In this document: piece after piece, positions 1 to 56,298 of the stretch
Numbering within the stretch: position 1 is the first letter of the stretch
How the letters are laid out: each line of letters begins with the position of its first letter
From: a virus
Lineage: Duplodnaviria; Caudoviricetes
Length of the DNA: 56,298 nucleotides
Direction: 5' to 3' (one strand)
Virus record (IMG/VR): IMGVR_UViG_3300002026_000071
Location: 1 to 56,298 of that record
The notes under the pieces: generated by a model
Told to the model about the DNA's origin: nothing
The model's database searches: none
What the model saw: only the letters and a program-made list of their open reading frames with translations
Made by a program: the position numbers and the translations under genes

Positions 1-255
1 AAGTTACGTCCTGTACAGTCATTAGCACCTGAACAAATCCGTGCTTTATGTTTCTTCTTTGCTACTGAACAAACCGCAATTACTGCAATTTTCATCCGTA
101 GCCTTATCGGACATGACGCATTTCAATCAGATAGCTTTAATTCTGCATCACAGTTAGTTGAAGTGCTGGAGTCAGCATTCCCATCAATAGAACAGACTAT
201 TAAAGTCGTACTATTAGCTCAAATGACTACAGATAACGCTGATGAACAGCATTAA
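1..255 (+). CDS. Partial hypothetical protein (5' end outside window)
   Basis: Frame 1 is open from base 1 (KLRPVQSLAPEQIRALCFFF...ADEQH) to TAA at 253-255, overlapping the thyX start. Confidence 0.6.
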   Translation, partial: KLRPVQSLAPEQIRALCFFFATEQTAITAIFIRSLIGHDAFQSDSFNSASQLVEVLESAFPSIEQTIKVVLLAQMTTDNADEQH

Positions 256-1009
256 AGTAACCTTACTTCATCATACACCACTACACATTGCGGCCGATGG
301 TGCTCGTACTTGTTGGGCTTCACAAGACAAATCTGATACTTCTGATTGTGTACATGACTTATTTCATTGGATGCATGATCAGATGTCGGATAATGAGTTT
401 GCCATTAAATGGGGAATAGAGCCCTCACTAAACGTAGAAATTGGTCCTAAAGACCTAGCTCTCATCGACCGCGTAGGTAATCAGTACCACCACGCCTCAA
501 TTCTCGAGCACATTTCATTCAATTTCTTCATTGACGGTATTTCACGTGCCTGCCTTCAGGAATTAGCTCGTCATCGTATCGCTTCACTATCAGTCAAATC
601 TACTCGCTATACCCTCAAAGAACTCAAGTCAGAAGAACCATTCACAGCGTATACAGACATGGACGATCAAGAGTACTACCCTAATGGTTATGAACGTGCA
701 GCTAAGTACCTCGTACTTACATCAAACCCTAAAGTCAATCGCATGTCTATCTTAGCACTTGATAACCTACGTGACTTACTTAACGAAGGCATCTCGAACG
801 ATCTGTGCAAGTACGCACTACCTGAAGCGTATCGTACTCAGCTTACCTGGTCAATTAATCTACGCTCTTTACAGAACTTCCTCTCACTGCGCACCTCACC
901 TAAAGCTTTACCAGAAATTCAGCATCTTGCTCGTCTTATCTACGAGGAATTACCACCTGATGCTCAATCACTAGTTCGACACTGCGTATATTCTAATGAC
1001 CTTCCTTGA
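242..1009 (+). CDS. thyX: FAD-dependent thymidylate synthase
   Basis: H-x-S-x-x-E-H (HASILEH) and ThyX motif RHRIASLSVKSTRY; N-terminal LLHHTPL..A...RTCW style typical of Campylobacterota ThyX. Confidence 0.96.
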   Translation: MNSIKVTLLHHTPLHIAADGARTCWASQDKSDTSDCVHDLFHWMHDQMSDNEFAIKWGIEPSLNVEIGPKDLALIDRVGNQYHHASILEHISFNFFIDGISRACLQELARHRIASLSVKSTRYTLKELKSEEPFTAYTDMDDQEYYPNGYERAAKYLVLTSNPKVNRMSILALDNLRDLLNEGISNDLCKYALPEAYRTQLTWSINLRSLQNFLSLRTSPKALPEIQHLARLIYEELPPDAQSLVRHCVYSNDLP

Positions 1010-1388
1010 ATGGCGTACAGCCCACACAGAGGCTATGTCCACTATCTTATCCAATTTACCACCAGATACAGACCCAGTAGCCTACTTCCAGCATTCCAAT
1101 ATGATTGTAGCTCAACCCAACTACTGTCCACTTTACCCAGGAAAATGCCATGACACCCAAGACCCTGCTTTCAACTGCTATTTCTGCGCTTGTCCTTTCT
1201 TTACTGCTAGTGACAATATTCCTCTATATACTTTACGAGGTAGTGATCACTTTAGCAGTTGCAGCATTGGCTCTAAGTTCGCTGACATCTTCACTGCTAA
1301 TAACGTTTCTCAGTGCGACTGCACACATTGTCTAGTACCTCACCGTACGTCATTCGTACGTAAATACCTTAAGGATTATCATGGCTAA
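996..1388 (+). CDS. Cysteine-rich small-domain (putative Zn-binding) protein
   Basis: YCPLY..KCH...FNCYFCACPFF...CS...CDCTHCLVPH pattern. Confidence 0.7.
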   Translation: MTFLEWRTAHTEAMSTILSNLPPDTDPVAYFQHSNMIVAQPNYCPLYPGKCHDTQDPAFNCYFCACPFFTASDNIPLYTLRGSDHFSSCSIGSKFADIFTANNVSQCDCTHCLVPHRTSFVRKYLKDYHG

Positions 1389-1578
1389 TTTTATTCTCAC
1401 TCATGACTGGATTATCACACTCATCGGTTTTATTATATTCAGTACACTATTCCTTACTATGAAGTATTGGCTAGTTTCAGACAAGACCTATGAGGCAGCG
1501 GCTTTTGCAGTTGTATTCTTTGCAGGTATAGGCTTTGTCACTGTACTTCGTGATCTCATCTTATGGATATGCAAATGA
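1381..1578 (+). CDS. Small two-TM membrane protein
   Basis: AAGGA RBS; two hydrophobic segments. Confidence 0.65.
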   Translation: MANFILTHDWIITLIGFIIFSTLFLTMKYWLVSDKTYEAAAFAVVFFAGIGFVTVLRDLILWICK

Positions 1579-2072
1579 CACTACGCATTCAACCTCTCAA
1601 CGAAAATTTCATCTTCCCTCGCTACGCAACAGATGGTGCAGGCTGCTTCGACATCTTTGCACCTCGCGCTTACACTCGAGACGACTGGTCTCCTACATTA
1701 GTTTGTCAAGACCGTTATCACGACTTCTCAGAGGACATCAAGGTAGGCTACTCACTAGAAATCCCACTAGGTTTCGCTGTACAGTGCCCTTATGAGTGGA
1801 CCTTCGACATCAACTCACGCTCAGGTCACGGACGTAAGTACCTTGCTACTTTAGCCAACTCCACAGGCATCATCGACTCTGACTATCGCAATGAAGTCAT
1901 AGTCATCCTACGTTCAGCCGTACCATTTAACATCCCACTAGATACTGCCTGCGCTCAAGGCTCACTAGTTTATCGCCCACCTGTCTATCTAGACATAGTA
2001 GATGCTCTCGACCCAGTCGAAGTTACTGCTACTTCTCGTAAAGACGGTTTCGGCTCTACCGACAAGGCTTAA
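1563..2072 (+). CDS. dut: Trimeric dUTPase
   Basis: Motifs AGCFDI, SRSG, GIIDSDYR, AQG, R..GFGSTD; true start may be 1569 or 1575. Confidence 0.93.
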   Translation: MDMQMTLRIQPLNENFIFPRYATDGAGCFDIFAPRAYTRDDWSPTLVCQDRYHDFSEDIKVGYSLEIPLGFAVQCPYEWTFDINSRSGHGRKYLATLANSTGIIDSDYRNEVIVILRSAVPFNIPLDTACAQGSLVYRPPVYLDIVDALDPVEVTATSRKDGFGSTDKA

Positions 2073-2074
2073 CT

Positions 2075-2275
2075 ATGCGTACTATCCCACCAATCGGTAA
2101 GTGTGAACACAATGTTCTACTTAACGAACGTTGCGTTCACTGTGAAACTCACCATATTTTCCCATCACCATCATTCCCTGCATCGTCCGTCACTCTAGCT
2201 GATATCGAACGTGCACTTAACGATACACACACCCTCATCAAAACCTACTTAAAGGATTCTAATGGCAAAGTCTAA
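2075..2275 (+). CDS. Small hypothetical protein with C-x-H/C-x2-C (possible Zn finger)
   Basis: CEH...CVHC; packed between neighbours. Confidence 0.55.
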   Translation: MRTIPPIGKCEHNVLLNERCVHCETHHIFPSPSFPASSVTLADIERALNDTHTLIKTYLKDSNGKV

Positions 2276-2738
2276 TCGCTCATTTACTCGCTTTTCTGCA
2301 CCATGTACATTCGCCACAGTTGATCGCATCTGTTCTACCATCAGTCGCAATCCTTACAACTTCAAGGCCGGTCACACCATGACTGCAGCTCGCTTAGTTC
2401 AACTATTCGGCTGGCTACTCCCTTTAACTACCATCAACACAACTAGCATCTCTATCAAAGACGGTCTTAACTTAGTCTCTCTACAAGCTAAAGCAAATGC
2501 AGTCCTAGCTGAACGAGGTGTTCGCCTCAAGTCTCAAGACTACTATCAGTACTTCACTGTTCAAGACATCCCATCAGTCACTAAAGAGATCGCTGTCTAC
2601 CAGTCAGTAGCTCAGTACAAAGACAAAGCTGGCAAAGTTTTACGCCAGGGCTTATCAGTCGGACGCAACAAATGGTCACTTCTCCGTTCAGCTGAGAAAG
2701 AACGACCAGCACTCCGTATCGCCAATCATCCGTTCTAG
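2262..2738 (+). CDS. Basic hypothetical protein
   Basis: AAGGA RBS, 158-aa ORF with phage-typical codon use. Confidence 0.7.
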   Translation: MAKSNRSFTRFSAPCTFATVDRICSTISRNPYNFKAGHTMTAARLVQLFGWLLPLTTINTTSISIKDGLNLVSLQAKANAVLAERGVRLKSQDYYQYFTVQDIPSVTKEIAVYQSVAQYKDKAGKVLRQGLSVGRNKWSLLRSAEKERPALRIANHPF

Positions 2739-2741
2739 CAT

Positions 2742-2757
2742 AAGGGGTTCGCCCCTT
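2742..2757 (+). terminator. Hairpin AAGGGG-TTCG-CCCCTT, possible weak terminator or processing site
   Basis: 6-bp stem with TTCG loop right after the stop at 2738; short U tract. Confidence 0.45.
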
Positions 2758-2769
2758 TAAGGAGTCTTT

Positions 2770-3066
2770 ATGCCCACTTACTACCTAGCTCGCTACCAAC
2801 TACCTAACTCTTCTATGTTCTACATGTTTAAGTTTGATATTGACAGCCGTTTAGTCGGCTTCAAAGAAACGAATGACCTTATCAACTTTACTGAAACTTG
2901 GCTACTTACCGCTACTAAATCACTACGTATACCGACTGTTAATTGTCGTAACTACCTAATCCAATGTCCATCAGATCTAGCTAAAGTCCCTGACTTAGTA
3001 GTAACTCAAATTCCTGATTTATCACGTAAGTCTTTAGCTTCCGTCTATCCAGAATACTTCATATAA
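2770..3066 (+). CDS. PE-tag family small protein (ends YPEYFI)
   Basis: AAGGAG RBS; shared C-terminal motif. Confidence 0.8.
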   Translation: MPTYYLARYQLPNSSMFYMFKFDIDSRLVGFKETNDLINFTETWLLTATKSLRIPTVNCRNYLIQCPSDLAKVPDLVVTQIPDLSRKSLASVYPEYFI

Positions 3067-3075
3067 GGACTACTC

Positions 3076-4356
3076 ATGTCAATTAACCGTCATTCGTTCG
3101 ACCAAGCTATTGCTAACATGTACAGTAGCCCTATCTATGCTAATTCCTACCTATTCTATGCTCACTTAATCGGTATGTGCCATGTTCACTTTGACAACGC
3201 CATGCAAGCACCTGCTGCAATCAACTTTACTCATGATCACTACAACCTATACATCAACTTAACTGGCATCGACATCCTCGACGAACAAGGCCAACCAGCT
3301 GTAGACGAGAACGGCAAGCCTATCCACATGCCAGGCTTCGACGACTTACCACTTGAGCAACGACTCGGTATCCTTAAGCACGAGATGCTACACATACTTA
3401 ACGGTCATATCGCCCGTAAAGAGGATCGCGATCACACCTTATTCAACTACGCTACTGACTGCGCCATCAACCAGTTTATTGATCGCCACCATTTACCTGA
3501 CAAATGTATCTTTCCAGACAATCTACTCCCTACTGGTACAGTACCGGAGAAGCTCACTGCCGAACAATACTACGAGCTTATCTACCAACAAGCTAAGAAG
3601 TCTCCTAAGTTTCTAGGCGGTAAAGGCTCTAGCAGCAATAAAGGCAAAGGCGAGTTACTCGATGACCATACTAAATGGGACGAGTCTGTCGGCGATGAGG
3701 AACTACGCAAGGACCTAACTAAAGACATGATCGAGAAAGCAGGCAACGCCACTGCTAAGTCTCGCGGTAACACCCCATCAGCTTTTAGTGACTGGCTCGA
3801 GCTCAACACTATCAAACGCGAAGTAGATTGGCGTCAAGTCCTACGCAATATCGTCGGCAACAAGCGCATCAATACTCGCAGGACTATTCAACGCCAAGAC
3901 CGTCGCTTACCTAACTTCGAATGGATCAAGGGCCGTACTAAAGACCGTCAGTTCGACCTCCTAGTTATAGCCGACGTATCTGGCTCTGTCGACGACGAGG
4001 CCTTCTTGCGCACTATGTCAGAAGTCCAGCAGATTTGTCGCCTTTACAACACACCAGTTAATCTAATCCAGGTAGATACTGAGCCTAGTTCACCAGAGAA
4101 GCTCACTGCACAAACTCGCAAGTTAGAGCGTAAGGCTTGTGGCGGTACATTCTTATCACCTGCCCTACAAATGGCTGCTGAGCACCGTCTCAACTACGAC
4201 GCTATCATTGTTACTACTGACGGCGAGCTATCAGAACGCGATGTCGAAGCTTTCCTTAACACCAACAAGAGGGTCATATGGCTTATCGAAAAAACGGGCA
4301 CAATAATGCCTGCTATGAAGTCTGGGCGAATGATCGCATGCAAGTTGAAGTCGTAG
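3076..4356 (+). CDS. Zincin-like metallopeptidase + vWA domain protein (DUF2201-type; N4 gp25-like)
   Basis: HEMLH...N.A.D..IN metallopeptidase signature; MIDAS DVSGS, GGT, TDG. Confidence 0.9.
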   Translation: MSINRHSFDQAIANMYSSPIYANSYLFYAHLIGMCHVHFDNAMQAPAAINFTHDHYNLYINLTGIDILDEQGQPAVDENGKPIHMPGFDDLPLEQRLGILKHEMLHILNGHIARKEDRDHTLFNYATDCAINQFIDRHHLPDKCIFPDNLLPTGTVPEKLTAEQYYELIYQQAKKSPKFLGGKGSSSNKGKGELLDDHTKWDESVGDEELRKDLTKDMIEKAGNATAKSRGNTPSAFSDWLELNTIKREVDWRQVLRNIVGNKRINTRRTIQRQDRRLPNFEWIKGRTKDRQFDLLVIADVSGSVDDEAFLRTMSEVQQICRLYNTPVNLIQVDTEPSSPEKLTAQTRKLERKACGGTFLSPALQMAAEHRLNYDAIIVTTDGELSERDVEAFLNTNKRVIWLIEKTGTIMPAMKSGRMIACKLKS

Positions 4357-4592
4357 CTCATCCAGCCATTCCACACGAAGACTTGCAGACATTCGTCTCT
4401 GCTCTATCTAGTGGTCATATCACACGCTTACGTCTCGACTATAGCCATCTTCACTACTATAATTGCGCTAGCGACTCTCATCCATGCTCAACCTGTCCAT
4501 TCGATGAGTTATGCTCCCACTACATTAAGCAACCGCAAACTGATCGACTTATTTCAGAAGTTCTTACCTATTTTCCTGAATTAAAGGTCTAA
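4338..4592 (+). CDS. PE-tag family Cys-cluster protein (ends FPELKV)
   Basis: C-x6-C-x2-C-x5-C; start uncertain (4278 or 4338). Confidence 0.7.
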   Translation: MQVEVVAHPAIPHEDLQTFVSALSSGHITRLRLDYSHLHYYNCASDSHPCSTCPFDELCSHYIKQPQTDRLISEVLTYFPELKV

Positions 4593-4594
4593 CT

Positions 4595-4807
4595 ATGGAA
4601 CCGCCTAAGCGAGTACTAGACGCATTCCTACTTGCTGTCTTAGGTAACTATGTAGAGATCTACTATGATCCTGACTTAGGCTATATGTTCGAATGCAGAG
4701 ATACTAATTGTAGTGCCTGCCCTTATTTGCACCACTGTAAAGAAGGCACCTACAATCCCACTATTGTCGAGTACGTACTTGCAAATCACCCTGAGGTATT
4801 ACTATGA
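4595..4807 (+). CDS. PE-tag family Cys-cluster protein (ends HPEVLL)
   Basis: CRDTNCSACPYLHHC; C-terminal motif. Confidence 0.8.
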   Translation: MEPPKRVLDAFLLAVLGNYVEIYYDPDLGYMFECRDTNCSACPYLHHCKEGTYNPTIVEYVLANHPEVLL

Positions 4808-5013
4808 AGTATCGCAGTATTAAGAAAGTCGCTTATGAAGCTATTGTTCAAGGGTTTGCCTATGGGTATGACGACGTACAGGGTATTTCTTGTAATATAG
4901 ATCATTACTGCGACGCCTGTCCAGCCTATAAGTATTGTGGCACTTGTTACGATACGCGATTTAGATTAGCTATTGCTACAATCTTCAAAGACCACTTAGA
5001 ACTAAGGATATAG
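4804..5013 (+). CDS. PE-tag family Cys-cluster protein (variant end HLELRI)
   Basis: CNIDHYCDACPAYKYC; ATGA overlap with upstream gene. Confidence 0.75.
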   Translation: MKYRSIKKVAYEAIVQGFAYGYDDVQGISCNIDHYCDACPAYKYCGTCYDTRFRLAIATIFKDHLELRI

Positions 5014-5015
5014 CG

Positions 5016-5267
5016 ATGACTGTATGCAATGATTATCAATTTCCCCTTTACGTCTATGATCTTGCAGCAGATCCTGACTTCTTTCCAGAGCCGTTCTCTT
5101 ACGTTATTCGCACTGAACATCGCGATAACGCCACTTTCTTACGTACTGCTTGCTATGACATCCCTTGTGAAGTATGCATTTTTACTACTGACTGCAAGAA
5201 AGGCATCAACCGTACTGAAACTCTCGGTGCTCTACTCAAAGAAAAGTTCCCTGAACTACTTATCTAA
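5016..5267 (+). CDS. PE-tag family Cys-cluster protein (ends FPELLI)
   Basis: CYDIPCEVCIFTTDC; AAGGA RBS. Confidence 0.8.
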   Translation: MTVCNDYQFPLYVYDLAADPDFFPEPFSYVIRTEHRDNATFLRTACYDIPCEVCIFTTDCKKGINRTETLGALLKEKFPELLI

Positions 5268-5275
5268 GGACTACT

Positions 5276-5587
5276 ATGCACAACTACGGCTTAACCATCA
5301 ATTCGTATAGCGGCTCTATCCCACGTTTAGTAGTCTCTAGTTCAGCTTCTACTACCCACAAAGCCGACTATTTATCCTCTACTATTGCGCCAGGTGTAAC
5401 CATTCCTTTACTTGAATCGTACATCCAGCCGTACGAACATCAGTACATCGCTGATCTTTACGCCAAGGAACGTGCCATTATTCAACAGCGTCAGCTCTAC
5501 ATGCAAGAGTTACGCCGCCTATTTAAGGCTCGCTGTCAGCCAGTCCTCGATAATCTGCCTCTTACGCATCCAGAGCTACTTATATGA
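5276..5587 (+). CDS. PE-tag family small protein (ends HPELLI)
   Basis: TAAGGA RBS; helical C-terminal half. Confidence 0.8.
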   Translation: MHNYGLTINSYSGSIPRLVVSSSASTTHKADYLSSTIAPGVTIPLLESYIQPYEHQYIADLYAKERAIIQQRQLYMQELRRLFKARCQPVLDNLPLTHPELLI

Positions 5588-5841
5588 TTGACTTTAAATG
5601 CTCAAATCCGGCAGATATTGCCGCTATTAACAGCACACTTAAGTCTACTGCTGTACCATTCAGCGCACACAAGCATGTGCCTGCTCTTTTTTGCTACAGC
5701 TCTGAACATGGCCATTGGTACTATGAAGTACTCAAAGTCCCAGCTCGCTTTCAAGCTTATGTAGACCATCTTATACCTCGCTATGACGCAGCTCCTCATG
5801 CTGTCGACATTTCATTTTACCACCCTGAATTACTAATTTAA
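5584..5841 (+). CDS. PE-tag family small protein (ends HPELLI)
   Basis: ATGA overlap; C-terminal motif. Confidence 0.8.
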   Translation: MIDFKCSNPADIAAINSTLKSTAVPFSAHKHVPALFCYSSEHGHWYYEVLKVPARFQAYVDHLIPRYDAAPHAVDISFYHPELLI

Positions 5842-5853
5842 CTAGGAGATCCT

Positions 5854-7146
5854 ATGACCATCAACGAATCAGTTCACTTCTTAACAGCTTGCGACTTAGC
5901 CAACAAGTCTCCACTTATCCAAGGCGTACATGGTCTAGGTAAATCAGAAATCATTCGCCAATATGCCGCTGAACACAACATGCACTGTGAGACTCTCATC
6001 CTCTCCCTTATGGACGTAGGTGACTTAATCGGTCTTCCACGCACTATCGAAGTTGGAGGCACTCTCACCACCACTTGGGCTAGTCCTGACTGGTTTCAGC
6101 GTGTAGTTAATGCCGCATATCCCACCACTATGTCTAGAGACCATCTCAAGTTCAACGATCCACTATTCGCTGACTTTGCGCTACCTCGTCTCTCTAGTTC
6201 AGTTGAGCGTGCTGAACTTAACGCCCTCTACTGCGAGTACACCGGCCAGTACAACGACCAGCTTTTACTCCTTACACAAAACTTAGTTACTTACACTAAA
6301 GGACGACGTTCAGTTGTATTTTTGGATGAGTTTAACCGCGCACCTGTAGACATCCTCAATGCCAGCTTACAGTTAGTACTCGACAAGCGCCTTCACTCGC
6401 ACATGTTACCTACTGTCAACGGTCTCCCAACATTCGTAGTTGCCGCTATCAACCCATCCGACGCCAACTACACTGTCAACACCTTCGATCCAGCTCTTCT
6501 CGACCGTTTTGTACATGCTGTTGTAGAGCCTGACGCATCAGCCTGGCTTGAAAACTACGCTCGCCCTAAGAACGTAGCTCCTGTCATTCGTGACTTCATA
6601 GCTGAGCACCCAAAGCGTATTCACTACACATCAGCCAATTCAGACATCGGTGCTACTCCACGCTCATGGGCAGCTCTATCTGACCTAGTTGCCAACTTCG
6701 ACAAAGTCCCACCAGAAATCCATTTTCAAGTAATCAAGGGCTGTATTGGCGCAGAGGTAGGCTCTCAATTCTACTCCTACTATAACAACTATGTCCACGT
6801 AGTTAAGATGGAGGATATAGAGAAGCTCATTACTACTCAAGCCAAGAAGAAGAACTCTACCGTCGAAACTATCGGTGCAGCTGTCTCTAAGCTTATCGAG
6901 AAGCAAGAGGCCTTACAAAAGACAGAGCTTGCAGAGAACTTCTACTCTAAGTACATCAAGTCACCTGACGCCGCTACTGCTGCACCACTTATCGCCTTCC
7001 TCTATGGTCTCGACTTAGAGATCCTCAATGGTTTCCTCAAAAACAAGAAGGACAGCGACGTTCAATCATACATGCGTTTAGCTGAATTCGACAAAGCCCT
7101 CAACGACAAAGGCCTCTTCAAGCGAGTTACTACTAAACTTTCATAA
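5854..7146 (+). CDS. MoxR-type AAA+ ATPase (N4 gp24-like)
   Basis: Walker A GVHGLGKS, Walker B VFLDEFNRA, sensor AAINP, DPALLDRF, TPRSW. Confidence 0.92.
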   Translation: MTINESVHFLTACDLANKSPLIQGVHGLGKSEIIRQYAAEHNMHCETLILSLMDVGDLIGLPRTIEVGGTLTTTWASPDWFQRVVNAAYPTTMSRDHLKFNDPLFADFALPRLSSSVERAELNALYCEYTGQYNDQLLLLTQNLVTYTKGRRSVVFLDEFNRAPVDILNASLQLVLDKRLHSHMLPTVNGLPTFVVAAINPSDANYTVNTFDPALLDRFVHAVVEPDASAWLENYARPKNVAPVIRDFIAEHPKRIHYTSANSDIGATPRSWAALSDLVANFDKVPPEIHFQVIKGCIGAEVGSQFYSYYNNYVHVVKMEDIEKLITTQAKKKNSTVETIGAAVSKLIEKQEALQKTELAENFYSKYIKSPDAATAAPLIAFLYGLDLEILNGFLKNKKDSDVQSYMRLAEFDKALNDKGLFKRVTTKLS

Positions 7147-7154
7147 GGACACTT

Positions 7155-7988
7155 ATGTTTATTCCTAGCGCATATCCGTCAAGTGGCCCATCTAACTTCT
7201 GCGCACCACTACAACTAACTAATCCACACGACTTAGTAACCAAATTATTAGGTAATGCTTGTGATTGGTTTATTGCTGGTGGTTGTATGTATGCTGATTA
7301 TACAGACGTCGATGTATTCTTCCCTACTGAAGAGGACTTCATTGTAGCTACTGCTGTAATGTCCAAAGACAGACCACCTCGTTGTACACTCAACGCAGAC
7401 ACATATTCCTTTGACTACCCTGCTCCTGAAGTCCAATTAATCAAGCGTCACTTCGGCACTCCACTACAAATCCTAGCCGATTTTGACCTCAATAAGTCTG
7501 CATATGCCATCGACTCTCATGGCAAGCACTACTACAGTCCTGACTTTACTTTACCCCTTTGCATACGTCCAGCCGGCTTTCGTAACTCAACTATGAGTCG
7601 TTTTTGGAAGTATGCCGTTCGCAAGCGTTGCACAACTACTTCAGACAGCATCAAGCAAATGTACGCAATTGCTTATGCTAGTCTAGACACAGTCCTCGAT
7701 GAGTATTACCAGCACAACAACGTTCCTGTACCATACGACTATCGCGAGTTTCGCACTATTGTCCCATCATACATCGGCTTTACTCCATTCCTCGAGTGGC
7801 TTTCTACTCATCCTTCTACTGAACAGCTCATCATACTATCTAAGATTTTTCAGTATAACGAGCATTTTGTACCACTGGAATCAATGTCATTATCGCAGCA
7901 ATTCTTCTTTGCCACGACTCTACAGCGCTCCTACTACTCTACTATTCCACTACAAATCTACTCTACTATACCGGAGGCCTTCTTATGA
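7155..7988 (+). CDS. Nucleotidyltransferase-fold protein with PE tag (ends IPEAFL)
   Basis: IAGGC...DVDVFF, VQLI...FD pattern of the Pol-beta/CCA-like NTase fold. Confidence 0.7.
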   Translation: MFIPSAYPSSGPSNFCAPLQLTNPHDLVTKLLGNACDWFIAGGCMYADYTDVDVFFPTEEDFIVATAVMSKDRPPRCTLNADTYSFDYPAPEVQLIKRHFGTPLQILADFDLNKSAYAIDSHGKHYYSPDFTLPLCIRPAGFRNSTMSRFWKYAVRKRCTTTSDSIKQMYAIAYASLDTVLDEYYQHNNVPVPYDYREFRTIVPSYIGFTPFLEWLSTHPSTEQLIILSKIFQYNEHFVPLESMSLSQQFFFATTLQRSYYSTIPLQIYSTIPEAFL

Positions 7989-8260
7989 TGCTCGATATTC
8001 TCAGACGACCTATCAAAGTAGGTGACTCAGTAGTAGTACCTGGCTATAATTCAATCCGCCTCGACACTGTCGCAACTATCATTAAGGTCAACCGTCTTAC
8101 TTGCACAGTAGAGCTTTCTGCTCATCGTTGGCGTAGAGAGAACGGCCAATGGATTTCTTACCGTGAGCCTGCTCTAATGCGCCGTCGTCCAACTCAGATT
8201 ATGGTTGCAGATGCACAGTTAGCCGATAACCGTTCTACTTACCCAGAAACACAGTTATGA
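7985..8260 (+). CDS. SH3/KOW-like small protein with PE tag (ends YPETQL)
   Basis: D...R.IKVGD.V pattern; ATGA overlap. Confidence 0.7.
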   Translation: MMLDILRRPIKVGDSVVVPGYNSIRLDTVATIIKVNRLTCTVELSAHRWRRENGQWISYREPALMRRRPTQIMVADAQLADNRSTYPETQL

Positions 8261-8517
8261 TTCATTTACTCCAATTTACACCAACCTCCTACTGTACTTA
8301 CGACGATGTCACTAATAGTTCTGGTGGCAACTACGCCACCGCTGCACATTCCCTCAAAATATTTACTAGATCAAATACGCCAATTACTCGAGTCAATTCA
8401 CTTGAAGACTACATACATACCATCATAGCTGCTAATGGATATACACAACTATTAGCCCATTACACCGCGTCTAACATAGACGATTTTCTATTACTATACC
8501 CTGAATTATTCATCTAA
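8257..8517 (+). CDS. PE-tag family small protein (ends YPELFI)
   Basis: ATGA overlap; C-terminal motif. Confidence 0.8.
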   Translation: MIHLLQFTPTSYCTYDDVTNSSGGNYATAAHSLKIFTRSNTPITRVNSLEDYIHTIIAANGYTQLLAHYTASNIDDFLLLYPELFI

Positions 8518-8525
8518 GGATTCAC

Positions 8526-10781
8526 ATGACTATGCTTCAACTAACTAAAGCTGAACTAGATAAATACGACGCATTTAACTTGAAGCTTAACTCTAACATT
8601 CAGCGCGTTACTAATGCTATTCCTTTCCAAACTATCGAGCCTCGTGTCAAGGCTATGATAGCTGTTACTCAACTTACCGTCTTTGCCTCACAGTTTCGCC
8701 GCAATGTACGCCTATGGGACGACACCCTAGTCCCAATCAATACCATCTCATTCGCCATCTTAGGCTCAGGCGCAGGCAAGGACTCATCAGTTAAGGCTGC
8801 TCGCAAATGTTTTGCACCTGGCTACGACTTACTCCTTAACACTCGCAAGTCTATCGAAGTACGTGCTGCTCAAGTCGCTGCTGCTAATGCTGGCGAAGAG
8901 TCCACTCTCGAGTACGAAGTCTACAAGAAGTACATGCGCCCACTTCCACCTATCGACATTATGCCTACTACAGGCCCAGGCCTCATTCAGCATATCAACG
9001 ACGTCGGTGATTTATCCCTCAGCGCCTCATTCGTCTACTCAGGTGAGTTCTCTGACGAACTAGCTTATAACCAAGACATGATGGAGTGCATCAAGATCCT
9101 TTCAGAAGTCTATGATACCGGCGACAAAGAAGTCAAGTATACCAAAGGCACAGAGTTCCGCTCTAAAGCCATTAATGGTCAAGCCGTCTCAGCTCTCATG
9201 GTCGGCTCACCAGGCCATATTCTCTATGACGAAGCTACCAAGAAGAAGTTCCACGTAGCGTTCATGTCCAAATTAGCTCGTCGATCATGGTTCTGCTATT
9301 CTCCAGAGAATATCCCTGAACCTACTTTCGACTCAGTCGACTCTATGCTCGAGTACGAAACCAAGTTAGAGCTCGACGCCTTATCCGCTCGCAATGCTAT
9401 GTCCCAACACATCAAGTCCGTCACTGAGTACGGCTTATCTACTGCCGGCACAGAGATCTCAGTCCCTGAAGAAGTATTCCGCCTATTTAAGACCTACAAA
9501 CGTTACAACTCTGAACTAGCTGATTCCTTTCCTAATCAATCCTCTACCAGTGTCCTTATTCGCCGCCATCTTCAATGGAAGGCCATCAAATTAGCAGGTG
9601 CATTTACCATCTTTGACAAATCCTCCTCTATCACCGCCACTAACTACATAGACGCTATCCGCTTTTGTGAACTACTCTCCAACGATATGGCCTTATTCGA
9701 ATACGACTTATCTAAGTCCGATCACGAACGATTCGCCGATTATATCCGCACACAAGTCCTACTCGATGGTAAAGCTACTATCAGCCTTCACGACTTAAAG
9801 AAGCACAACTTCATCACCGCTGTTTCGCATACCAAGCTTAAAGAACTCATCGCCTTAGCATCCGGCTATGATAAGTCAGGCGTCTACTCACTAGTTAACG
9901 ATGGCACAGCTATTCTCTATGAACCGATCGTAAAAACCGATGTTATCAACGTCTCATATAAGCCCATCAACATATCTCACCTAGAATCGGCCATTATCGC
10001 TAATGACGCCGACGCTATTGCCAACGCTAAGCGTGACTTAGCTACTTCAGCAGTTTACGGCTTCGAATCCGGAGAGACCTCATTCGCCGACTTAGCTCAT
10101 CTCTTATCGTCCTCATACGCCTATTCACCTTTCCGCTTTAAAAATGGCGTACGTGGCAAGGACAACATCCTCGGCGGTACCAAGTGGTTAGTCTTCGACA
10201 TTGATCACTCACACATCAGTGCATCCGAAGCTCATTTCATGCTTTCCGATCTCAATCACCATATTGCCCTATCTACTAACGTCTCCAACGACTATAAGTT
10301 CCGTGTCCTACTTGAGCTAGATTCCGTAGTTGACCTTGACAATCTCACCTGGCGTCATTTCTACCGTCTCGTAGCTGAGCATCTCGCTTTAGAAGTCGAC
10401 TTACTTCCCCAATCACAGATCTTCTTCTCATATGCAGGTCGCCCTCTTATGTCAGTCACCGACGCTACTCCACTCGAGGTACGTCCATTTGTCATGACTG
10501 CCAAAGACCGTGTTACCAACTCACCTACTATCACCCCTCTCACTACTGCACAGAAGAAGCTCCTTCTAGCAGATAGCATGACTACTTTTGCCTTCGCTTT
10601 CAATGCTCCATTTGGCGCAGGTTCTCGCAGTGTTATCCGCGCTATGTACTACCTCAAGGAACTCGGCGGCACTTTAGCCGAAGCCTTATCACTCTACGAC
10701 GACATCCAAGACTACTGGGAGCTTCCTTTCGAGCCCACCCGCTCTGAGGCCATTCGCCAGCAAATCCGCCGTATGTTCTAA
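8526..10781 (+). CDS. Putative DNA primase / primase-helicase (N4 gp43-like)
   Basis: N-terminal P-loop GSGAGKDS; C-terminal AEP-like WLVFDID...HHIALS...KFRVLL. Confidence 0.72.
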   Translation: MTMLQLTKAELDKYDAFNLKLNSNIQRVTNAIPFQTIEPRVKAMIAVTQLTVFASQFRRNVRLWDDTLVPINTISFAILGSGAGKDSSVKAARKCFAPGYDLLLNTRKSIEVRAAQVAAANAGEESTLEYEVYKKYMRPLPPIDIMPTTGPGLIQHINDVGDLSLSASFVYSGEFSDELAYNQDMMECIKILSEVYDTGDKEVKYTKGTEFRSKAINGQAVSALMVGSPGHILYDEATKKKFHVAFMSKLARRSWFCYSPENIPEPTFDSVDSMLEYETKLELDALSARNAMSQHIKSVTEYGLSTAGTEISVPEEVFRLFKTYKRYNSELADSFPNQSSTSVLIRRHLQWKAIKLAGAFTIFDKSSSITATNYIDAIRFCELLSNDMALFEYDLSKSDHERFADYIRTQVLLDGKATISLHDLKKHNFITAVSHTKLKELIALASGYDKSGVYSLVNDGTAILYEPIVKTDVINVSYKPINISHLESAIIANDADAIANAKRDLATSAVYGFESGETSFADLAHLLSSSYAYSPFRFKNGVRGKDNILGGTKWLVFDIDHSHISASEAHFMLSDLNHHIALSTNVSNDYKFRVLLELDSVVDLDNLTWRHFYRLVAEHLALEVDLLPQSQIFFSYAGRPLMSVTDATPLEVRPFVMTAKDRVTNSPTITPLTTAQKKLLLADSMTTFAFAFNAPFGAGSRSVIRAMYYLKELGGTLAEALSLYDDIQDYWELPFEPTRSEAIRQQIRRMF

Positions 10782-10789
10782 GGACTACT

Positions 10790-11041
10790 ATGATTATAGC
10801 TTCTCAACGCATGCATAAACACTCTAATGATGTAGCTATTCTCGTAGCCTGGCGAGAAGCCGTTCGTGGCTATCCTACTACTGCAGCTATTGTTTTTAAT
10901 CTCGCTGGACAGCCTAGTGGTTGTGTTTCCTTAGGGTTTTGCGCTAACTGTCGCTTTCGCGATTTCTGCGGCAAAGAGTCACCGTCTGTAGCACATATGT
11001 TCACTAGTTTATCTAGTACACATCCCGAATTACTTATCTAA
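10790..11041 (+). CDS. PE-tag family Cys-cluster protein (ends HPELLI)
   Basis: CVSLGFCANCRFRDFC; TAAGGA RBS. Confidence 0.8.
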   Translation: MIIASQRMHKHSNDVAILVAWREAVRGYPTTAAIVFNLAGQPSGCVSLGFCANCRFRDFCGKESPSVAHMFTSLSSTHPELLI

Positions 11042-11049
11042 GGACCACT

Positions 11050-13086
11050 ATGGCAATTATCACCGATTCTCAATCTAACATCTTAGACACTAGCGGCCTT
11101 TCTATTAACGAGTTCACCATCAAGGCTGATGCTGCTATGTTCGCTGTCTTAACTCAGCGAGTATATACCGACTTAATTAGTGCACCGATTCGTGAATGGT
11201 CGACTAATGCAGTTGACGCATGTCTTGCCGCTGATCTACCTATCAAGTTCCATGTCCATTTACCTACTCTCGCAGAACTCCACTTTTCTGTTCGCGACTA
11301 CGGCACTGGTTTAGCACCTGACGACATTCTCGGCCTATTCACCATCCTAGGTGAGTCGTCCAAGCGCAACTCCAACTTATACAACGGTCAGTTCGGCTTA
11401 GGTCGACTCTCAGGCCTAGCCTACTCCAGCTCCTTTACCGTCGACTCTTATCACAATGGCGAGCATCACTCTTATCTCATCTCGATGCAAGATGGTATAC
11501 CTATTGCAGCTCATTTATCGTCCTCACTCACTGACGAACCTAATGGCCTTAAGCTGTCCTTACCTATTAAACCTACTGACATTAGCTCCTTCTACACTAA
11601 GGCTCAACGCATTTTCCTTTACTTTACTCCTCGTCCGACATTTAACATAGATATGATCTTCCATGACTCTAAGCTCCTCCATATATCTGACGAGTTCCTA
11701 TTTGACGGCAACTTGAGTGGCTACCACGACAACTACATCCTCATGGGCAACGTTCTTTATCAGATTCCATCTAGCATCAGTAATGGCGGAGTATCTCGTC
11801 TAGTTATTACCGCACCAATCGGAGCAGTCTCTATCAATCCAGGCCGTGAGTCTTTATCTCTTACTGATTCAACCATTGCTTATCTAACCGACGCATTTAA
11901 ACGTGCCAATACTGCGATTGCTACTTATGCAGATATTTCTATCTCATCAGAACCTACTGACTTCGCCCGTTTAAAGGCCTACTCGCTACTATCCGAATCT
12001 TTACCGTACGCCATGCGAGGTACTATTTCCGTTACTATTCCATCCGGCTCGTACACCGCAGGTCTTATCCCTAGCTTAACTCTCAACGAGCATACAGACA
12101 TCCATATCCGTCTTCCACTATCATTCCGCTATTTTCAGCCTAACGCGGCTAAGTCTTATGACTGTAATGATCGTAATGTTCGTCCATCACTATTTACCGC
12201 CTGCCATTACCTAGTCCTTAACACAACAGCTCCACTACTAGAAGCCGTCAATGCATTTCGTGCCACACTTCCAGCTCGTTCGCAAGTTATGGTCATCTCA
12301 CGTCAGTCAGGCACTAAACTCCCTGAACTAGTTCCACTCGCTTCAGAAATCCTTACTGACTTAGGCATACCTTTCACTCTAGCTTCCTCATTAGTTGCTG
12401 ACCGTACAAAGACTAAAGCACTTACTCCACGCGAAGCTGGCATATATGTATGTCGTGCAAATCTTACTGACAATACTCTCAAGTTTGATAGCGGGACATT
12501 GGCCTTCGATGACGCCACTTACTATTATTTCGAACTTAATGGTTATACACCAGCTAATGCAGATGCGCTTGCTATAGCCACTGCATTTTACGCCTTGCCT
12601 GTAAAAGCTCGCGAACGTGTATGGTTAGTAGGCGTTCAGAAGAAGTACTTTTCCGCCGTACAACAACTCGATTCATTTCAGCCTGCTTTCGAAGCTATTC
12701 AATCATACTTCAATGCAAATCATCTTACTGTTATTGACTCTACTTATATGAGTACATACTTAACACACGACGGCATTCCACCTATCAGTCCATCTAAGTA
12801 TCAAGTATTCATCGACGAGTACACAACTCGCTCATTACTACTTACTGATTGGTACGTTACTTCGGACCTATTCAACAAGTTCGCGCCTGTTTTCAACATT
12901 CCGCATACTTACCACAAGCTCACTTACACGCGTACAGAGATTGAGCAGTTTTATCCTATTTTCTCTAAGTTACAGCATTACAACAGCGGTCAGTCTGATG
13001 TCAACTATTACATGCAATTGGAGGCATACCGTGAACGTACCTCACATTCTTATGACGAACGGGGACATCCTCTTCACTTTACCTGA
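11050..13086 (+). CDS. rIIA: rIIA-like protein (GHKL/HATPase N-terminal domain)
   Basis: Y.D...APIREWSTNAVDA, VRDYGTGL, S.KR.SN...GQFGLG, LMGNVLY, SINPGRESLS. Confidence 0.88.
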   Translation: MAIITDSQSNILDTSGLSINEFTIKADAAMFAVLTQRVYTDLISAPIREWSTNAVDACLAADLPIKFHVHLPTLAELHFSVRDYGTGLAPDDILGLFTILGESSKRNSNLYNGQFGLGRLSGLAYSSSFTVDSYHNGEHHSYLISMQDGIPIAAHLSSSLTDEPNGLKLSLPIKPTDISSFYTKAQRIFLYFTPRPTFNIDMIFHDSKLLHISDEFLFDGNLSGYHDNYILMGNVLYQIPSSISNGGVSRLVITAPIGAVSINPGRESLSLTDSTIAYLTDAFKRANTAIATYADISISSEPTDFARLKAYSLLSESLPYAMRGTISVTIPSGSYTAGLIPSLTLNEHTDIHIRLPLSFRYFQPNAAKSYDCNDRNVRPSLFTACHYLVLNTTAPLLEAVNAFRATLPARSQVMVISRQSGTKLPELVPLASEILTDLGIPFTLASSLVADRTKTKALTPREAGIYVCRANLTDNTLKFDSGTLAFDDATYYYFELNGYTPANADALAIATAFYALPVKARERVWLVGVQKKYFSAVQQLDSFQPAFEAIQSYFNANHLTVIDSTYMSTYLTHDGIPPISPSKYQVFIDEYTTRSLLLTDWYVTSDLFNKFAPVFNIPHTYHKLTYTRTEIEQFYPIFSKLQHYNSGQSDVNYYMQLEAYRERTSHSYDERGHPLHFT

Positions 13087-13390
13087 AGGTCCTCACTACG
13101 TTACTCCGATGTCTTTCAATTACCGCCATATTAAGTCCTTACTTCCCATCACACTAGAGGACTTAACCCCATTACTAGTTCAACCGCCTACTCCTGATGG
13201 TGTCTACTATGTACATGCTTCAGATCGCCTTTATGCTCTTCATGTTATGCCTGCTGGTCAAATGTTTTATCTAACGTTCGTCTCTCAAATAGAGATAATG
13301 TCGTCTACTACTATACCAAACAAAGAATGCCATGGCGTCTATGTCTGTATAGAAGACATCCTAACAGATTATCCGGAGTATTTCCTATGA
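13031..13390 (+). CDS. Short protein in the rIIB position, with PE tag (ends YPEYFL)
   Basis: GTG start at 13031 behind GGAGG, overlapping the rIIA end; N-terminus loosely resembles the rIIB N-terminal region. Confidence 0.65.
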   Translation: MNVPHILMTNGDILFTLPEGPHYVTPMSFNYRHIKSLLPITLEDLTPLLVQPPTPDGVYYVHASDRLYALHVMPAGQMFYLTFVSQIEIMSSTTIPNKECHGVYVCIEDILTDYPEYFL

Positions 13391-13584
13391 CTATTAACAT
13401 CGAATTAGTTTGTCGCGAGTGCTTAGGACCACTCTATTTCGACTACGATAAGAGTTTGGACCGTTACCGTATTGAACCTTGCGAGTGTACTCTCGAGGAA
13501 ATTCGCCAGCTCAAGTTTGAGCTAGAGTCTGCTATTGCCCTACTCGACGAATGTCGCCCATTATGTCCGGAGCTATTCATATGA
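13387..13584 (+). CDS. PE-tag family Zn-ribbon-like protein (ends CPELFI)
   Basis: CREC...PCEC; ATGA overlap. Confidence 0.75.
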   Translation: MTINIELVCRECLGPLYFDYDKSLDRYRIEPCECTLEEIRQLKFELESAIALLDECRPLCPELFI

Positions 13585-13799
13585 CTCTCGACATAGCCCA
13601 TCAACTAGTTAAAGAAGGCACATTCGTCATCGACGTTATGCGCCAACCATCCATTCAATGTGCTTTTCTTGGCCCTTGCTCAAACTGCGAGTACGCAACG
13701 GATTTAAGAAGTATTAACTGCCCTGACTGTTACGCGTTTCGTTTAGATATCACTAACTGCGATAAGCTTTTAGAAAGTTATCCCGAACTAACCATCTAA
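13581..13799 (+). CDS. PE-tag family Cys-cluster protein (ends YPELTI)
   Basis: CAFLGPCSNC...CPDC; ATGA overlap. Confidence 0.75.
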   Translation: MTLDIAHQLVKEGTFVIDVMRQPSIQCAFLGPCSNCEYATDLRSINCPDCYAFRLDITNCDKLLESYPELTI

Positions 13800-13807
13800 G
13801 GACGAAT

Positions 13808-14104
13808 ATGCGTACTAATTTAGGCGATTTAACGATTGGTAGTTATGCAATAGTTCGAACGGGCTCTGGTATATACTATGCACGTCTAGAAAATATCAGC
13901 ACTAAATCAGATATGACGAGGGCAGTATTTATTGTCAGACAGACGTTTATAGGTGTACAGCCCGTGCCTGCGACACTAGTAGTAAACTACATCGATTTTA
14001 GTGCAAGTGGTCTTACTATACTATGGAAAGGTGCATATTCGCTTGATGCAACTGACATTAAAGAACTTTTACTTCAACTTAACTTCCCTGAACTAATCAT
14101 CTAA
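13808..14104 (+). CDS. PE-tag family small protein (ends FPELII)
   Basis: TAAGGA RBS; SH3-like beta pattern. Confidence 0.8.
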   Translation: MRTNLGDLTIGSYAIVRTGSGIYYARLENISTKSDMTRAVFIVRQTFIGVQPVPATLVVNYIDFSASGLTILWKGAYSLDATDIKELLLQLNFPELII

Positions 14105-14112
14105 GGACACAC

Positions 14113-14928
14113 ATGAGTTACTTCACCTACAATCAAGGTCTTTCCACCACCAACGGAGCTTTCCGCATTTCAGCCTCTCAACTTAGCAAATTCTTCGATT
14201 CCACTTCCCAGTGGTATCGCGAGCACCTTCTTGGCGAGGCTGGCTTCGAAGGCTCAGTCAATTCCCACTTAGGCACTGTAGTTCACGCAGCTGCTGCTAT
14301 GTACATTGACTCTAAGTCCATCAGCAAGTCAGAGATCGCCACACACATCTCTTCTCTCGATTCCCTCACTAGCGAGGAACGCCAGTTTATCGCTGACCAG
14401 CATAAGCCTATGATCGAGGCACTTGTTAATCAGTACCTCTCTACAGCCCACATAACCGAATCTGAATCTTTCCTCTTCCAGGAAATCTTGCCAGGTATCG
14501 GCGTTGGTGGCTCATGCGATGCCTACGATGAGCATTCTGCTTCTATCATCGACTTTAAAACTACTTCCTCAAAGACTCCGCCTACTAAGTTCCCTCGAGC
14601 TTACTGGTTTCAGCTTATGACTTACGCCTGGCTCTACAAACAACAAGGTAAGCCAGTGGACTACCTCAAGCTAATCTACGTCACAACTAACGAAGTAGGT
14701 CGTGTCTCAGAAAAGACAGGCAAGCCTCTCCAGGACTACCCATCTACTGTAACCATCCTTACTGAGCAAGTCACTGCCGAATCACTCGAGCTTATCGAGG
14801 GCTGTATTCGCCTAATAGCTGACTCTGTAGCCTACTGGCAGTCGCATCCTGAACATCGTTACTTACTTGCTCAAGATTATCGCCTTAAGCTACCTACTAA
14901 GGCCACCCCTACACTATTCAAGGACTAG
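14113..14928 (+). CDS. PD-(D/E)XK (RecB/Cas4-like) exonuclease
   Basis: SASQL, GT.VH, GSCD...IIDFKT, QLMTYAWL. Confidence 0.88.
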   Translation: MSYFTYNQGLSTTNGAFRISASQLSKFFDSTSQWYREHLLGEAGFEGSVNSHLGTVVHAAAAMYIDSKSISKSEIATHISSLDSLTSEERQFIADQHKPMIEALVNQYLSTAHITESESFLFQEILPGIGVGGSCDAYDEHSASIIDFKTTSSKTPPTKFPRAYWFQLMTYAWLYKQQGKPVDYLKLIYVTTNEVGRVSEKTGKPLQDYPSTVTILTEQVTAESLELIEGCIRLIADSVAYWQSHPEHRYLLAQDYRLKLPTKATPTLFKD

Positions 14929-14930
14929 TT

Positions 14931-15338
14931 ATGCCCTCTTACTTAATTGAGCCTTTATCAATTACTCAATCCGGTAGATTAACCGGCAAATCAGTCCGTA
15001 CTTACGAACTTGATGACGACAACCAGCTTACCGGCGTTGTATATTCGCTAAAGAACGGCTCACTAGTTAAAGGTACTGGCACAAAGAAAGTTAGCGGTTG
15101 GAGGCCTATTAGCCGCCATCCTGTGCATTCATCAATCCCTCCTATGAAAGACTATTGGAACTACTATCGTTTCACTTCACCTGAGTTAGCCTTACTAGCT
15201 AAGTTCTCCTCCTATTCACGCCAACTTGCTAATGTCCAAACTCAGCAACGTCAAATTGCAGCGAATCTAGCTTCACATGCTTCTTATACTAGCCAATTTG
15301 ACAAGTTATCTTCTGCTTATCCAGAGTGCTTCCTATGA
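14931..15338 (+). CDS. PE-tag family protein (ends YPECFL)
   Basis: AAGGA RBS; resembles 15748..16149 in the C-terminal half. Confidence 0.8.
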   Translation: MPSYLIEPLSITQSGRLTGKSVRTYELDDDNQLTGVVYSLKNGSLVKGTGTKKVSGWRPISRHPVHSSIPPMKDYWNYYRFTSPELALLAKFSSYSRQLANVQTQQRQIAANLASHASYTSQFDKLSSAYPECFL

Positions 15339-15739
15339 GACGCCGCATAGTTGAGGCTTCCTTTACTACACCTGAAGGTTTCCACGCCTTAGTTGTCTTT
15401 AACGACATGGGCCATCGCTGCGGCTATGTAGGTGTACCTCATAATCATTTTTCCGCACATCGTGCATCTGATAGTCTTTATCATATAAATGTACATGGCG
15501 GTGTAACTTTCTGCGATTCTATACACCTCGAAGGCGCATGCCCATCACTATGGTATATAGGTTTTGATTGTAATCATATGGAGGACGCACAGGACGTAGA
15601 TTCGATGTACAAATACGGTATTTCGCCTTTACCTTATCATGTACAACATCCCGAAGCTACTGTCCGCACTCTAAACTTCTGCACCGACCAGTGCAACCTA
15701 CTATCAGCCCAACTCGATAAAATCGAGTTATTCATTTAA
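15335..15739 (+). CDS. Conserved phage hypothetical protein with variant tag (ends IELFI)
   Basis: GHRCGYVGVP...VHGGVTF...WYIGFDCNH pattern seen in many phage hypotheticals. Confidence 0.75.
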   Translation: MRRRIVEASFTTPEGFHALVVFNDMGHRCGYVGVPHNHFSAHRASDSLYHINVHGGVTFCDSIHLEGACPSLWYIGFDCNHMEDAQDVDSMYKYGISPLPYHVQHPEATVRTLNFCTDQCNLLSAQLDKIELFI

Positions 15740-15747
15740 GGACTATC

Positions 15748-16149
15748 ATGTTTCTAATTAAGCAGCCTTATGCAAGTTCTGGCCTTAAAGTAACTTACAA
15801 CAAAACGCTTGAGATATACGAAGGTATTCTAAATAACCGCCATTTTATAGCTACAAGTAAACACACTAAAAAAGGAAAGGTTTGGAAAGAACAGAAGATC
15901 ACTACTACGAACTGTTTTTACCAGTCTGTAGTTGCAACTTTAGCTAATCTTAACCATCACCACTCCTATAGCTTAGTCTTCAGCACTTTCGATGAAGCCT
16001 ACTTAGCTAAGTGCTTACTAATTGAACGTATGCGCAAAGACTATCTTCTAGCCATCACCCAACTTCAAGAGAAGCTCAACCGTAATGTCCCTAACATAGA
16101 CATAGATCTCACCAATTTAAGCTCCCGCTACCCTGAATATTTTATTTAA
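15748..16149 (+). CDS. PE-tag family protein (ends YPEYFI)
   Basis: TAAGGA RBS; C-terminal motif. Confidence 0.8.
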   Translation: MFLIKQPYASSGLKVTYNKTLEIYEGILNNRHFIATSKHTKKGKVWKEQKITTTNCFYQSVVATLANLNHHHSYSLVFSTFDEAYLAKCLLIERMRKDYLLAITQLQEKLNRNVPNIDIDLTNLSSRYPEYFI

Positions 16150-16168
16150 CTCAACACAAAGGAACCAT

Positions 16169-17147
16169 ATGTCAGTTAAGCTACTAATTAGCTCTGAAGC
16201 TAATGCCGGTAAGACCACTCTTACCAAATCACTCAAAGACGCGCTTGTCGTATCACACGACGGCAAGAAGTATCCATTCAAAGTACCGCACGTAATGGTC
16301 GATACATTCGACTCATCTACTGCGCTGATCAATCTAATCAACCAGAAAATTCTCGCTTACAAAGAGAAGTTTGGTGCTTACCCGAAGACAATCGTTTTCG
16401 ACTCCGTCTCAAAGATCTTCGATACTATCCTAGACAACTGCTCGGCTAAGCACACTGGCTTCAAAATATATAGCGAGCTCTCTCGAGAGATCCACGACAT
16501 CACTGACTACGTACAGAACACCCTTATCGCCTCTGATATGAACGTAGTTCTCATCTCACATGCTATCTGGGACCAAGAGACCGCCAAGTACAATCTTGTA
16601 GGTAAAGGTGAATATCGCCTTGCTGCATAGCGATGTGCAGTTAGTACACTAATCATGTACAATATTCCTCTAATTGCTGGAAACTCTCGAAGCATAAAGT
16701 ACCAAAGCGTAACAATCTTTATGTATGTGACAATCAGCAGCCAAGCCCATTACGGGAAGGTTCAACGACTAGTCGAAAGACGTAGACTCAAGTGAGTCGA
16801 AACGGGGAATCACTATTTAAGCCAAAAGTATTCCTAAATAGTGTAAGATATAGTCTATTCTGTATGGAGACATACAGCAGTCCGTTTAGGACGTTTTAAG
16901 AGTAACGACCTTAAAAGAATATTAGGATTTCCAAAAACGTGGTGGCTTCCTAGCTGAAGTAGATTACGCCCTCTTCTTAGAGACTAAGAACAACAAGCGT
17001 ATCATCCATTTCCGCTCAACTAAGTTCCCTGCTCGTACTCTCCTCGACGATGATCCTGACAGCATCTCCACCGATGACTTCGATTTACAAGTTTACCTAG
17101 ATCGCCTAGCTTCAGTACAGGACGCTGTAGACGAGTTCGTCCTCTAG
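16169..17147 (+). CDS. AAA_24/Sak4-like ATPase (N4 gp44-like), spliced: exon1 16169-16609, exon2 16926-17147 (220 aa)
   Basis: Walker A SEANAGKTT, Walker B IVFDS, LISH; the join restores YNLVGKG|DFQKRGGFLAEVDY and reads to TAG at 17145-17147. Confidence 0.85.
16610..16925 (+). ncRNA. Group I intron (IA-like, no ORF) in the AAA ATPase gene
   Basis: Exon ends in U with P1 AAGGU/GCCUU; P AATTGCTGGAAA, Q AATCAGCAG, R TTCAACGACTA, P7.1/P7.2 hairpins, S AAGATATAGTCT; terminal G at 16925. Confidence 0.9.
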
Positions 17148-17149
17148 TT

Positions 17150-17398
17150 ATGAATCTCCATTCGGACACATTCGCCATTATTTACGACCCCGACACCAAA
17201 TACTACATGCTATTCGATCGTGGTCTCTACTTCTGGCGTTCGTCTATTGCAGATCTTCTCACGAACAAGTACGCCGATCGTAGCACTACTACTCAATCAC
17301 TTGTAGAAGTTGCCCACCATCAGGCCAACTTAGAGGTTCTCTACTCTTACCCATCCCGCGCTGCCTTTCTAGAGGCTCACCCAGAACTACTAATCTGA
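17150..17398 (+). CDS. PE-tag family small protein (ends HPELLI)
   Basis: C-terminal motif; sits between the AAA and SSB genes. Confidence 0.8.
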   Translation: MNLHSDTFAIIYDPDTKYYMLFDRGLYFWRSSIADLLTNKYADRSTTTQSLVEVAHHQANLEVLYSYPSRAAFLEAHPELLI

Positions 17399-17436
17399 CC
17401 AACATGTCGTTAAACTGAATACACAAAGGAACATAC

Positions 17437-18108
17437 ATGAACTTTAAAGTATCCACCGCTAAGGAAGCTTTATCAACTTTTGGTGAGTCTAGCTTTATCG
17501 CAGCCTCAGGTATCTATGACGTAACTATCAAATTCGCATCAGTAGACGTATCTAAAGGCGGTGCTGAATCAGTCAACTTCAATGTCGACTACAACGGCAA
17601 CGACGTAACTCTCTACGGACCGTACGTCACTAACAAAGACGGTGCTACTAACGAAATTGGCGCTAAGCTAATCAACTCCCTCGCAGTAATCGCAGGTATG
17701 GGCAACGGCCAATCATTCACTACTGAAGAAGAATCACACACCGTAGGCAAAGACAAGAAAGAGCAAACGTTCACAGTCATCACTGACTTCAGCGACTTGC
17801 CTGTCAAAGTCTGGCTACAACTCGAGTATTCTCGCAATCCAGAAACTCAAGACATCAAAGAACGCAAAGTCATCAAAGCCTTTTACCGCGCTGCTGACGA
17901 TGCTGACGCTGCAGAGATCGCCTCTAACACCAGCATAGGTAAGCGCCTTGCTATTGTCCAAGAGAAGTACGCCTCTAATATCACCTACAAAGACGTGACT
18001 CCAGAGGAAGTAGCTCAATGGAAAGCCAACAAAGCCGCCAACAAAGCCGCTCCTGCTAAGCCGATGCCTAAAGCAGCCGCTAAACCATCCACTAGTTTAT
18101 TCAAGTAA
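17437..18108 (+). CDS. Putative single-stranded DNA-binding protein (N4 gp45-like)
   Basis: OB-like beta pattern, Ala/Lys/Pro-rich tail ending SLFK, strong codon bias, syntenic after the AAA ATPase. Confidence 0.72.
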   Translation: MNFKVSTAKEALSTFGESSFIAASGIYDVTIKFASVDVSKGGAESVNFNVDYNGNDVTLYGPYVTNKDGATNEIGAKLINSLAVIAGMGNGQSFTTEEESHTVGKDKKEQTFTVITDFSDLPVKVWLQLEYSRNPETQDIKERKVIKAFYRAADDADAAEIASNTSIGKRLAIVQEKYASNITYKDVTPEEVAQWKANKAANKAAPAKPMPKAAAKPSTSLFK

Positions 18109-18153
18109 CCTCATGGGCAGCTCACCACGTAAGCCCCATTACAAAGGACCTTA

Positions 18154-19293
18154 ATGACTTACATTAAGACCGACGAATTCGTCAACTTATGTTACGAGGC
18201 TGATTTCGACATTGCAGCCCTCGTCAAACTTCTTGACGGTCTGTACCCCGGTCGTCGTCACCGTTCAGATGTTCTTAAGCAACGCATCGCCAATTATCGT
18301 CGTAAAGGTCTTCTCCCCCTCGACAGCGGTAATTTCGTCTCCCATGGCGAACAGCTTAAGTCCACCTCCACCTTGTACGACGCCTCTGGTGCAGTTCGCA
18401 TGCAGTGGATTAAGTCTGATGTACCGCGCACAGAATTCTTAGCCGCCTATGAAACCGCAATTTCAGAGCTCGCTTCGACTATCCCTGCTATCCCTATTCT
18501 AGTTCCTCCTGCCACTCCACTTCTCGCAGACTACGCCACTCTATACATATCTAATGATATACATTTTGGCGCACTCATGTGGGACAAGGAATCCGGCGCT
18601 GACTGGAATATCGATTTAGCTAGTTCAACTGTGCGTAGTGCATACGACTACTTATTTTCATGTTCGCCTTCCTCACGTATCGGCATTGTCACTGACCTTG
18701 GCGATCTAATGGAAGCTGACAACGCAAGTAACATGACTCCTAAGTCCGGAAATATCCTTGCTGTTGACTCTCGTTACCCTAAAGTACTGCAAGTTGCCTA
18801 CGAATCACTTATTTACGCTATTAACTTAGCGCTACTTAAACATGAAGTCGTATACTTCTACAACATATATGGTAATCACGATCTCAACACAGGGCATGCT
18901 ATTCGAGAGATTATTCGTATGGCTTTCCGCGATAATCCACGAGTAATTGTAGATACTTCACCATCTCCAATCAAGTACCATCAGCACGGCACTGTTCTCT
19001 TACAGTTTGCTCACGGTGACGGTATGAAGATGAAGGATGCTGGCGAGGTTATGGCTCATGACTGTCAAGCAATCTTCTCCTCCACTAAGCACCGCTTTGC
19101 ACACCTCGGTCATAACCATGTAGACAAAGTAATTGACGGTCGTCTCTGCCGAGCAGAATCTCACCGTAATTTACCACCGCAAAATCATTGGGCGCACCAT
19201 AAGGGGTACCGTGTATCTCCTGGCACAATGAAGTCCATTACCTACCATTCTGAACAAGGTGAAGTGTCTCGCAATATCTACAACATTAACTAG
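18154..19293 (+). CDS. Calcineurin-like metallophosphoesterase
   Basis: D.H.G (NDIHFG), GD, GNHD, HGD, GHNH. Confidence 0.85.
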   Translation: MTYIKTDEFVNLCYEADFDIAALVKLLDGLYPGRRHRSDVLKQRIANYRRKGLLPLDSGNFVSHGEQLKSTSTLYDASGAVRMQWIKSDVPRTEFLAAYETAISELASTIPAIPILVPPATPLLADYATLYISNDIHFGALMWDKESGADWNIDLASSTVRSAYDYLFSCSPSSRIGIVTDLGDLMEADNASNMTPKSGNILAVDSRYPKVLQVAYESLIYAINLALLKHEVVYFYNIYGNHDLNTGHAIREIIRMAFRDNPRVIVDTSPSPIKYHQHGTVLLQFAHGDGMKMKDAGEVMAHDCQAIFSSTKHRFAHLGHNHVDKVIDGRLCRAESHRNLPPQNHWAHHKGYRVSPGTMKSITYHSEQGEVSRNIYNIN

Positions 19294-19295
19294 TC

Positions 19296-19319
19296 AGAGC
19301 CCACTTTACAGTGGGTTCT
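19296..19319 (+). terminator. Intergenic hairpin AGAGCCCACT-TTAC-AGTGGGTTCT
   Basis: 10-bp stem (one G-U) just after the stop at 19293; weak U tract. Confidence 0.45.
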
Positions 19320-19339
19320 ATACTACTTAAAGGCTTATT

Positions 19340-19597
19340 ATGTACACACCTTATTCAGTAGCTCTTCCTATGACCACTTACTCACTTTACAGCTGTAAAG
19401 TACCTCACAACTCCCGAATCTGGTACTACCTAGTTCGCGATGACGATACTCCATACAGCACCGCTTCTTCTATCCGCAATGCATTCTCTGTCGCTATTTT
19501 ACGTCGTGAACGTCAGTGCACCTCAATTACTCTCCTAGCCTCCAACTTCTCCACTTACGACCAGCTCCTTCGCGAGTATCCAGAACTTTTCATTTAA
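19340..19597 (+). CDS. PE-tag family small protein (ends YPELFI)
   Basis: YSLYS...YYLV...I.NAF, paralogous to 19876 and 20118. Confidence 0.8.
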   Translation: MYTPYSVALPMTTYSLYSCKVPHNSRIWYYLVRDDDTPYSTASSIRNAFSVAILRRERQCTSITLLASNFSTYDQLLREYPELFI

Positions 19598-19606
19598 GGA
19601 TCCACT

Positions 19607-19873
19607 ATGTCTCATTTTTACGGCACTCTCGACGGCTCAAAGGGCCAGGCTACTCGTTGTGGCACCAAGTCTTCCGGCCTACTAGCTACTGCTAACGGCT
19701 GGTCTATCGGAGGCTCAGTTAAGCTTCACTACGATCCTATTTTAGGTACTGACGTCGTTTTACTGTTTACTACACGCGGTTCAGGCACTAGTGGGCATTT
19801 TGTCGCATCATTTGCGATTATTGATGACAAGCTTACTGTCCTTAATACTGGCTATCCTGAGATCTTTATCTAG
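19607..19873 (+). CDS. Phage hypothetical protein with PE tag (ends YPEIFI)
   Basis: MSHFYGTL.G..G.ATRCG.K.SG N-terminus; TAAGGA RBS. Confidence 0.8.
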   Translation: MSHFYGTLDGSKGQATRCGTKSSGLLATANGWSIGGSVKLHYDPILGTDVVLLFTTRGSGTSGHFVASFAIIDDKLTVLNTGYPEIFI

Positions 19874-19875
19874 TC

Positions 19876-20115
19876 ATGTACTCTTTATACAGTTTCACTG
19901 TCAGAGGTCTTCTTGTAAATCGTCTCTATTTCCTTGTACACACACGTGGTGATATTCATCATTGCTACTACTCATCTGATACAATCAAAGGCGCTTTTAA
20001 AGCATTACTAAGCCCAATGCACTCACGTGATACAAACTTAATAGAGCCTACTTTCTTAGGCAATTTTGACTCATCTGATGATGTTATCGCTACTGCTCCA
20101 GAACTACTCATCTAA
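19876..20115 (+). CDS. PE-tag family small protein (ends APELLI)
   Basis: Paralog of 19340. Confidence 0.8.
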   Translation: MYSLYSFTVRGLLVNRLYFLVHTRGDIHHCYYSSDTIKGAFKALLSPMHSRDTNLIEPTFLGNFDSSDDVIATAPELLI

Positions 20116-20117
20116 GG

Positions 20118-20372
20118 ATGCTTATGCTTACAGTTTACATCTCGAATGACTTACCTAAGACGAGTTATTTTATTGTCTGTGCAGACGCTGCAGATGGCTG
20201 TATAACTTCCGTATACCCGACTGTCGGACAAGCTTTTGCAGCATACTACGAAGGGCGCACTATTCGAGCATTATTACAGTCTCTTTACCTTACTGAACAT
20301 AGATTTACATGTCTAGGTTCTTACTCATCATACGAAGATTTTTGCACTCACTGTCCTGAACTACTCATTTAA
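20118..20372 (+). CDS. PE-tag family small protein (ends CPELLI)
   Basis: Paralog of 19340; start may be 20124. Confidence 0.8.
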   Translation: MLMLTVYISNDLPKTSYFIVCADAADGCITSVYPTVGQAFAAYYEGRTIRALLQSLYLTEHRFTCLGSYSSYEDFCTHCPELLI

Positions 20373-20380
20373 GGCTTACC

Positions 20381-21175
20381 ATGACTGTCCACTACTGTTC
20401 TGACCTACACCTTGACTTCTACATGAAGCCGTACAACTCTAATTTCAAGTACTTCTATAAACAGTACTTTAACGATGCTTCTGGTCAAGTTCTTATCATC
20501 GCTGGCGACATCTCGCACTACAACACGCAAATTCGTGACTTTCTCAAGTTTGTACACCGTTATTTCGCACATATCATCATAGTCACTGGCAATCACGAGT
20601 TCTACAACGTATCTAAAGGTCAGCGTGCTCAGTACACCTCACTCTACTCTAAGTTTGACGAATTACGCACTCTACTAACAGATCTACCATACGTCCATTT
20701 CCTTGACGGTACGTCTATCACCATCGACTCCATCAAATTTGCAGGCGCTATGGGCTGGTATGACTGCTCTTACTACTACCGTCTATCGCAAGGCCTCTAT
20801 TCAGAGACTATGCTATCTCACTGGATTAACTACACCAATGATGCTCGCAACATCCCTACTCTCAATAACCCACTCGACCTATTCGCCATTGAACGTCCGA
20901 AGCTACTCGCCGCCTTATCCACCTCACCTGATGTCATGGTCACTCATTTCTGCCCTATCTCTGACCCTGTCGCCATTGAACGTGCTCATGTTCTTGATCG
21001 AGGCACTGGCTATTACTGTTTCGACTCTACCACATTAGGTTTCGCCCCTATTTGGATTCACGGGCATATGCACTCCGCATATTCCTTTACTCACAACTCC
21101 ACCACTCACATGCGTAACCCACTAGGTTACCCTGCCGAGTCACGCTCATTCTCTTTACAATCCTTCGACATATAA
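20381..21175 (+). CDS. Calcineurin-like metallophosphoesterase
   Basis: SDLH, AGD, GNHE, THF, HGHMH, NPLGY. Confidence 0.9.
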   Translation: MTVHYCSDLHLDFYMKPYNSNFKYFYKQYFNDASGQVLIIAGDISHYNTQIRDFLKFVHRYFAHIIIVTGNHEFYNVSKGQRAQYTSLYSKFDELRTLLTDLPYVHFLDGTSITIDSIKFAGAMGWYDCSYYYRLSQGLYSETMLSHWINYTNDARNIPTLNNPLDLFAIERPKLLAALSTSPDVMVTHFCPISDPVAIERAHVLDRGTGYYCFDSTTLGFAPIWIHGHMHSAYSFTHNSTTHMRNPLGYPAESRSFSLQSFDI

Positions 21176-21185
21176 AGGCTGTCAT

Positions 21186-21536
21186 ATGACCTACAAAGTA
21201 CGTCAAGTTTACGACTTCTTCCGCTACGACATCCATCAAGGTATCGCCTCTCTCATCTATTTCTTCCGCGTAATTTTCCGCTTTCGTCGTTGGGACTACA
21301 CTTTCCAACTCGACGTCATTCAACGCATGCTAGAGAATTGCGATCACCACTGGCGTAAGTCCCACTACCTAGGCAAGGACTTCACTCACTTACGTATTAA
21401 GGTTCTCCTCCGTATGCTCGCTCGCTATCGAAACTATTGGGACTCTAAGGGCCCATCGTCATTCAAGGAAGAGCACCTCTTACTTCAACGCTTCTTACGC
21501 GCCTATATCCGCACTTTACCTCACCTTTGGGATTGA
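21186..21536 (+). CDS. Hypothetical protein
   Basis: 116-aa ORF with R.WD..F...LWD pattern, packed between neighbours. Confidence 0.7.
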   Translation: MTYKVRQVYDFFRYDIHQGIASLIYFFRVIFRFRRWDYTFQLDVIQRMLENCDHHWRKSHYLGKDFTHLRIKVLLRMLARYRNYWDSKGPSSFKEEHLLLQRFLRAYIRTLPHLWD

Positions 21537-21538
21537 TC

Positions 21539-22945
21539 ATGCCTCTTACTACTGAACAACAACACATTCTTTCACACGTCGTATCTACCCCTGGCCTTAC
21601 TTTAGTTGACGCATGTGCCGGCTCCGGCAAGACTACTCTCCTAGTAGCCATAGCTGACGCAATTCCTCATACCAACGGCATTTACCTCTGCTACAATAAG
21701 TCCGTCTCTGTCGAAGCTCAACGTAAGTTTCCTAGTTCAACTCATTGCGTTACTACCCACTCAATGGCATATGCAGCCACTATCAAGCCCCTCAAGCTTC
21801 GCCTAGGTGAGTTCTCTTACCGCGATATCACTGAGCGTCTTCAGCAAGATCAGAAGTATTCCATTACTATGCACATTCGCTCTTTCTGCCTTTCCAAGTA
21901 CACTTCATTTGCCGACTATGCCACTACCTTTCAGCTCCCTCCACTATACACTACCATCGTCAACAAGTACCTCGGTCTAATGCAGTCAGGCACTATCGAG
22001 TGCACTCACGACTTCTACCTCAAGTTATTCCATATGATGCTCGCTAACGGTTCTCTCACCTATGATCCATTCGACTTCATCATGCTCGACGAAGCCGGTG
22101 ATCTCAACGAAGTTACTCTCGAAATTTTCAAGCTTCTTCCATCCACCCGCAAAGTAGCTGTTGGCGATAAGCACCAGAATATCTACCAATTCAACGACAC
22201 TATCAACTGCTTCAAAATACTTGAAGGTCAGGGCACTCTCCTACCTATGACCAAGTCATTCCGTGTCTCAAAAGCCATTGCCTCCAAAGTCGAGTCATTC
22301 GGCCGCAAGTATCTTGACCCTCAAATGTCATTCGAAGGCACGGATTCTTTATCACCTGCCATTAACACTCGCGCCTATATCACTCGCACTAATTCCGCTC
22401 TTATCCAGCGTATGATTCAACTCAATGCTCAAGGCGTACCTTACTCTCTCAACCGCTCAGCTAAGGACATTTTTAAGGTTCCTCTCATGCTGTGCAACCT
22501 CAAGTATCAAGGCTTTATCACAGATCCAGCCTATAAGTTCCTCCAAGCAGATGTAGATGACTGGTACGAATCCGACGATCTTCGTTCTACTTACCCATCA
22601 ATCTTCTCGTACATCTCTCATCAGTGCCCCGAGGACGTTCAACTAGCTCAAGCTATTCGCCTCCTTAGCACTCACAAGAAGAATCTCATCATTCTCACTT
22701 ACGAGGAAGCTCGCAAGCATGAGAAGGCCCGTCATCCACTCACTCTAGCCACAGTCCACTCTTGCAAAGGCGCAGAGTTTGACGAAGTAACTCTTGCAGA
22801 TGACTTACACGAGACTACTGCAGTTGCCCTCGACCGTATAGATGGCGGTGCAGTCCCCTCTACTAAAGACCTCGAAACTATTAATCTTTACTATGTGGCC
22901 TGTACCCGCGCAGCTAAGGTACTCAACAACGCTCGCCACCTATAG
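21539..22945 (+). CDS. Superfamily 1 (UvrD/Rep-like) helicase
   Basis: ACAGSGKTT, LDEAGD, VGD.HQ.IY.F, SFR, TVH..KGAEF, YYVACTRA. Confidence 0.92.
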   Translation: MPLTTEQQHILSHVVSTPGLTLVDACAGSGKTTLLVAIADAIPHTNGIYLCYNKSVSVEAQRKFPSSTHCVTTHSMAYAATIKPLKLRLGEFSYRDITERLQQDQKYSITMHIRSFCLSKYTSFADYATTFQLPPLYTTIVNKYLGLMQSGTIECTHDFYLKLFHMMLANGSLTYDPFDFIMLDEAGDLNEVTLEIFKLLPSTRKVAVGDKHQNIYQFNDTINCFKILEGQGTLLPMTKSFRVSKAIASKVESFGRKYLDPQMSFEGTDSLSPAINTRAYITRTNSALIQRMIQLNAQGVPYSLNRSAKDIFKVPLMLCNLKYQGFITDPAYKFLQADVDDWYESDDLRSTYPSIFSYISHQCPEDVQLAQAIRLLSTHKKNLIILTYEEARKHEKARHPLTLATVHSCKGAEFDEVTLADDLHETTAVALDRIDGGAVPSTKDLETINLYYVACTRAAKVLNNARHL

Positions 22946-22953
22946 GACCCACC

Positions 22954-23613
22954 ATGTATCAACCTATTCAAGTCACGTACCAATCTACGTCCTCACCGTA
23001 CGTAGCTAATCAATGGCTGCGCTCTCTTCCTGACTTAATAGCTTGCGATACAGAGACCGCAGTCAAGTTCACCACTGAACAACTCGACGCATTTCGTCTA
23101 GAATTAGACACTCCTATTTCTAGCTCACGACGCATCCAACTTAACGCAGCACTCGAGGCTACAGCCCTCTCTCACCCATATTACGTAGATATCACCCACG
23201 TACAGATTGCATGGTCTGACCACGAGGCCTACGTGTTTATCCTCGACAACAAGCGTATTCACGACTTAGTTCTCAACTTTCTAGTCTCTACTACTCACAC
23301 ACAGATCTGGCACAACGCTACCTTCGACTTTAAGCACATCTACTACCATACACATAAGTTCCCACCGATCTACGAGGACTCACAGCTCTTAGCTAAGTGC
23401 ATCCTCAACCATGTAGATGTCACTCTCGCTACAGTCGGCCTTAAGGAACTCGCTGGCAAGTGGTACGGTCAATGGGCCATTTCACCAGACAGCTTTACTA
23501 AGGACCAGATGTACTCACCTGATGTCCTTCTTTACGCGGCTACTGACTCTTGTGCCACCTACAAGCTTTGGCACTCTATAAAGGACTACACAAATGGCGT
23601 ACACATTCCTTAA
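22954..23613 (+). CDS. 3'-5' exonuclease domain of family A DNA polymerase (stand-alone gene)
   Basis: ExoI DTET, ExoII WHNATFD, ExoIII YAATD. Confidence 0.88.
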   Translation: MYQPIQVTYQSTSSPYVANQWLRSLPDLIACDTETAVKFTTEQLDAFRLELDTPISSSRRIQLNAALEATALSHPYYVDITHVQIAWSDHEAYVFILDNKRIHDLVLNFLVSTTHTQIWHNATFDFKHIYYHTHKFPPIYEDSQLLAKCILNHVDVTLATVGLKELAGKWYGQWAISPDSFTKDQMYSPDVLLYAATDSCATYKLWHSIKDYTNGVHIP

Positions 23614-23923
23614 CGGTTACTCATTCTCGCTACGCCTCACTCGCAGCTACGCCAAAGTACCAGCCTACTACTTTGAAATAGTAGAGTGGAACACACTGTC
23701 ACCTCGCAGTTGTTGCTCTATCTCACATTTTCACTACAACTTAGGCGAGTCTTGGTTCAACTACTCTCATATAGGTCACCGTCCCCACGAATCTCGTGAT
23801 GGCATTGACGCCTACTTCGAGTTCTATAAACGATGTGATGACTTCCTTCAATCTCTAGGTGTAGATAAGTACCCATCACTCTACGACTGTATCGAGCAGC
23901 TCTATCCGGAGGCTCTATTATGA
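23594..23923 (+). CDS. PE-tag family small protein (ends YPEALL), between the exonuclease and polymerase genes
   Basis: AAGGA RBS; overlaps both neighbours. Confidence 0.8.
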   Translation: MAYTFLNGYSFSLRLTRSYAKVPAYYFEIVEWNTLSPRSCCSISHFHYNLGESWFNYSHIGHRPHESRDGIDAYFEFYKRCDDFLQSLGVDKYPSLYDCIEQLYPEALL

Positions 23924-26591
23924 TCACTTCATCTACTTACTCGCCATGGTCGCTTCTGCCAGCTCCTGAACCGCGTACAGTCTCGCCACCATTAGACTAC
24001 TTCTATGACCACGTAGCTAAGCACTTAATCAAAGATACTGTTCGCATTATGTCCAACGGACTTCCTATCGACTTAGATCGTGTCCAACAGCTCGAGTCAT
24101 CCATTCAAATTACTCTCGACGAAGCTACTGCACGTATCGCTTCTAATCCATACGTCGCTACTTACCAGGCTCAACGGCATGCTCGCCTTATTGCCGCCTA
24201 CAAAGAAGATCGCTTGTCTAAGTGTAAGGACTCTGCAGCTTACTTAGTCCCCTTCAAATCGTCAGATCCGATGCATCGTTCCTACTTTATGCACATCTTT
24301 TCTCAACGATTTGGTGTCCACCCGCCTAACGATCTACTACCAACAGGCGTCCCCAAATGGCCTGCTCTCCTCGTCAAGAAGCTCATACCATCATACCCTC
24401 TACTAGCTAAACTAGCTGATGGCTCCATTTCATCTACGCACTCTATATGCCTTGAAGCTACTCAACTACTAGCTCAACACAAAGCTGATCTCTACAACCG
24501 CAAGTATCTCGACCAGGTAGATACTCCTACTCTCGAGTTACCACCTTTTAATCCTGGCTCAGCTACTCAATTACGCGAGTTATTCGACTTAATGGGCCTC
24601 GAGTCGAGTGCTGTCTCGAAGAAAACTGGCCTTCCATCTTGGCCTCGCGACGAAGTTGAGCGCATCAGCAAAGAATATGTCGAGCCTGACATAGTTGACC
24701 TAGCTAACGCCCTTATCGACTTATCGTACGGAGACATCATTGCTACTACTTTCATACCAGCCTTCTACAAGTACACCATCGATGGTCGACTGTACGGCAA
24801 CTTGAAGCTATTCGGTGCTAAGTCTTTTCGCTTAACATCGAATGAACCTAAATAAATGGGCTTTACATCAGTAATGATGTATCGAAAATACCTTAAACGG
24901 GGAAACTCCTAAGGAATGTTTAAGTAGTATTATGATACTATACAACATACCAATATAAGGACAACCTACCGTGCTAAATAATACTAATGAACAATGGCTT
25001 CCTGTACTTAAATTTGAAGGACTTTACGAAGTTTCTTCACATGGACGTATACGAAATAACCGCAAAGTTATGAAAGTGTATGTGATTAATTCTGGATATG
25101 CTTGCCTTAAACTAGTCAAAGATGGAACGCGTACAAGCGTACTAGTTCACAGATTAGTAGCGCAAGCATTTTGTGCAAAACCTGATGGTGCTGTCGAAGT
25201 TAACCATATCGACGGCAATAAAGCAAATAATGCTGCATCTAACTTAGAGTGGTGCTCATCATCTCAGAACACGCAACATGCACTCGCATTAGGTCTATAC
25301 GATGTAATTTATCATACAAAGAATTCGCTAGGTAAAAAACATTTACCGAATACGTACTCTGACCACCATAACGTCAGCTATGATAAAGCTCGTTGTAAAT
25401 GGGTTGCTGCTATACGTGCTAACGGCAAGAACTTAAGTTCGAAACGTTTTGACACAGAACTTGAAGCAGCACTTCACGTCAACTGGATCATCGATCATTA
25501 CCAGTTAACTGATCGACCTAAAAACACCATTAGTATTTAAAAGCCTAACGACTATTGCGCAAGCAAGTAGGACCAAGTGGTCCGAAATAGGTATACTCCA
25601 CTTGGAGTTTGATATAGTCTGATCTGCACAGTAATATGCAGCTGGTTACGTACCGGGACGGGTTTAACGCACCAGTCTGAACATAATGAATTTACTTAAT
25701 TTGCCTTCAACTAAGTCCATCTACAGCAAGCCTGTTAAACAGTGCTTTACTGCTCCACCAGGCTTTCTTGTTGTAGGTATCGACTTATCAGCACTCGAGG
25801 ACAGAGTCATCGCTTCATTATCTCGTGACACATCAAAGATGGCTGTTTTCACAGACGGCTTAGATGGCCACTGTCTTAACGCCTATGGCTATTTCCCTGA
25901 CGAAGTAGCTCAGCACATGTCTATCACCGGAAACTTAGTCACCGATGTTAAAGAATTCTTCCGCTTAGTTGAGTCTGGCCACAAACCACTCAAAGACATC
26001 CGTCAACGAGGAAAACCCGCCACCTTCGGCATAAGTTACGGCGCTTACCCTCCAAAAGTGTCCAAAACTCTCAAAATCTCGCTCGAAGCTGCTACTAGCA
26101 TCTTTAACAATTACCATCAAGTCCTCTACCCAGGCATCACTAAGTACCGCGAAGACTACGTTCTCCCTACCACCAAAACTAATGGCCGTATTCACTTAGG
26201 TCTCGGCTGTTACCTCAACTCTAATGATCCTGACCGTGATATCCGCTCACTGTCTAACGCCACTTGCCAGTTTTGGTCCATCTTAACTCTCCTCGCTATT
26301 AACAAGCTTCATCAGCTGATCGACTACGAGCATCTGCACAACGACATCTTTGTTACTGCCACTATCTACGACTCAATCTATTTCATTGTACGTGATGATC
26401 CTTCTATCATCCACTGGCTTAACGAAGTAATCGTCCCAATTCTTACTAAAGACTTCATGCTCGACCAAGCTATCCCTAATGAAGCCGCTTGCGAAGTAGG
26501 TACTTCATGGGCCGACCTAGTTCACATACCTAACGGAGCCTCACTTGAAGCCATCACTACTATTGTTGACCAGCTCAAAGGACATCCTTGA
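23920..26591 (+). CDS. polA: Family A DNA polymerase, polymerase domain, spliced: exon1 23920-24849, exon2 25689-26591
   Basis: FNPGS..QL; join RLTSNEP|NLLNLP; motif A DLSALEDR, motif B RQRGKPATFGISYG, motif C TIYDS. Confidence 0.92.
24920..24941 (+). promoter_or_regulatory. Putative promoter TTAAG-N8-TG-a-TACTAT for the intron HNH gene
   Basis: Same spacing as four other copies; upstream of the AAGGA RBS and GTG at 24971. Confidence 0.5.
24971..25540 (+). mobile_element. Intron-encoded NUMOD4-HNH homing endonuclease with AP2-like tail
   Basis: EQW.PV..FEGLYEVSS.GR, VHRLVA.AF, VNHIDGNK.NN...NLEW. Confidence 0.92.
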
Positions 26592-26760
26592 GTATGAGCA
26601 AATTTTTCGTTGGGAATGCACTGCCTGGTACTCCTACTTAGTAGGGGACTACGAGCAGCCCACCTCGCGCAAAGAACGCCGCAAATTACAGCGGCGTTTC
26701 TGTGCAGCCTACTCACGTCTCCACCGCTTTCGTTCCCATTACGTTGAATATTTCATTTAG
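26545..26760 (+). CDS. PE-tag variant ORF (ends YVEYFI); start codon unclear
   Basis: Open frame filling the gap after polA and ending in the tag; no ATG in frame behind the AAAGGA near 26578. Confidence 0.45.
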   Translation: MKPSLLLLTSSKDILEYEQIFRWECTAWYSYLVGDYEQPTSRKERRKLQRRFCAAYSRLHRFRSHYVEYFI

Positions 26761-26768
26761 GAACTGTC

Positions 26769-27098
26769 ATGTCTAAGCACTTCAACTACGACACAACTGC
26801 TATGGCTCATGCTGCACAGACTATTGCCTCACATGCTGCAGCTGGTGTAACTTACGACATTTTGAGTTGTGGGCCTATTACTATCCCAGCTGCTACTGGT
26901 CGTAACTATAGTATGGGAACTTTTAACGACGGTTTACAGGCATCTTTTACAGAGACTCTCACTTATACTTCTGATGGCCACATCGCTACTCGTACTCGTA
27001 CAGAGAATAGTGTATACGCCTGTAATGACCTTTACAACGTTCCACTCGATGTGCTCCAGCAACTTATCCGTACTCACTTACCTGAATACGTACTCTAA
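26769..27098 (+). CDS. PE-tag family small protein (ends LPEYVL)
   Basis: TAGGA RBS; C-terminal motif. Confidence 0.8.
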   Translation: MSKHFNYDTTAMAHAAQTIASHAAAGVTYDILSCGPITIPAATGRNYSMGTFNDGLQASFTETLTYTSDGHIATRTRTENSVYACNDLYNVPLDVLQQLIRTHLPEYVL

Positions 27099-27310
27099 TG
27101 CAACTCTATCACTATAAGGTCATCTGGATACCAGATCATCCTGATTATGACCAGCTCCGCCGTCTTCAGCACTTAATTATAGTTGCTGCTGGCCGTAAGG
27201 ACAATCCGCCTCATCCAGACGCAGTCCTAGTCCTATTCCCTGGCTCTGAACGACTTCTCACAGACTTCGAGCATTTCCTCTACAAAGAACATCCGGAGCT
27301 ACTAGTATGA
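27098..27310 (+). CDS. PE-tag family small protein (ends HPELLV)
   Basis: TAATG overlap; C-terminal motif. Confidence 0.8.
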   Translation: MQLYHYKVIWIPDHPDYDQLRRLQHLIIVAAGRKDNPPHPDAVLVLFPGSERLLTDFEHFLYKEHPELLV

Positions 27311-27609
27311 TCCTTGAATTCCCATTCTTTCCATCCACTTCACCGGCCATCACTTGCAACGATCGCAGCCATTACAGCCTACTCACAACTACGCTCGATT
27401 ACAAAGACATCGCTACTATGCACACTTACATAGATAACTACGCAGCTACTACTGTCTACTGCCTCGTCATTATGCGCGAGGATATGTCCACTATTACTAT
27501 CACTTGTACATCACTTGCAGTCTCGCGCTACTACTTTAACTGCATCCACGCAAATGCACATGTTCGTGAATCCACTATTCGTACCCTCTTTCCGGAGATT
27601 TTCATATGA
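27307..27609 (+). CDS. PE-tag family small protein (ends FPEIFI)
   Basis: ATGA overlap; C-terminal motif. Confidence 0.8.
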   Translation: MILEFPFFPSTSPAITCNDRSHYSLLTTTLDYKDIATMHTYIDNYAATTVYCLVIMREDMSTITITCTSLAVSRYYFNCIHANAHVRESTIRTLFPEIFI

Positions 27610-28169
27610 AGCTACTCAAATACGAGAATGCCAAGCTTTCTCATCAACTAATTTTCAACTTACCTGCTACCCCACAGATATGTGGACGCGTCTGTCCTGG
27701 CTGTTACGCCGCTAAGGCTCAAGTCCGCTTTAAAGCCGTACTTTTATCTCGCGAACGTAATTATCTAGCCTCCCAATTACCCTCCTTTCCATCACGAGTC
27801 ATCGCAGAAATCCTAGTCTGCAAACGCCCACTAGTCGCAGTTCGAGTGCACGAGTCAGGCGAATTCTATTCTCAAGAGTATCTCGACTACTGGACAGAGA
27901 TTGCGACTGCTCTCCCACACATTACATTCTACGCCTTTACTAAGCGCCGTGCACATTTTGACTTTACCACCTTATCTAGTTTACCGAATGTAGTCATCAT
28001 CAACTCCATTCAGCACGGTGCACTCAACTACGGTCCTGCTGCTAAGCTTCTACCATCAGTGCATACCTGCCCTTGTGCGCCAGGTGTACACATCCGCTGT
28101 GGCATCGACTGCACATACTGTATGCAGAAGTCCGCTCAACTTAACGGCGTTCAATTCCTCCAACATTAG
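27606..28169 (+). CDS. GP88-like phage protein (radical-SAM-like Cys motif)
   Basis: N.KL...FNLPA...CxxxCxxCYA, R.H.SGEFYS, FYAFTK, C-terminal C..DC..C. Confidence 0.72.
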   Translation: MKLLKYENAKLSHQLIFNLPATPQICGRVCPGCYAAKAQVRFKAVLLSRERNYLASQLPSFPSRVIAEILVCKRPLVAVRVHESGEFYSQEYLDYWTEIATALPHITFYAFTKRRAHFDFTTLSSLPNVVIINSIQHGALNYGPAAKLLPSVHTCPCAPGVHIRCGIDCTYCMQKSAQLNGVQFLQH

Positions 28170-28176
28170 GTGTACT

Positions 28177-28428
28177 ATGATCCAACTACTTTCAATCACA
28201 GTAGGTACTACTACTCAGTATGCGCTATACGATGCCGCTACTGAGTCGCGTAGTCCTATAGTTTCTGACCTTAAAGGCTTTCGCAATCCGTCTCACATCA
28301 ACCTGTACGAAGACGAAGGTTGGCTCACTAATCTTAGCGTCACTCCTGAAGCTACCGTAGTTACTCTAGCCACTTTTCCTTCCTACTACGAAGTCCTACT
28401 CAACGACCATTCAGAGCTATTCATATAG
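28177..28428 (+). CDS. PE-tag variant small protein (ends HSELFI)
   Basis: ATG at 28177 behind AGGT; LATFPSY..L resembles the 19340 subfamily. Confidence 0.72.
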   Translation: MIQLLSITVGTTTQYALYDAATESRSPIVSDLKGFRNPSHINLYEDEGWLTNLSVTPEATVVTLATFPSYYEVLLNDHSELFI

Positions 28429-28486
28429 AGCAGTGTACGCACTTCTCTATTATGCGTAAGCATATATCCCACTCTAAAGGACCTTA

Positions 28487-28753
28487 ATGGCCAGATATAC
28501 CAAAGCAGACCTAGTTAACGACTTACTTCTGCACGACGCTTTCTCCAGCCGTTCAAAGAAGTTTGTTACCGAGTTCGTCGAGGACTTCTTCGGCACGTTA
28601 GCTGACAAAGTTGTAGCCGGCGATGAAGTCGCTATTCCAGGCTTCGGCAAGTTCTCCAAGTATCAAGGTACCACCGCTGGCAAGCTCAACGGTAAGTTCC
28701 GCCCTAAATTCAGCGCCTTTACTGACTTCCGCAATGCCGTCAGTCAAGGTTGA
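28487..28753 (+). CDS. HU/IHF-like DNA-binding protein
   Basis: TKADLV...GDEV.IPGFGKF...PKF; shortened arm. Confidence 0.9.
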   Translation: MARYTKADLVNDLLLHDAFSSRSKKFVTEFVEDFFGTLADKVVAGDEVAIPGFGKFSKYQGTTAGKLNGKFRPKFSAFTDFRNAVSQG

Positions 28754-29132
28754 AGTACCAATCTACTACATACAAGAGTTTAAGACCAAAGCCCCCATTA
28801 CTTATCTAGTGGGGGATAACGTCTTTCGTAATGCCCACTACCACCTGAAGAACCAAATGAAGCAGCACTATCATCAGCTCATCGTAGCTCAACTAGTTCC
28901 GCCCATCCCACTACTCAAGTGCTTCCGCTTGGACATAGCTATTTACTATAAGAACTCAAATAGTGACCCTAGTAACATAGTCCACACAATTGAAAAGTTT
29001 AGTCTGGATGCTCTACGAGACTCTAAGGTCATCGCTAATGACAGCATGTTATATCATCTAGGGACTTCATATCATGTAGCTGGCAAAGACACCGACAATC
29101 CTCGTTGTGTCATAACCATATCGGAGGCTTAA
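28734..29132 (+). CDS. RusA-like Holliday junction resolvase
   Basis: D.SN...K...DAL....I.ND...PR..I.I; likely start ATG at 28734. Confidence 0.75.
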   Translation: MPSVKVEVPIYYIQEFKTKAPITYLVGDNVFRNAHYHLKNQMKQHYHQLIVAQLVPPIPLLKCFRLDIAIYYKNSNSDPSNIVHTIEKFSLDALRDSKVIANDSMLYHLGTSYHVAGKDTDNPRCVITISEA

Positions 29133-29428
29133 TGGACATCTACTCACCATATACTCCCATCCCTACCCCATTATACACGCGCCTACTTGACTTAGGTATC
29201 ATCCCCTCAACCACGCGATCATATAATGTCGGTAGCTCTGACTATTCTACTCACACCATCCAACCCTGGTCCATATGGCTTGACTACCAGCTCAACCCAT
29301 GGGATGCTGACATCATTAAGCGTATCTTGCGCACTAAGTCCACCGACTCACGTGCACTTGATTACGAAAAGGTCATTCATATTTGCCAGGAACGTATTCG
29401 CCAACTCACAAAGGAAAACCATGTTTGA
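29132..29428 (+). CDS. DUF3310-like phage protein
   Basis: NVG.SDY....IQPW...LNPW...IIK...R.K...D.EK..H; GGAGG RBS. Confidence 0.7.
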   Translation: MDIYSPYTPIPTPLYTRLLDLGIIPSTTRSYNVGSSDYSTHTIQPWSIWLDYQLNPWDADIIKRILRTKSTDSRALDYEKVIHICQERIRQLTKENHV

Positions 29429-30863
29429 ACAAATGTTTGAATTACCTAAAGACTCGACTCGCGTTTGGGACCTAGCAGTTCCTATTGTCGTCAACAAGAA
29501 CCGTATAGACGCATACATCACCGACGAAATCAGCGAGCCTTCCGACTACAACGAGCTATGTTACCTCCTTAACGTAGCTTCACCTGCCGAAACCTTCTAC
29601 TTACACATCAACACACCAGGCGGCATCATCGATTCAGCCTTTCACCTTATCGACGCTATAGAGACCTCCGCTGCCAGAGTCATCGCTATTCTAACCGGCA
29701 CTGTCGCCTCAGCAGGCACTATCATCACTCTTGCCTGCGACGACATTCAAGTTGCTGCCCATACCACCTGGATGTCTCACAACTACTCAGGCGGAATCAG
29801 CGGAAAAGGTTTATTATTGGCCATTTAGTAGAGCGATCTGCTATCTAAACTTACCTAAACGGAGAATATCTTACCGCATAGAGGCGAAGACAACTCACCG
29901 TGCTAAATTAATTTCAGTGCTACTTAAGAAAGGGCATGGTATAATTTGTATTATACTTAAGGATGCCTATGCTTACTCAACAAGTTCTACAATCTCATTT
30001 ATCTTACGATCCTTTAACAGGAATCTTTACTTGGCTTAATGGCTCATTTGCAGGCAAACCTGCTGGTTGTGTTACTGGTACATTGCCTAATGGTGGGTAT
30101 CACGCCATACGTTTTAATCATCATACCTATCGTGCACATCGCTTAGCGTGGCTGTACATGTATGGTGAATTCCCTAGTAAGTGCATTGACCATATAAACA
30201 GAGATCGTACAGATAATCGCATATCGAATCTACGTTTAGCTGATGATGCTTTAAACAGCAAGAATCAGACAATCTACAAGAATAGTCCTACAGGCTACCA
30301 TGGTGTTACAGCACATGGTAAGCGTTGGAGAGCACGTATCAATATTAACGGAAAGAAACGTCATTTAGGTGTTTTTGACACTATTGAAGAAGCTGCTGCT
30401 TGTAGACGAAAAGTAGAACTTGAACTTGGATTTCACGAGATGCACGGAAATTATAAAAGCCTAACGACTATCCCACAAGGGAGTACATCACAAGCAAATG
30501 GTGATGGAAATGGTAAGGATCTCTAAGAGATCTTGATATAGTCTACTCTGCATAGAAATATGCAGCAGTCCTTATGAGCCATAAGGACGGTACTTGGAGT
30601 TGCGTCCAAGTATGAATATTACGCATGAAATGAAGGCTCGCCAAGAGTTCGTTGACCGTAATCTCAACACCTCTTTCCGTCAATTGCACGAAGGTTTCTT
30701 CACCAATGACGAAATTGACCAGATTATCGACGGCAAAGACTTCTGGATGGACAAAGACGAAGTGCTACAACGCTGGGCAGCTCGCCGTTCGTTCATTCGT
30801 CCACAACGTGTTATCGCTGAAGCCACTATCACTCCCAAACGAGGACGTCCTGCACGTTCTTAG
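29421..30863 (+). CDS. ClpP-like serine protease, spliced: exon1 29421-29810, exon2 30624-30863 (209 aa)
   Basis: INTPGG, catalytic Ser in ASAG, His in MSHN; join SGKG|HEMKARQEF; G.DFW. Confidence 0.85.
29924..29945 (+). promoter_or_regulatory. Putative promoter TTAAG-N8-TG-g-TATAAT for the intron HNH gene
   Basis: Perfect extended -10 just upstream of TAAGGA and the ATG. Confidence 0.65.
29963..30526 (+). mobile_element. Intron-encoded HNH-AP2 homing endonuclease
   Basis: YDP.TG.F.W, AHRLAW.Y..G, IDHIN....DNRI.NLR, TG..GV...W.A.I...LG.F.T.EEA. Confidence 0.92.
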
Positions 30864-30874
30864 AAAGGCCTCTT

Positions 30875-32269
30875 ATGCATCTCGTACTAGACACCAACAT
30901 CTTACTGCTCGACGCTTACAACTTAGTTTCCATAGCTAAGTCTATGCCGTCAGTTCCTACTGTTGTCCTTCCAGAAACAGTACTCGACGAAGTTGACTCG
31001 AAAAAGTCTGGTAATTCAGAGCTCGCTTATCAAGCTCGCCAATTTTCCCGCCTCCTTTCAAAAGCTACTCGCCTTTCTGTCTCTCACAACGAATCCACCT
31101 CGTCTAAGTCTTCCTTCATCACCATTACCGAACTTAGCTTAGACGGCGTCACCATCCAGATCTACGCCCTCGCTGGCTACCCTACCTTCAACGACGACGA
31201 GCTCAATATCCGCAACGACAGGAAGATCCTTCACGTAGCTGAGCTAGTTCACCGTTCACATCGCGACGTAGTCTTCTGCTCTAACGACGTCATGTGTCGC
31301 ATTCGAGCTGAATCCCTCGGCCTCTCTACCACCGACTACAAACTAGTCGCCGACACAGACTTAGTTTTCGAGCGCCACTTAACAGTCGATTCCGACACCT
31401 TCTCTATCCTGCATAATATGCAGATTGCCGCTATCGACGTTGACTATCAACCATCCTACTACAACTACGTCTTCACCGACGACTCTACTGGCCAAGTAAA
31501 GCTAGCAACTTTACGCAACGGCCTCATTGACATTCTAGGTAAAGAGACTGAAGCCGAATTACGCAGACAGGACGTTCCACCCGCCAATAGCGGCCAGCTC
31601 TTCATGTCACGCGCCATACAGAACCCGTACACCGACTTAATTGTAGTCGAAGCTTTAGCCGGCTCAGGAAAGACTGTTACTGCCATCTCCAATGCCATCC
31701 AGCTAGTTAAGAAGGGCAAGTACAAGTCTATAACTTACGTTCGTGCATCAGTCGACGACGTAGAGAAGTCCGAGGAAATCGGCTTTCTCTCAGGCAACGC
31801 AGAGAAATTCGCTGTATACCTCCACCCACTCGAGGACACTCTTCAATTCATAGTTCGCTCTAATCACAAGGACTCTAAGCTTAAAGGCCGTGAGTTCGAG
31901 GAGATGATCGCAGAGAAAGTCGAGAAGCTTCGTTCTGACTGTTCTATCACTGGTATGATCACCCTAGGCATGCGCGGCCGTACGTTCAACGACACTGTAG
32001 CTATCATCGACGAAGTTCAGAACATGTCTAAGTCCTCACTTCAAAAAGTCCTCACTCGCTTTGGCCGCAACTGCAAGATCATTCTCATCGGCTCTAACAA
32101 GCAGATCGACAATGCCTATATCACTAAGTTCACTAACGGTCTATCAGTTGTACTCGATTCCTGCCGTACCGTACACGCCGACTTACGCCTTCATGCAGTT
32201 ACCCTCACCAAAGTTCTCCGCTCACCATTAGCAGAGTGGGCTGAGCGCATCTTCTCAACTAAGTCTTAG
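30875..32269 (+). CDS. phoH: PhoH-family ATPase with N-terminal PIN domain
   Basis: VLDTNILL, ND..IL, SND; AGSGKT, IGFL.G, MRGRTF, IIDEVQN, LTRFG, Q.D. Confidence 0.92.
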   Translation: MHLVLDTNILLLDAYNLVSIAKSMPSVPTVVLPETVLDEVDSKKSGNSELAYQARQFSRLLSKATRLSVSHNESTSSKSSFITITELSLDGVTIQIYALAGYPTFNDDELNIRNDRKILHVAELVHRSHRDVVFCSNDVMCRIRAESLGLSTTDYKLVADTDLVFERHLTVDSDTFSILHNMQIAAIDVDYQPSYYNYVFTDDSTGQVKLATLRNGLIDILGKETEAELRRQDVPPANSGQLFMSRAIQNPYTDLIVVEALAGSGKTVTAISNAIQLVKKGKYKSITYVRASVDDVEKSEEIGFLSGNAEKFAVYLHPLEDTLQFIVRSNHKDSKLKGREFEEMIAEKVEKLRSDCSITGMITLGMRGRTFNDTVAIIDEVQNMSKSSLQKVLTRFGRNCKIILIGSNKQIDNAYITKFTNGLSVVLDSCRTVHADLRLHAVTLTKVLRSPLAEWAERIFSTKS

Positions 32270-32355
32270 CCTCGTTGCGCGTATCTGGTTATTCCGAAGT
32301 ATCCACCCCGGGCACTAGTTTGGCACTCTAGTATCGTTACGCGCTTACGCCATTT

Positions 32356-32377
32356 TTAAGCATCCTTATGCTATAAT
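32356..32377 (+). promoter_or_regulatory. Putative sigma70-type promoter TTAAG-N8-TG-c-TATAAT
   Basis: Intergenic, upstream of the RNR operon. Confidence 0.7.
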
Positions 32378-32402
32378 CTATCTTTTCACTTCAAGGATTG
32401 CT

Positions 32403-32606
32403 ATGCAAACTACTCAATACCTCTACAACAAATCACCCAACGAGTTGCCCTCCCTAGTCGAGGGCTTTACTGCACGTTATCACGCCGCCAAGGACGTACT
32501 TAACGAAATTCTAGCCACCCCTCTCGAATCTCGGGACATGTACCGCCAATCAGAAGTGTCTAAGGCTATCGACTTCTGTCGTTCCTTTATGGACGGTAAC
32601 GCATGA
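32403..32606 (+). CDS. Small hypothetical protein
   Basis: AAGGA RBS; ATGA overlap with the RNR gene. Confidence 0.7.
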   Translation: MQTTQYLYNKSPNELPSLVEGFTARYHAAKDVLNEILATPLESRDMYRQSEVSKAIDFCRSFMDGNA

Positions 32607-34804
32607 ACCTAGTTAACACTCGCTCATTAATGTCCAAGGCCAAGTATTACGAGGCCTATTCTCGCTACAACGACTCTACTCTCTCGTACGAGCAATGGAC
32701 AGACTCAGTCTCACGTGTCATGGCCATGCACCGCAAGTTTTACGCCAAGCGTATGTCCGCTGAACTCAACGCTCTCCTAGAAGATGTAGAGTCCGCTTAC
32801 AACGTTCAACTATTCTTAGGTGCTCAACGTGCCCTACAATTCGGCGGTGATCAGCTGCTCAAGCATCACGCTCGCCTATACAACTGCGCATCAACCTGGT
32901 GTGATCGTCCCAACGTATTCGGCGGTATCATGTACCTCCTACTCTGCGGTGCAGGCGTAGGTTTCTCAGTTCAGCGGCATCACATCAATCGCCTCCCCCA
33001 GATCGCCACTCGCTCTAAGTCGGCCAAAACATTCATTGTCCCCGACTCAATCGAAGGCTGGGCTCAGGCTATCGACGTCCTCATGTCATCATTCTTCACC
33101 ACCGACGCTCGCTTCCCTGAGTACTCTGGCCACAAGATTTACTTTGACCTATCAGAAATTCGCCCTAAAGGCTCATTTATCTCGGGTGGCTTCAAAGCAC
33201 CTGGCCCAGAGCCACTACGCAAAGCTCTCGACCAGATTGAGCACCTAATCAAAGGCGAGCTCACTTCAGGTCGTATCTTCCTTCGTCCTATCGTAGCTTA
33301 CGACGCCATCATGTACCTAGCAGATGCAGTAATCGCAGGTGGTGTTCGACGTTCTGCCACTATCTGCATGTTCTCTAAAGATGACGAGGAAATGATTAAA
33401 GCCAAGACCGGCTCATGGTTCATAGATAGCCCGCAAAGAGGGAGATCGAACAACAGCTGCATGCTTCAACGTGACGACATAACTATGGATGAATTCCAGT
33501 CAATCATGCAGTCTGTCAAGGAAGTAGGCGAGCCAGGTTTTATCTTCGTAGATAACCTTGACTTCACTCTCAATCCTTGTGTTGAGGTAGGCATGCTTCC
33601 AGTCACTGCTGATGGTCGTTCTGGCTTCCAGCTCTGTAACTTAACTGAGCTCAATGGCGCACTATCCACTACCGAAGAAATTTTCTACGAGCAGTGTCGT
33701 GTAGGCTCTATCATGGGCACTATCCAAGCAGGCTACACAAATTTCCATTACCTAGTTGACGCTACTAAGGAAATTGTCGAGCGTGAGGCACTCATCGGTG
33801 TAGGCATCACCGGCATCATGAACAACCCACAGATCTTAACTAATCCAGACATCTTACGCAAAGGTGCTGAAATTGTCAAGTACTGGAACAAGTACACCGC
33901 AGAGCTAATCGGCATCAACCAAGCTGCTCGTACTACCGTTATAAAACCGTCAGGTAACGCCTCCGTCTTACTCGGCTGTGCGTCAGGTATTCATGGCGAG
34001 CATTCACCATTCTACCTACGTCACGTACAGTTCAGCCGCGATTCAGAAATCGCTCAACTCTTCCAGCGTCAGAACCCGCAAATGTGCGAATCTTCTGTTT
34101 GGAACCGTGAGCGAGACATCGTCGTAGCTTTCCCAGTAGTTGCACCCGCCACATCTATCTACAAGTCTGACCTACTTGGCGTCAAGCAGCTCGAGTACGT
34201 CAAGCTCCTTCAACAAACCTGGATTGAAGCCGGCACTAACATCGACTTATGCACCGATCCTCGTCTTCGCCACAATGTCTCGAACACAATCACCGTGGAC
34301 AACTGGGATGAAGTCACTCAATACATTTTCGACAACCGTCAGTTCTTATGCGGCGTATCCTTATTATCAGCCTCTGGCGATCGTGCATACCCGCAAGCTC
34401 CCTTCACCGAGGTCCTAACCCATGAACAAATCATCTCCCTCTACGGCGAAGTCGCTATGTTCACATCAGCTCTCATCGAAGCCGGCCTTAATGCCTTCAA
34501 CGGAGATCTCTGGACAGCCTGTTCTACAGTTCTCGGCTATGGCGAGCAACTTGACGAATCTCACGAGTATCTTCTCAAGCGTGACTTCATCAGGCGCTTC
34601 AATAAGTTCTCCAACAACTTCGAATCACCAGCCGCATGCGCCAACTGCCTTAAGGACGTCTACAATCTCCACAAGTGGTGGCGTATTCAAGGCTCCCTCA
34701 CCGACGTCAACTGGTCCAACGCACTCTCTAAAAAAGAGTACACCGACATTAACACCACTGGCGCTCAGGCCTGCAGTGGAGGCTCCTGTGACATCGACTT
34801 CTAG
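32603..34804 (+). CDS. nrdJ: Ribonucleotide reductase, class II (B12-dependent, monomeric RTPR-like)
   Basis: YNC, G.GVGF, GGVRRSA, SNNS, GEPG, NPCVE, CNLTE, KPSGN, C-terminal CSGGSC; no beta subunit nearby. Confidence 0.85.
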   Translation: MNLVNTRSLMSKAKYYEAYSRYNDSTLSYEQWTDSVSRVMAMHRKFYAKRMSAELNALLEDVESAYNVQLFLGAQRALQFGGDQLLKHHARLYNCASTWCDRPNVFGGIMYLLLCGAGVGFSVQRHHINRLPQIATRSKSAKTFIVPDSIEGWAQAIDVLMSSFFTTDARFPEYSGHKIYFDLSEIRPKGSFISGGFKAPGPEPLRKALDQIEHLIKGELTSGRIFLRPIVAYDAIMYLADAVIAGGVRRSATICMFSKDDEEMIKAKTGSWFIDSPQRGRSNNSCMLQRDDITMDEFQSIMQSVKEVGEPGFIFVDNLDFTLNPCVEVGMLPVTADGRSGFQLCNLTELNGALSTTEEIFYEQCRVGSIMGTIQAGYTNFHYLVDATKEIVEREALIGVGITGIMNNPQILTNPDILRKGAEIVKYWNKYTAELIGINQAARTTVIKPSGNASVLLGCASGIHGEHSPFYLRHVQFSRDSEIAQLFQRQNPQMCESSVWNRERDIVVAFPVVAPATSIYKSDLLGVKQLEYVKLLQQTWIEAGTNIDLCTDPRLRHNVSNTITVDNWDEVTQYIFDNRQFLCGVSLLSASGDRAYPQAPFTEVLTHEQIISLYGEVAMFTSALIEAGLNAFNGDLWTACSTVLGYGEQLDESHEYLLKRDFIRRFNKFSNNFESPAACANCLKDVYNLHKWWRIQGSLTDVNWSNALSKKEYTDINTTGAQACSGGSCDIDF

Positions 34805-34904
34805 TCTATATGCGATGTCAGACACCATCTCTTTCCTCGAGTATCTTAGGGCTTACCAGCTCTTCGATATTCTAGGTAAGTACAAACTATTTTAAGGATC
34901 AGTA

Positions 34905-35033
34905 ATGGAAATTAATTTTAACACACTCGCCTACGTCACCTGGAAGAAAGCCATAGCAGCTAACGACTTTAGTTCTGCCTGTAATGCATTAGCACTTATG
35001 CTTAGAGCACAGGAGATAGCATGCGACAATTAA
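34905..35033 (+). CDS. Small hypothetical protein (42 aa)
   Basis: TAAGGA RBS; MEINFNTLAYVTWKKAI...CDN. Confidence 0.5.
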   Translation: MEINFNTLAYVTWKKAIAANDFSSACNALALMLRAQEIACDN

Positions 35034-35269
35034 CTATAGATGAGTTTATCACTTTACTTCAAACAGACACAACTAATGACCCACAATCTGTCCAAGCATT
35101 AGTCGACTTCGAGGACTCGCTCGAATCAGTCATCACTCAAATCAACTCATACTATCGATCCGACTACCACGAATCGAAGGACATTGCTACTGCAATTGGG
35201 GCTATGTTAGTAGTCCTATCAAATCTAGTTGATTCTAACTTCTTCAAGGATTCTGTATGCAAAGACTAA
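35021..35269 (+). CDS. Hypothetical protein
   Basis: AGGAG RBS; acidic helical ORF. Confidence 0.65.
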   Translation: MRQLTIDEFITLLQTDTTNDPQSVQALVDFEDSLESVITQINSYYRSDYHESKDIATAIGAMLVVLSNLVDSNFFKDSVCKD

Positions 35270-35367
35270 TTGCCTGGCTTAGTACACCTCGCCAGTACAC
35301 CAACTTCGACGCAGCTGCTATGACTTTTGTCCTACTTGCCTTAATTCTCGAGCGTACAGTAGGCTAG
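35257..35367 (+). CDS. Small hydrophobic peptide (36 aa)
   Basis: AAGGA RBS; MQRLIAWL...FVLLALILERTVG. Confidence 0.45.
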   Translation: MQRLIAWLSTPRQYTNFDAAAMTFVLLALILERTVG

Positions 35368-35368
35368 T

Positions 35369-35665
35369 ATGGAATTTCTCCTCATCGGCTTAGCAGTAGC
35401 TTTTAACTGTATGATTATCAAAGTCAAATTTGAGCGAGGGCGTACAGCCGATGGGGCTCTGGATGCTGCACTTCTAGTGCTTATTACAGTAGTTTTCAGT
35501 GGCACATACGGCGCACTTGTAGTAGGCACTATTGCTAGTGCCTTTATTAGTATTTTCCTACTTATCAATCCACCTAAGCTAGATGCGCTTAAAGCTGATG
35601 TAGAAAAGTTTATAGAGCCTAAGTCAAAGAAGAAAGGACCTCGATGCGACTCCTACAATCTATAG
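35369..35665 (+). CDS. Membrane protein (about 3 TM, basic C-terminal tail)
   Basis: Hydrophobic segments followed by a KSKKK tail. Confidence 0.7.
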   Translation: MEFLLIGLAVAFNCMIIKVKFERGRTADGALDAALLVLITVVFSGTYGALVVGTIASAFISIFLLINPPKLDALKADVEKFIEPKSKKKGPRCDSYNL

Positions 35666-35820
35666 GTATTACATTCTCAGGCTTATTGTTTGTAGCTCTT
35701 TGCATAGTGAGCATGTACATCTCGTACATACTCGCTATTGGCATTTTTGTTTGTGCAGTATGCTATTCAATCTACTACACGTTCACTGCTATCGATACCC
35801 ACCTTCCATCATCAAAGTAA
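35644..35820 (+). CDS. Small two-TM membrane protein (58 aa), last + strand gene
   Basis: AAAGGA RBS; MRLLQSIGITFSGLLFVALCIVSMYISYILAIGIFVCAVCYSIYY...; overlaps the end of the convergent gene. Confidence 0.55.
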   Translation: MRLLQSIGITFSGLLFVALCIVSMYISYILAIGIFVCAVCYSIYYTFTAIDTHLPSSK

Positions 35821-38800
35821 GCCCGGACATGCCTAGCCCAGTTTCTAGCTGCTTCAACGGACTACCTATCACATTACTCCAATCCTTTATAAACAACGAT
35901 TGCCCATGAATCGACTCGACACTATCTAACAACATTCCTTGCCCAGCCAATACCAGCATTGCTTTTAGCGGGTGGGTAACTAGTCCTTGACTTATTATTT
36001 TTTGTATTCGCTTAGGATACTTAGTAAAGAGCACTGCTCCTACTCTATTCAGCCATTCTTCTTTATTAGACGACGGCTTATTATACAGTACGAACATCTC
36101 AGCCAACGCAAATTGACGCTCTTTTGTAAGCAGTGAGTCGAATTCCTCTCTAAACTTACTTATAGCTCTTGGATAATCAGCTAATTTAATCCCAGATTCA
36201 GTTATTCTTTCTGATGCCTCATCTAGCTGTCGTTTACTAAATAAGTCTTCTTTTTCCATCAACGTATGGAGTATAGTTTTTTCACTTTTATTCAGCGCTA
36301 GTTTTCCATTCAATTTTAATTCCTGCTCGCGTTTTAACTTTCTATTTGCCACATCTCTAGCTATTAAGTCTGATTTCTGTAGTATCTCTTGCGTAAACTT
36401 GTAGTATGCTGTTTCTTCTGACAGATACGCCCATTGTAATGGTACCTTAATGAAGTCTGGAACATTTCGTACTTTATCGTCAATCGCGCGTTTCCATCTA
36501 TTAGTGCTTCTCACTTCGGCGTTATCTACGTCCTCATTAATAGCCGAGTACAAACCTAGTTCGAATAGTTCATGCACCGGACTACCTACTAATTGTTTCG
36601 TTAGTAGTTTAATCTTTGTCTCATCTGCACGTTTATCTTTACTCACACCTAGTTTCAGTGTAAGTCTATTTATTTCCCGTGATGCCTCTATGTACGCAGA
36701 TATATCTCTATAGCTTTCAGTGTACATTTTAACTATTTCTACCGGTGTCATACCTGTTTCTAGCGCATACGCCATATTACTTAGTATATTTGTCACAAAT
36801 ACAGATGGTATTTTCAATAGTACGTTTGTCTTTACTATCTTAATGAATTCTATCCACATCGCTTCAGCTATACGTACTGCTGTCCTAATCATAGTAGGTG
36901 TAAACTTAGGTGCGATGTTACTCAACGACGCATGCTTATACCCAAAGTATGTCAGCAACAAGTCTCCTCTTACTGCAAGTACTTTATCTTTACGTTCAGC
37001 AATTGCCTTCTTAAACGATGCTGGTAACAACCTATACAATTCTTTCATCTCTGCATTATGTACATCAGGTCCTACTTCTATATACTCCAGCCCATTATTA
37101 CCTAGCGTAGACCCAGATACGTAATTCACTTCCATATCATCTAGTATAGTCTTCAGTACTTTCTCATTATGCTCCATCGTTCGTGCCTTATCTAGGCTGT
37201 GTCCATATGATCTAGCCAGTACTTCTGACACTGTAGCATCCTGTTTAAGGAAATCTTCTTTCGACTCTTTATCCATCATAAATCTATAGTCAGTTATGTT
37301 ACCATCTTCGTCCATTATCGGACTAATTCCGTATTCTACAGTTTTAGGATCGAGTTCACCTTTATACATATCATTTACTAGCTTAATACGTTTCTTATCT
37401 AACCTCAACTTAACTATGTCTCGCTTTGTGTTCGCATTATCATCATTACCCGCATACATTATATCAGACAGCGACGTACCTTTCGACCCTAGTTTTGTTA
37501 ATCTTACTGCTGTTCGTAGTCGTTCACCTGTACTGAAGCTGTTTGATATATACATCGCCATTGGCTCAGTATATCCGTCTTCCTCAATCGATGTAAAGTC
37601 TTTTACTTTCTTATATCCCAACTTCATCAGTTCAGTTTCTTCACTTTGTGGAGCAATCTCCATTGACATACTATCATCGAATACTTCTCTACTATACCCT
37701 TTAATCATGTGCGTCTTGCTATTCTCAAACAATGTCTTACGCGCATCCTTATCGAACTGCACATGCAACTTCATCACATCTAGTACACCTTCTTTGTCAC
37801 TATCCATCAACCCCGCTACTGTACGTTTCTGTCGTGTATCGGTATTTTCTAGCGCTACTAGTGTAGCTACTTCATCAATCGCTCTTACTAGCTCTCTAGT
37901 CGGCTGTTTGTACACGTTACTAATCAATCCTCTTGCTATATTAAATGAGTTCAAGTTCTGCGCCACGTGTGCTTTATGTGTAGCCATGTAGTATCCAAGT
38001 CCAGTCGCCTGATTTACATGCCAATGACCATTCGCCTTATCTAGTTCACGTAGTCGATGCTTTGCTCGTCCAATCTCTGTATGTAGCTTTGCGTCATCAG
38101 TCAATAACTCTTTTATCTTAGCCGGTGTGTACTTATCACCTAATAATGTACCTAGATCTGTATCTAGTACTACTCTTGTTAGTGCTACTTCTTGTTCTTT
38201 ATTCAACTCTTTGAACTTACTATACACATGTCTCTTCACTGCGCCAATCATAGACATTCTTGCCGCATCTATCCTGTCTGCAGCTAGGTTCATCCATGTA
38301 GCTACTCGCTCAGTCTCATCAGGCGTTCCAAAGTCACTTAGTATATTTTGTATCATACCCCAAGGCTTAGCACCTAACGCACTTAGCAACAACTTACCGT
38401 ATTTCTGGTAGTTCGGATTAGTTGCCATCTTAACTAGTGCTTCAGCTCGCCATTTAGCTAGTGCAAGTCCACCATCAGGCTTAGCTTTCATCTCATCATT
38501 ACTTCTTAAGTACTTATCTAGGAAATTATCAAGTATTTCACCTGTACGTGTATCTAGCTCGTTGAATTTATCTAGTCCTCTAGTTAGTAGGCTTTCTTTA
38601 TCAGTCTTTGCCTTATACCTATTATTAATCTCACCTAGTTTCAAGGCTAGTCCTAGCACTTGTTCATGCGCTGTGCTTTTATCCTGTTTAAATTCGTACT
38701 TACCTAGTACTATATCAACTAGTGTAGCGAACATACTCATCACTTTCTGGAACAGTGTCTGAGCCTTCTTATGGTCGCTAATCATCACTTTCTTAGCTTG

Positions 38801-39784
38801 CTGCATAACTAGTGGATTAGTTAGTACATGCGCCATGAATTCATGTTCTGCGTTCTCGCTAGTGAATATGTAGTTGTACATCTTCTTAGCTTCTTTTTCT
38901 TCCTTTACTGCATCCATACTAGTTTCTGGTAGGAAGTCTTTCCATGTAGTTTTCTCTATCATTCGTTGCATTACATGATTTAGTTCACGTCGTAGTCTAG
39001 TTGCTTCTACATCTTCACTATTCATAGCAAAGGCTATCATTGTATGTACAACCTCATGTACATATATCTCAGCATCACTCTGTCTATTAGCATACGTCGC
39101 AGGTGCACCACTTATCGACACACCTAGTTTATGTGCATACTTATTCACATCTACTGCCACTACTCCAGAACTATCATTTGCTGTTTGTTTCAGAAACAAC
39201 GACACTTTCTCAAAGAATTCAGGCTTCATCTGCTTAACTAGGTCTCTAAGTACTTCTAGATGCGCGTTACTCTCTTTATTACTGCCATCTGACTGCATCT
39301 TATCAATCATAGCTAGCATAGTGTCTACGTTACCATGTATATACGTCTTATCTTGAGTGTACGACTTCCAGTCAATTTTCTCTTTACCCTCTTTATTGCC
39401 ATACAGTATCTCGTCTGTAACTATGTGCATATCACTATCAATCATATATGCATTTACGTTGTACATTTTTCCAGCTCTATTACGCACATACGCCATAATG
39501 TCGCCTTCATCTGTCCTATAACCATTAACTATGTTAATGTCCATACCTTTGTACTTCAACTTACCACGATTCAATTCATTGATTGTAGCAACACTTAGCG
39601 GAGTTCTGTTCTTTACTACGGCTTGCGCTTTTTCCTTATGCATCTCTTCTCTAGCTTCAACTAGCAGCTCTAAGTCTGCTAGTGCTTCGTCAATGTCTTC
39701 ACCTTCTGCTTTACGTCTTGCTAAGTCTGCACGTTCTTTTGCTACTAGTCTTAACCATTCGCGCTGTGTTACACATGTTCCCAT
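35789..39784 (-). CDS. Large virion protein, likely equivalent to the C-terminal region of N4-type virion RNAP; zincin-like HEVVH
   Basis: 1331 aa; YVHEVVH...EFMAH.LTNP; position downstream of the vRNAP core. Confidence 0.7.
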   Translation of the reverse strand: MGTCVTQREWLRLVAKERADLARRKAEGEDIDEALADLELLVEAREEMHKEKAQAVVKNRTPLSVATINELNRGKLKYKGMDINIVNGYRTDEGDIMAYVRNRAGKMYNVNAYMIDSDMHIVTDEILYGNKEGKEKIDWKSYTQDKTYIHGNVDTMLAMIDKMQSDGSNKESNAHLEVLRDLVKQMKPEFFEKVSLFLKQTANDSSGVVAVDVNKYAHKLGVSISGAPATYANRQSDAEIYVHEVVHTMIAFAMNSEDVEATRLRRELNHVMQRMIEKTTWKDFLPETSMDAVKEEKEAKKMYNYIFTSENAEHEFMAHVLTNPLVMQQAKKVMISDHKKAQTLFQKVMSMFATLVDIVLGKYEFKQDKSTAHEQVLGLALKLGEINNRYKAKTDKESLLTRGLDKFNELDTRTGEILDNFLDKYLRSNDEMKAKPDGGLALAKWRAEALVKMATNPNYQKYGKLLLSALGAKPWGMIQNILSDFGTPDETERVATWMNLAADRIDAARMSMIGAVKRHVYSKFKELNKEQEVALTRVVLDTDLGTLLGDKYTPAKIKELLTDDAKLHTEIGRAKHRLRELDKANGHWHVNQATGLGYYMATHKAHVAQNLNSFNIARGLISNVYKQPTRELVRAIDEVATLVALENTDTRQKRTVAGLMDSDKEGVLDVMKLHVQFDKDARKTLFENSKTHMIKGYSREVFDDSMSMEIAPQSEETELMKLGYKKVKDFTSIEEDGYTEPMAMYISNSFSTGERLRTAVRLTKLGSKGTSLSDIMYAGNDDNANTKRDIVKLRLDKKRIKLVNDMYKGELDPKTVEYGISPIMDEDGNITDYRFMMDKESKEDFLKQDATVSEVLARSYGHSLDKARTMEHNEKVLKTILDDMEVNYVSGSTLGNNGLEYIEVGPDVHNAEMKELYRLLPASFKKAIAERKDKVLAVRGDLLLTYFGYKHASLSNIAPKFTPTMIRTAVRIAEAMWIEFIKIVKTNVLLKIPSVFVTNILSNMAYALETGMTPVEIVKMYTESYRDISAYIEASREINRLTLKLGVSKDKRADETKIKLLTKQLVGSPVHELFELGLYSAINEDVDNAEVRSTNRWKRAIDDKVRNVPDFIKVPLQWAYLSEETAYYKFTQEILQKSDLIARDVANRKLKREQELKLNGKLALNKSEKTILHTLMEKEDLFSKRQLDEASERITESGIKLADYPRAISKFREEFDSLLTKERQFALAEMFVLYNKPSSNKEEWLNRVGAVLFTKYPKRIQKIISQGLVTHPLKAMLVLAGQGMLLDSVESIHGQSLFIKDWSNVIGSPLKQLETGLGMSGLTLMMEGGYR

Positions 39785-39787
39785 TAT

Positions 39788-42118
39788 TTATCCTACGCAC
39801 TTGTTAATTTCGTCTATTATAGCACTACTCAGCTTAGATTTAGCTGCAGGCTTGCTTCTAGACTTACTACTAGGACGAGTAGTTACTGGGCTATTGTCTA
39901 CAGCATTAAGTACGTCTATATAGTTATTAATTACATTTATAGTTGTCGTACCTAAACGATCAGGTTTTATACTTTTATCCATACGGGTTAATCGTTCGAC
40001 TATATATGTTTTTATTGCTTCAAGAAACTCACTTAGAATACTGTTTTTATTGGCCTCCTCATGGAATGGCGCATAGTACTTATCTAGTTCGTACATAAAG
40101 TCCGGATTACTGAGTACTTCTGCCATAAACTCTTGTGCATCAGTAAGCCCATAGTAGTCTCCCATAGTTCCAGGGATCCCTCGATAGTCCTTAATTCTCA
40201 AAGCAGCCTTATATAGCGAATCGATCTTCGACCTGAACTCGTTATTTGTATAGTATCCGTCTAATGTAAGTGCGTGTACGACTTCATGCATGTACGCGGA
40301 TACAAAAGTATCCGTTTGCAAATCACCTCGCATAGCAATCCGGTTTGTAGCGCGGTTGTATGAACCTAATACACCTCGTTTAGTGTCTATATGCTTAAAT
40401 CCTTTACTAGCCCATTCAACTATAAATGGAGTGTTGTCTATAACACCGCTAGTCTTTACTGCACTAAAGAACTGCATTTCTTCTTTATACTCTTCTTTAT
40501 CCTTAACATATTCAACTATAGCGTCTAAAGCTTGCCCATTTGTTTTAGCGGAAAATACATTTTTTATCTCATTAAATCCTGTTTTCATTTTATGGTTAGG
40601 AGTCATCATTTCTGCGGTGTTTGTACTATCTAACTGTTCTTTAGTTAGCGCGTCAAACGCAGCTTTGTTAGCTATCCCTATCCCTAGTTTACTGCCTTTT
40701 GTAGCCAGGCTAATATGCGGGAATGGTACAGGGAAGTTTGTTCCTAGTAGCTTGTTAGCTTCACCTATAAACTTCTCTACTCCAGGTGCGTCAACTAGTT
40801 GAATCACAGCTTCTTCATGTATAGTTTCTTTTCCTTTACTCTGATCTTGCCAGTCTACCCAAGCTTCTCGATCTCTTTCTATACGATACGCATCATCTTT
40901 TAATGTATAGCTAAAGTCTGCTTTTTCGATTAACTTTTCTAGTTTAGCTTTTAGTTCAGGCGACTTTGCGAATAATGCTGTCAGTTCTTTACCTTGAGGA
41001 AACCCGAGTACAGTCAGATGTGTTTCATCTTTTGCTGTAAACCCTTTCGGTATACGTACGTCTGAACTAACTTTTGTAGGCACAAGTAGTGAGTTACTTT
41101 CTTGGAGTTCAGCTTTACTATTAAGCTTGTCAAGTAGTGTATTCGCTGCTTTAGGCTTTGCTGTCGATTCTACCATCGCAATGTACCCATCCATCAAATA
41201 CGTATACACATTGCTTGTATTATCTATCCCTACCATCTTCAGCAACGTCTCAACTAGGTCTTTGAATACGTTACTCAGTCTACTGCGTTCTTTAGTTCTC
41301 GAGTTTTTTAGTGCGTACACCAAGTCTGGGTTACTTAGGCCTTCTGCTACAAACTCGTCAACTGATCTAGTCCAGTACTCGTTCGCACCTTTACCCATCA
41401 TACTTAATATATCCGCTTTATTAGCTAGTGCTTCTCTGTACAGCTCTTTAACTCGTTTAGTATTCGCATGCTCAGGATTTGCTGTCATAAATTCTCTACT
41501 GCCAGCATGTACCATCTCATGTGCTAATGTGTGCATACCATTTACTTTACCCCACTCAGCCATCATTTCCGCCATTATCTGCGGCGTGTACTCTTTACTT
41601 AGTCTAGCGTACATCGGATCAGTAGCTAGTGCTTTTACTACTTGTTCCTCATTCATCGCTTGGAACTGCACTGCATACGGTGACTCTTCTACGTACCATT
41701 GCTCGAACATGCCTTTAGCGTCCATTTCTAGTGCAGTTTGGTTAGGTTTCTTACTTAGTGTTATTTCACCTTTATCATACTGCCCACCTACTACGACCAA
41801 TCGCGCTAACGTAGCTTTACTGAATGCCAAGTACTGATTAGTCGTGACTTTAGGTCCTACCACCTGCTTAACTAGTCTATTCAGCTGCTTATAATAGTCT
41901 TTAGGTAGATCATAGAACGGTACTTTAGCCGCAGCTACTTGCATACCCTCTTCTGTTTTAACTAGTGTAGGCACATCCACCCCTACAGACGTACCTATTT
42001 TCGCTATTTCACCGTTTAAGAATTTGCGTATGGCGTCTTTTACAGTTTTAGTATACTCTTTATCAGTATACACTTTGTCTACTGCAGTACTTACAAACTG
42101 TCTTATTATACAACTCAT
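39788..42118 (-). CDS. Polyvalent virion protein: zincin - 2H phosphoesterase - zincin
   Basis: HEMVH..EFVAE.LSNP and HEVVH..EFMAE.LSNP flank a domain with HLTV and HISL. Confidence 0.7.
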   Translation of the reverse strand: MSCIIRQFVSTAVDKVYTDKEYTKTVKDAIRKFLNGEIAKIGTSVGVDVPTLVKTEEGMQVAAAKVPFYDLPKDYYKQLNRLVKQVVGPKVTTNQYLAFSKATLARLVVVGGQYDKGEITLSKKPNQTALEMDAKGMFEQWYVEESPYAVQFQAMNEEQVVKALATDPMYARLSKEYTPQIMAEMMAEWGKVNGMHTLAHEMVHAGSREFMTANPEHANTKRVKELYREALANKADILSMMGKGANEYWTRSVDEFVAEGLSNPDLVYALKNSRTKERSRLSNVFKDLVETLLKMVGIDNTSNVYTYLMDGYIAMVESTAKPKAANTLLDKLNSKAELQESNSLLVPTKVSSDVRIPKGFTAKDETHLTVLGFPQGKELTALFAKSPELKAKLEKLIEKADFSYTLKDDAYRIERDREAWVDWQDQSKGKETIHEEAVIQLVDAPGVEKFIGEANKLLGTNFPVPFPHISLATKGSKLGIGIANKAAFDALTKEQLDSTNTAEMMTPNHKMKTGFNEIKNVFSAKTNGQALDAIVEYVKDKEEYKEEMQFFSAVKTSGVIDNTPFIVEWASKGFKHIDTKRGVLGSYNRATNRIAMRGDLQTDTFVSAYMHEVVHALTLDGYYTNNEFRSKIDSLYKAALRIKDYRGIPGTMGDYYGLTDAQEFMAEVLSNPDFMYELDKYYAPFHEEANKNSILSEFLEAIKTYIVERLTRMDKSIKPDRLGTTTINVINNYIDVLNAVDNSPVTTRPSSKSRSKPAAKSKLSSAIIDEINKCVG

Positions 42119-45100
42119 TATTTTCCTTTACAGGTGTTAGCCGCTTCTACCAAAGCAGCACTTAGCAGTGTTCGTAGACCTACAGGTGCCTTACCGATAG
42201 CAGTATTAATCTCACTTATTATATCTTCTTTACTCTTAGTAGGAGCTTTAGAGGCTTTCGATTTCGTTTCTTTAGCAGGCTTATTACTCGTCTTACTTCT
42301 ATACTCACCTCTAAACGTCCCTTCATTAGGCACTACAGTATGCCCTACAATAACACCATGTTCAGCAGCACTTTCATAGAATTTTTTTACTCCAGCCTCT
42401 ACTTTATCTATATTAGCTTTAAGCCCATCAACAGTAGCTCTTCTATAATCAGCATAGCTTATTTTATCTTTACCTTTTTCAAACGTCACATCTACGTTCT
42501 CTGTACTACTCTCCAACGACTTAAGTATAGCTTTAAGTAGACTATAGCTGCTATGTAGATCAAGCATACCTTCGTTATAAGCCAGTGCTCGTGCATCGCC
42601 CGTACTTAATGCAACTAGTAACGCGTCATGTATCATTGACGTGTCAAAGTCTTCACCGTACTCATCTTTTAAGAACTTATCTACTACGCTAGCTAAGTGT
42701 GCACCGTCAATAAAGTGGTATGGTACTACTGATCCAGCCTTGATTGCTGCTGCAAACGTTTTAATTTTATGCTGCACATTCAACGATCGTTGCTTTATCT
42801 TACCATCTAGTGCAGTCTCATTAATTTCAACCACATTATGGTATTGTCCTTGCAAATCACCTGACATACCTACAGACGCTTCATCATAGATAGCTATGTT
42901 ATCCTCTAGCGAATCTAGTTCTTCTTCTGACAGCGGTCCTTTGATCGCCGGGAACTTTTTACGTAGATCTTTAACCAATTCAGCGTATTGCTTGAACGTA
43001 ATTGCCTTATTGCCTTTTCGCATCTCAGCGATTCTTGCTGTATACTCACTATTGTACGCAGCGAACATAATCTCAAACGCACTATTAGTTAAGTCCTGCA
43101 CCTTCATAAATGGCGCAAATTTCTTAGTCATTACACCTTCAAATTCATGTCCATAACTACCTTCGAACATACTGAATAGCGTCTCATGCAAGCTCATCTT
43201 GCCACTAACAATCTTATCTAGTTGCGTTTCACGTAGCTGCTTCAGTAGGTCGTTTCCAAACACTGTTTTAAGTGCTGTAAATAGTGCAGTGTCTTTCCCA
43301 TTACTATCTTTTCCTTCACTCTTAACAAGTCCTTCTATTATAGTCGTTATGAGTTCTTCATTCATATTTCTACGCAATGTTTTAATTGATGCCGCGTAGT
43401 TAAAGATCATAAACGGATACTTAAACAAGTTACGCATAGCTGAGTCAATCACACCATCTTTAACTTTAGGCAAATTATCATCGTTTTGTATAGCCACCCA
43501 AAGCTTTTGTAACGTCTCGGTATTAGGTAATGCACCAGCTGAGGTCTTTTTATGCTCTATGTCCTTATTCAGAGCGCCTAGTAGTTTACCATACGTTACT
43601 TTTGACGCGTTTTCCATCTCTGACGCAAGTGTCTGATAACTATCTAAAAATCCCGGCTTCGACAGCAAGTTACCTATCGAGTAGTCACCATTCTCACTTA
43701 TGTCTTTTGCATACAGTGCAAGGGCGTTAATTGTACCTGCTGTCATACCATATAGTGGATGCCTTGATTTTACTGTCTCAGTAATGTAATCTACATATTC
43801 TTTCGACTTATAATCACCGTCTTTAGCAATAAAGGCACTGTCATTCGCAGCTGTTACCCACTCTTCTAGCACAATTCCTACTTTTAGCATATGCTCTTTA
43901 TAAGCATCATCAAGTAACCATCCCATCTGTGCCACTTTGTTACCGAATCCACTAGTTAATGCATCGAATTCAATCGTAAGTGAGCTAGTGAATGATCCGC
44001 CATTAGCAAGTTTCTCTATGAAGTCTAGTGCTTGTAGCGCATGACTCATGTGGTCTACCTCTATTTCCTGCGCAGTTACATTACCTTCTTTATCGGTCAT
44101 ATTCAGCGTAAGTTTCCCTGTATATACATCTTGTTTAGCCTTCGCTAGTGCTACTGTGTCAACTTTCCCGTCTTTAACAAACGTCTCGAGTATTTCTCTA
44201 CCCCACTTATCTATCGTATTTCTTCCATTCTTATCTGTCTTCTTCGCCATAGCCTGCGCTAGTGCTAGATTGACCATATGTGTTACGTCTTTCTGTGTAC
44301 CATCTTTAGTCTCTACACTAATCACATCACCACTACTAGTAAACCGTAACGCATGTCCCTGTGGCTGCACTAAGAACCTGTGTAGCTTATCTGTCTGCGG
44401 ATTGATAGTGTTGCTTTCTAGCATATAACGACCATTCTTTACATAGCTCCATCCATAATACACCGTAGCCTCAGTCTCATCATCTCCGTACTGCGCCACA
44501 AACATTTCAATTTCATCAAGTGACTTAGTAATCTCTCTATTAGTTACTATTTGCAAGTCTCTTGCATTGTACGTCATCTTAGCTAGCTCTTCTTCGTTAT
44601 CATTATAGCCTAAACTCTTCTGTACAGCAGCCCTATTTTCAATTATTCCTCTCATAGCTGTCAAGTCAGCTCTCCAGCTCATACTACTAAGTGTTCTAAT
44701 GACTTGCCCTGCTTTAGGAGCTACGTCCATCATTGACTTATCTTTACGTATTGTAGTTGCTCGCTTATTCAGCTCAGCCTCTTTTAGCGGTACTACTCTA
44801 GGTTCGACTCGTCTAGTACTAATATTAGGTAATGTGCCTTTAATGCCTTTAAACTCTTGTCCTAGCTCGTAAGTAACACTCTCTGCAAAGCTAGTTTTAC
44901 TTGATTTATCCACTATAAACAGTACATCACCTACAGCAGTAGGATCTTTCTCACCGCGCAACTTGTTGTACCTTTTGGTATCTATACGGGTCAAGTTTAC
45001 ACCTTTTTCTTGCATATGTAGTAGTGCTACTATTCCACCTATACCAGCTCTTAGTGCTTCGAAAGCGTGTGCATCGACATCAGTATTTTTATTACGCCGT

Positions 45101-48100
45101 AGTCCCATTACCGACGTAAATGACTTACCTGCCATGTCCGAGTACGCTTTTATAGGCATACCTACTGTACTCAGTTCTGCTCGTGCTTCATTAGAAATAT
45201 TGAACTCATCCGTACCTAGCATTTTTGCCAAGTCTTCCTTACTTTTAGGCATACCAGACAACATATATCCATCATTCAACGCTATGTCTCGCATAACTAG
45301 TGCAGCTGCTAGTGCGGCATTTCTATTAATTACTTCTTTACCATCTACTTCCTGTATAAACAACGCCCTAGCCGGATTATTAGCTAATTTGTACATTTTG
45401 TCCATGTTAGTAGTGCCATCTTTACCAATCGTATATGGAATAATGAGCAACTTAGTTAATTTTTCGACTGCCTCATCCGCTAACCTATTCATATCCTCAC
45501 CTAAGTAACCAACGTCAAATATAGCTACTGGGCTAGTATCTCTATAGTCTACCTGTACTTCAACTACTTCATTCACATCTAAGGCACGCATGCGATCGCC
45601 TTCTTCTTTGGACGTACGTAGTTCACCTTTGTCATTTACTGACTGTGTAACGGCTTTTTTACCTTTACCAATGTTATTTTTAAGTAGCCCTACAATCGCA
45701 AAGTCAGCACCTGATTTATCAGCATTAAGTATAGTTTCTAGGTCAGTATCACTAACATTTTTATCTTCTAGTGCTGTTTTCCATGTCTTAAGTAAATCAT
45801 CCTTAGCTATACTTTTTCTATACGCATCATCTATTTCTTGCATAGCTAACGTTCGAATATCAGCGCTAGTTATACCAAGTTCAGTTAATTTTTCTTTTAT
45901 TAAGGTACTTATGGCTTCTCCATCTGCATACAACGTAGCAAGTTTTTCTTTCTTTAGTTCTTTTACCGCAGCCTTAATTTGGTTATTTATCGCATTTCGT
46001 CCGCGCGATACTGCCAATTCCCACTTATTACTAGCCGCTCTACTATCTGTTGCTGCTCTATCCTTATAATTAGCCTCTACGTACCCACTATGTCCTACTT
46101 TCACACGCGTAATTAAGGCTTCTTCTGACTCATTAGCTACCATACCTTTTGCTATGTCAAGTACCATCTTATCATCTGCAGCTTTAGTCACTGCTTCTGC
46201 TTCTCGCTTCACTTTAGCTTCTGCAGCAGCCTTAGCATTACTAGCTTTCAGCTCTTCTGATCTAGGTTTGAACACATTAGTACTTTTTCCGCTAGCACTA
46301 TCGATAGTTCGTATATACTTTTTGCCTATAGCAAATATCTTACGTAGCTCATAATCTGTAGCAATCGCGTCATGCTGTTTAACGTCTTTTATACCTTCTT
46401 TAGTATATCTCTGCGCCATTACGATCGTAGCTCCAGCTTTTACCGCTGCCTCTACTTGTGATTTAATCGCCTCCATATCAGTACTTTGAGTACCTTGCAA
46501 ATCTACGTATACAACATCGTCACTACTATAAGTACCGCTATTAATACGTTTACTATTTTGCGGATTTACTGCGTACTCAGCCCACTTAGTTTTGTGCTTA
46601 CCAGTTGACGTAGCTTGACTAGGCAGTACTACTTTTGTTACACCGTGTTTTTTAAAGCTATTTATATCCATTTTACGATTTTTAGCTATCTTACTGTCAG
46701 CTGTACCGGCAAATTCAGGTATTTCAAATAACCCACTTTCTACAAAGTCATATGTCTTTCCACTGCGTTTTACTTTATCATTAACTAGTGCTAGCGTGGC
46801 ATTAAGTGCTTTAGCGTTATTTCGTTTAACTTCAAGTAGTGCTAAGTCACGTGCGCTTACTTTATACTCACCTTTAGCCTTGCCTTCGATAATTATGTTC
46901 CAGCTTGATCTAGGTAAATCAACTTTGAATTTACGGTCTGTAACTACTCCGCTTCCCTTAGTTGTATCTGTTCCATTCGCCATAGCCACTACTTTATTAG
47001 CCGCTCCAATCGCATTTTCGAATGCTCTTATCGCTACTAGTTGGCTATCTCTAAACTTACGTGCCTTATTAACTACGCTAGCTAGTGCCTTATCGTCTGG
47101 ATTATCACTCGCAAGTATGCTACTAATCTGTCTAGCGTACGTCAAGTATCCACGCTGCCCTTCAGTCGCGTCATATTCTACTGATGCTGCGTCTCGTATT
47201 CTACTGTAGCGCTCGTCAGAGATACCGTTTGCTTTTGCTATTGCAACCAGTTTAGGTTCAAGCGTTGGATTTACTTTACCGCTAATTACATACCCTAGCA
47301 TATCCTCAGCCGCGTCAGAGTCTATCTCACCATCCTTATTTCTGAACACAATCGGCTTAGTTAAGTCCATACCTTCTACGGTTTCAGCCAGTTTAGCCTT
47401 GAACCCTTCAAAGTCAGTCATGGCTTGTACATGTTTAGGGTTCTTACTATCCAATCTATTAACTAGTGGTTCTACGTCGCGTATAGCTTTAGTCAGTTCA
47501 GCGGTATCGTACACACCAGTTTCTAGCTGTGTTTTGATACTGCTTAGTGTAGTTCCGACTACTTTACGTTCTACTTCTGTTAGTTCACCTTCATCAGTAG
47601 GTATTGCTACTTCTTTACGTCGTTCCATTTCTTTCTGTATAACTTGTAGTGATTTACCTGCGCCTTTATCTAGTGCACCACCAATCACACTCGCAGCTTT
47701 GAACTGTACAGCACCACCTGCTCCAGCTACCGCATCAACTACTGCTTCTTGCATATTTCTAGTATCAGTCACGAACTTAACGAAGCCTTCACTGTCTTTA
47801 AACTGCGCAGAGCCGTATCTTTCGTTAGCTAGTTCCATCATTCGTTGTGTGTACTCTTGAGCTGCTTCTTTAGGCATTTCTTTCAATGCTGTACTACCTA
47901 GTGTCGTACCTACTGCACCCAAGAACTTCATGTATTCTTTCTCAGGCACTGCTTTTACCGCGTCTTTTAACCCTTTTAGCAGTTGTGGCGACTTCAATAT
48001 GCTTATATCAGTTATGGCATCTAGGTTCTGGTTGAACATCTGTGTTACGAAGGCTTTCACACCCCACTGTACTTTGTCTGCGCCTTCTAGTTCTACACCA

Positions 48101-49428
48101 TTGTTGTTCTTAACGAATTCTTCATACTGGTCATTAATTGTACCAAATGCACCACTTGCATGCCCAGCTTGTCCTACTCCTGCAGAGATCAGTCCATCAG
48201 CCGTGCCAAGTAGTTTCGCTTTCTCTACAAGTCCTTGCGCTTTCGTCATCTTACCAGCAGCTACTGCCGCATCTACTGCTTCACCAGCCACCACGCCTTT
48301 TGCACCTAGTCCCAGTAGTCTTAGTACTTTCGTTGGTGCTAGCCATGCAGCGAGTGTACCGAATGAATCACCCATCGTATTACCGCTAGTCATAGCATCG
48401 CCAGTGATTTCAACTACGTCTTTTGCTTTTTCCCAGAAAGTTCTACTAGGATCTACTATTCGCTTACCTAAGTCTTGCATACGTTGCTGTTCAGCTACAT
48501 TTCTCTCTACTCCAAAGAACTTATCTACTGCTTTAGCCTTCTCTTCAGCCGTACCGAAGTCACCCAGCCCAGTGAACTCTGCTACTGCATCTAGTGGATC
48601 AACTATCGCTGTCTTCACACCACTCGCCATAAACGACTTAGCAAAGTCACCAGCAAATCCTACCGTACCTTCCAGCACACCTGTTGGAGTAGGCAGTCTT
48701 CGTCCAGCAAATGCATTCATTGTCGGATCTAGTGCATGTGCATCAGTTAGATTTTCTTTAGTATACGGATTGATTACGTCTGTAAGTGGTCTATTGTACG
48801 GATCTAGTTTAGGATTCTTCTTAACTAGTGCAGTTACTCCTGCACCTTCGAATGCTTTTGTTGAGTCAATTGCTTCTGCATCCGGATTGAATGGTGCTAT
48901 CCATCGTTCACCGTCTTCAGGTTTACGCACTAGGTCTGCCATAGCCTGCACTTGCTGCATTGTACCTACTGCTTGTACATCTTTCTGTGTCACATCATTA
49001 ATGTGCTTACCGGTCAGCTCAGCTGCTTGTAGTCGTTGCATGTCCATCGCGTAGTCAGACTTTTCGTCTTTCGTACTGCCAGGCATCCATGTAGGTAACT
49101 TCTCAGATACCCAACTAGGTAGTACACTAGTCTTATGCTGTACTTCTGCCGCATCGTATCTACCTAGTGTAGAGCTCTCACGCATCTCTTGTCCACCAAC
49201 CATCAATGGCGAGTCAGCGTCCACTAGTCCTTCAATTCCTACTTCTTCGTAGCCTGATAAATCAGGTCCACCGCCGAGTAGATTTAGTTTAGCCTGCTTA
49301 GTTGTAGCTAGTGAGTCAACTTTTGATGATAGTATATCAGTTACTGTAGTGTCTATTGAGGTGGGTTCAGCAGATGCTAGTCCTAGTCCAAGTTCTGCCT
49401 TAGCTAAGTTTAGTGCGGAGTTATTCAT
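42118..49428 (-). CDS. Virion-encapsidated single-subunit RNA polymerase (N4 gp50-like)
   Basis: 2436 aa; T7-type motifs KNGRY (DxxGR-like), motif A EFDALTSG, motif B RNLFKYPFMIFNY, motif C IHDA. Confidence 0.88.
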   Translation of the reverse strand: MNNSALNLAKAELGLGLASAEPTSIDTTVTDILSSKVDSLATTKQAKLNLLGGGPDLSGYEEVGIEGLVDADSPLMVGGQEMRESSTLGRYDAAEVQHKTSVLPSWVSEKLPTWMPGSTKDEKSDYAMDMQRLQAAELTGKHINDVTQKDVQAVGTMQQVQAMADLVRKPEDGERWIAPFNPDAEAIDSTKAFEGAGVTALVKKNPKLDPYNRPLTDVINPYTKENLTDAHALDPTMNAFAGRRLPTPTGVLEGTVGFAGDFAKSFMASGVKTAIVDPLDAVAEFTGLGDFGTAEEKAKAVDKFFGVERNVAEQQRMQDLGKRIVDPSRTFWEKAKDVVEITGDAMTSGNTMGDSFGTLAAWLAPTKVLRLLGLGAKGVVAGEAVDAAVAAGKMTKAQGLVEKAKLLGTADGLISAGVGQAGHASGAFGTINDQYEEFVKNNNGVELEGADKVQWGVKAFVTQMFNQNLDAITDISILKSPQLLKGLKDAVKAVPEKEYMKFLGAVGTTLGSTALKEMPKEAAQEYTQRMMELANERYGSAQFKDSEGFVKFVTDTRNMQEAVVDAVAGAGGAVQFKAASVIGGALDKGAGKSLQVIQKEMERRKEVAIPTDEGELTEVERKVVGTTLSSIKTQLETGVYDTAELTKAIRDVEPLVNRLDSKNPKHVQAMTDFEGFKAKLAETVEGMDLTKPIVFRNKDGEIDSDAAEDMLGYVISGKVNPTLEPKLVAIAKANGISDERYSRIRDAASVEYDATEGQRGYLTYARQISSILASDNPDDKALASVVNKARKFRDSQLVAIRAFENAIGAANKVVAMANGTDTTKGSGVVTDRKFKVDLPRSSWNIIIEGKAKGEYKVSARDLALLEVKRNNAKALNATLALVNDKVKRSGKTYDFVESGLFEIPEFAGTADSKIAKNRKMDINSFKKHGVTKVVLPSQATSTGKHKTKWAEYAVNPQNSKRINSGTYSSDDVVYVDLQGTQSTDMEAIKSQVEAAVKAGATIVMAQRYTKEGIKDVKQHDAIATDYELRKIFAIGKKYIRTIDSASGKSTNVFKPRSEELKASNAKAAAEAKVKREAEAVTKAADDKMVLDIAKGMVANESEEALITRVKVGHSGYVEANYKDRAATDSRAASNKWELAVSRGRNAINNQIKAAVKELKKEKLATLYADGEAISTLIKEKLTELGITSADIRTLAMQEIDDAYRKSIAKDDLLKTWKTALEDKNVSDTDLETILNADKSGADFAIVGLLKNNIGKGKKAVTQSVNDKGELRTSKEEGDRMRALDVNEVVEVQVDYRDTSPVAIFDVGYLGEDMNRLADEAVEKLTKLLIIPYTIGKDGTTNMDKMYKLANNPARALFIQEVDGKEVINRNAALAAALVMRDIALNDGYMLSGMPKSKEDLAKMLGTDEFNISNEARAELSTVGMPIKAYSDMAGKSFTSVMGLRRNKNTDVDAHAFEALRAGIGGIVALLHMQEKGVNLTRIDTKRYNKLRGEKDPTAVGDVLFIVDKSSKTSFAESVTYELGQEFKGIKGTLPNISTRRVEPRVVPLKEAELNKRATTIRKDKSMMDVAPKAGQVIRTLSSMSWRADLTAMRGIIENRAAVQKSLGYNDNEEELAKMTYNARDLQIVTNREITKSLDEIEMFVAQYGDDETEATVYYGWSYVKNGRYMLESNTINPQTDKLHRFLVQPQGHALRFTSSGDVISVETKDGTQKDVTHMVNLALAQAMAKKTDKNGRNTIDKWGREILETFVKDGKVDTVALAKAKQDVYTGKLTLNMTDKEGNVTAQEIEVDHMSHALQALDFIEKLANGGSFTSSLTIEFDALTSGFGNKVAQMGWLLDDAYKEHMLKVGIVLEEWVTAANDSAFIAKDGDYKSKEYVDYITETVKSRHPLYGMTAGTINALALYAKDISENGDYSIGNLLSKPGFLDSYQTLASEMENASKVTYGKLLGALNKDIEHKKTSAGALPNTETLQKLWVAIQNDDNLPKVKDGVIDSAMRNLFKYPFMIFNYAASIKTLRRNMNEELITTIIEGLVKSEGKDSNGKDTALFTALKTVFGNDLLKQLRETQLDKIVSGKMSLHETLFSMFEGSYGHEFEGVMTKKFAPFMKVQDLTNSAFEIMFAAYNSEYTARIAEMRKGNKAITFKQYAELVKDLRKKFPAIKGPLSEEELDSLEDNIAIYDEASVGMSGDLQGQYHNVVEINETALDGKIKQRSLNVQHKIKTFAAAIKAGSVVPYHFIDGAHLASVVDKFLKDEYGEDFDTSMIHDALLVALSTGDARALAYNEGMLDLHSSYSLLKAILKSLESSTENVDVTFEKGKDKISYADYRRATVDGLKANIDKVEAGVKKFYESAAEHGVIVGHTVVPNEGTFRGEYRSKTSNKPAKETKSKASKAPTKSKEDIISEINTAIGKAPVGLRTLLSAALVEAANTCKGK

Positions 49429-49455
49429 TGTTCACCTTATAATGTAGTTACGCCT

Positions 49456-49477
49456 ATTATAGCGTAACATACATTAA
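49456..49477 (-). promoter_or_regulatory. Putative promoter TTAAT-N8-CG-c-TATAAT upstream of vRNAP
   Basis: Intergenic; same spacing as the other copies; followed by AAGGTG RBS. Confidence 0.55.
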
Positions 49478-49485
49478 TTTAGGCT

Positions 49486-52149
49486 TTATTTCCGTAGTTG
49501 TAACAGTCTTTCAAGTTCTACTATGCGAGTCCCAATTTGTGCTGCTGCCTCTGGTGTTGTAGGGGCCATATCTCTTAGTTTAACTAGTTCTTCCGCTGCT
49601 TCTTGAGCTTCTTTCCTACCTAATGATAGCAATGGTTGGTTACCTAAGTTTATTGTAGGACCGGAAGACTCTATTTTAGTATCAGGAAGAATACGACGTA
49701 CCTTTTCGGCTACTTTAGTCTCTGGAAGTAGTTTACCTATCTTATTACCTACCCATTGTACCGGTGCCATTACAGTTTTACCTAGTACCTGCCCTACTTT
49801 ACCTAACGGTACTGCCGACGCTGCGTTACCTGCTATACTCCATTTAGCGTCACTAATCTGTTTATCGTGTAGTACCTCTTTGTACTTAGGATCTGCTGTC
49901 ATCAGGCTAAACTGATAATTCTGTGCGAGTTCTTTAGCAGGTCCATTATCAGTAGTATTAATAAATGTCTCAAGCTTTTCAGGAGTATCTAGTCCTAGAC
50001 TCTTAAACTCGTTACTTGCTCGTAACAACGTACGATCAGTAACTGTACTTCTTGTGCTACCTTTAAACGTTAGCGCATTTGCTATTGAAGGCAGCAGGTC
50101 ACTTCTAGGGTCTTTATCGAATAAAGCTTCTAGGTTAGTTTCTAGTACTCTTAAATCTTTTTTGTTATTAGGATCTAGCTTAGGCGGTGTTACATCAACA
50201 ACTGTACCTTTAAACTGTGTTGGTGCTGTTACTCCTATCGGTGTAGGCGGCAGTACGCCTTTTACTGGAGGCACGTCTGCTGTTGTCACTTCAGGTGTTT
50301 TACTACCAGCCGGCTTTAGTAGCTTATCTAGTACAGCGTCATACTTTACTGCTGCCTCTCCACGAATTTTACCTTCATGGTAACCATACGCAGGCACTTC
50401 ATAGTGATCACTAATCAATCGTGCACGTTCAGCTGGCGATGTTACTCCACTTAGCATCTTACCTAAGTCCCTATAACCGCCTTCAGTCATATCGTGCAAC
50501 GCATATCTGTACTGCCATTCATTAGGTACATCAGCTAGTTTATCGTACTTCTTGCCTGTACCTTGCTGTCTATTGATCCAGTCAAGTGCCCCTACTTGTC
50601 GTTCATTTCTCCACTGCAGTAATCCAGCTGATGTCTTACCATCACCTAGTAATTGCCCATCTCCACTTGATTCAGCCGCTGTGGCTATTGCAATGTCTTT
50701 AGCTAGTGGGTGATTACGCACATCTGCAGGCATTTGATTTACGATGTCTGTCAGTTGTTTTTCACTGACATCAATCTTAGTTCTCCACTTATCCGGTACT
50801 TTATCATAGTAACCTCTAGGCGGTTTTACACCGTACTTCTGAGTAAACTGCAGTTCTTCTGGTGATTGTTGTAGCGCTACTGCACGTTGCTGATTTTCCT
50901 GCTGTGCTTTCAATACTTCAGGCTTTTCTACCATACCCTTACCCTGCAAGTCTTTCAATAGGCTATACTGAGTACGCTCTTGTGGAGACATCTCTATTAA
51001 TTTTTTCTCTTCCTCAAGCCTAGCTTTACTTTTGTCCATCAATGAGCTTAGTTTACTTACTTGATCACGTATGTCGGCGTCTGCTACAGTACCAGTTGTG
51101 CCTAGCAAATTACCTATTTGTGCACGCTGTGCAGCTCTATTCTTTATTGATCGATCAATAGTTTCGCCGATTGCCGTATCTGTAAGGCCACTTACTGACA
51201 CAGTATCAGGCATTATCGAGTTGTGAGTCTTCTTTACACCAAGTAGCGATGCTTCTGCTGCAACTAGTGGATCTGCGCCTTTAGCTACTGTTTGGTTGTA
51301 GTTCTCAAGTACAGCGCTCTTAGCTGCAGCTAGTTTATCACCACTAATATCAGCATACTTCTTATCAGAAAACTCTTTATTGATTACTTCCATGGCCTTT
51401 GCTGCAGCTGTTGCATCGTTCTCACTTAGCTTAAGCAACTGTTTTGTAGCTGCTAGTTCTGTACTATCTACAATACCATCACCGTTAGCATCTTTACTAC
51501 CGCTTCTACTTGATGTACCTCGCATAGTCTTAATAGCATCTAGTCCAAACTGCAAGTGCTCTTTCTCCGCAGCTCGCATAGCTTGCTCATTCTTTTCTAG
51601 CGCTGCTGCTTTAGCTACTGTCTCTGCATCTCGTGCAGTGTTCATCATTACTGCCATTTCTAACGGTACTTTACCGCCCATTGTACTTCCGACTCGCTGT
51701 AAGTACTCCGCTTGTGTCTCTAGGTACTTAGGATTACTCGCCATTGTTTGAGAGAATCGACCTAGATCACCCTGTAGTTTTTCTTTTTCTGCTACTTGTG
51801 CAGGAGTATCTGTCGGTAGTACCGCCATTTTCTCTATGTCAGCTGCAGGTATGATGTCCGTTAGGCTAGCCGCATTACTCAGCTCCTTCGGCTTCATAAG
51901 GCCTAGCGCCATTGCGTCTTTAGCAGTTCTATCATCTACCCTCATCTGATGCTCGGCCTTCTGCATGCCTAGTAGCTCATTTTTGTAAGCTTCATCAGCA
52001 GCTGCTTTCTCTCTAGCTAAGAAGCTGTTAGTCAAGTCACCTGCTATATCTGCAGCACTAGCCACACTTCTAGTAGCATTAGCCATCATCTGGTTACTAC
52101 CACTATAGTTAGGTGCCACCGGATTCCATTGTAGTAATTTACCAGCCAT
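49486..52149 (-). CDS. Internal virion/ejection protein with phage tail lysozyme-like domain (N4 gp51 position)
   Basis: AESSG...GD...SAGLLQW...R...Q..Y...YE.P muramidase pattern; N-terminal LQWNPV.PN. Confidence 0.78.
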   Translation of the reverse strand: MAGKLLQWNPVAPNYSGSNQMMANATRSVASAADIAGDLTNSFLAREKAAADEAYKNELLGMQKAEHQMRVDDRTAKDAMALGLMKPKELSNAASLTDIIPAADIEKMAVLPTDTPAQVAEKEKLQGDLGRFSQTMASNPKYLETQAEYLQRVGSTMGGKVPLEMAVMMNTARDAETVAKAAALEKNEQAMRAAEKEHLQFGLDAIKTMRGTSSRSGSKDANGDGIVDSTELAATKQLLKLSENDATAAAKAMEVINKEFSDKKYADISGDKLAAAKSAVLENYNQTVAKGADPLVAAEASLLGVKKTHNSIMPDTVSVSGLTDTAIGETIDRSIKNRAAQRAQIGNLLGTTGTVADADIRDQVSKLSSLMDKSKARLEEEKKLIEMSPQERTQYSLLKDLQGKGMVEKPEVLKAQQENQQRAVALQQSPEELQFTQKYGVKPPRGYYDKVPDKWRTKIDVSEKQLTDIVNQMPADVRNHPLAKDIAIATAAESSGDGQLLGDGKTSAGLLQWRNERQVGALDWINRQQGTGKKYDKLADVPNEWQYRYALHDMTEGGYRDLGKMLSGVTSPAERARLISDHYEVPAYGYHEGKIRGEAAVKYDAVLDKLLKPAGSKTPEVTTADVPPVKGVLPPTPIGVTAPTQFKGTVVDVTPPKLDPNNKKDLRVLETNLEALFDKDPRSDLLPSIANALTFKGSTRSTVTDRTLLRASNEFKSLGLDTPEKLETFINTTDNGPAKELAQNYQFSLMTADPKYKEVLHDKQISDAKWSIAGNAASAVPLGKVGQVLGKTVMAPVQWVGNKIGKLLPETKVAEKVRRILPDTKIESSGPTINLGNQPLLSLGRKEAQEAAEELVKLRDMAPTTPEAAAQIGTRIVELERLLQLRK

Positions 52150-52158
52150 TACGTATCC

Positions 52159-52695
52159 TTAGTTGAATGTACGACTGACGTTACCGGCAGTAGTAGCAGC
52201 TCTTGCCGCGTTTTTCTGATCATCAGTCATTGTACCACCCGCCAGTGCTAGTCCTACGTTAGTTGAGTTAGCTCTACCTTCGTTAATCAAGTCCGCCTGA
52301 TTAGCTAGGTTAGTTCTTGCAGCTGCTTGCTCTGCTGCAAACTGGTCTTTGGCTAATCCTAACTGCTGCATTCCTGTGTACGCATTAAGTAGTGAAGACC
52401 CTGCTTTTAGTACATCAGCCCCTGTACTCAAGTATCCACCACTACCAAACCAGCCAGTTTCGGCTTTAGGAGTATCACCTACTGTCATACGAATTTTATC
52501 CCATGCTGCCAGCGGTGTAGTAACATCTGTTCCTACGTAGTCCTCTGCAGCCACATTACCACCTTGTAAAGAATCTTGTATCAAATCTGGAATTTTTGTT
52601 GTACCTTTTAAACTAATATTAGGAACTTCAGCTTTAGCCGTGTATTGATTACCGTATGTACGGTATCTAAGAGCTTGTGCTAGACCTTCACCCAT
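52159..52695 (-). CDS. Small internal virion protein (N4 gp52 position)
   Basis: Gly/Ala-rich, AY.G.QQL.LAK.QF pattern; synteny. Confidence 0.65.
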   Translation of the reverse strand: MGEGLAQALRYRTYGNQYTAKAEVPNISLKGTTKIPDLIQDSLQGGNVAAEDYVGTDVTTPLAAWDKIRMTVGDTPKAETGWFGSGGYLSTGADVLKAGSSLLNAYTGMQQLGLAKDQFAAEQAAARTNLANQADLINEGRANSTNVGLALAGGTMTDDQKNAARAATTAGNVSRTFN

Positions 52696-52719
52696 ATCAT
52701 CACCTCGTTAATTTTTTCT

Positions 52720-52741
52720 ATTCTACCATAACTTAACTTAA
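52720..52741 (-). promoter_or_regulatory. Putative promoter TTAAG-N8-TG-g-TAGAAT
   Basis: Intergenic, upstream of the GAGGTG RBS of 52695. Confidence 0.6.
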
Positions 52742-55047
52742 ATTATCCCTAACCTAAGTTGGTTACTTACATAGTTAGTTGTCAGCTTATTATAATCATA
52801 CAGAGCATTGTAGTTATACTGCATATCCCTCGCTCTATACATCATCAAGTCTACACCTTCTAAGTACGCTGGCTTCACTTGCATTCGCGCTAGTTGAGCT
52901 ACTTCAAATGTGCTTATGTCATCAAGCATACTCTGCTTGACCTCATCTATTTCAGCTTGCTTTGTCTCAACTTTCTGTGCCCATACCTGCCATTCACCCT
53001 GCAACTTACTCATATCTGCCGCCGCAGCTGCACTTATTGCTGTGCCTACTCCACCTACCGCAGTAGCCCACTGACTTACGCTCCATGTCATATCCATAGC
53101 ACTTAAGAAAGAGTTACCTTCGGCCCCTACACCACCACCAGCCCACACAGATATAGCCACAAACGCCACAGCTGCTAATGCTCTCAGAAACGGGCTGTCC
53201 GTAGCTTCCATTATCATCTTGAGCAGCATTGTTGCCCCTAGCATTACTGCTGTCGTCATTAGTGCTGTACTTAAGCTGAATGACGCAGGGTTCCATGTAA
53301 AGATAAACACTATTATCCCTATTACCTGTAGCAACTTTCCGAATGCTTCAGTCTCGTACCACTCTAAGTGCTGTACACTCGCTGCGTATATTGATATAAT
53401 CAGTGTCTTATTGAATAACTCTTGCTGCTCTAATGGGCTTAACTTACCTATAAAGAAGTTAGAGATAGGTATAAAGAAGCTATCCATACCTAGGTCTATT
53501 GCTTTAATCCCAAATAACCCTTCCCTATCTACAAATGTTATTGTGCTCATATTACCAAGCACAATTTCCACATAATACTCTGGCTCTTCTTGCTTCTGGA
53601 GTATCAACGTAGTGCCGCTTATACTATGTTTGTACGAGCCTAAACTGCCTATTATTCCAGCTTTTACCTCTCTAGTTTGCGTCTTCCATCCAAGTGCGGC
53701 ATTGAATGGTCCTTCTCTGTACGTAGCCACGTAGCCTTGATTCCCTGTACCTATCCCTAAATCGCTAAAGGAGTAGTCAAACATCATAAATAACGTCTTA
53801 GAGACTACTTTACTTGTATCTTTTGGATTTAGTCCGAAGTGTACAAACGCATCTTCCACATTAGCTATCTGATCGTTCTCCATCAATGAATCAGTCAGTA
53901 CATCTATATCCATATTAATAAACTCAAGCATCTGTTTAGCTTGTAAGTACTCTTCACTGGTTTTATTACTATTTACGTTTACTGCACTATTACGTATTGT
54001 TACAATAGGCAGCATCTCTAGCCCAGTAACATAGTAGTTTGTACTATCAAGTATAGTCCATACACCACTGCCTTCTAAATACACCCACCAGTACCATTGT
54101 CCAGGATCACCATTCTCATACTTTACCACGTAGTATCTTTTAGGTAGGAATGCCACTACTTGCAATACCGCATTTGCGTATACTACATCTAGCTCAGTGC
54201 CGCTGCTCTCAGTACTTGACACACTACCTACTACACTATCTTTAGGTACTACTACGTTCGTGTTACTGATTTCTGTAGTAGTATCACTAATTAGCCCACT
54301 CTTAGTGCCTGTCACAACTGCATGCCTACTGACTACAGTATTCACATTATCGGTAGTTGCGTCAATATTAGTTACAGTTATTGTAGTAGTATCAGTAGTT
54401 ACTGTAGTTCTATTCTCATAACTACTTATGTACACATCATATCTATCATACGTATAATTATAGTCTATATTAACTACTTTATAAGTATCACTATTATACG
54501 TTAGTGTATTCAGTGATGGTGTATAGCCATGGCTATTATGAAGTACATAGCCAATATACTCATATTTATCAGGAGAACTTATCTTAGATGTAAGTACTGT
54601 ACTACTGATTCCGTACTGTGTATCAATGCACTGCTTAATCTTAGTGTTATCAAGTACCATTGCCTTCAAGTTACACTCTGGTAGCCCATGTACGTAGTGG
54701 TCTTTACCATAATGGTACATTGTGTTATACCTAGCCCTAGCTAACGATGCGTACGCAAGTACTCTTTCCATTATACCTAACGAAGGATCTTTCTGCCTCT
54801 CTAGGCATACCTTAACTATTGTATCAGCTAATCGTTCGTCTTCCTCGATTATTCTTTTTACTGTTACTTCTGTACTAATTATGTCTTCAGCTTTTATACC
54901 AAACAATCCAACTACGAACTCAAGTATCGGCTCTAGTATCACTTCCCATATAGTTTCCACTATCTCAGTAATTATGTCAATAACTGCTTCTACTGCTCCT
55001 AATACTGCATCTACCATATCTTCAACAAAGTCAACAACAGCGCTCAT
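52738..55047 (-). CDS. Virion structural protein with C-terminal hydrophobic helices (N4 gp53 position)
   Basis: 769 aa; WY.T..F..LL.VI followed by TM-like segments and a coiled coil; synteny. Confidence 0.7.
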   Translation of the reverse strand: MSAVVDFVEDMVDAVLGAVEAVIDIITEIVETIWEVILEPILEFVVGLFGIKAEDIISTEVTVKRIIEEDERLADTIVKVCLERQKDPSLGIMERVLAYASLARARYNTMYHYGKDHYVHGLPECNLKAMVLDNTKIKQCIDTQYGISSTVLTSKISSPDKYEYIGYVLHNSHGYTPSLNTLTYNSDTYKVVNIDYNYTYDRYDVYISSYENRTTVTTDTTTITVTNIDATTDNVNTVVSRHAVVTGTKSGLISDTTTEISNTNVVVPKDSVVGSVSSTESSGTELDVVYANAVLQVVAFLPKRYYVVKYENGDPGQWYWWVYLEGSGVWTILDSTNYYVTGLEMLPIVTIRNSAVNVNSNKTSEEYLQAKQMLEFINMDIDVLTDSLMENDQIANVEDAFVHFGLNPKDTSKVVSKTLFMMFDYSFSDLGIGTGNQGYVATYREGPFNAALGWKTQTREVKAGIIGSLGSYKHSISGTTLILQKQEEPEYYVEIVLGNMSTITFVDREGLFGIKAIDLGMDSFFIPISNFFIGKLSPLEQQELFNKTLIISIYAASVQHLEWYETEAFGKLLQVIGIIVFIFTWNPASFSLSTALMTTAVMLGATMLLKMIMEATDSPFLRALAAVAFVAISVWAGGGVGAEGNSFLSAMDMTWSVSQWATAVGGVGTAISAAAAADMSKLQGEWQVWAQKVETKQAEIDEVKQSMLDDISTFEVAQLARMQVKPAYLEGVDLMMYRARDMQYNYNALYDYNKLTTNYVSNQLRLGII

Positions 55048-55529
55048 TGATGTATCTCCAGCATCTCATAAATTCTTCGTATCTTATCAGATGCGTCTTC
55101 AAGCTTAACTGTTAAGTAGCCACCATTATTGTGCCATAGTCGTATACTTACTCCATCAACTATTGATCTCAAATATAGAAGCTGATTACTGTGAGGTAAG
55201 AACAGTACTTTCCTTGCTTTGACATGTTCAAACATTTCTTTCATAAGCATACAGGCAGCGTATACATTACCAGCCATATACATACTAACGCCATAGTGTG
55301 TATTCTTCTCTTTACGCAGGTACAAGAAGCCAAGGCATATGCCAGCGTTCATTACTTTGTACGCACTATTTTGATCTACAGCTACTTGCATGTACCCTTT
55401 ATACTGTTCGGTAGACATGTCACTTACTATACTCTCAACTACTTTGTAGTGTTCCTCAATATCACCACTACTGCACTCAGTAACTTCATACTGCTCACAC
55501 TTTGCGTAATATATAGCCACCATTAGCAA
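55044..55529 (-). CDS. Hypothetical protein, possibly GNAT-like fold
   Basis: AYKV....CLGFLYL beta pattern; overlaps both neighbours. Confidence 0.5.
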   Translation of the reverse strand: MLMVAIYYAKCEQYEVTECSSGDIEEHYKVVESIVSDMSTEQYKGYMQVAVDQNSAYKVMNAGICLGFLYLRKEKNTHYGVSMYMAGNVYAACMLMKEMFEHVKARKVLFLPHSNQLLYLRSIVDGVSIRLWHNNGGYLTVKLEDASDKIRRIYEMLEIHQ

Positions 55530-56071
55530 ACCTCTTCTAAAAGGTAGTCAGCTAAGAACTTATTCGCCGCTATTTCGGTATGATGTACTTGCTGAATACG
55601 CATGCTGTATGTTCTTAAATGTGCACTAATCTTATTAATACCATCTAAGCATCTATTTGGACGTAAGGCACTAGACAAGGCCTTACTAAGAGCTTGTAAG
55701 TCTCTTTTTATAAACACGTAATCTACAACATTTAACAACTCAACCGAAGGATTCGCAAATAACACAGTTTTTTGTAAGCTAAGCGCATCAAATATACTAG
55801 CTATATGCGCTTGTTTGTACAGCTCTCGCCATCCTGGAGCATTTGTAACCCTTCTGGATGTATATAGCTGCACAGCATTACGTATATCACATGTAGTACG
55901 TAGTGTATAGCCACAAGGGCTGTACTCACTAAATAACTTACTAAGATGCTTTAATAGGAGCGTATCCCCATCTATGATACAATCATCGCACAATTGACAA
56001 CAATATGTCTTTCCTGTACCAACATTGCTTAGAATAAGTTTTCCACTATACTCTTGCTTAAGGCTATACAT
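55523..56071 (-). CDS. P-loop NTPase/kinase-like protein
   Basis: LILSNVGTGKT followed by IIDGD. Confidence 0.6.
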   Translation of the reverse strand: MYSLKQEYSGKLILSNVGTGKTYCCQLCDDCIIDGDTLLLKHLSKLFSEYSPCGYTLRTTCDIRNAVQLYTSRRVTNAPGWRELYKQAHIASIFDALSLQKTVLFANPSVELLNVVDYVFIKRDLQALSKALSSALRPNRCLDGINKISAHLRTYSMRIQQVHHTEIAANKFLADYLLEEVC

Positions 56072-56074
56072 TAA

Positions 56075-56298
56075 CTATACTTTCTTTAGTATACAGCTGC
56101 CATAGAAGTTCCCTAAACCACTTGCTACACATAGCACATCGCCCTGTACACTATCATCATCTAGAGCCATACATAATTCCAACAATGCGCTTACTCCTTG
56201 TGTATGACCTATCTCTGGCTTGTAGTACACTGTCTTTCTACCAAACACCATCTGCTCTTCAGCCTTATTATTATTGTCAGTACCTGTACCATGAGGCT
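56075..56298 (-). CDS. Partial beta-ketoacyl synthase (FabB/FabF, thiolase-fold) C-terminal domain
   Basis: Manual translation from 56296: PHGTGTDNNNKAEEQMVFGRKTVYYKPEIGHTQGVSALLELCMALDDDSVQGDVLCVASGLGNFYGSCILKKV*. Confidence 0.8.
   Translation of the reverse strand, partial: PHGTGTDNNNKAEEQMVFGRKTVYYKPEIGHTQGVSALLELCMALDDDSVQGDVLCVASGLGNFYGSCILKKV

Follow-up and report, generated by a model that had tools for sequence, protein, structure and literature searches.

Among bacterial degrons, non-polar C-terminal tails are a classic type, and Φ-x-Φ-COOH is the ligand pattern of class II PDZ domains. The C-terminal tail described here differs from the known ssrA-type degron tails, to which it shows no resemblance. 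Literature searches for the tail returned no description of it, in line with the preliminary description, in which the motif was not recognized. It was found in a window of 56,298 nucleotides (the whole stretch analysed) from an N4-like phage. The hexamer, Tyr/His-Pro-Glu-x-Phe/Leu-Ile, appears to be a portable recognition tag on small accessory phage proteins that has so far gone undescribed.

The preliminary description had reported 29 open reading frames (ORFs) between 2770 and 28428 sharing this tail, and all 29 carry it at the reported ends. Glu is at −4 and I, L or V is the last residue in every case; Pro is at −5 in 25, the exceptions ending at 5013 (HLELRI), 15739 (KIELFI), 26760 (YVEYFI), and 28428 (HSELFI). 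By our own gene tally, the tail is present on 29 of the 45 genes in this region. The tagged ORFs are as follows.

2770–3066, plus strand: 98 aa, ends YPEYFI
4278–4592, plus strand: 104 aa, Cys-cluster body, ends FPELKV
4595–4807, plus strand: 70 aa, Cys-cluster body, ends HPEVLL
4804–5013, plus strand: 69 aa, Cys-cluster body, ends HLELRI, no Pro
5016–5267, plus strand: 83 aa, ends FPELLI
5276–5587, plus strand: 103 aa, ends HPELLI
5584–5841, plus strand: 85 aa, ends HPELLI
7155–7988, plus strand: 277 aa, nucleotidyltransferase-like (motif by eye, phrog_4400 N-terminal match), ends IPEAFL
7985–8260, plus strand: 91 aa, phrog_2251 body (residues 1–72) and extension ending YPETQL
8257–8517, plus strand: 86 aa, ends YPELFI
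10790–11041, plus strand: 83 aa, Cys-cluster body, ends HPELLI
12941–13390, plus strand: start uncertain, ends YPEYFL
13387–13584, plus strand: 65 aa from ATGA-overlap start, ends CPELFI
13581–13799, plus strand: 72 aa from ATGA-overlap start, Cys-cluster body, ends YPELTI
13808–14104, plus strand: 98 aa, ends FPELII
14931–15338, plus strand: 135 aa, ends YPECFL; tagged homologues in G001, G002, and G003
15335–15739, plus strand: doubtful member, 134 aa, phrog_2164, ends KIELFI, no Pro
15748–16149, plus strand: 133 aa, ends YPEYFI; homologues in G005 and phiKT1024
17150–17398, plus strand: 82 aa, ends HPELLI
19340–19597, plus strand: 85 aa, ends YPELFI
19607–19873, plus strand: 88 aa, phrog_5927 body (residues 1–69) and extension ending YPEIFI
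19876–20115, plus strand: 79 aa, ends APELLI
20124–20372, plus strand: 82 aa (second ATG), ends CPELLI
23594–23923, plus strand: 109 aa, ends YPEALL
26545–26760, plus strand: TTG start uncertain, ends YVEYFI, no Pro; homologue in G002
26769–27098, plus strand: 109 aa, ends LPEYVL
27098–27310, plus strand: 70 aa, ends HPELLV
27307–27609, plus strand: 100 aa, ends FPEIFI
28018–28428, plus strand: start uncertain, probably an internal ATG; ends HSELFI, no Pro

Several starts probably lie downstream of the longest-ORF start (ATGA overlaps at 13387, 13581, and 15335; ATG at 20124). In 4804–5013, the AGG of the tail Arg codon falls inside the ribosome-binding site of the next gene. The protein of 15335–15739 aligns to phrog_2164 almost over its full length (residues 15–131 on profile positions 30–129 of 135); because its tail falls within the profile, KIELFI may be coincidental. 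By eye and unaligned, 5276–5587 resembles 2938–3237 of locus L002, which ends HPEHFI.

Among plus-strand ORFs of at least 30 aa in the window, 30 of 228 end in E..[ILV] and 25 in PE..[ILV]; on the minus strand the counts are 2 and 0 of 149. In a greedy set of 73 genes, which omits some overlapping tagged ORFs, 22 end in PE..[ILV]; by chance, the rate at which the pattern occurs internally (7 occurrences) would give 0.03. Its range is much wider than this window, covering many viral contigs, phages with GC contents of 26% to 46%, and cultured Vibrio phages. PE..[ILV] ends 51 of 177 genes in G002, a complete 103-kb contig, and 16/119, 17/184, 21/48, and 13/75 genes in others (0.02–0.10 expected across these sets and the window), as well as 77 of 348 in the cultured Vibrio phage phiKT1024. 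The tag position is strictly terminal: in five genomes no residue follows PE..[ILV] in 22, 51, 77, 16, and 17 genes, while the pattern lies 1–10 residues before the C-terminus in 0, 1, 1, 1, and 0 cases.

The carriers are most small accessory proteins of this phage and hundreds of proteins in other phages. The tag is on 55% of all 80–100-aa ORFs and on 0 of 99 proteins of at least 400 aa. No tag was found among the 36 genes of the G002 virion block or the nine genes at 35789–56298 of the window, and virion genes carry none. The strict motif is confined to small proteins that are neither virion components nor enzymes, which bears out the earlier view that it marks accessory proteins. The further claim that no core enzyme or virion gene is tagged holds for the strict motif; a Sak4-like core gene, split by a group I intron, has a tag-like D-E-Φ-x-[ILV] end.

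16878–17147 (approximate bounds), plus strand: second exon of the Sak4-like gene, ends ...AVDEFVL

A logo of 219 tags reaches further upstream than six residues, with hydrophobic residues at −13 (60%) and −10 (86%), K/R at −9 (36%), Y/H/F at −6 (78%), L/Y at −3, F/L at −2 (83%), and I at −1 (79%). The i/i+3/i+7 spacing of the hydrophobic residues fits the short amphipathic helix that had been described before the tail; in the one confident AlphaFold model of a tagged protein, a β-strand precedes the hook instead.

The tail is portable. BLAST sorts the bodies of the 230 tagged proteins from eight genome sets into 208 clusters (193 singletons), and profile iteration added no members, which supports the earlier statement that the bodies differ. 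Within the phrog_5927 family (29 members), the tail is a lineage-specific extension, present in the 10 closest members and absent from the 19 more distant. PHROG profiles stop about 19 residues short of the C-terminus in two tagged proteins; the tail is an addition to phrog_5927 and phrog_2251 bodies, which without it have an earlier end. These three observations support the portability proposed earlier. Across 31 pairs of tagged homologues, the last six residues are the best conserved (median identity 0.67), ahead of the body (0.37) and of the 20 residues that precede the hook (0.25), and 16 of the pairs have indels upstream of the hook; such a profile is what marks a tethered motif.

Selection acts on the peptide and not on a DNA repeat, because the nucleotide information in the tail is 3-periodic (high at codon positions 1–2, about 0.13 bit at the third position of Pro), the Pro and Glu codons vary (CCA 7, CCC 2, CCG 5, and CCT 8; GAA 13 and GAG 9 in 22 window tags), and 151 of 217 tags have no start overlap. 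The preliminary description had reached the same view from its codon counts. Synonymous choice tracks the ribosome-binding site of the downstream gene: where an ATGA overlap exists, Glu is GAG in 59/66 tags and Pro is CCG in 44/66, whereas elsewhere Glu is GAA in 128/151 and Pro is CCG in 14/151 (Fisher, 4e-26 for Glu and 1e-17 for Pro). Untagged genes with an ATGA overlap (n = 44) have diverse C-terminal ends.

Two genes of the window stand out as a candidate reader.

3076–4356, plus strand: candidate reader, zincin-like peptidase (HEMLH) fused to a VWA domain (VWA-zincin), N4 gp25-like
5854–7146, plus strand: candidate partner, MoxR-type AAA+ ATPase (AAA_5), N4 gp24-like

The MIDAS motif of the VWA domain is intact (DVSGS...GGT...TDG), and the HExxH and MIDAS residues are invariant or nearly so among 119 VWA-zincin homologues. 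These two genes are the only ones common to phiKT1024 and the window, G001, G002, and G005. The VWA-zincin gene is present in every large tag-bearing record examined (the window, G001, G002, G005, G008, G009, phiKT1024, and the G013 contig). A tagged homologue of 7155–7988 lies directly 3′ of MoxR in G001 and phiKT1024 too. In G005, the 33 genes surrounding the pair include 15 of the 17 tags (p = 3e-11); in phiKT1024, tags occur across the whole genome and MoxR is 45 kb away from the VWA gene. In the VWA tree, the proteins from tag-bearing phages group into a single clade (support 94/93) that spans podo- and myovirus lineages, with the tag-free PEV2 and AR9 far outside it. Among 42 IMG/VR loci, at least one tag lies within 10 kb in 21 of the 30 with VWA of at least 32% identity, against 0 of the 12 with a more distant VWA (p = 5e-5). 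The pair also occurs tag-free and does not by itself entail tags. AD45-P1 has it yet carries only 3 tags in 148 genes, and 9 of the 30 clade-like loci lack a tag within 10 kb. Table 3 of PMC4193335 gives gp24 and gp25 as core genes in all N4-like phages, and PMC7824862 describes the VWA-zincin fusion as characteristic of one jumbo-phage group. Instead of a functional link, the co-occurrence may thus stem from two lineages that exchanged genes, with perhaps two to four independent events.

The codon bias raises the prospect that the motif is a by-product or tool of coupling between adjacent genes, with CCG GAG giving the Shine-Dalgarno sequence and the last codon and stop (ATA TGA) the next start, or with the nascent peptide tuning termination and re-initiation. 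By our own reading GGAG lies 8 nt before ATG in the ATGA-overlap cases, where GAG and CCG are strongly preferred. ATA is over-used as last codon (46/77 in phiKT1024), and the next gene is at most 15 nt downstream for 73–90% of tagged genes against 43–62% of other small ORFs, a comparison set that includes spurious ORFs (window, G002, G001, and phiKT1024; 50% against 38% in G005). We nevertheless regard coupling as extremely improbable: GAA, the codon found in tags without start overlap, does not resemble a Shine-Dalgarno sequence, third codon positions are unconstrained, tagged genes end in any of the three stop codons, the 44 untagged overlap genes have no such peptide, and nothing at the RNA level would call for Y/H/F at −6, F/L at −2, or a hydrophobic −10. 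It is also very unlikely that the motif was inherited within one ancient, hyper-divergent paralogue family of which only the C-terminal element is recognizable. The narrow size range (medians 85–105 aa), the tandem arrays, small subfamilies such as the CxxC...C group, and a common β-β-α-β-α pattern judged by eye in several proteins would suit such a family. Four window members, however, match four different PHROG families, tagged members of 277–379 aa occur, neither BLAST nor profile iteration links the bodies, and the phrog_5927 tail is limited to the nearest homologues; the evidence suggests that the tagged bodies have clearly different folds.

A role in cis, as a turn and one helical turn packing onto the protein's own body to stabilize very small, fast-evolving domains or shield the C-terminus, seems unlikely, though it fits the model of 19607–19873 as well, where the tail is ordered (AlphaFold2, pLDDT 90, last block 83; strand 75–81, helical turn 84–86). 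Pro-Glu is a common helix-start signature, hydrophobic residues at −13, −10, and −6 could build a mini-core with L/F/I, and ...HPEYF... and SPELV-like strings occur internally in (tandem) winged-helix repeat proteins, so the motif sequence can be an ordinary structural element. Such a cap would need to suit over 200 unrelated bodies, the 20 residues ahead of it are the least conserved and most indel-prone part, and not even one residue ever follows it; phrog_5927 members without the tail appear complete, and a hydrophobic free end would be a strange means of stabilization. The tag is probably read in trans. That its reader is a conserved host machine is a doubtful possibility. This could be an AAA+ protease or adaptor (ClpXP, Lon, FtsH, HslUV), a protein that reads C-termini in the manner of PDZ domains, or a hub of replication or transcription, and the tail would then be a degron that times early-protein removal or a docking peptide. 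The strictly terminal position and the strongly non-polar last three residues would suit this, and a widely conserved reader would fit the GC range and the cultured Vibrio phages. The phage pair is also found without tags, and the window has a ClpP-like gene (29226–29828) with homologues in G001–G003. Against this, the ClpP-like gene has no match in phiKT1024 and the tail is unlike ssrA-type ends. A bacterial genome scan with one codon pattern gave no recurrent cellular protein family with the tail among the matches listed, and thus no mimicry lead.

The tail is a portable short linear motif that the genome encodes at the C-terminus, and we tentatively propose that the MoxR/VWA-zincin pair reads it. 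A poorly conserved, indel-prone linker leads into [Y/H/F]-P-E-[L/Y]-[F/L]-[I/L/V]-COOH. Most small accessory (early/middle) proteins carry it in this N4-like phage and in several other phage lineages. The tail would serve as a handle, its free C-terminus recognized in trans by one common partner, most likely the phage's own MoxR ATPase and VWA-zincin peptidase. The VWA domain would use the invariant Glu to complete its metal site (MIDAS), with the hydrophobic end lodged in a groove close by. The tagged proteins may then be remodelled, trimmed, or turned over, or may act as adaptors.

All 29 tails that the preliminary description listed between 2770 and 28428 are present at the ORF ends exactly as stated. 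Their typical form is [Y/H/F]-P-E-[L/Y]-[F/L]-[I/L/V]-stop, with Glu at −4 in all 29 and Pro at −5 in 25. The observation is confirmed, and it extends far outside the window. The frequency of PE..[ILV] ends is above chance: 22 of 73 genes in a greedy non-overlapping set carry one, where the rate at which these five residues occur inside proteins predicts 0.03. Among ORFs of at least 30 aa, this ending is found in 25/228 on the plus strand and 0/149 on the minus strand. By our own gene tally, 2770–28428 contains 45 genes, of which 29 are tagged. Of the other 16, all but one match a family or have a function-annotated homologue (SSB was counted as annotated solely through its homologue in the Alteromonas phage AD45-P1); the one left over is a 116-aa ORF at 21186–21536.

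The tail motif is longer than first reported, as seen from 219 tags collected in eight genome sets.

Residue preferences along the tail (219 tags; positions counted from the C-terminus)
-13: hydrophobic, 60%
-10: hydrophobic, 86%
-9: K/R, 36%
-6: Y/H/F, 78%
-5 and -4: Pro and Glu, fixed by selection
-3: L/Y, 64%
-2: F/L, 83%
-1: Ile, 79%; I/L/V, 100% by construction

The motif is strictly terminal. In five genomes, no residue follows PE..[ILV] in 22, 51, 77, 16, and 17 genes, and 1–10 residues follow it in 0, 1, 1, 1, and 0 genes, respectively. All three stop codons occur after the tag. Therefore, the feature includes either the free C-terminus or termination itself.

The nucleotide information over the 29 ends is 3-periodic, as it should be if selection is on the peptide and not on a DNA repeat, which was the earlier claim. 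The first two positions of the codons are high in information and most third positions have about none; the third base of the Pro codon is A in 9, C in 3, G in 6, and T in 11. This pattern points to selection at the peptide level and rules out a DNA repeat or a recombination linker. Codon choice at the tag is nevertheless non-random and tracks the downstream gene. Where the latter has an overlapping ATGA start, the codons tend to be CCG GAG (GAG in 59/66, CCG in 44/66), which puts GGAG 8 nt upstream of the overlapping ATG. Without the overlap, they tend to be CCN GAA (GAA in 128/151, CCG in 14/151; Fisher 4e-26 for Glu and 1e-17 for Pro). It is extremely improbable that the motif itself is a by-product of translation arising from coupling or from overlap with the ribosome-binding site (RBS). 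The 151 of 217 tags (70%) without a start overlap use GAA and keep the peptide, and the 44 untagged genes with an ATGA overlap have unrelated ends. Because of these two groups, we infer that RBS overlap shapes the synonymous sites and not the peptide. The RBS-overlap test proposed in the preliminary description was thus run, and overlap does not account for the peptide.

The bodies that carry the tail are indeed unrelated. When the 29 window proteins are compared by BLAST without their last 14 residues, no relation is better than E = 0.006 except within a small CxxC...C subfamily. The 230 tagged proteins of the eight genome sets form 208 clusters, 193 of them singletons, and profile iteration from two subfamilies added no members. 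PHROG scans gave no match for 25 of the 29 window proteins. The other four match four different families, and two of these profiles stop about 19 residues before the protein end. Pfam scans of 10 tagged window proteins and 10 larger tagged proteins from elsewhere gave weak hits only. We consider it very unlikely that the tagged proteins are one divergent paralogue family. Two members allow body and tail to be compared:

7985–8260: phrog_2251 body with a tagged extension
19607–19873: phrog_5927 body with a tagged extension

For the phrog_5927 member, a database search and alignment gave 29 relatives. The 10 closest end in ...NTxYPE[LI]F[ILV], and the 19 remoter ones have the same N-terminal domain with unrelated ends. 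Members of the phrog_2251-like family differ by up to 8 residues in the length of the linker that joins body and hook, and Pro-Glu is invariant among them; a word-based homologue search with 7985–8257 returned a single near-identical protein. Comparison of 31 homologous tagged pairs gives median identities of 0.37 for the body, 0.25 for the 20 residues leading up to the hook, and 0.67 for the final six. Indels directly precede the hook in 16 of the 31. Since a conserved domain is joined by an indel-prone linker to a conserved terminal peptide, these sequences have the look of a tethered short linear motif. That the tail is a portable tag is well supported. A structural cap acting in cis is an unlikely explanation. 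The AlphaFold2 model of the 19607–19873 protein, confidently all-beta (pLDDT 90.3), places the extension in a strand (75–81) and the hook in one helical turn (84–86; last-block pLDDT 83), and this predicted arrangement is compatible with a packed tail and a docking tail alike. Foldseek found no match to the model in the PDB at E of 0.001 or better.

Tag-rich IMG/VR contigs were found with two degenerate DNA patterns for the tail, and the genomes obtained differ widely in tag density.

Genes ending in PE..[ILV] in other genome sets (G numbers) and in a cultured relative
G002: 51/177 genes; 103.5 kb, terminal repeats, complete
G001: 16/119 genes
G005: 17/184 genes
G003: 21/48 genes
G004: 13/75 genes
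AD45-P1: 3/148 genes; tag-poor relative

In the 191-kb genome of phiKT1024, a cultured Vibrio myovirus, the count is 77/348, and GenBank labels these tagged CDSs hypothetical proteins. No tags were found in the first 32 kb of the N4-like Pseudomonas phage PEV2 (0/58) or in the 41 kb examined of Bacillus phage AR9. The virion blocks are also free of them, with 0/36 in G002 and 0/9 in the window. Tags are concentrated in small proteins.

Tagged ORFs by length
60–80 aa: 44/146
80–100 aa: 80/145 (55%)
100–150 aa: 74/204
400 aa or more: 0/99

In a tail-profile search of 1.84 billion representative proteins, lone terminal tags fall below significance, so the search gives no estimate of global abundance. 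It returned three matches at E of 0.001 or better, all long proteins of tandem winged-helix repeats in which the HPEYF/SPELV strings are internal. These database representatives (P0152, P0153, and P0154; 387–780 aa) have repeats of about 65 aa, each holding ...YRxxHPEYF... and ...SPELVxII. A scan of bacterial and archaeal genomes with one codon pattern gave at least 120 loci. The matches listed are mostly chance, in short or non-coding frames; they include no recurrent cellular family with the tail and one phage-like tag-rich contig. Two contigs of G013, a MAG labelled Ignavibacteria (L165 and L218; GC 27–29%), have 11 tags within 8 kb and 8 within 4 kb, surrounding a VWA-zincin gene that is 50% identical to the window's own. 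They resemble phage sequence that was binned with a bacterial MAG, or else a prophage.

The window is the entire record, a single contig of 56,298 bases. Its plus strand carries nucleotide-metabolism and replication genes up to 35.8 kb, and giant genes follow on the minus strand, including a virion RNA polymerase match (phrog_2206, E = 2e-136).

Annotated genes of the plus-strand block
1–35.8 kb, plus strand: ThyX and dUTPase
1–35.8 kb, plus strand: DUF2201 zincin-VWA protein; MoxR-type AAA_5 ATPase
1–35.8 kb, plus strand: primase; rIIA-like GHKL ATPase
1–35.8 kb, plus strand: PD-(D/E)XK nuclease; Sak4-like AAA_24 protein
1–35.8 kb, plus strand: exonuclease; UvrD-like helicase
1–35.8 kb, plus strand: DNA polymerase, two ORFs
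1–35.8 kb, plus strand: ClpP-like protein; PhoH; class II ribonucleotide reductase

Because of this gene content, including the virion RNA polymerase match, the phage is assigned from its sequence to the N4-like group. Its closest cultured relatives are the ~100-kb Alteromonas phages vB_AmaP_AD45-P1 to -P4 (primase identity 57%). No near-identical phage record is present in the collection searched, and a primase-based search for relatives gave none in IMG/VR and one metagenome contig of 8 kb. Among the eight sequencing runs listed, none is recorded as RNA.

Several features of the record lie outside the tag question. The virion RNA polymerase region consists of adjoining giant minus-strand ORFs at 35789–39784, 39788–42118, and 42118–49428 (1331, 776, and 2436 aa). 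The match of the first is confined to the C-terminal third of phrog_2206, and the gp50-like region of AD45-P1 bears a 'potential frameshift' annotation. GC skew is −0.12 to −0.30 in all 2-kb bins irrespective of gene direction, which is unusual (plus strand 1–35700: C 27.4%, G 18.0%). Judged by eye, small proteins with the tag are high in S/T/Y/H/C/L and low in K/G compared with the K/E-rich AD45-P1 proteins. The DNA polymerase ORFs 23920–24855 and 25686–26591 correspond to positions 9–313 and 314–609 of phrog_23226. A free-standing NUMOD4 + HNH_3 endonuclease ORF (24971–25540) lies between them, where Rfam detects no intron at the gathering score. A full-length group I intron (RF00028, 92.9 bits; 16612–16877, plus strand) splits the Sak4-like AAA_24 gene. 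The ORF at 16169–16630 belongs to this gene; exon 2, at about 16878–17147 in another frame (...KRGGFLAEVD...AVDEFVL*), matches intact 220-aa proteins of G001 and G003. The 153-aa 'Sak4-like' CDS of AD45-P1 stops at the same point (...NLVGKG...LAA) and, to judge from this, may be exon 1 only.

Other terminal signatures were also seen. In L002, a metagenome relative of the window, ORFs at 496–744, 3245–3508, and 4386–4646 have a second type of tail (...LPYEFW, ...TSTYEYW, and ...TPYEFW) and adjoin ORFs with YPE..I, of which the contig has three; the PYEFW/TYEYW tails may be a variant or a parallel tag. The core replication proteins have another C-terminal signature, seen in SSB (17437–18108, ...STSLFK), the PD-(D/E)XK nuclease (14113–14928, ...PTLFKD), the primase (8526–10781, ...IRRMF), and also MoxR (5854–7146, ...KGLFKRVTTKLS). 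Like ends occur on the G001, G002, and AD45-P1 homologues of these replication proteins, and the signature may be a replisome docking motif. At 58770–60740 of AD45-P1 (4770–6740 of L001, our extract of that region), four successive proteins share ...QLRK(E/G)... near the C-terminus (LEQLRKEQLK, QQLRKEQE, VEQLRKEQSSD, IKQLRKGNSDA). They may be local paralogues or carry another terminal motif.

We judge it somewhat probable that the tail is read in trans by some partner. The phage's own candidate is the pair formed by the following genes:

3076–4356, plus strand: VWA-zincin, N4 gp25-like
5854–7146, plus strand: MoxR AAA+ ATPase, N4 gp24-like

The pair has the N4 gp24/gp25-like arrangement of an AAA_5 ATPase near a DUF2201_N (HExxH) and DUF2201/VWA protein (PF07728, PF13203, and PF09967; HEMLH and DVSGS motifs present), and its homologues in PEV2 are annotated gp24-like and gp25-like. 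These two genes are the only ones that phiKT1024 has in common with the window, G001, G002, and G005. The VWA-zincin is present in 8/8 large tag-bearing records examined. In G005, 15 of the 17 tags lie within 33 genes around the pair (p = 3e-11), the VWA-flanking genes are tagged in G008 and G013, and a tagged nucleotidyltransferase-like gene lies directly 3′ of MoxR in three lineages. In the VWA-zincin tree, tag-bearing phages form one clade (support 94/93) in which podoviruses and myoviruses are mixed; the tag-poor AD45-P1 is inside it on the longest branch, and the tag-free PEV2 and AR9 are far outside. We also counted tags within 10 kb in 42 IMG/VR loci retrieved with the VWA alignment. 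At VWA identity of at least 32%, 21/30 loci have one or more tags (82 tags in 529 kb), compared with 0/12 loci with remoter VWA (0 tags in 197 kb; p = 5e-5). The pair also occurs with few or no tags, in AD45-P1 and in 9 of the 30 clade-like loci.

MIDAS sites of VWA domains bind an acidic residue of the client, which completes the site, and MoxR/AAA_5 ATPases remodel the clients held by their VWA partners. Known cases of MIDAS capture are Rea1/midasin with the Glu of Rsa4 and Ytm1, the Rubisco activase CbbQO, and integrin ligands. As in Rea1 and CbbQO, the phage has an AAA_5/MoxR ATPase and a VWA protein. HExxH and all MIDAS residues (D300/S302/S304/T358/D382) are kept in 119 VWA-zincin homologues, and Glu is present in 29/29 window tails. 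By analogy, an invariant Glu between hydrophobic residues would fit the logic of a MIDAS client. Unlike the phage tail, the known systems have one or few clients, which present the acidic residue on a loop or a folded domain; the phage Glu is in a terminal peptide on a quarter of the proteome, and the phage protein combines its VWA with a zincin. No relative of solved structure emerged when the PDB was searched with a profile of the VWA-zincin alignment. The complex of VWA-zincin (alignment A2) with a 34-aa tail (alignment A1), Mg, and Zn was predicted twice with a score of 0.01 each time, which speaks neither for nor against binding.

The association may rest on only two to four independent events, because gp24 and gp25 are core genes in all N4-like phages (PMC4193335, Table 3) and one group of jumbo phages typically has the zincin-VWA fusion, for which virion assembly was proposed as the role (PMC7824862). 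The passages on the pair in these papers give its function as unknown, or suggest one in virion assembly, and mention no client motif (PMC4193335, PMC7824862). Overall, the MoxR/VWA-zincin pair is a tentative candidate for the reader, which it may well not be; that a host protein reads the tail instead is rather doubtful. An improbable extension is that the tagged proteins are an arsenal of adaptors for modular targeted proteolysis by this pair. Each variable body would bind another protein of the host, perhaps one with a housekeeping or defence role, and the constant handle would dock the complex onto the MoxR AAA+/VWA-zincin machine, where the bound target would be unfolded or cleaved. The arsenal would be large and fast-evolving and would spread as podoviruses and jumbo myoviruses exchange genes. 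Poxvirus ankyrin proteins, whose folded C-terminal PRANC/F-box-like domain recruits a host ubiquitin ligase, would be similar in that many variable viral proteins have one constant degradation handle. The phage handle differs in being a peptide of 6–14 residues in a prokaryotic virus.

Proteome-wide C-terminal sorting signals with a cognate enzyme are known (LPXTG/sortase, PEP-CTERM/exosortase, and GlyGly-CTERM/rhombosortase). Like these, the phage tail is a short signature on many unrelated proteins of one genome and co-occurs with one particular, putative peptidase gene. Unlike them, it has no transmembrane helix or basic cluster, with three residues after Glu. Signal peptides were not observed, and the tag sits on small phage proteins that look cytoplasmic; the enzyme proposed for it, a VWA-zincin paired with a MoxR ATPase, is soluble. 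PEP-CTERM in particular, which is Pro-Glu-Pro followed by a transmembrane helix and a C-terminal basic cluster, does not match, since no hydrophobic helix follows; no exosortase was matched by Pfam among the 33 window proteins scanned, a subset of the ORFs. C-terminal degrons of AAA+ proteases include non-polar tails and the tmRNA-added ssrA tag (...ALAA-COOH). The phage tail is similar in its free non-polar C-terminus and in being transferable between proteins; it is not of the ssrA type, as the gene itself encodes it and its sequence is another one, in which Pro-Glu is invariant and position −6 is aromatic. The window has no tmRNA or tRNA gene. Class II PDZ ligands (Phi-x-Phi-COOH, hydrophobic at positions 0 and −2) are matched by the tail, which is strictly terminal with I/L/V last and L/Y two residues earlier in 64%; no PDZ domain was matched by Pfam among the same 33 proteins. 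The bacterial sliding-clamp motif, QL[SD]LF (Gln-Leu-x-Leu-Phe), does not correspond, as Gln is missing from the logo and Pro-Glu-Phi-Phi-Ile is spaced differently.

We found no description of the motif in the full-text-searchable literature, which excludes subscription journals and supplementary files that might list these ORFs; the words 'C-terminal' and 'motif' are absent from the phiTY18 genome paper. The kind of element, a C-terminal recognition or sorting peptide, is known; its sequence, carriers, scale, and viral setting appear new. In the richest phages, small orphan genes without predicted function account for roughly one fifth to two fifths of all genes, and a shared, strictly terminal hexapeptide is the first common and testable property for them. 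The tail would also be a cheap annotation marker for such genes in viromes. Its presence in cultured Vibrio phages (phiKT1024 was examined directly) makes bench tests feasible now. If there is one reader, one pull-down experiment or one mutant could be enough to place hundreds of orphan phage proteins in a pathway, and the role of the N4-core gp24/gp25 pair could be explained; engineers of phages and bacteria would also gain a small tag that can be moved between proteins.
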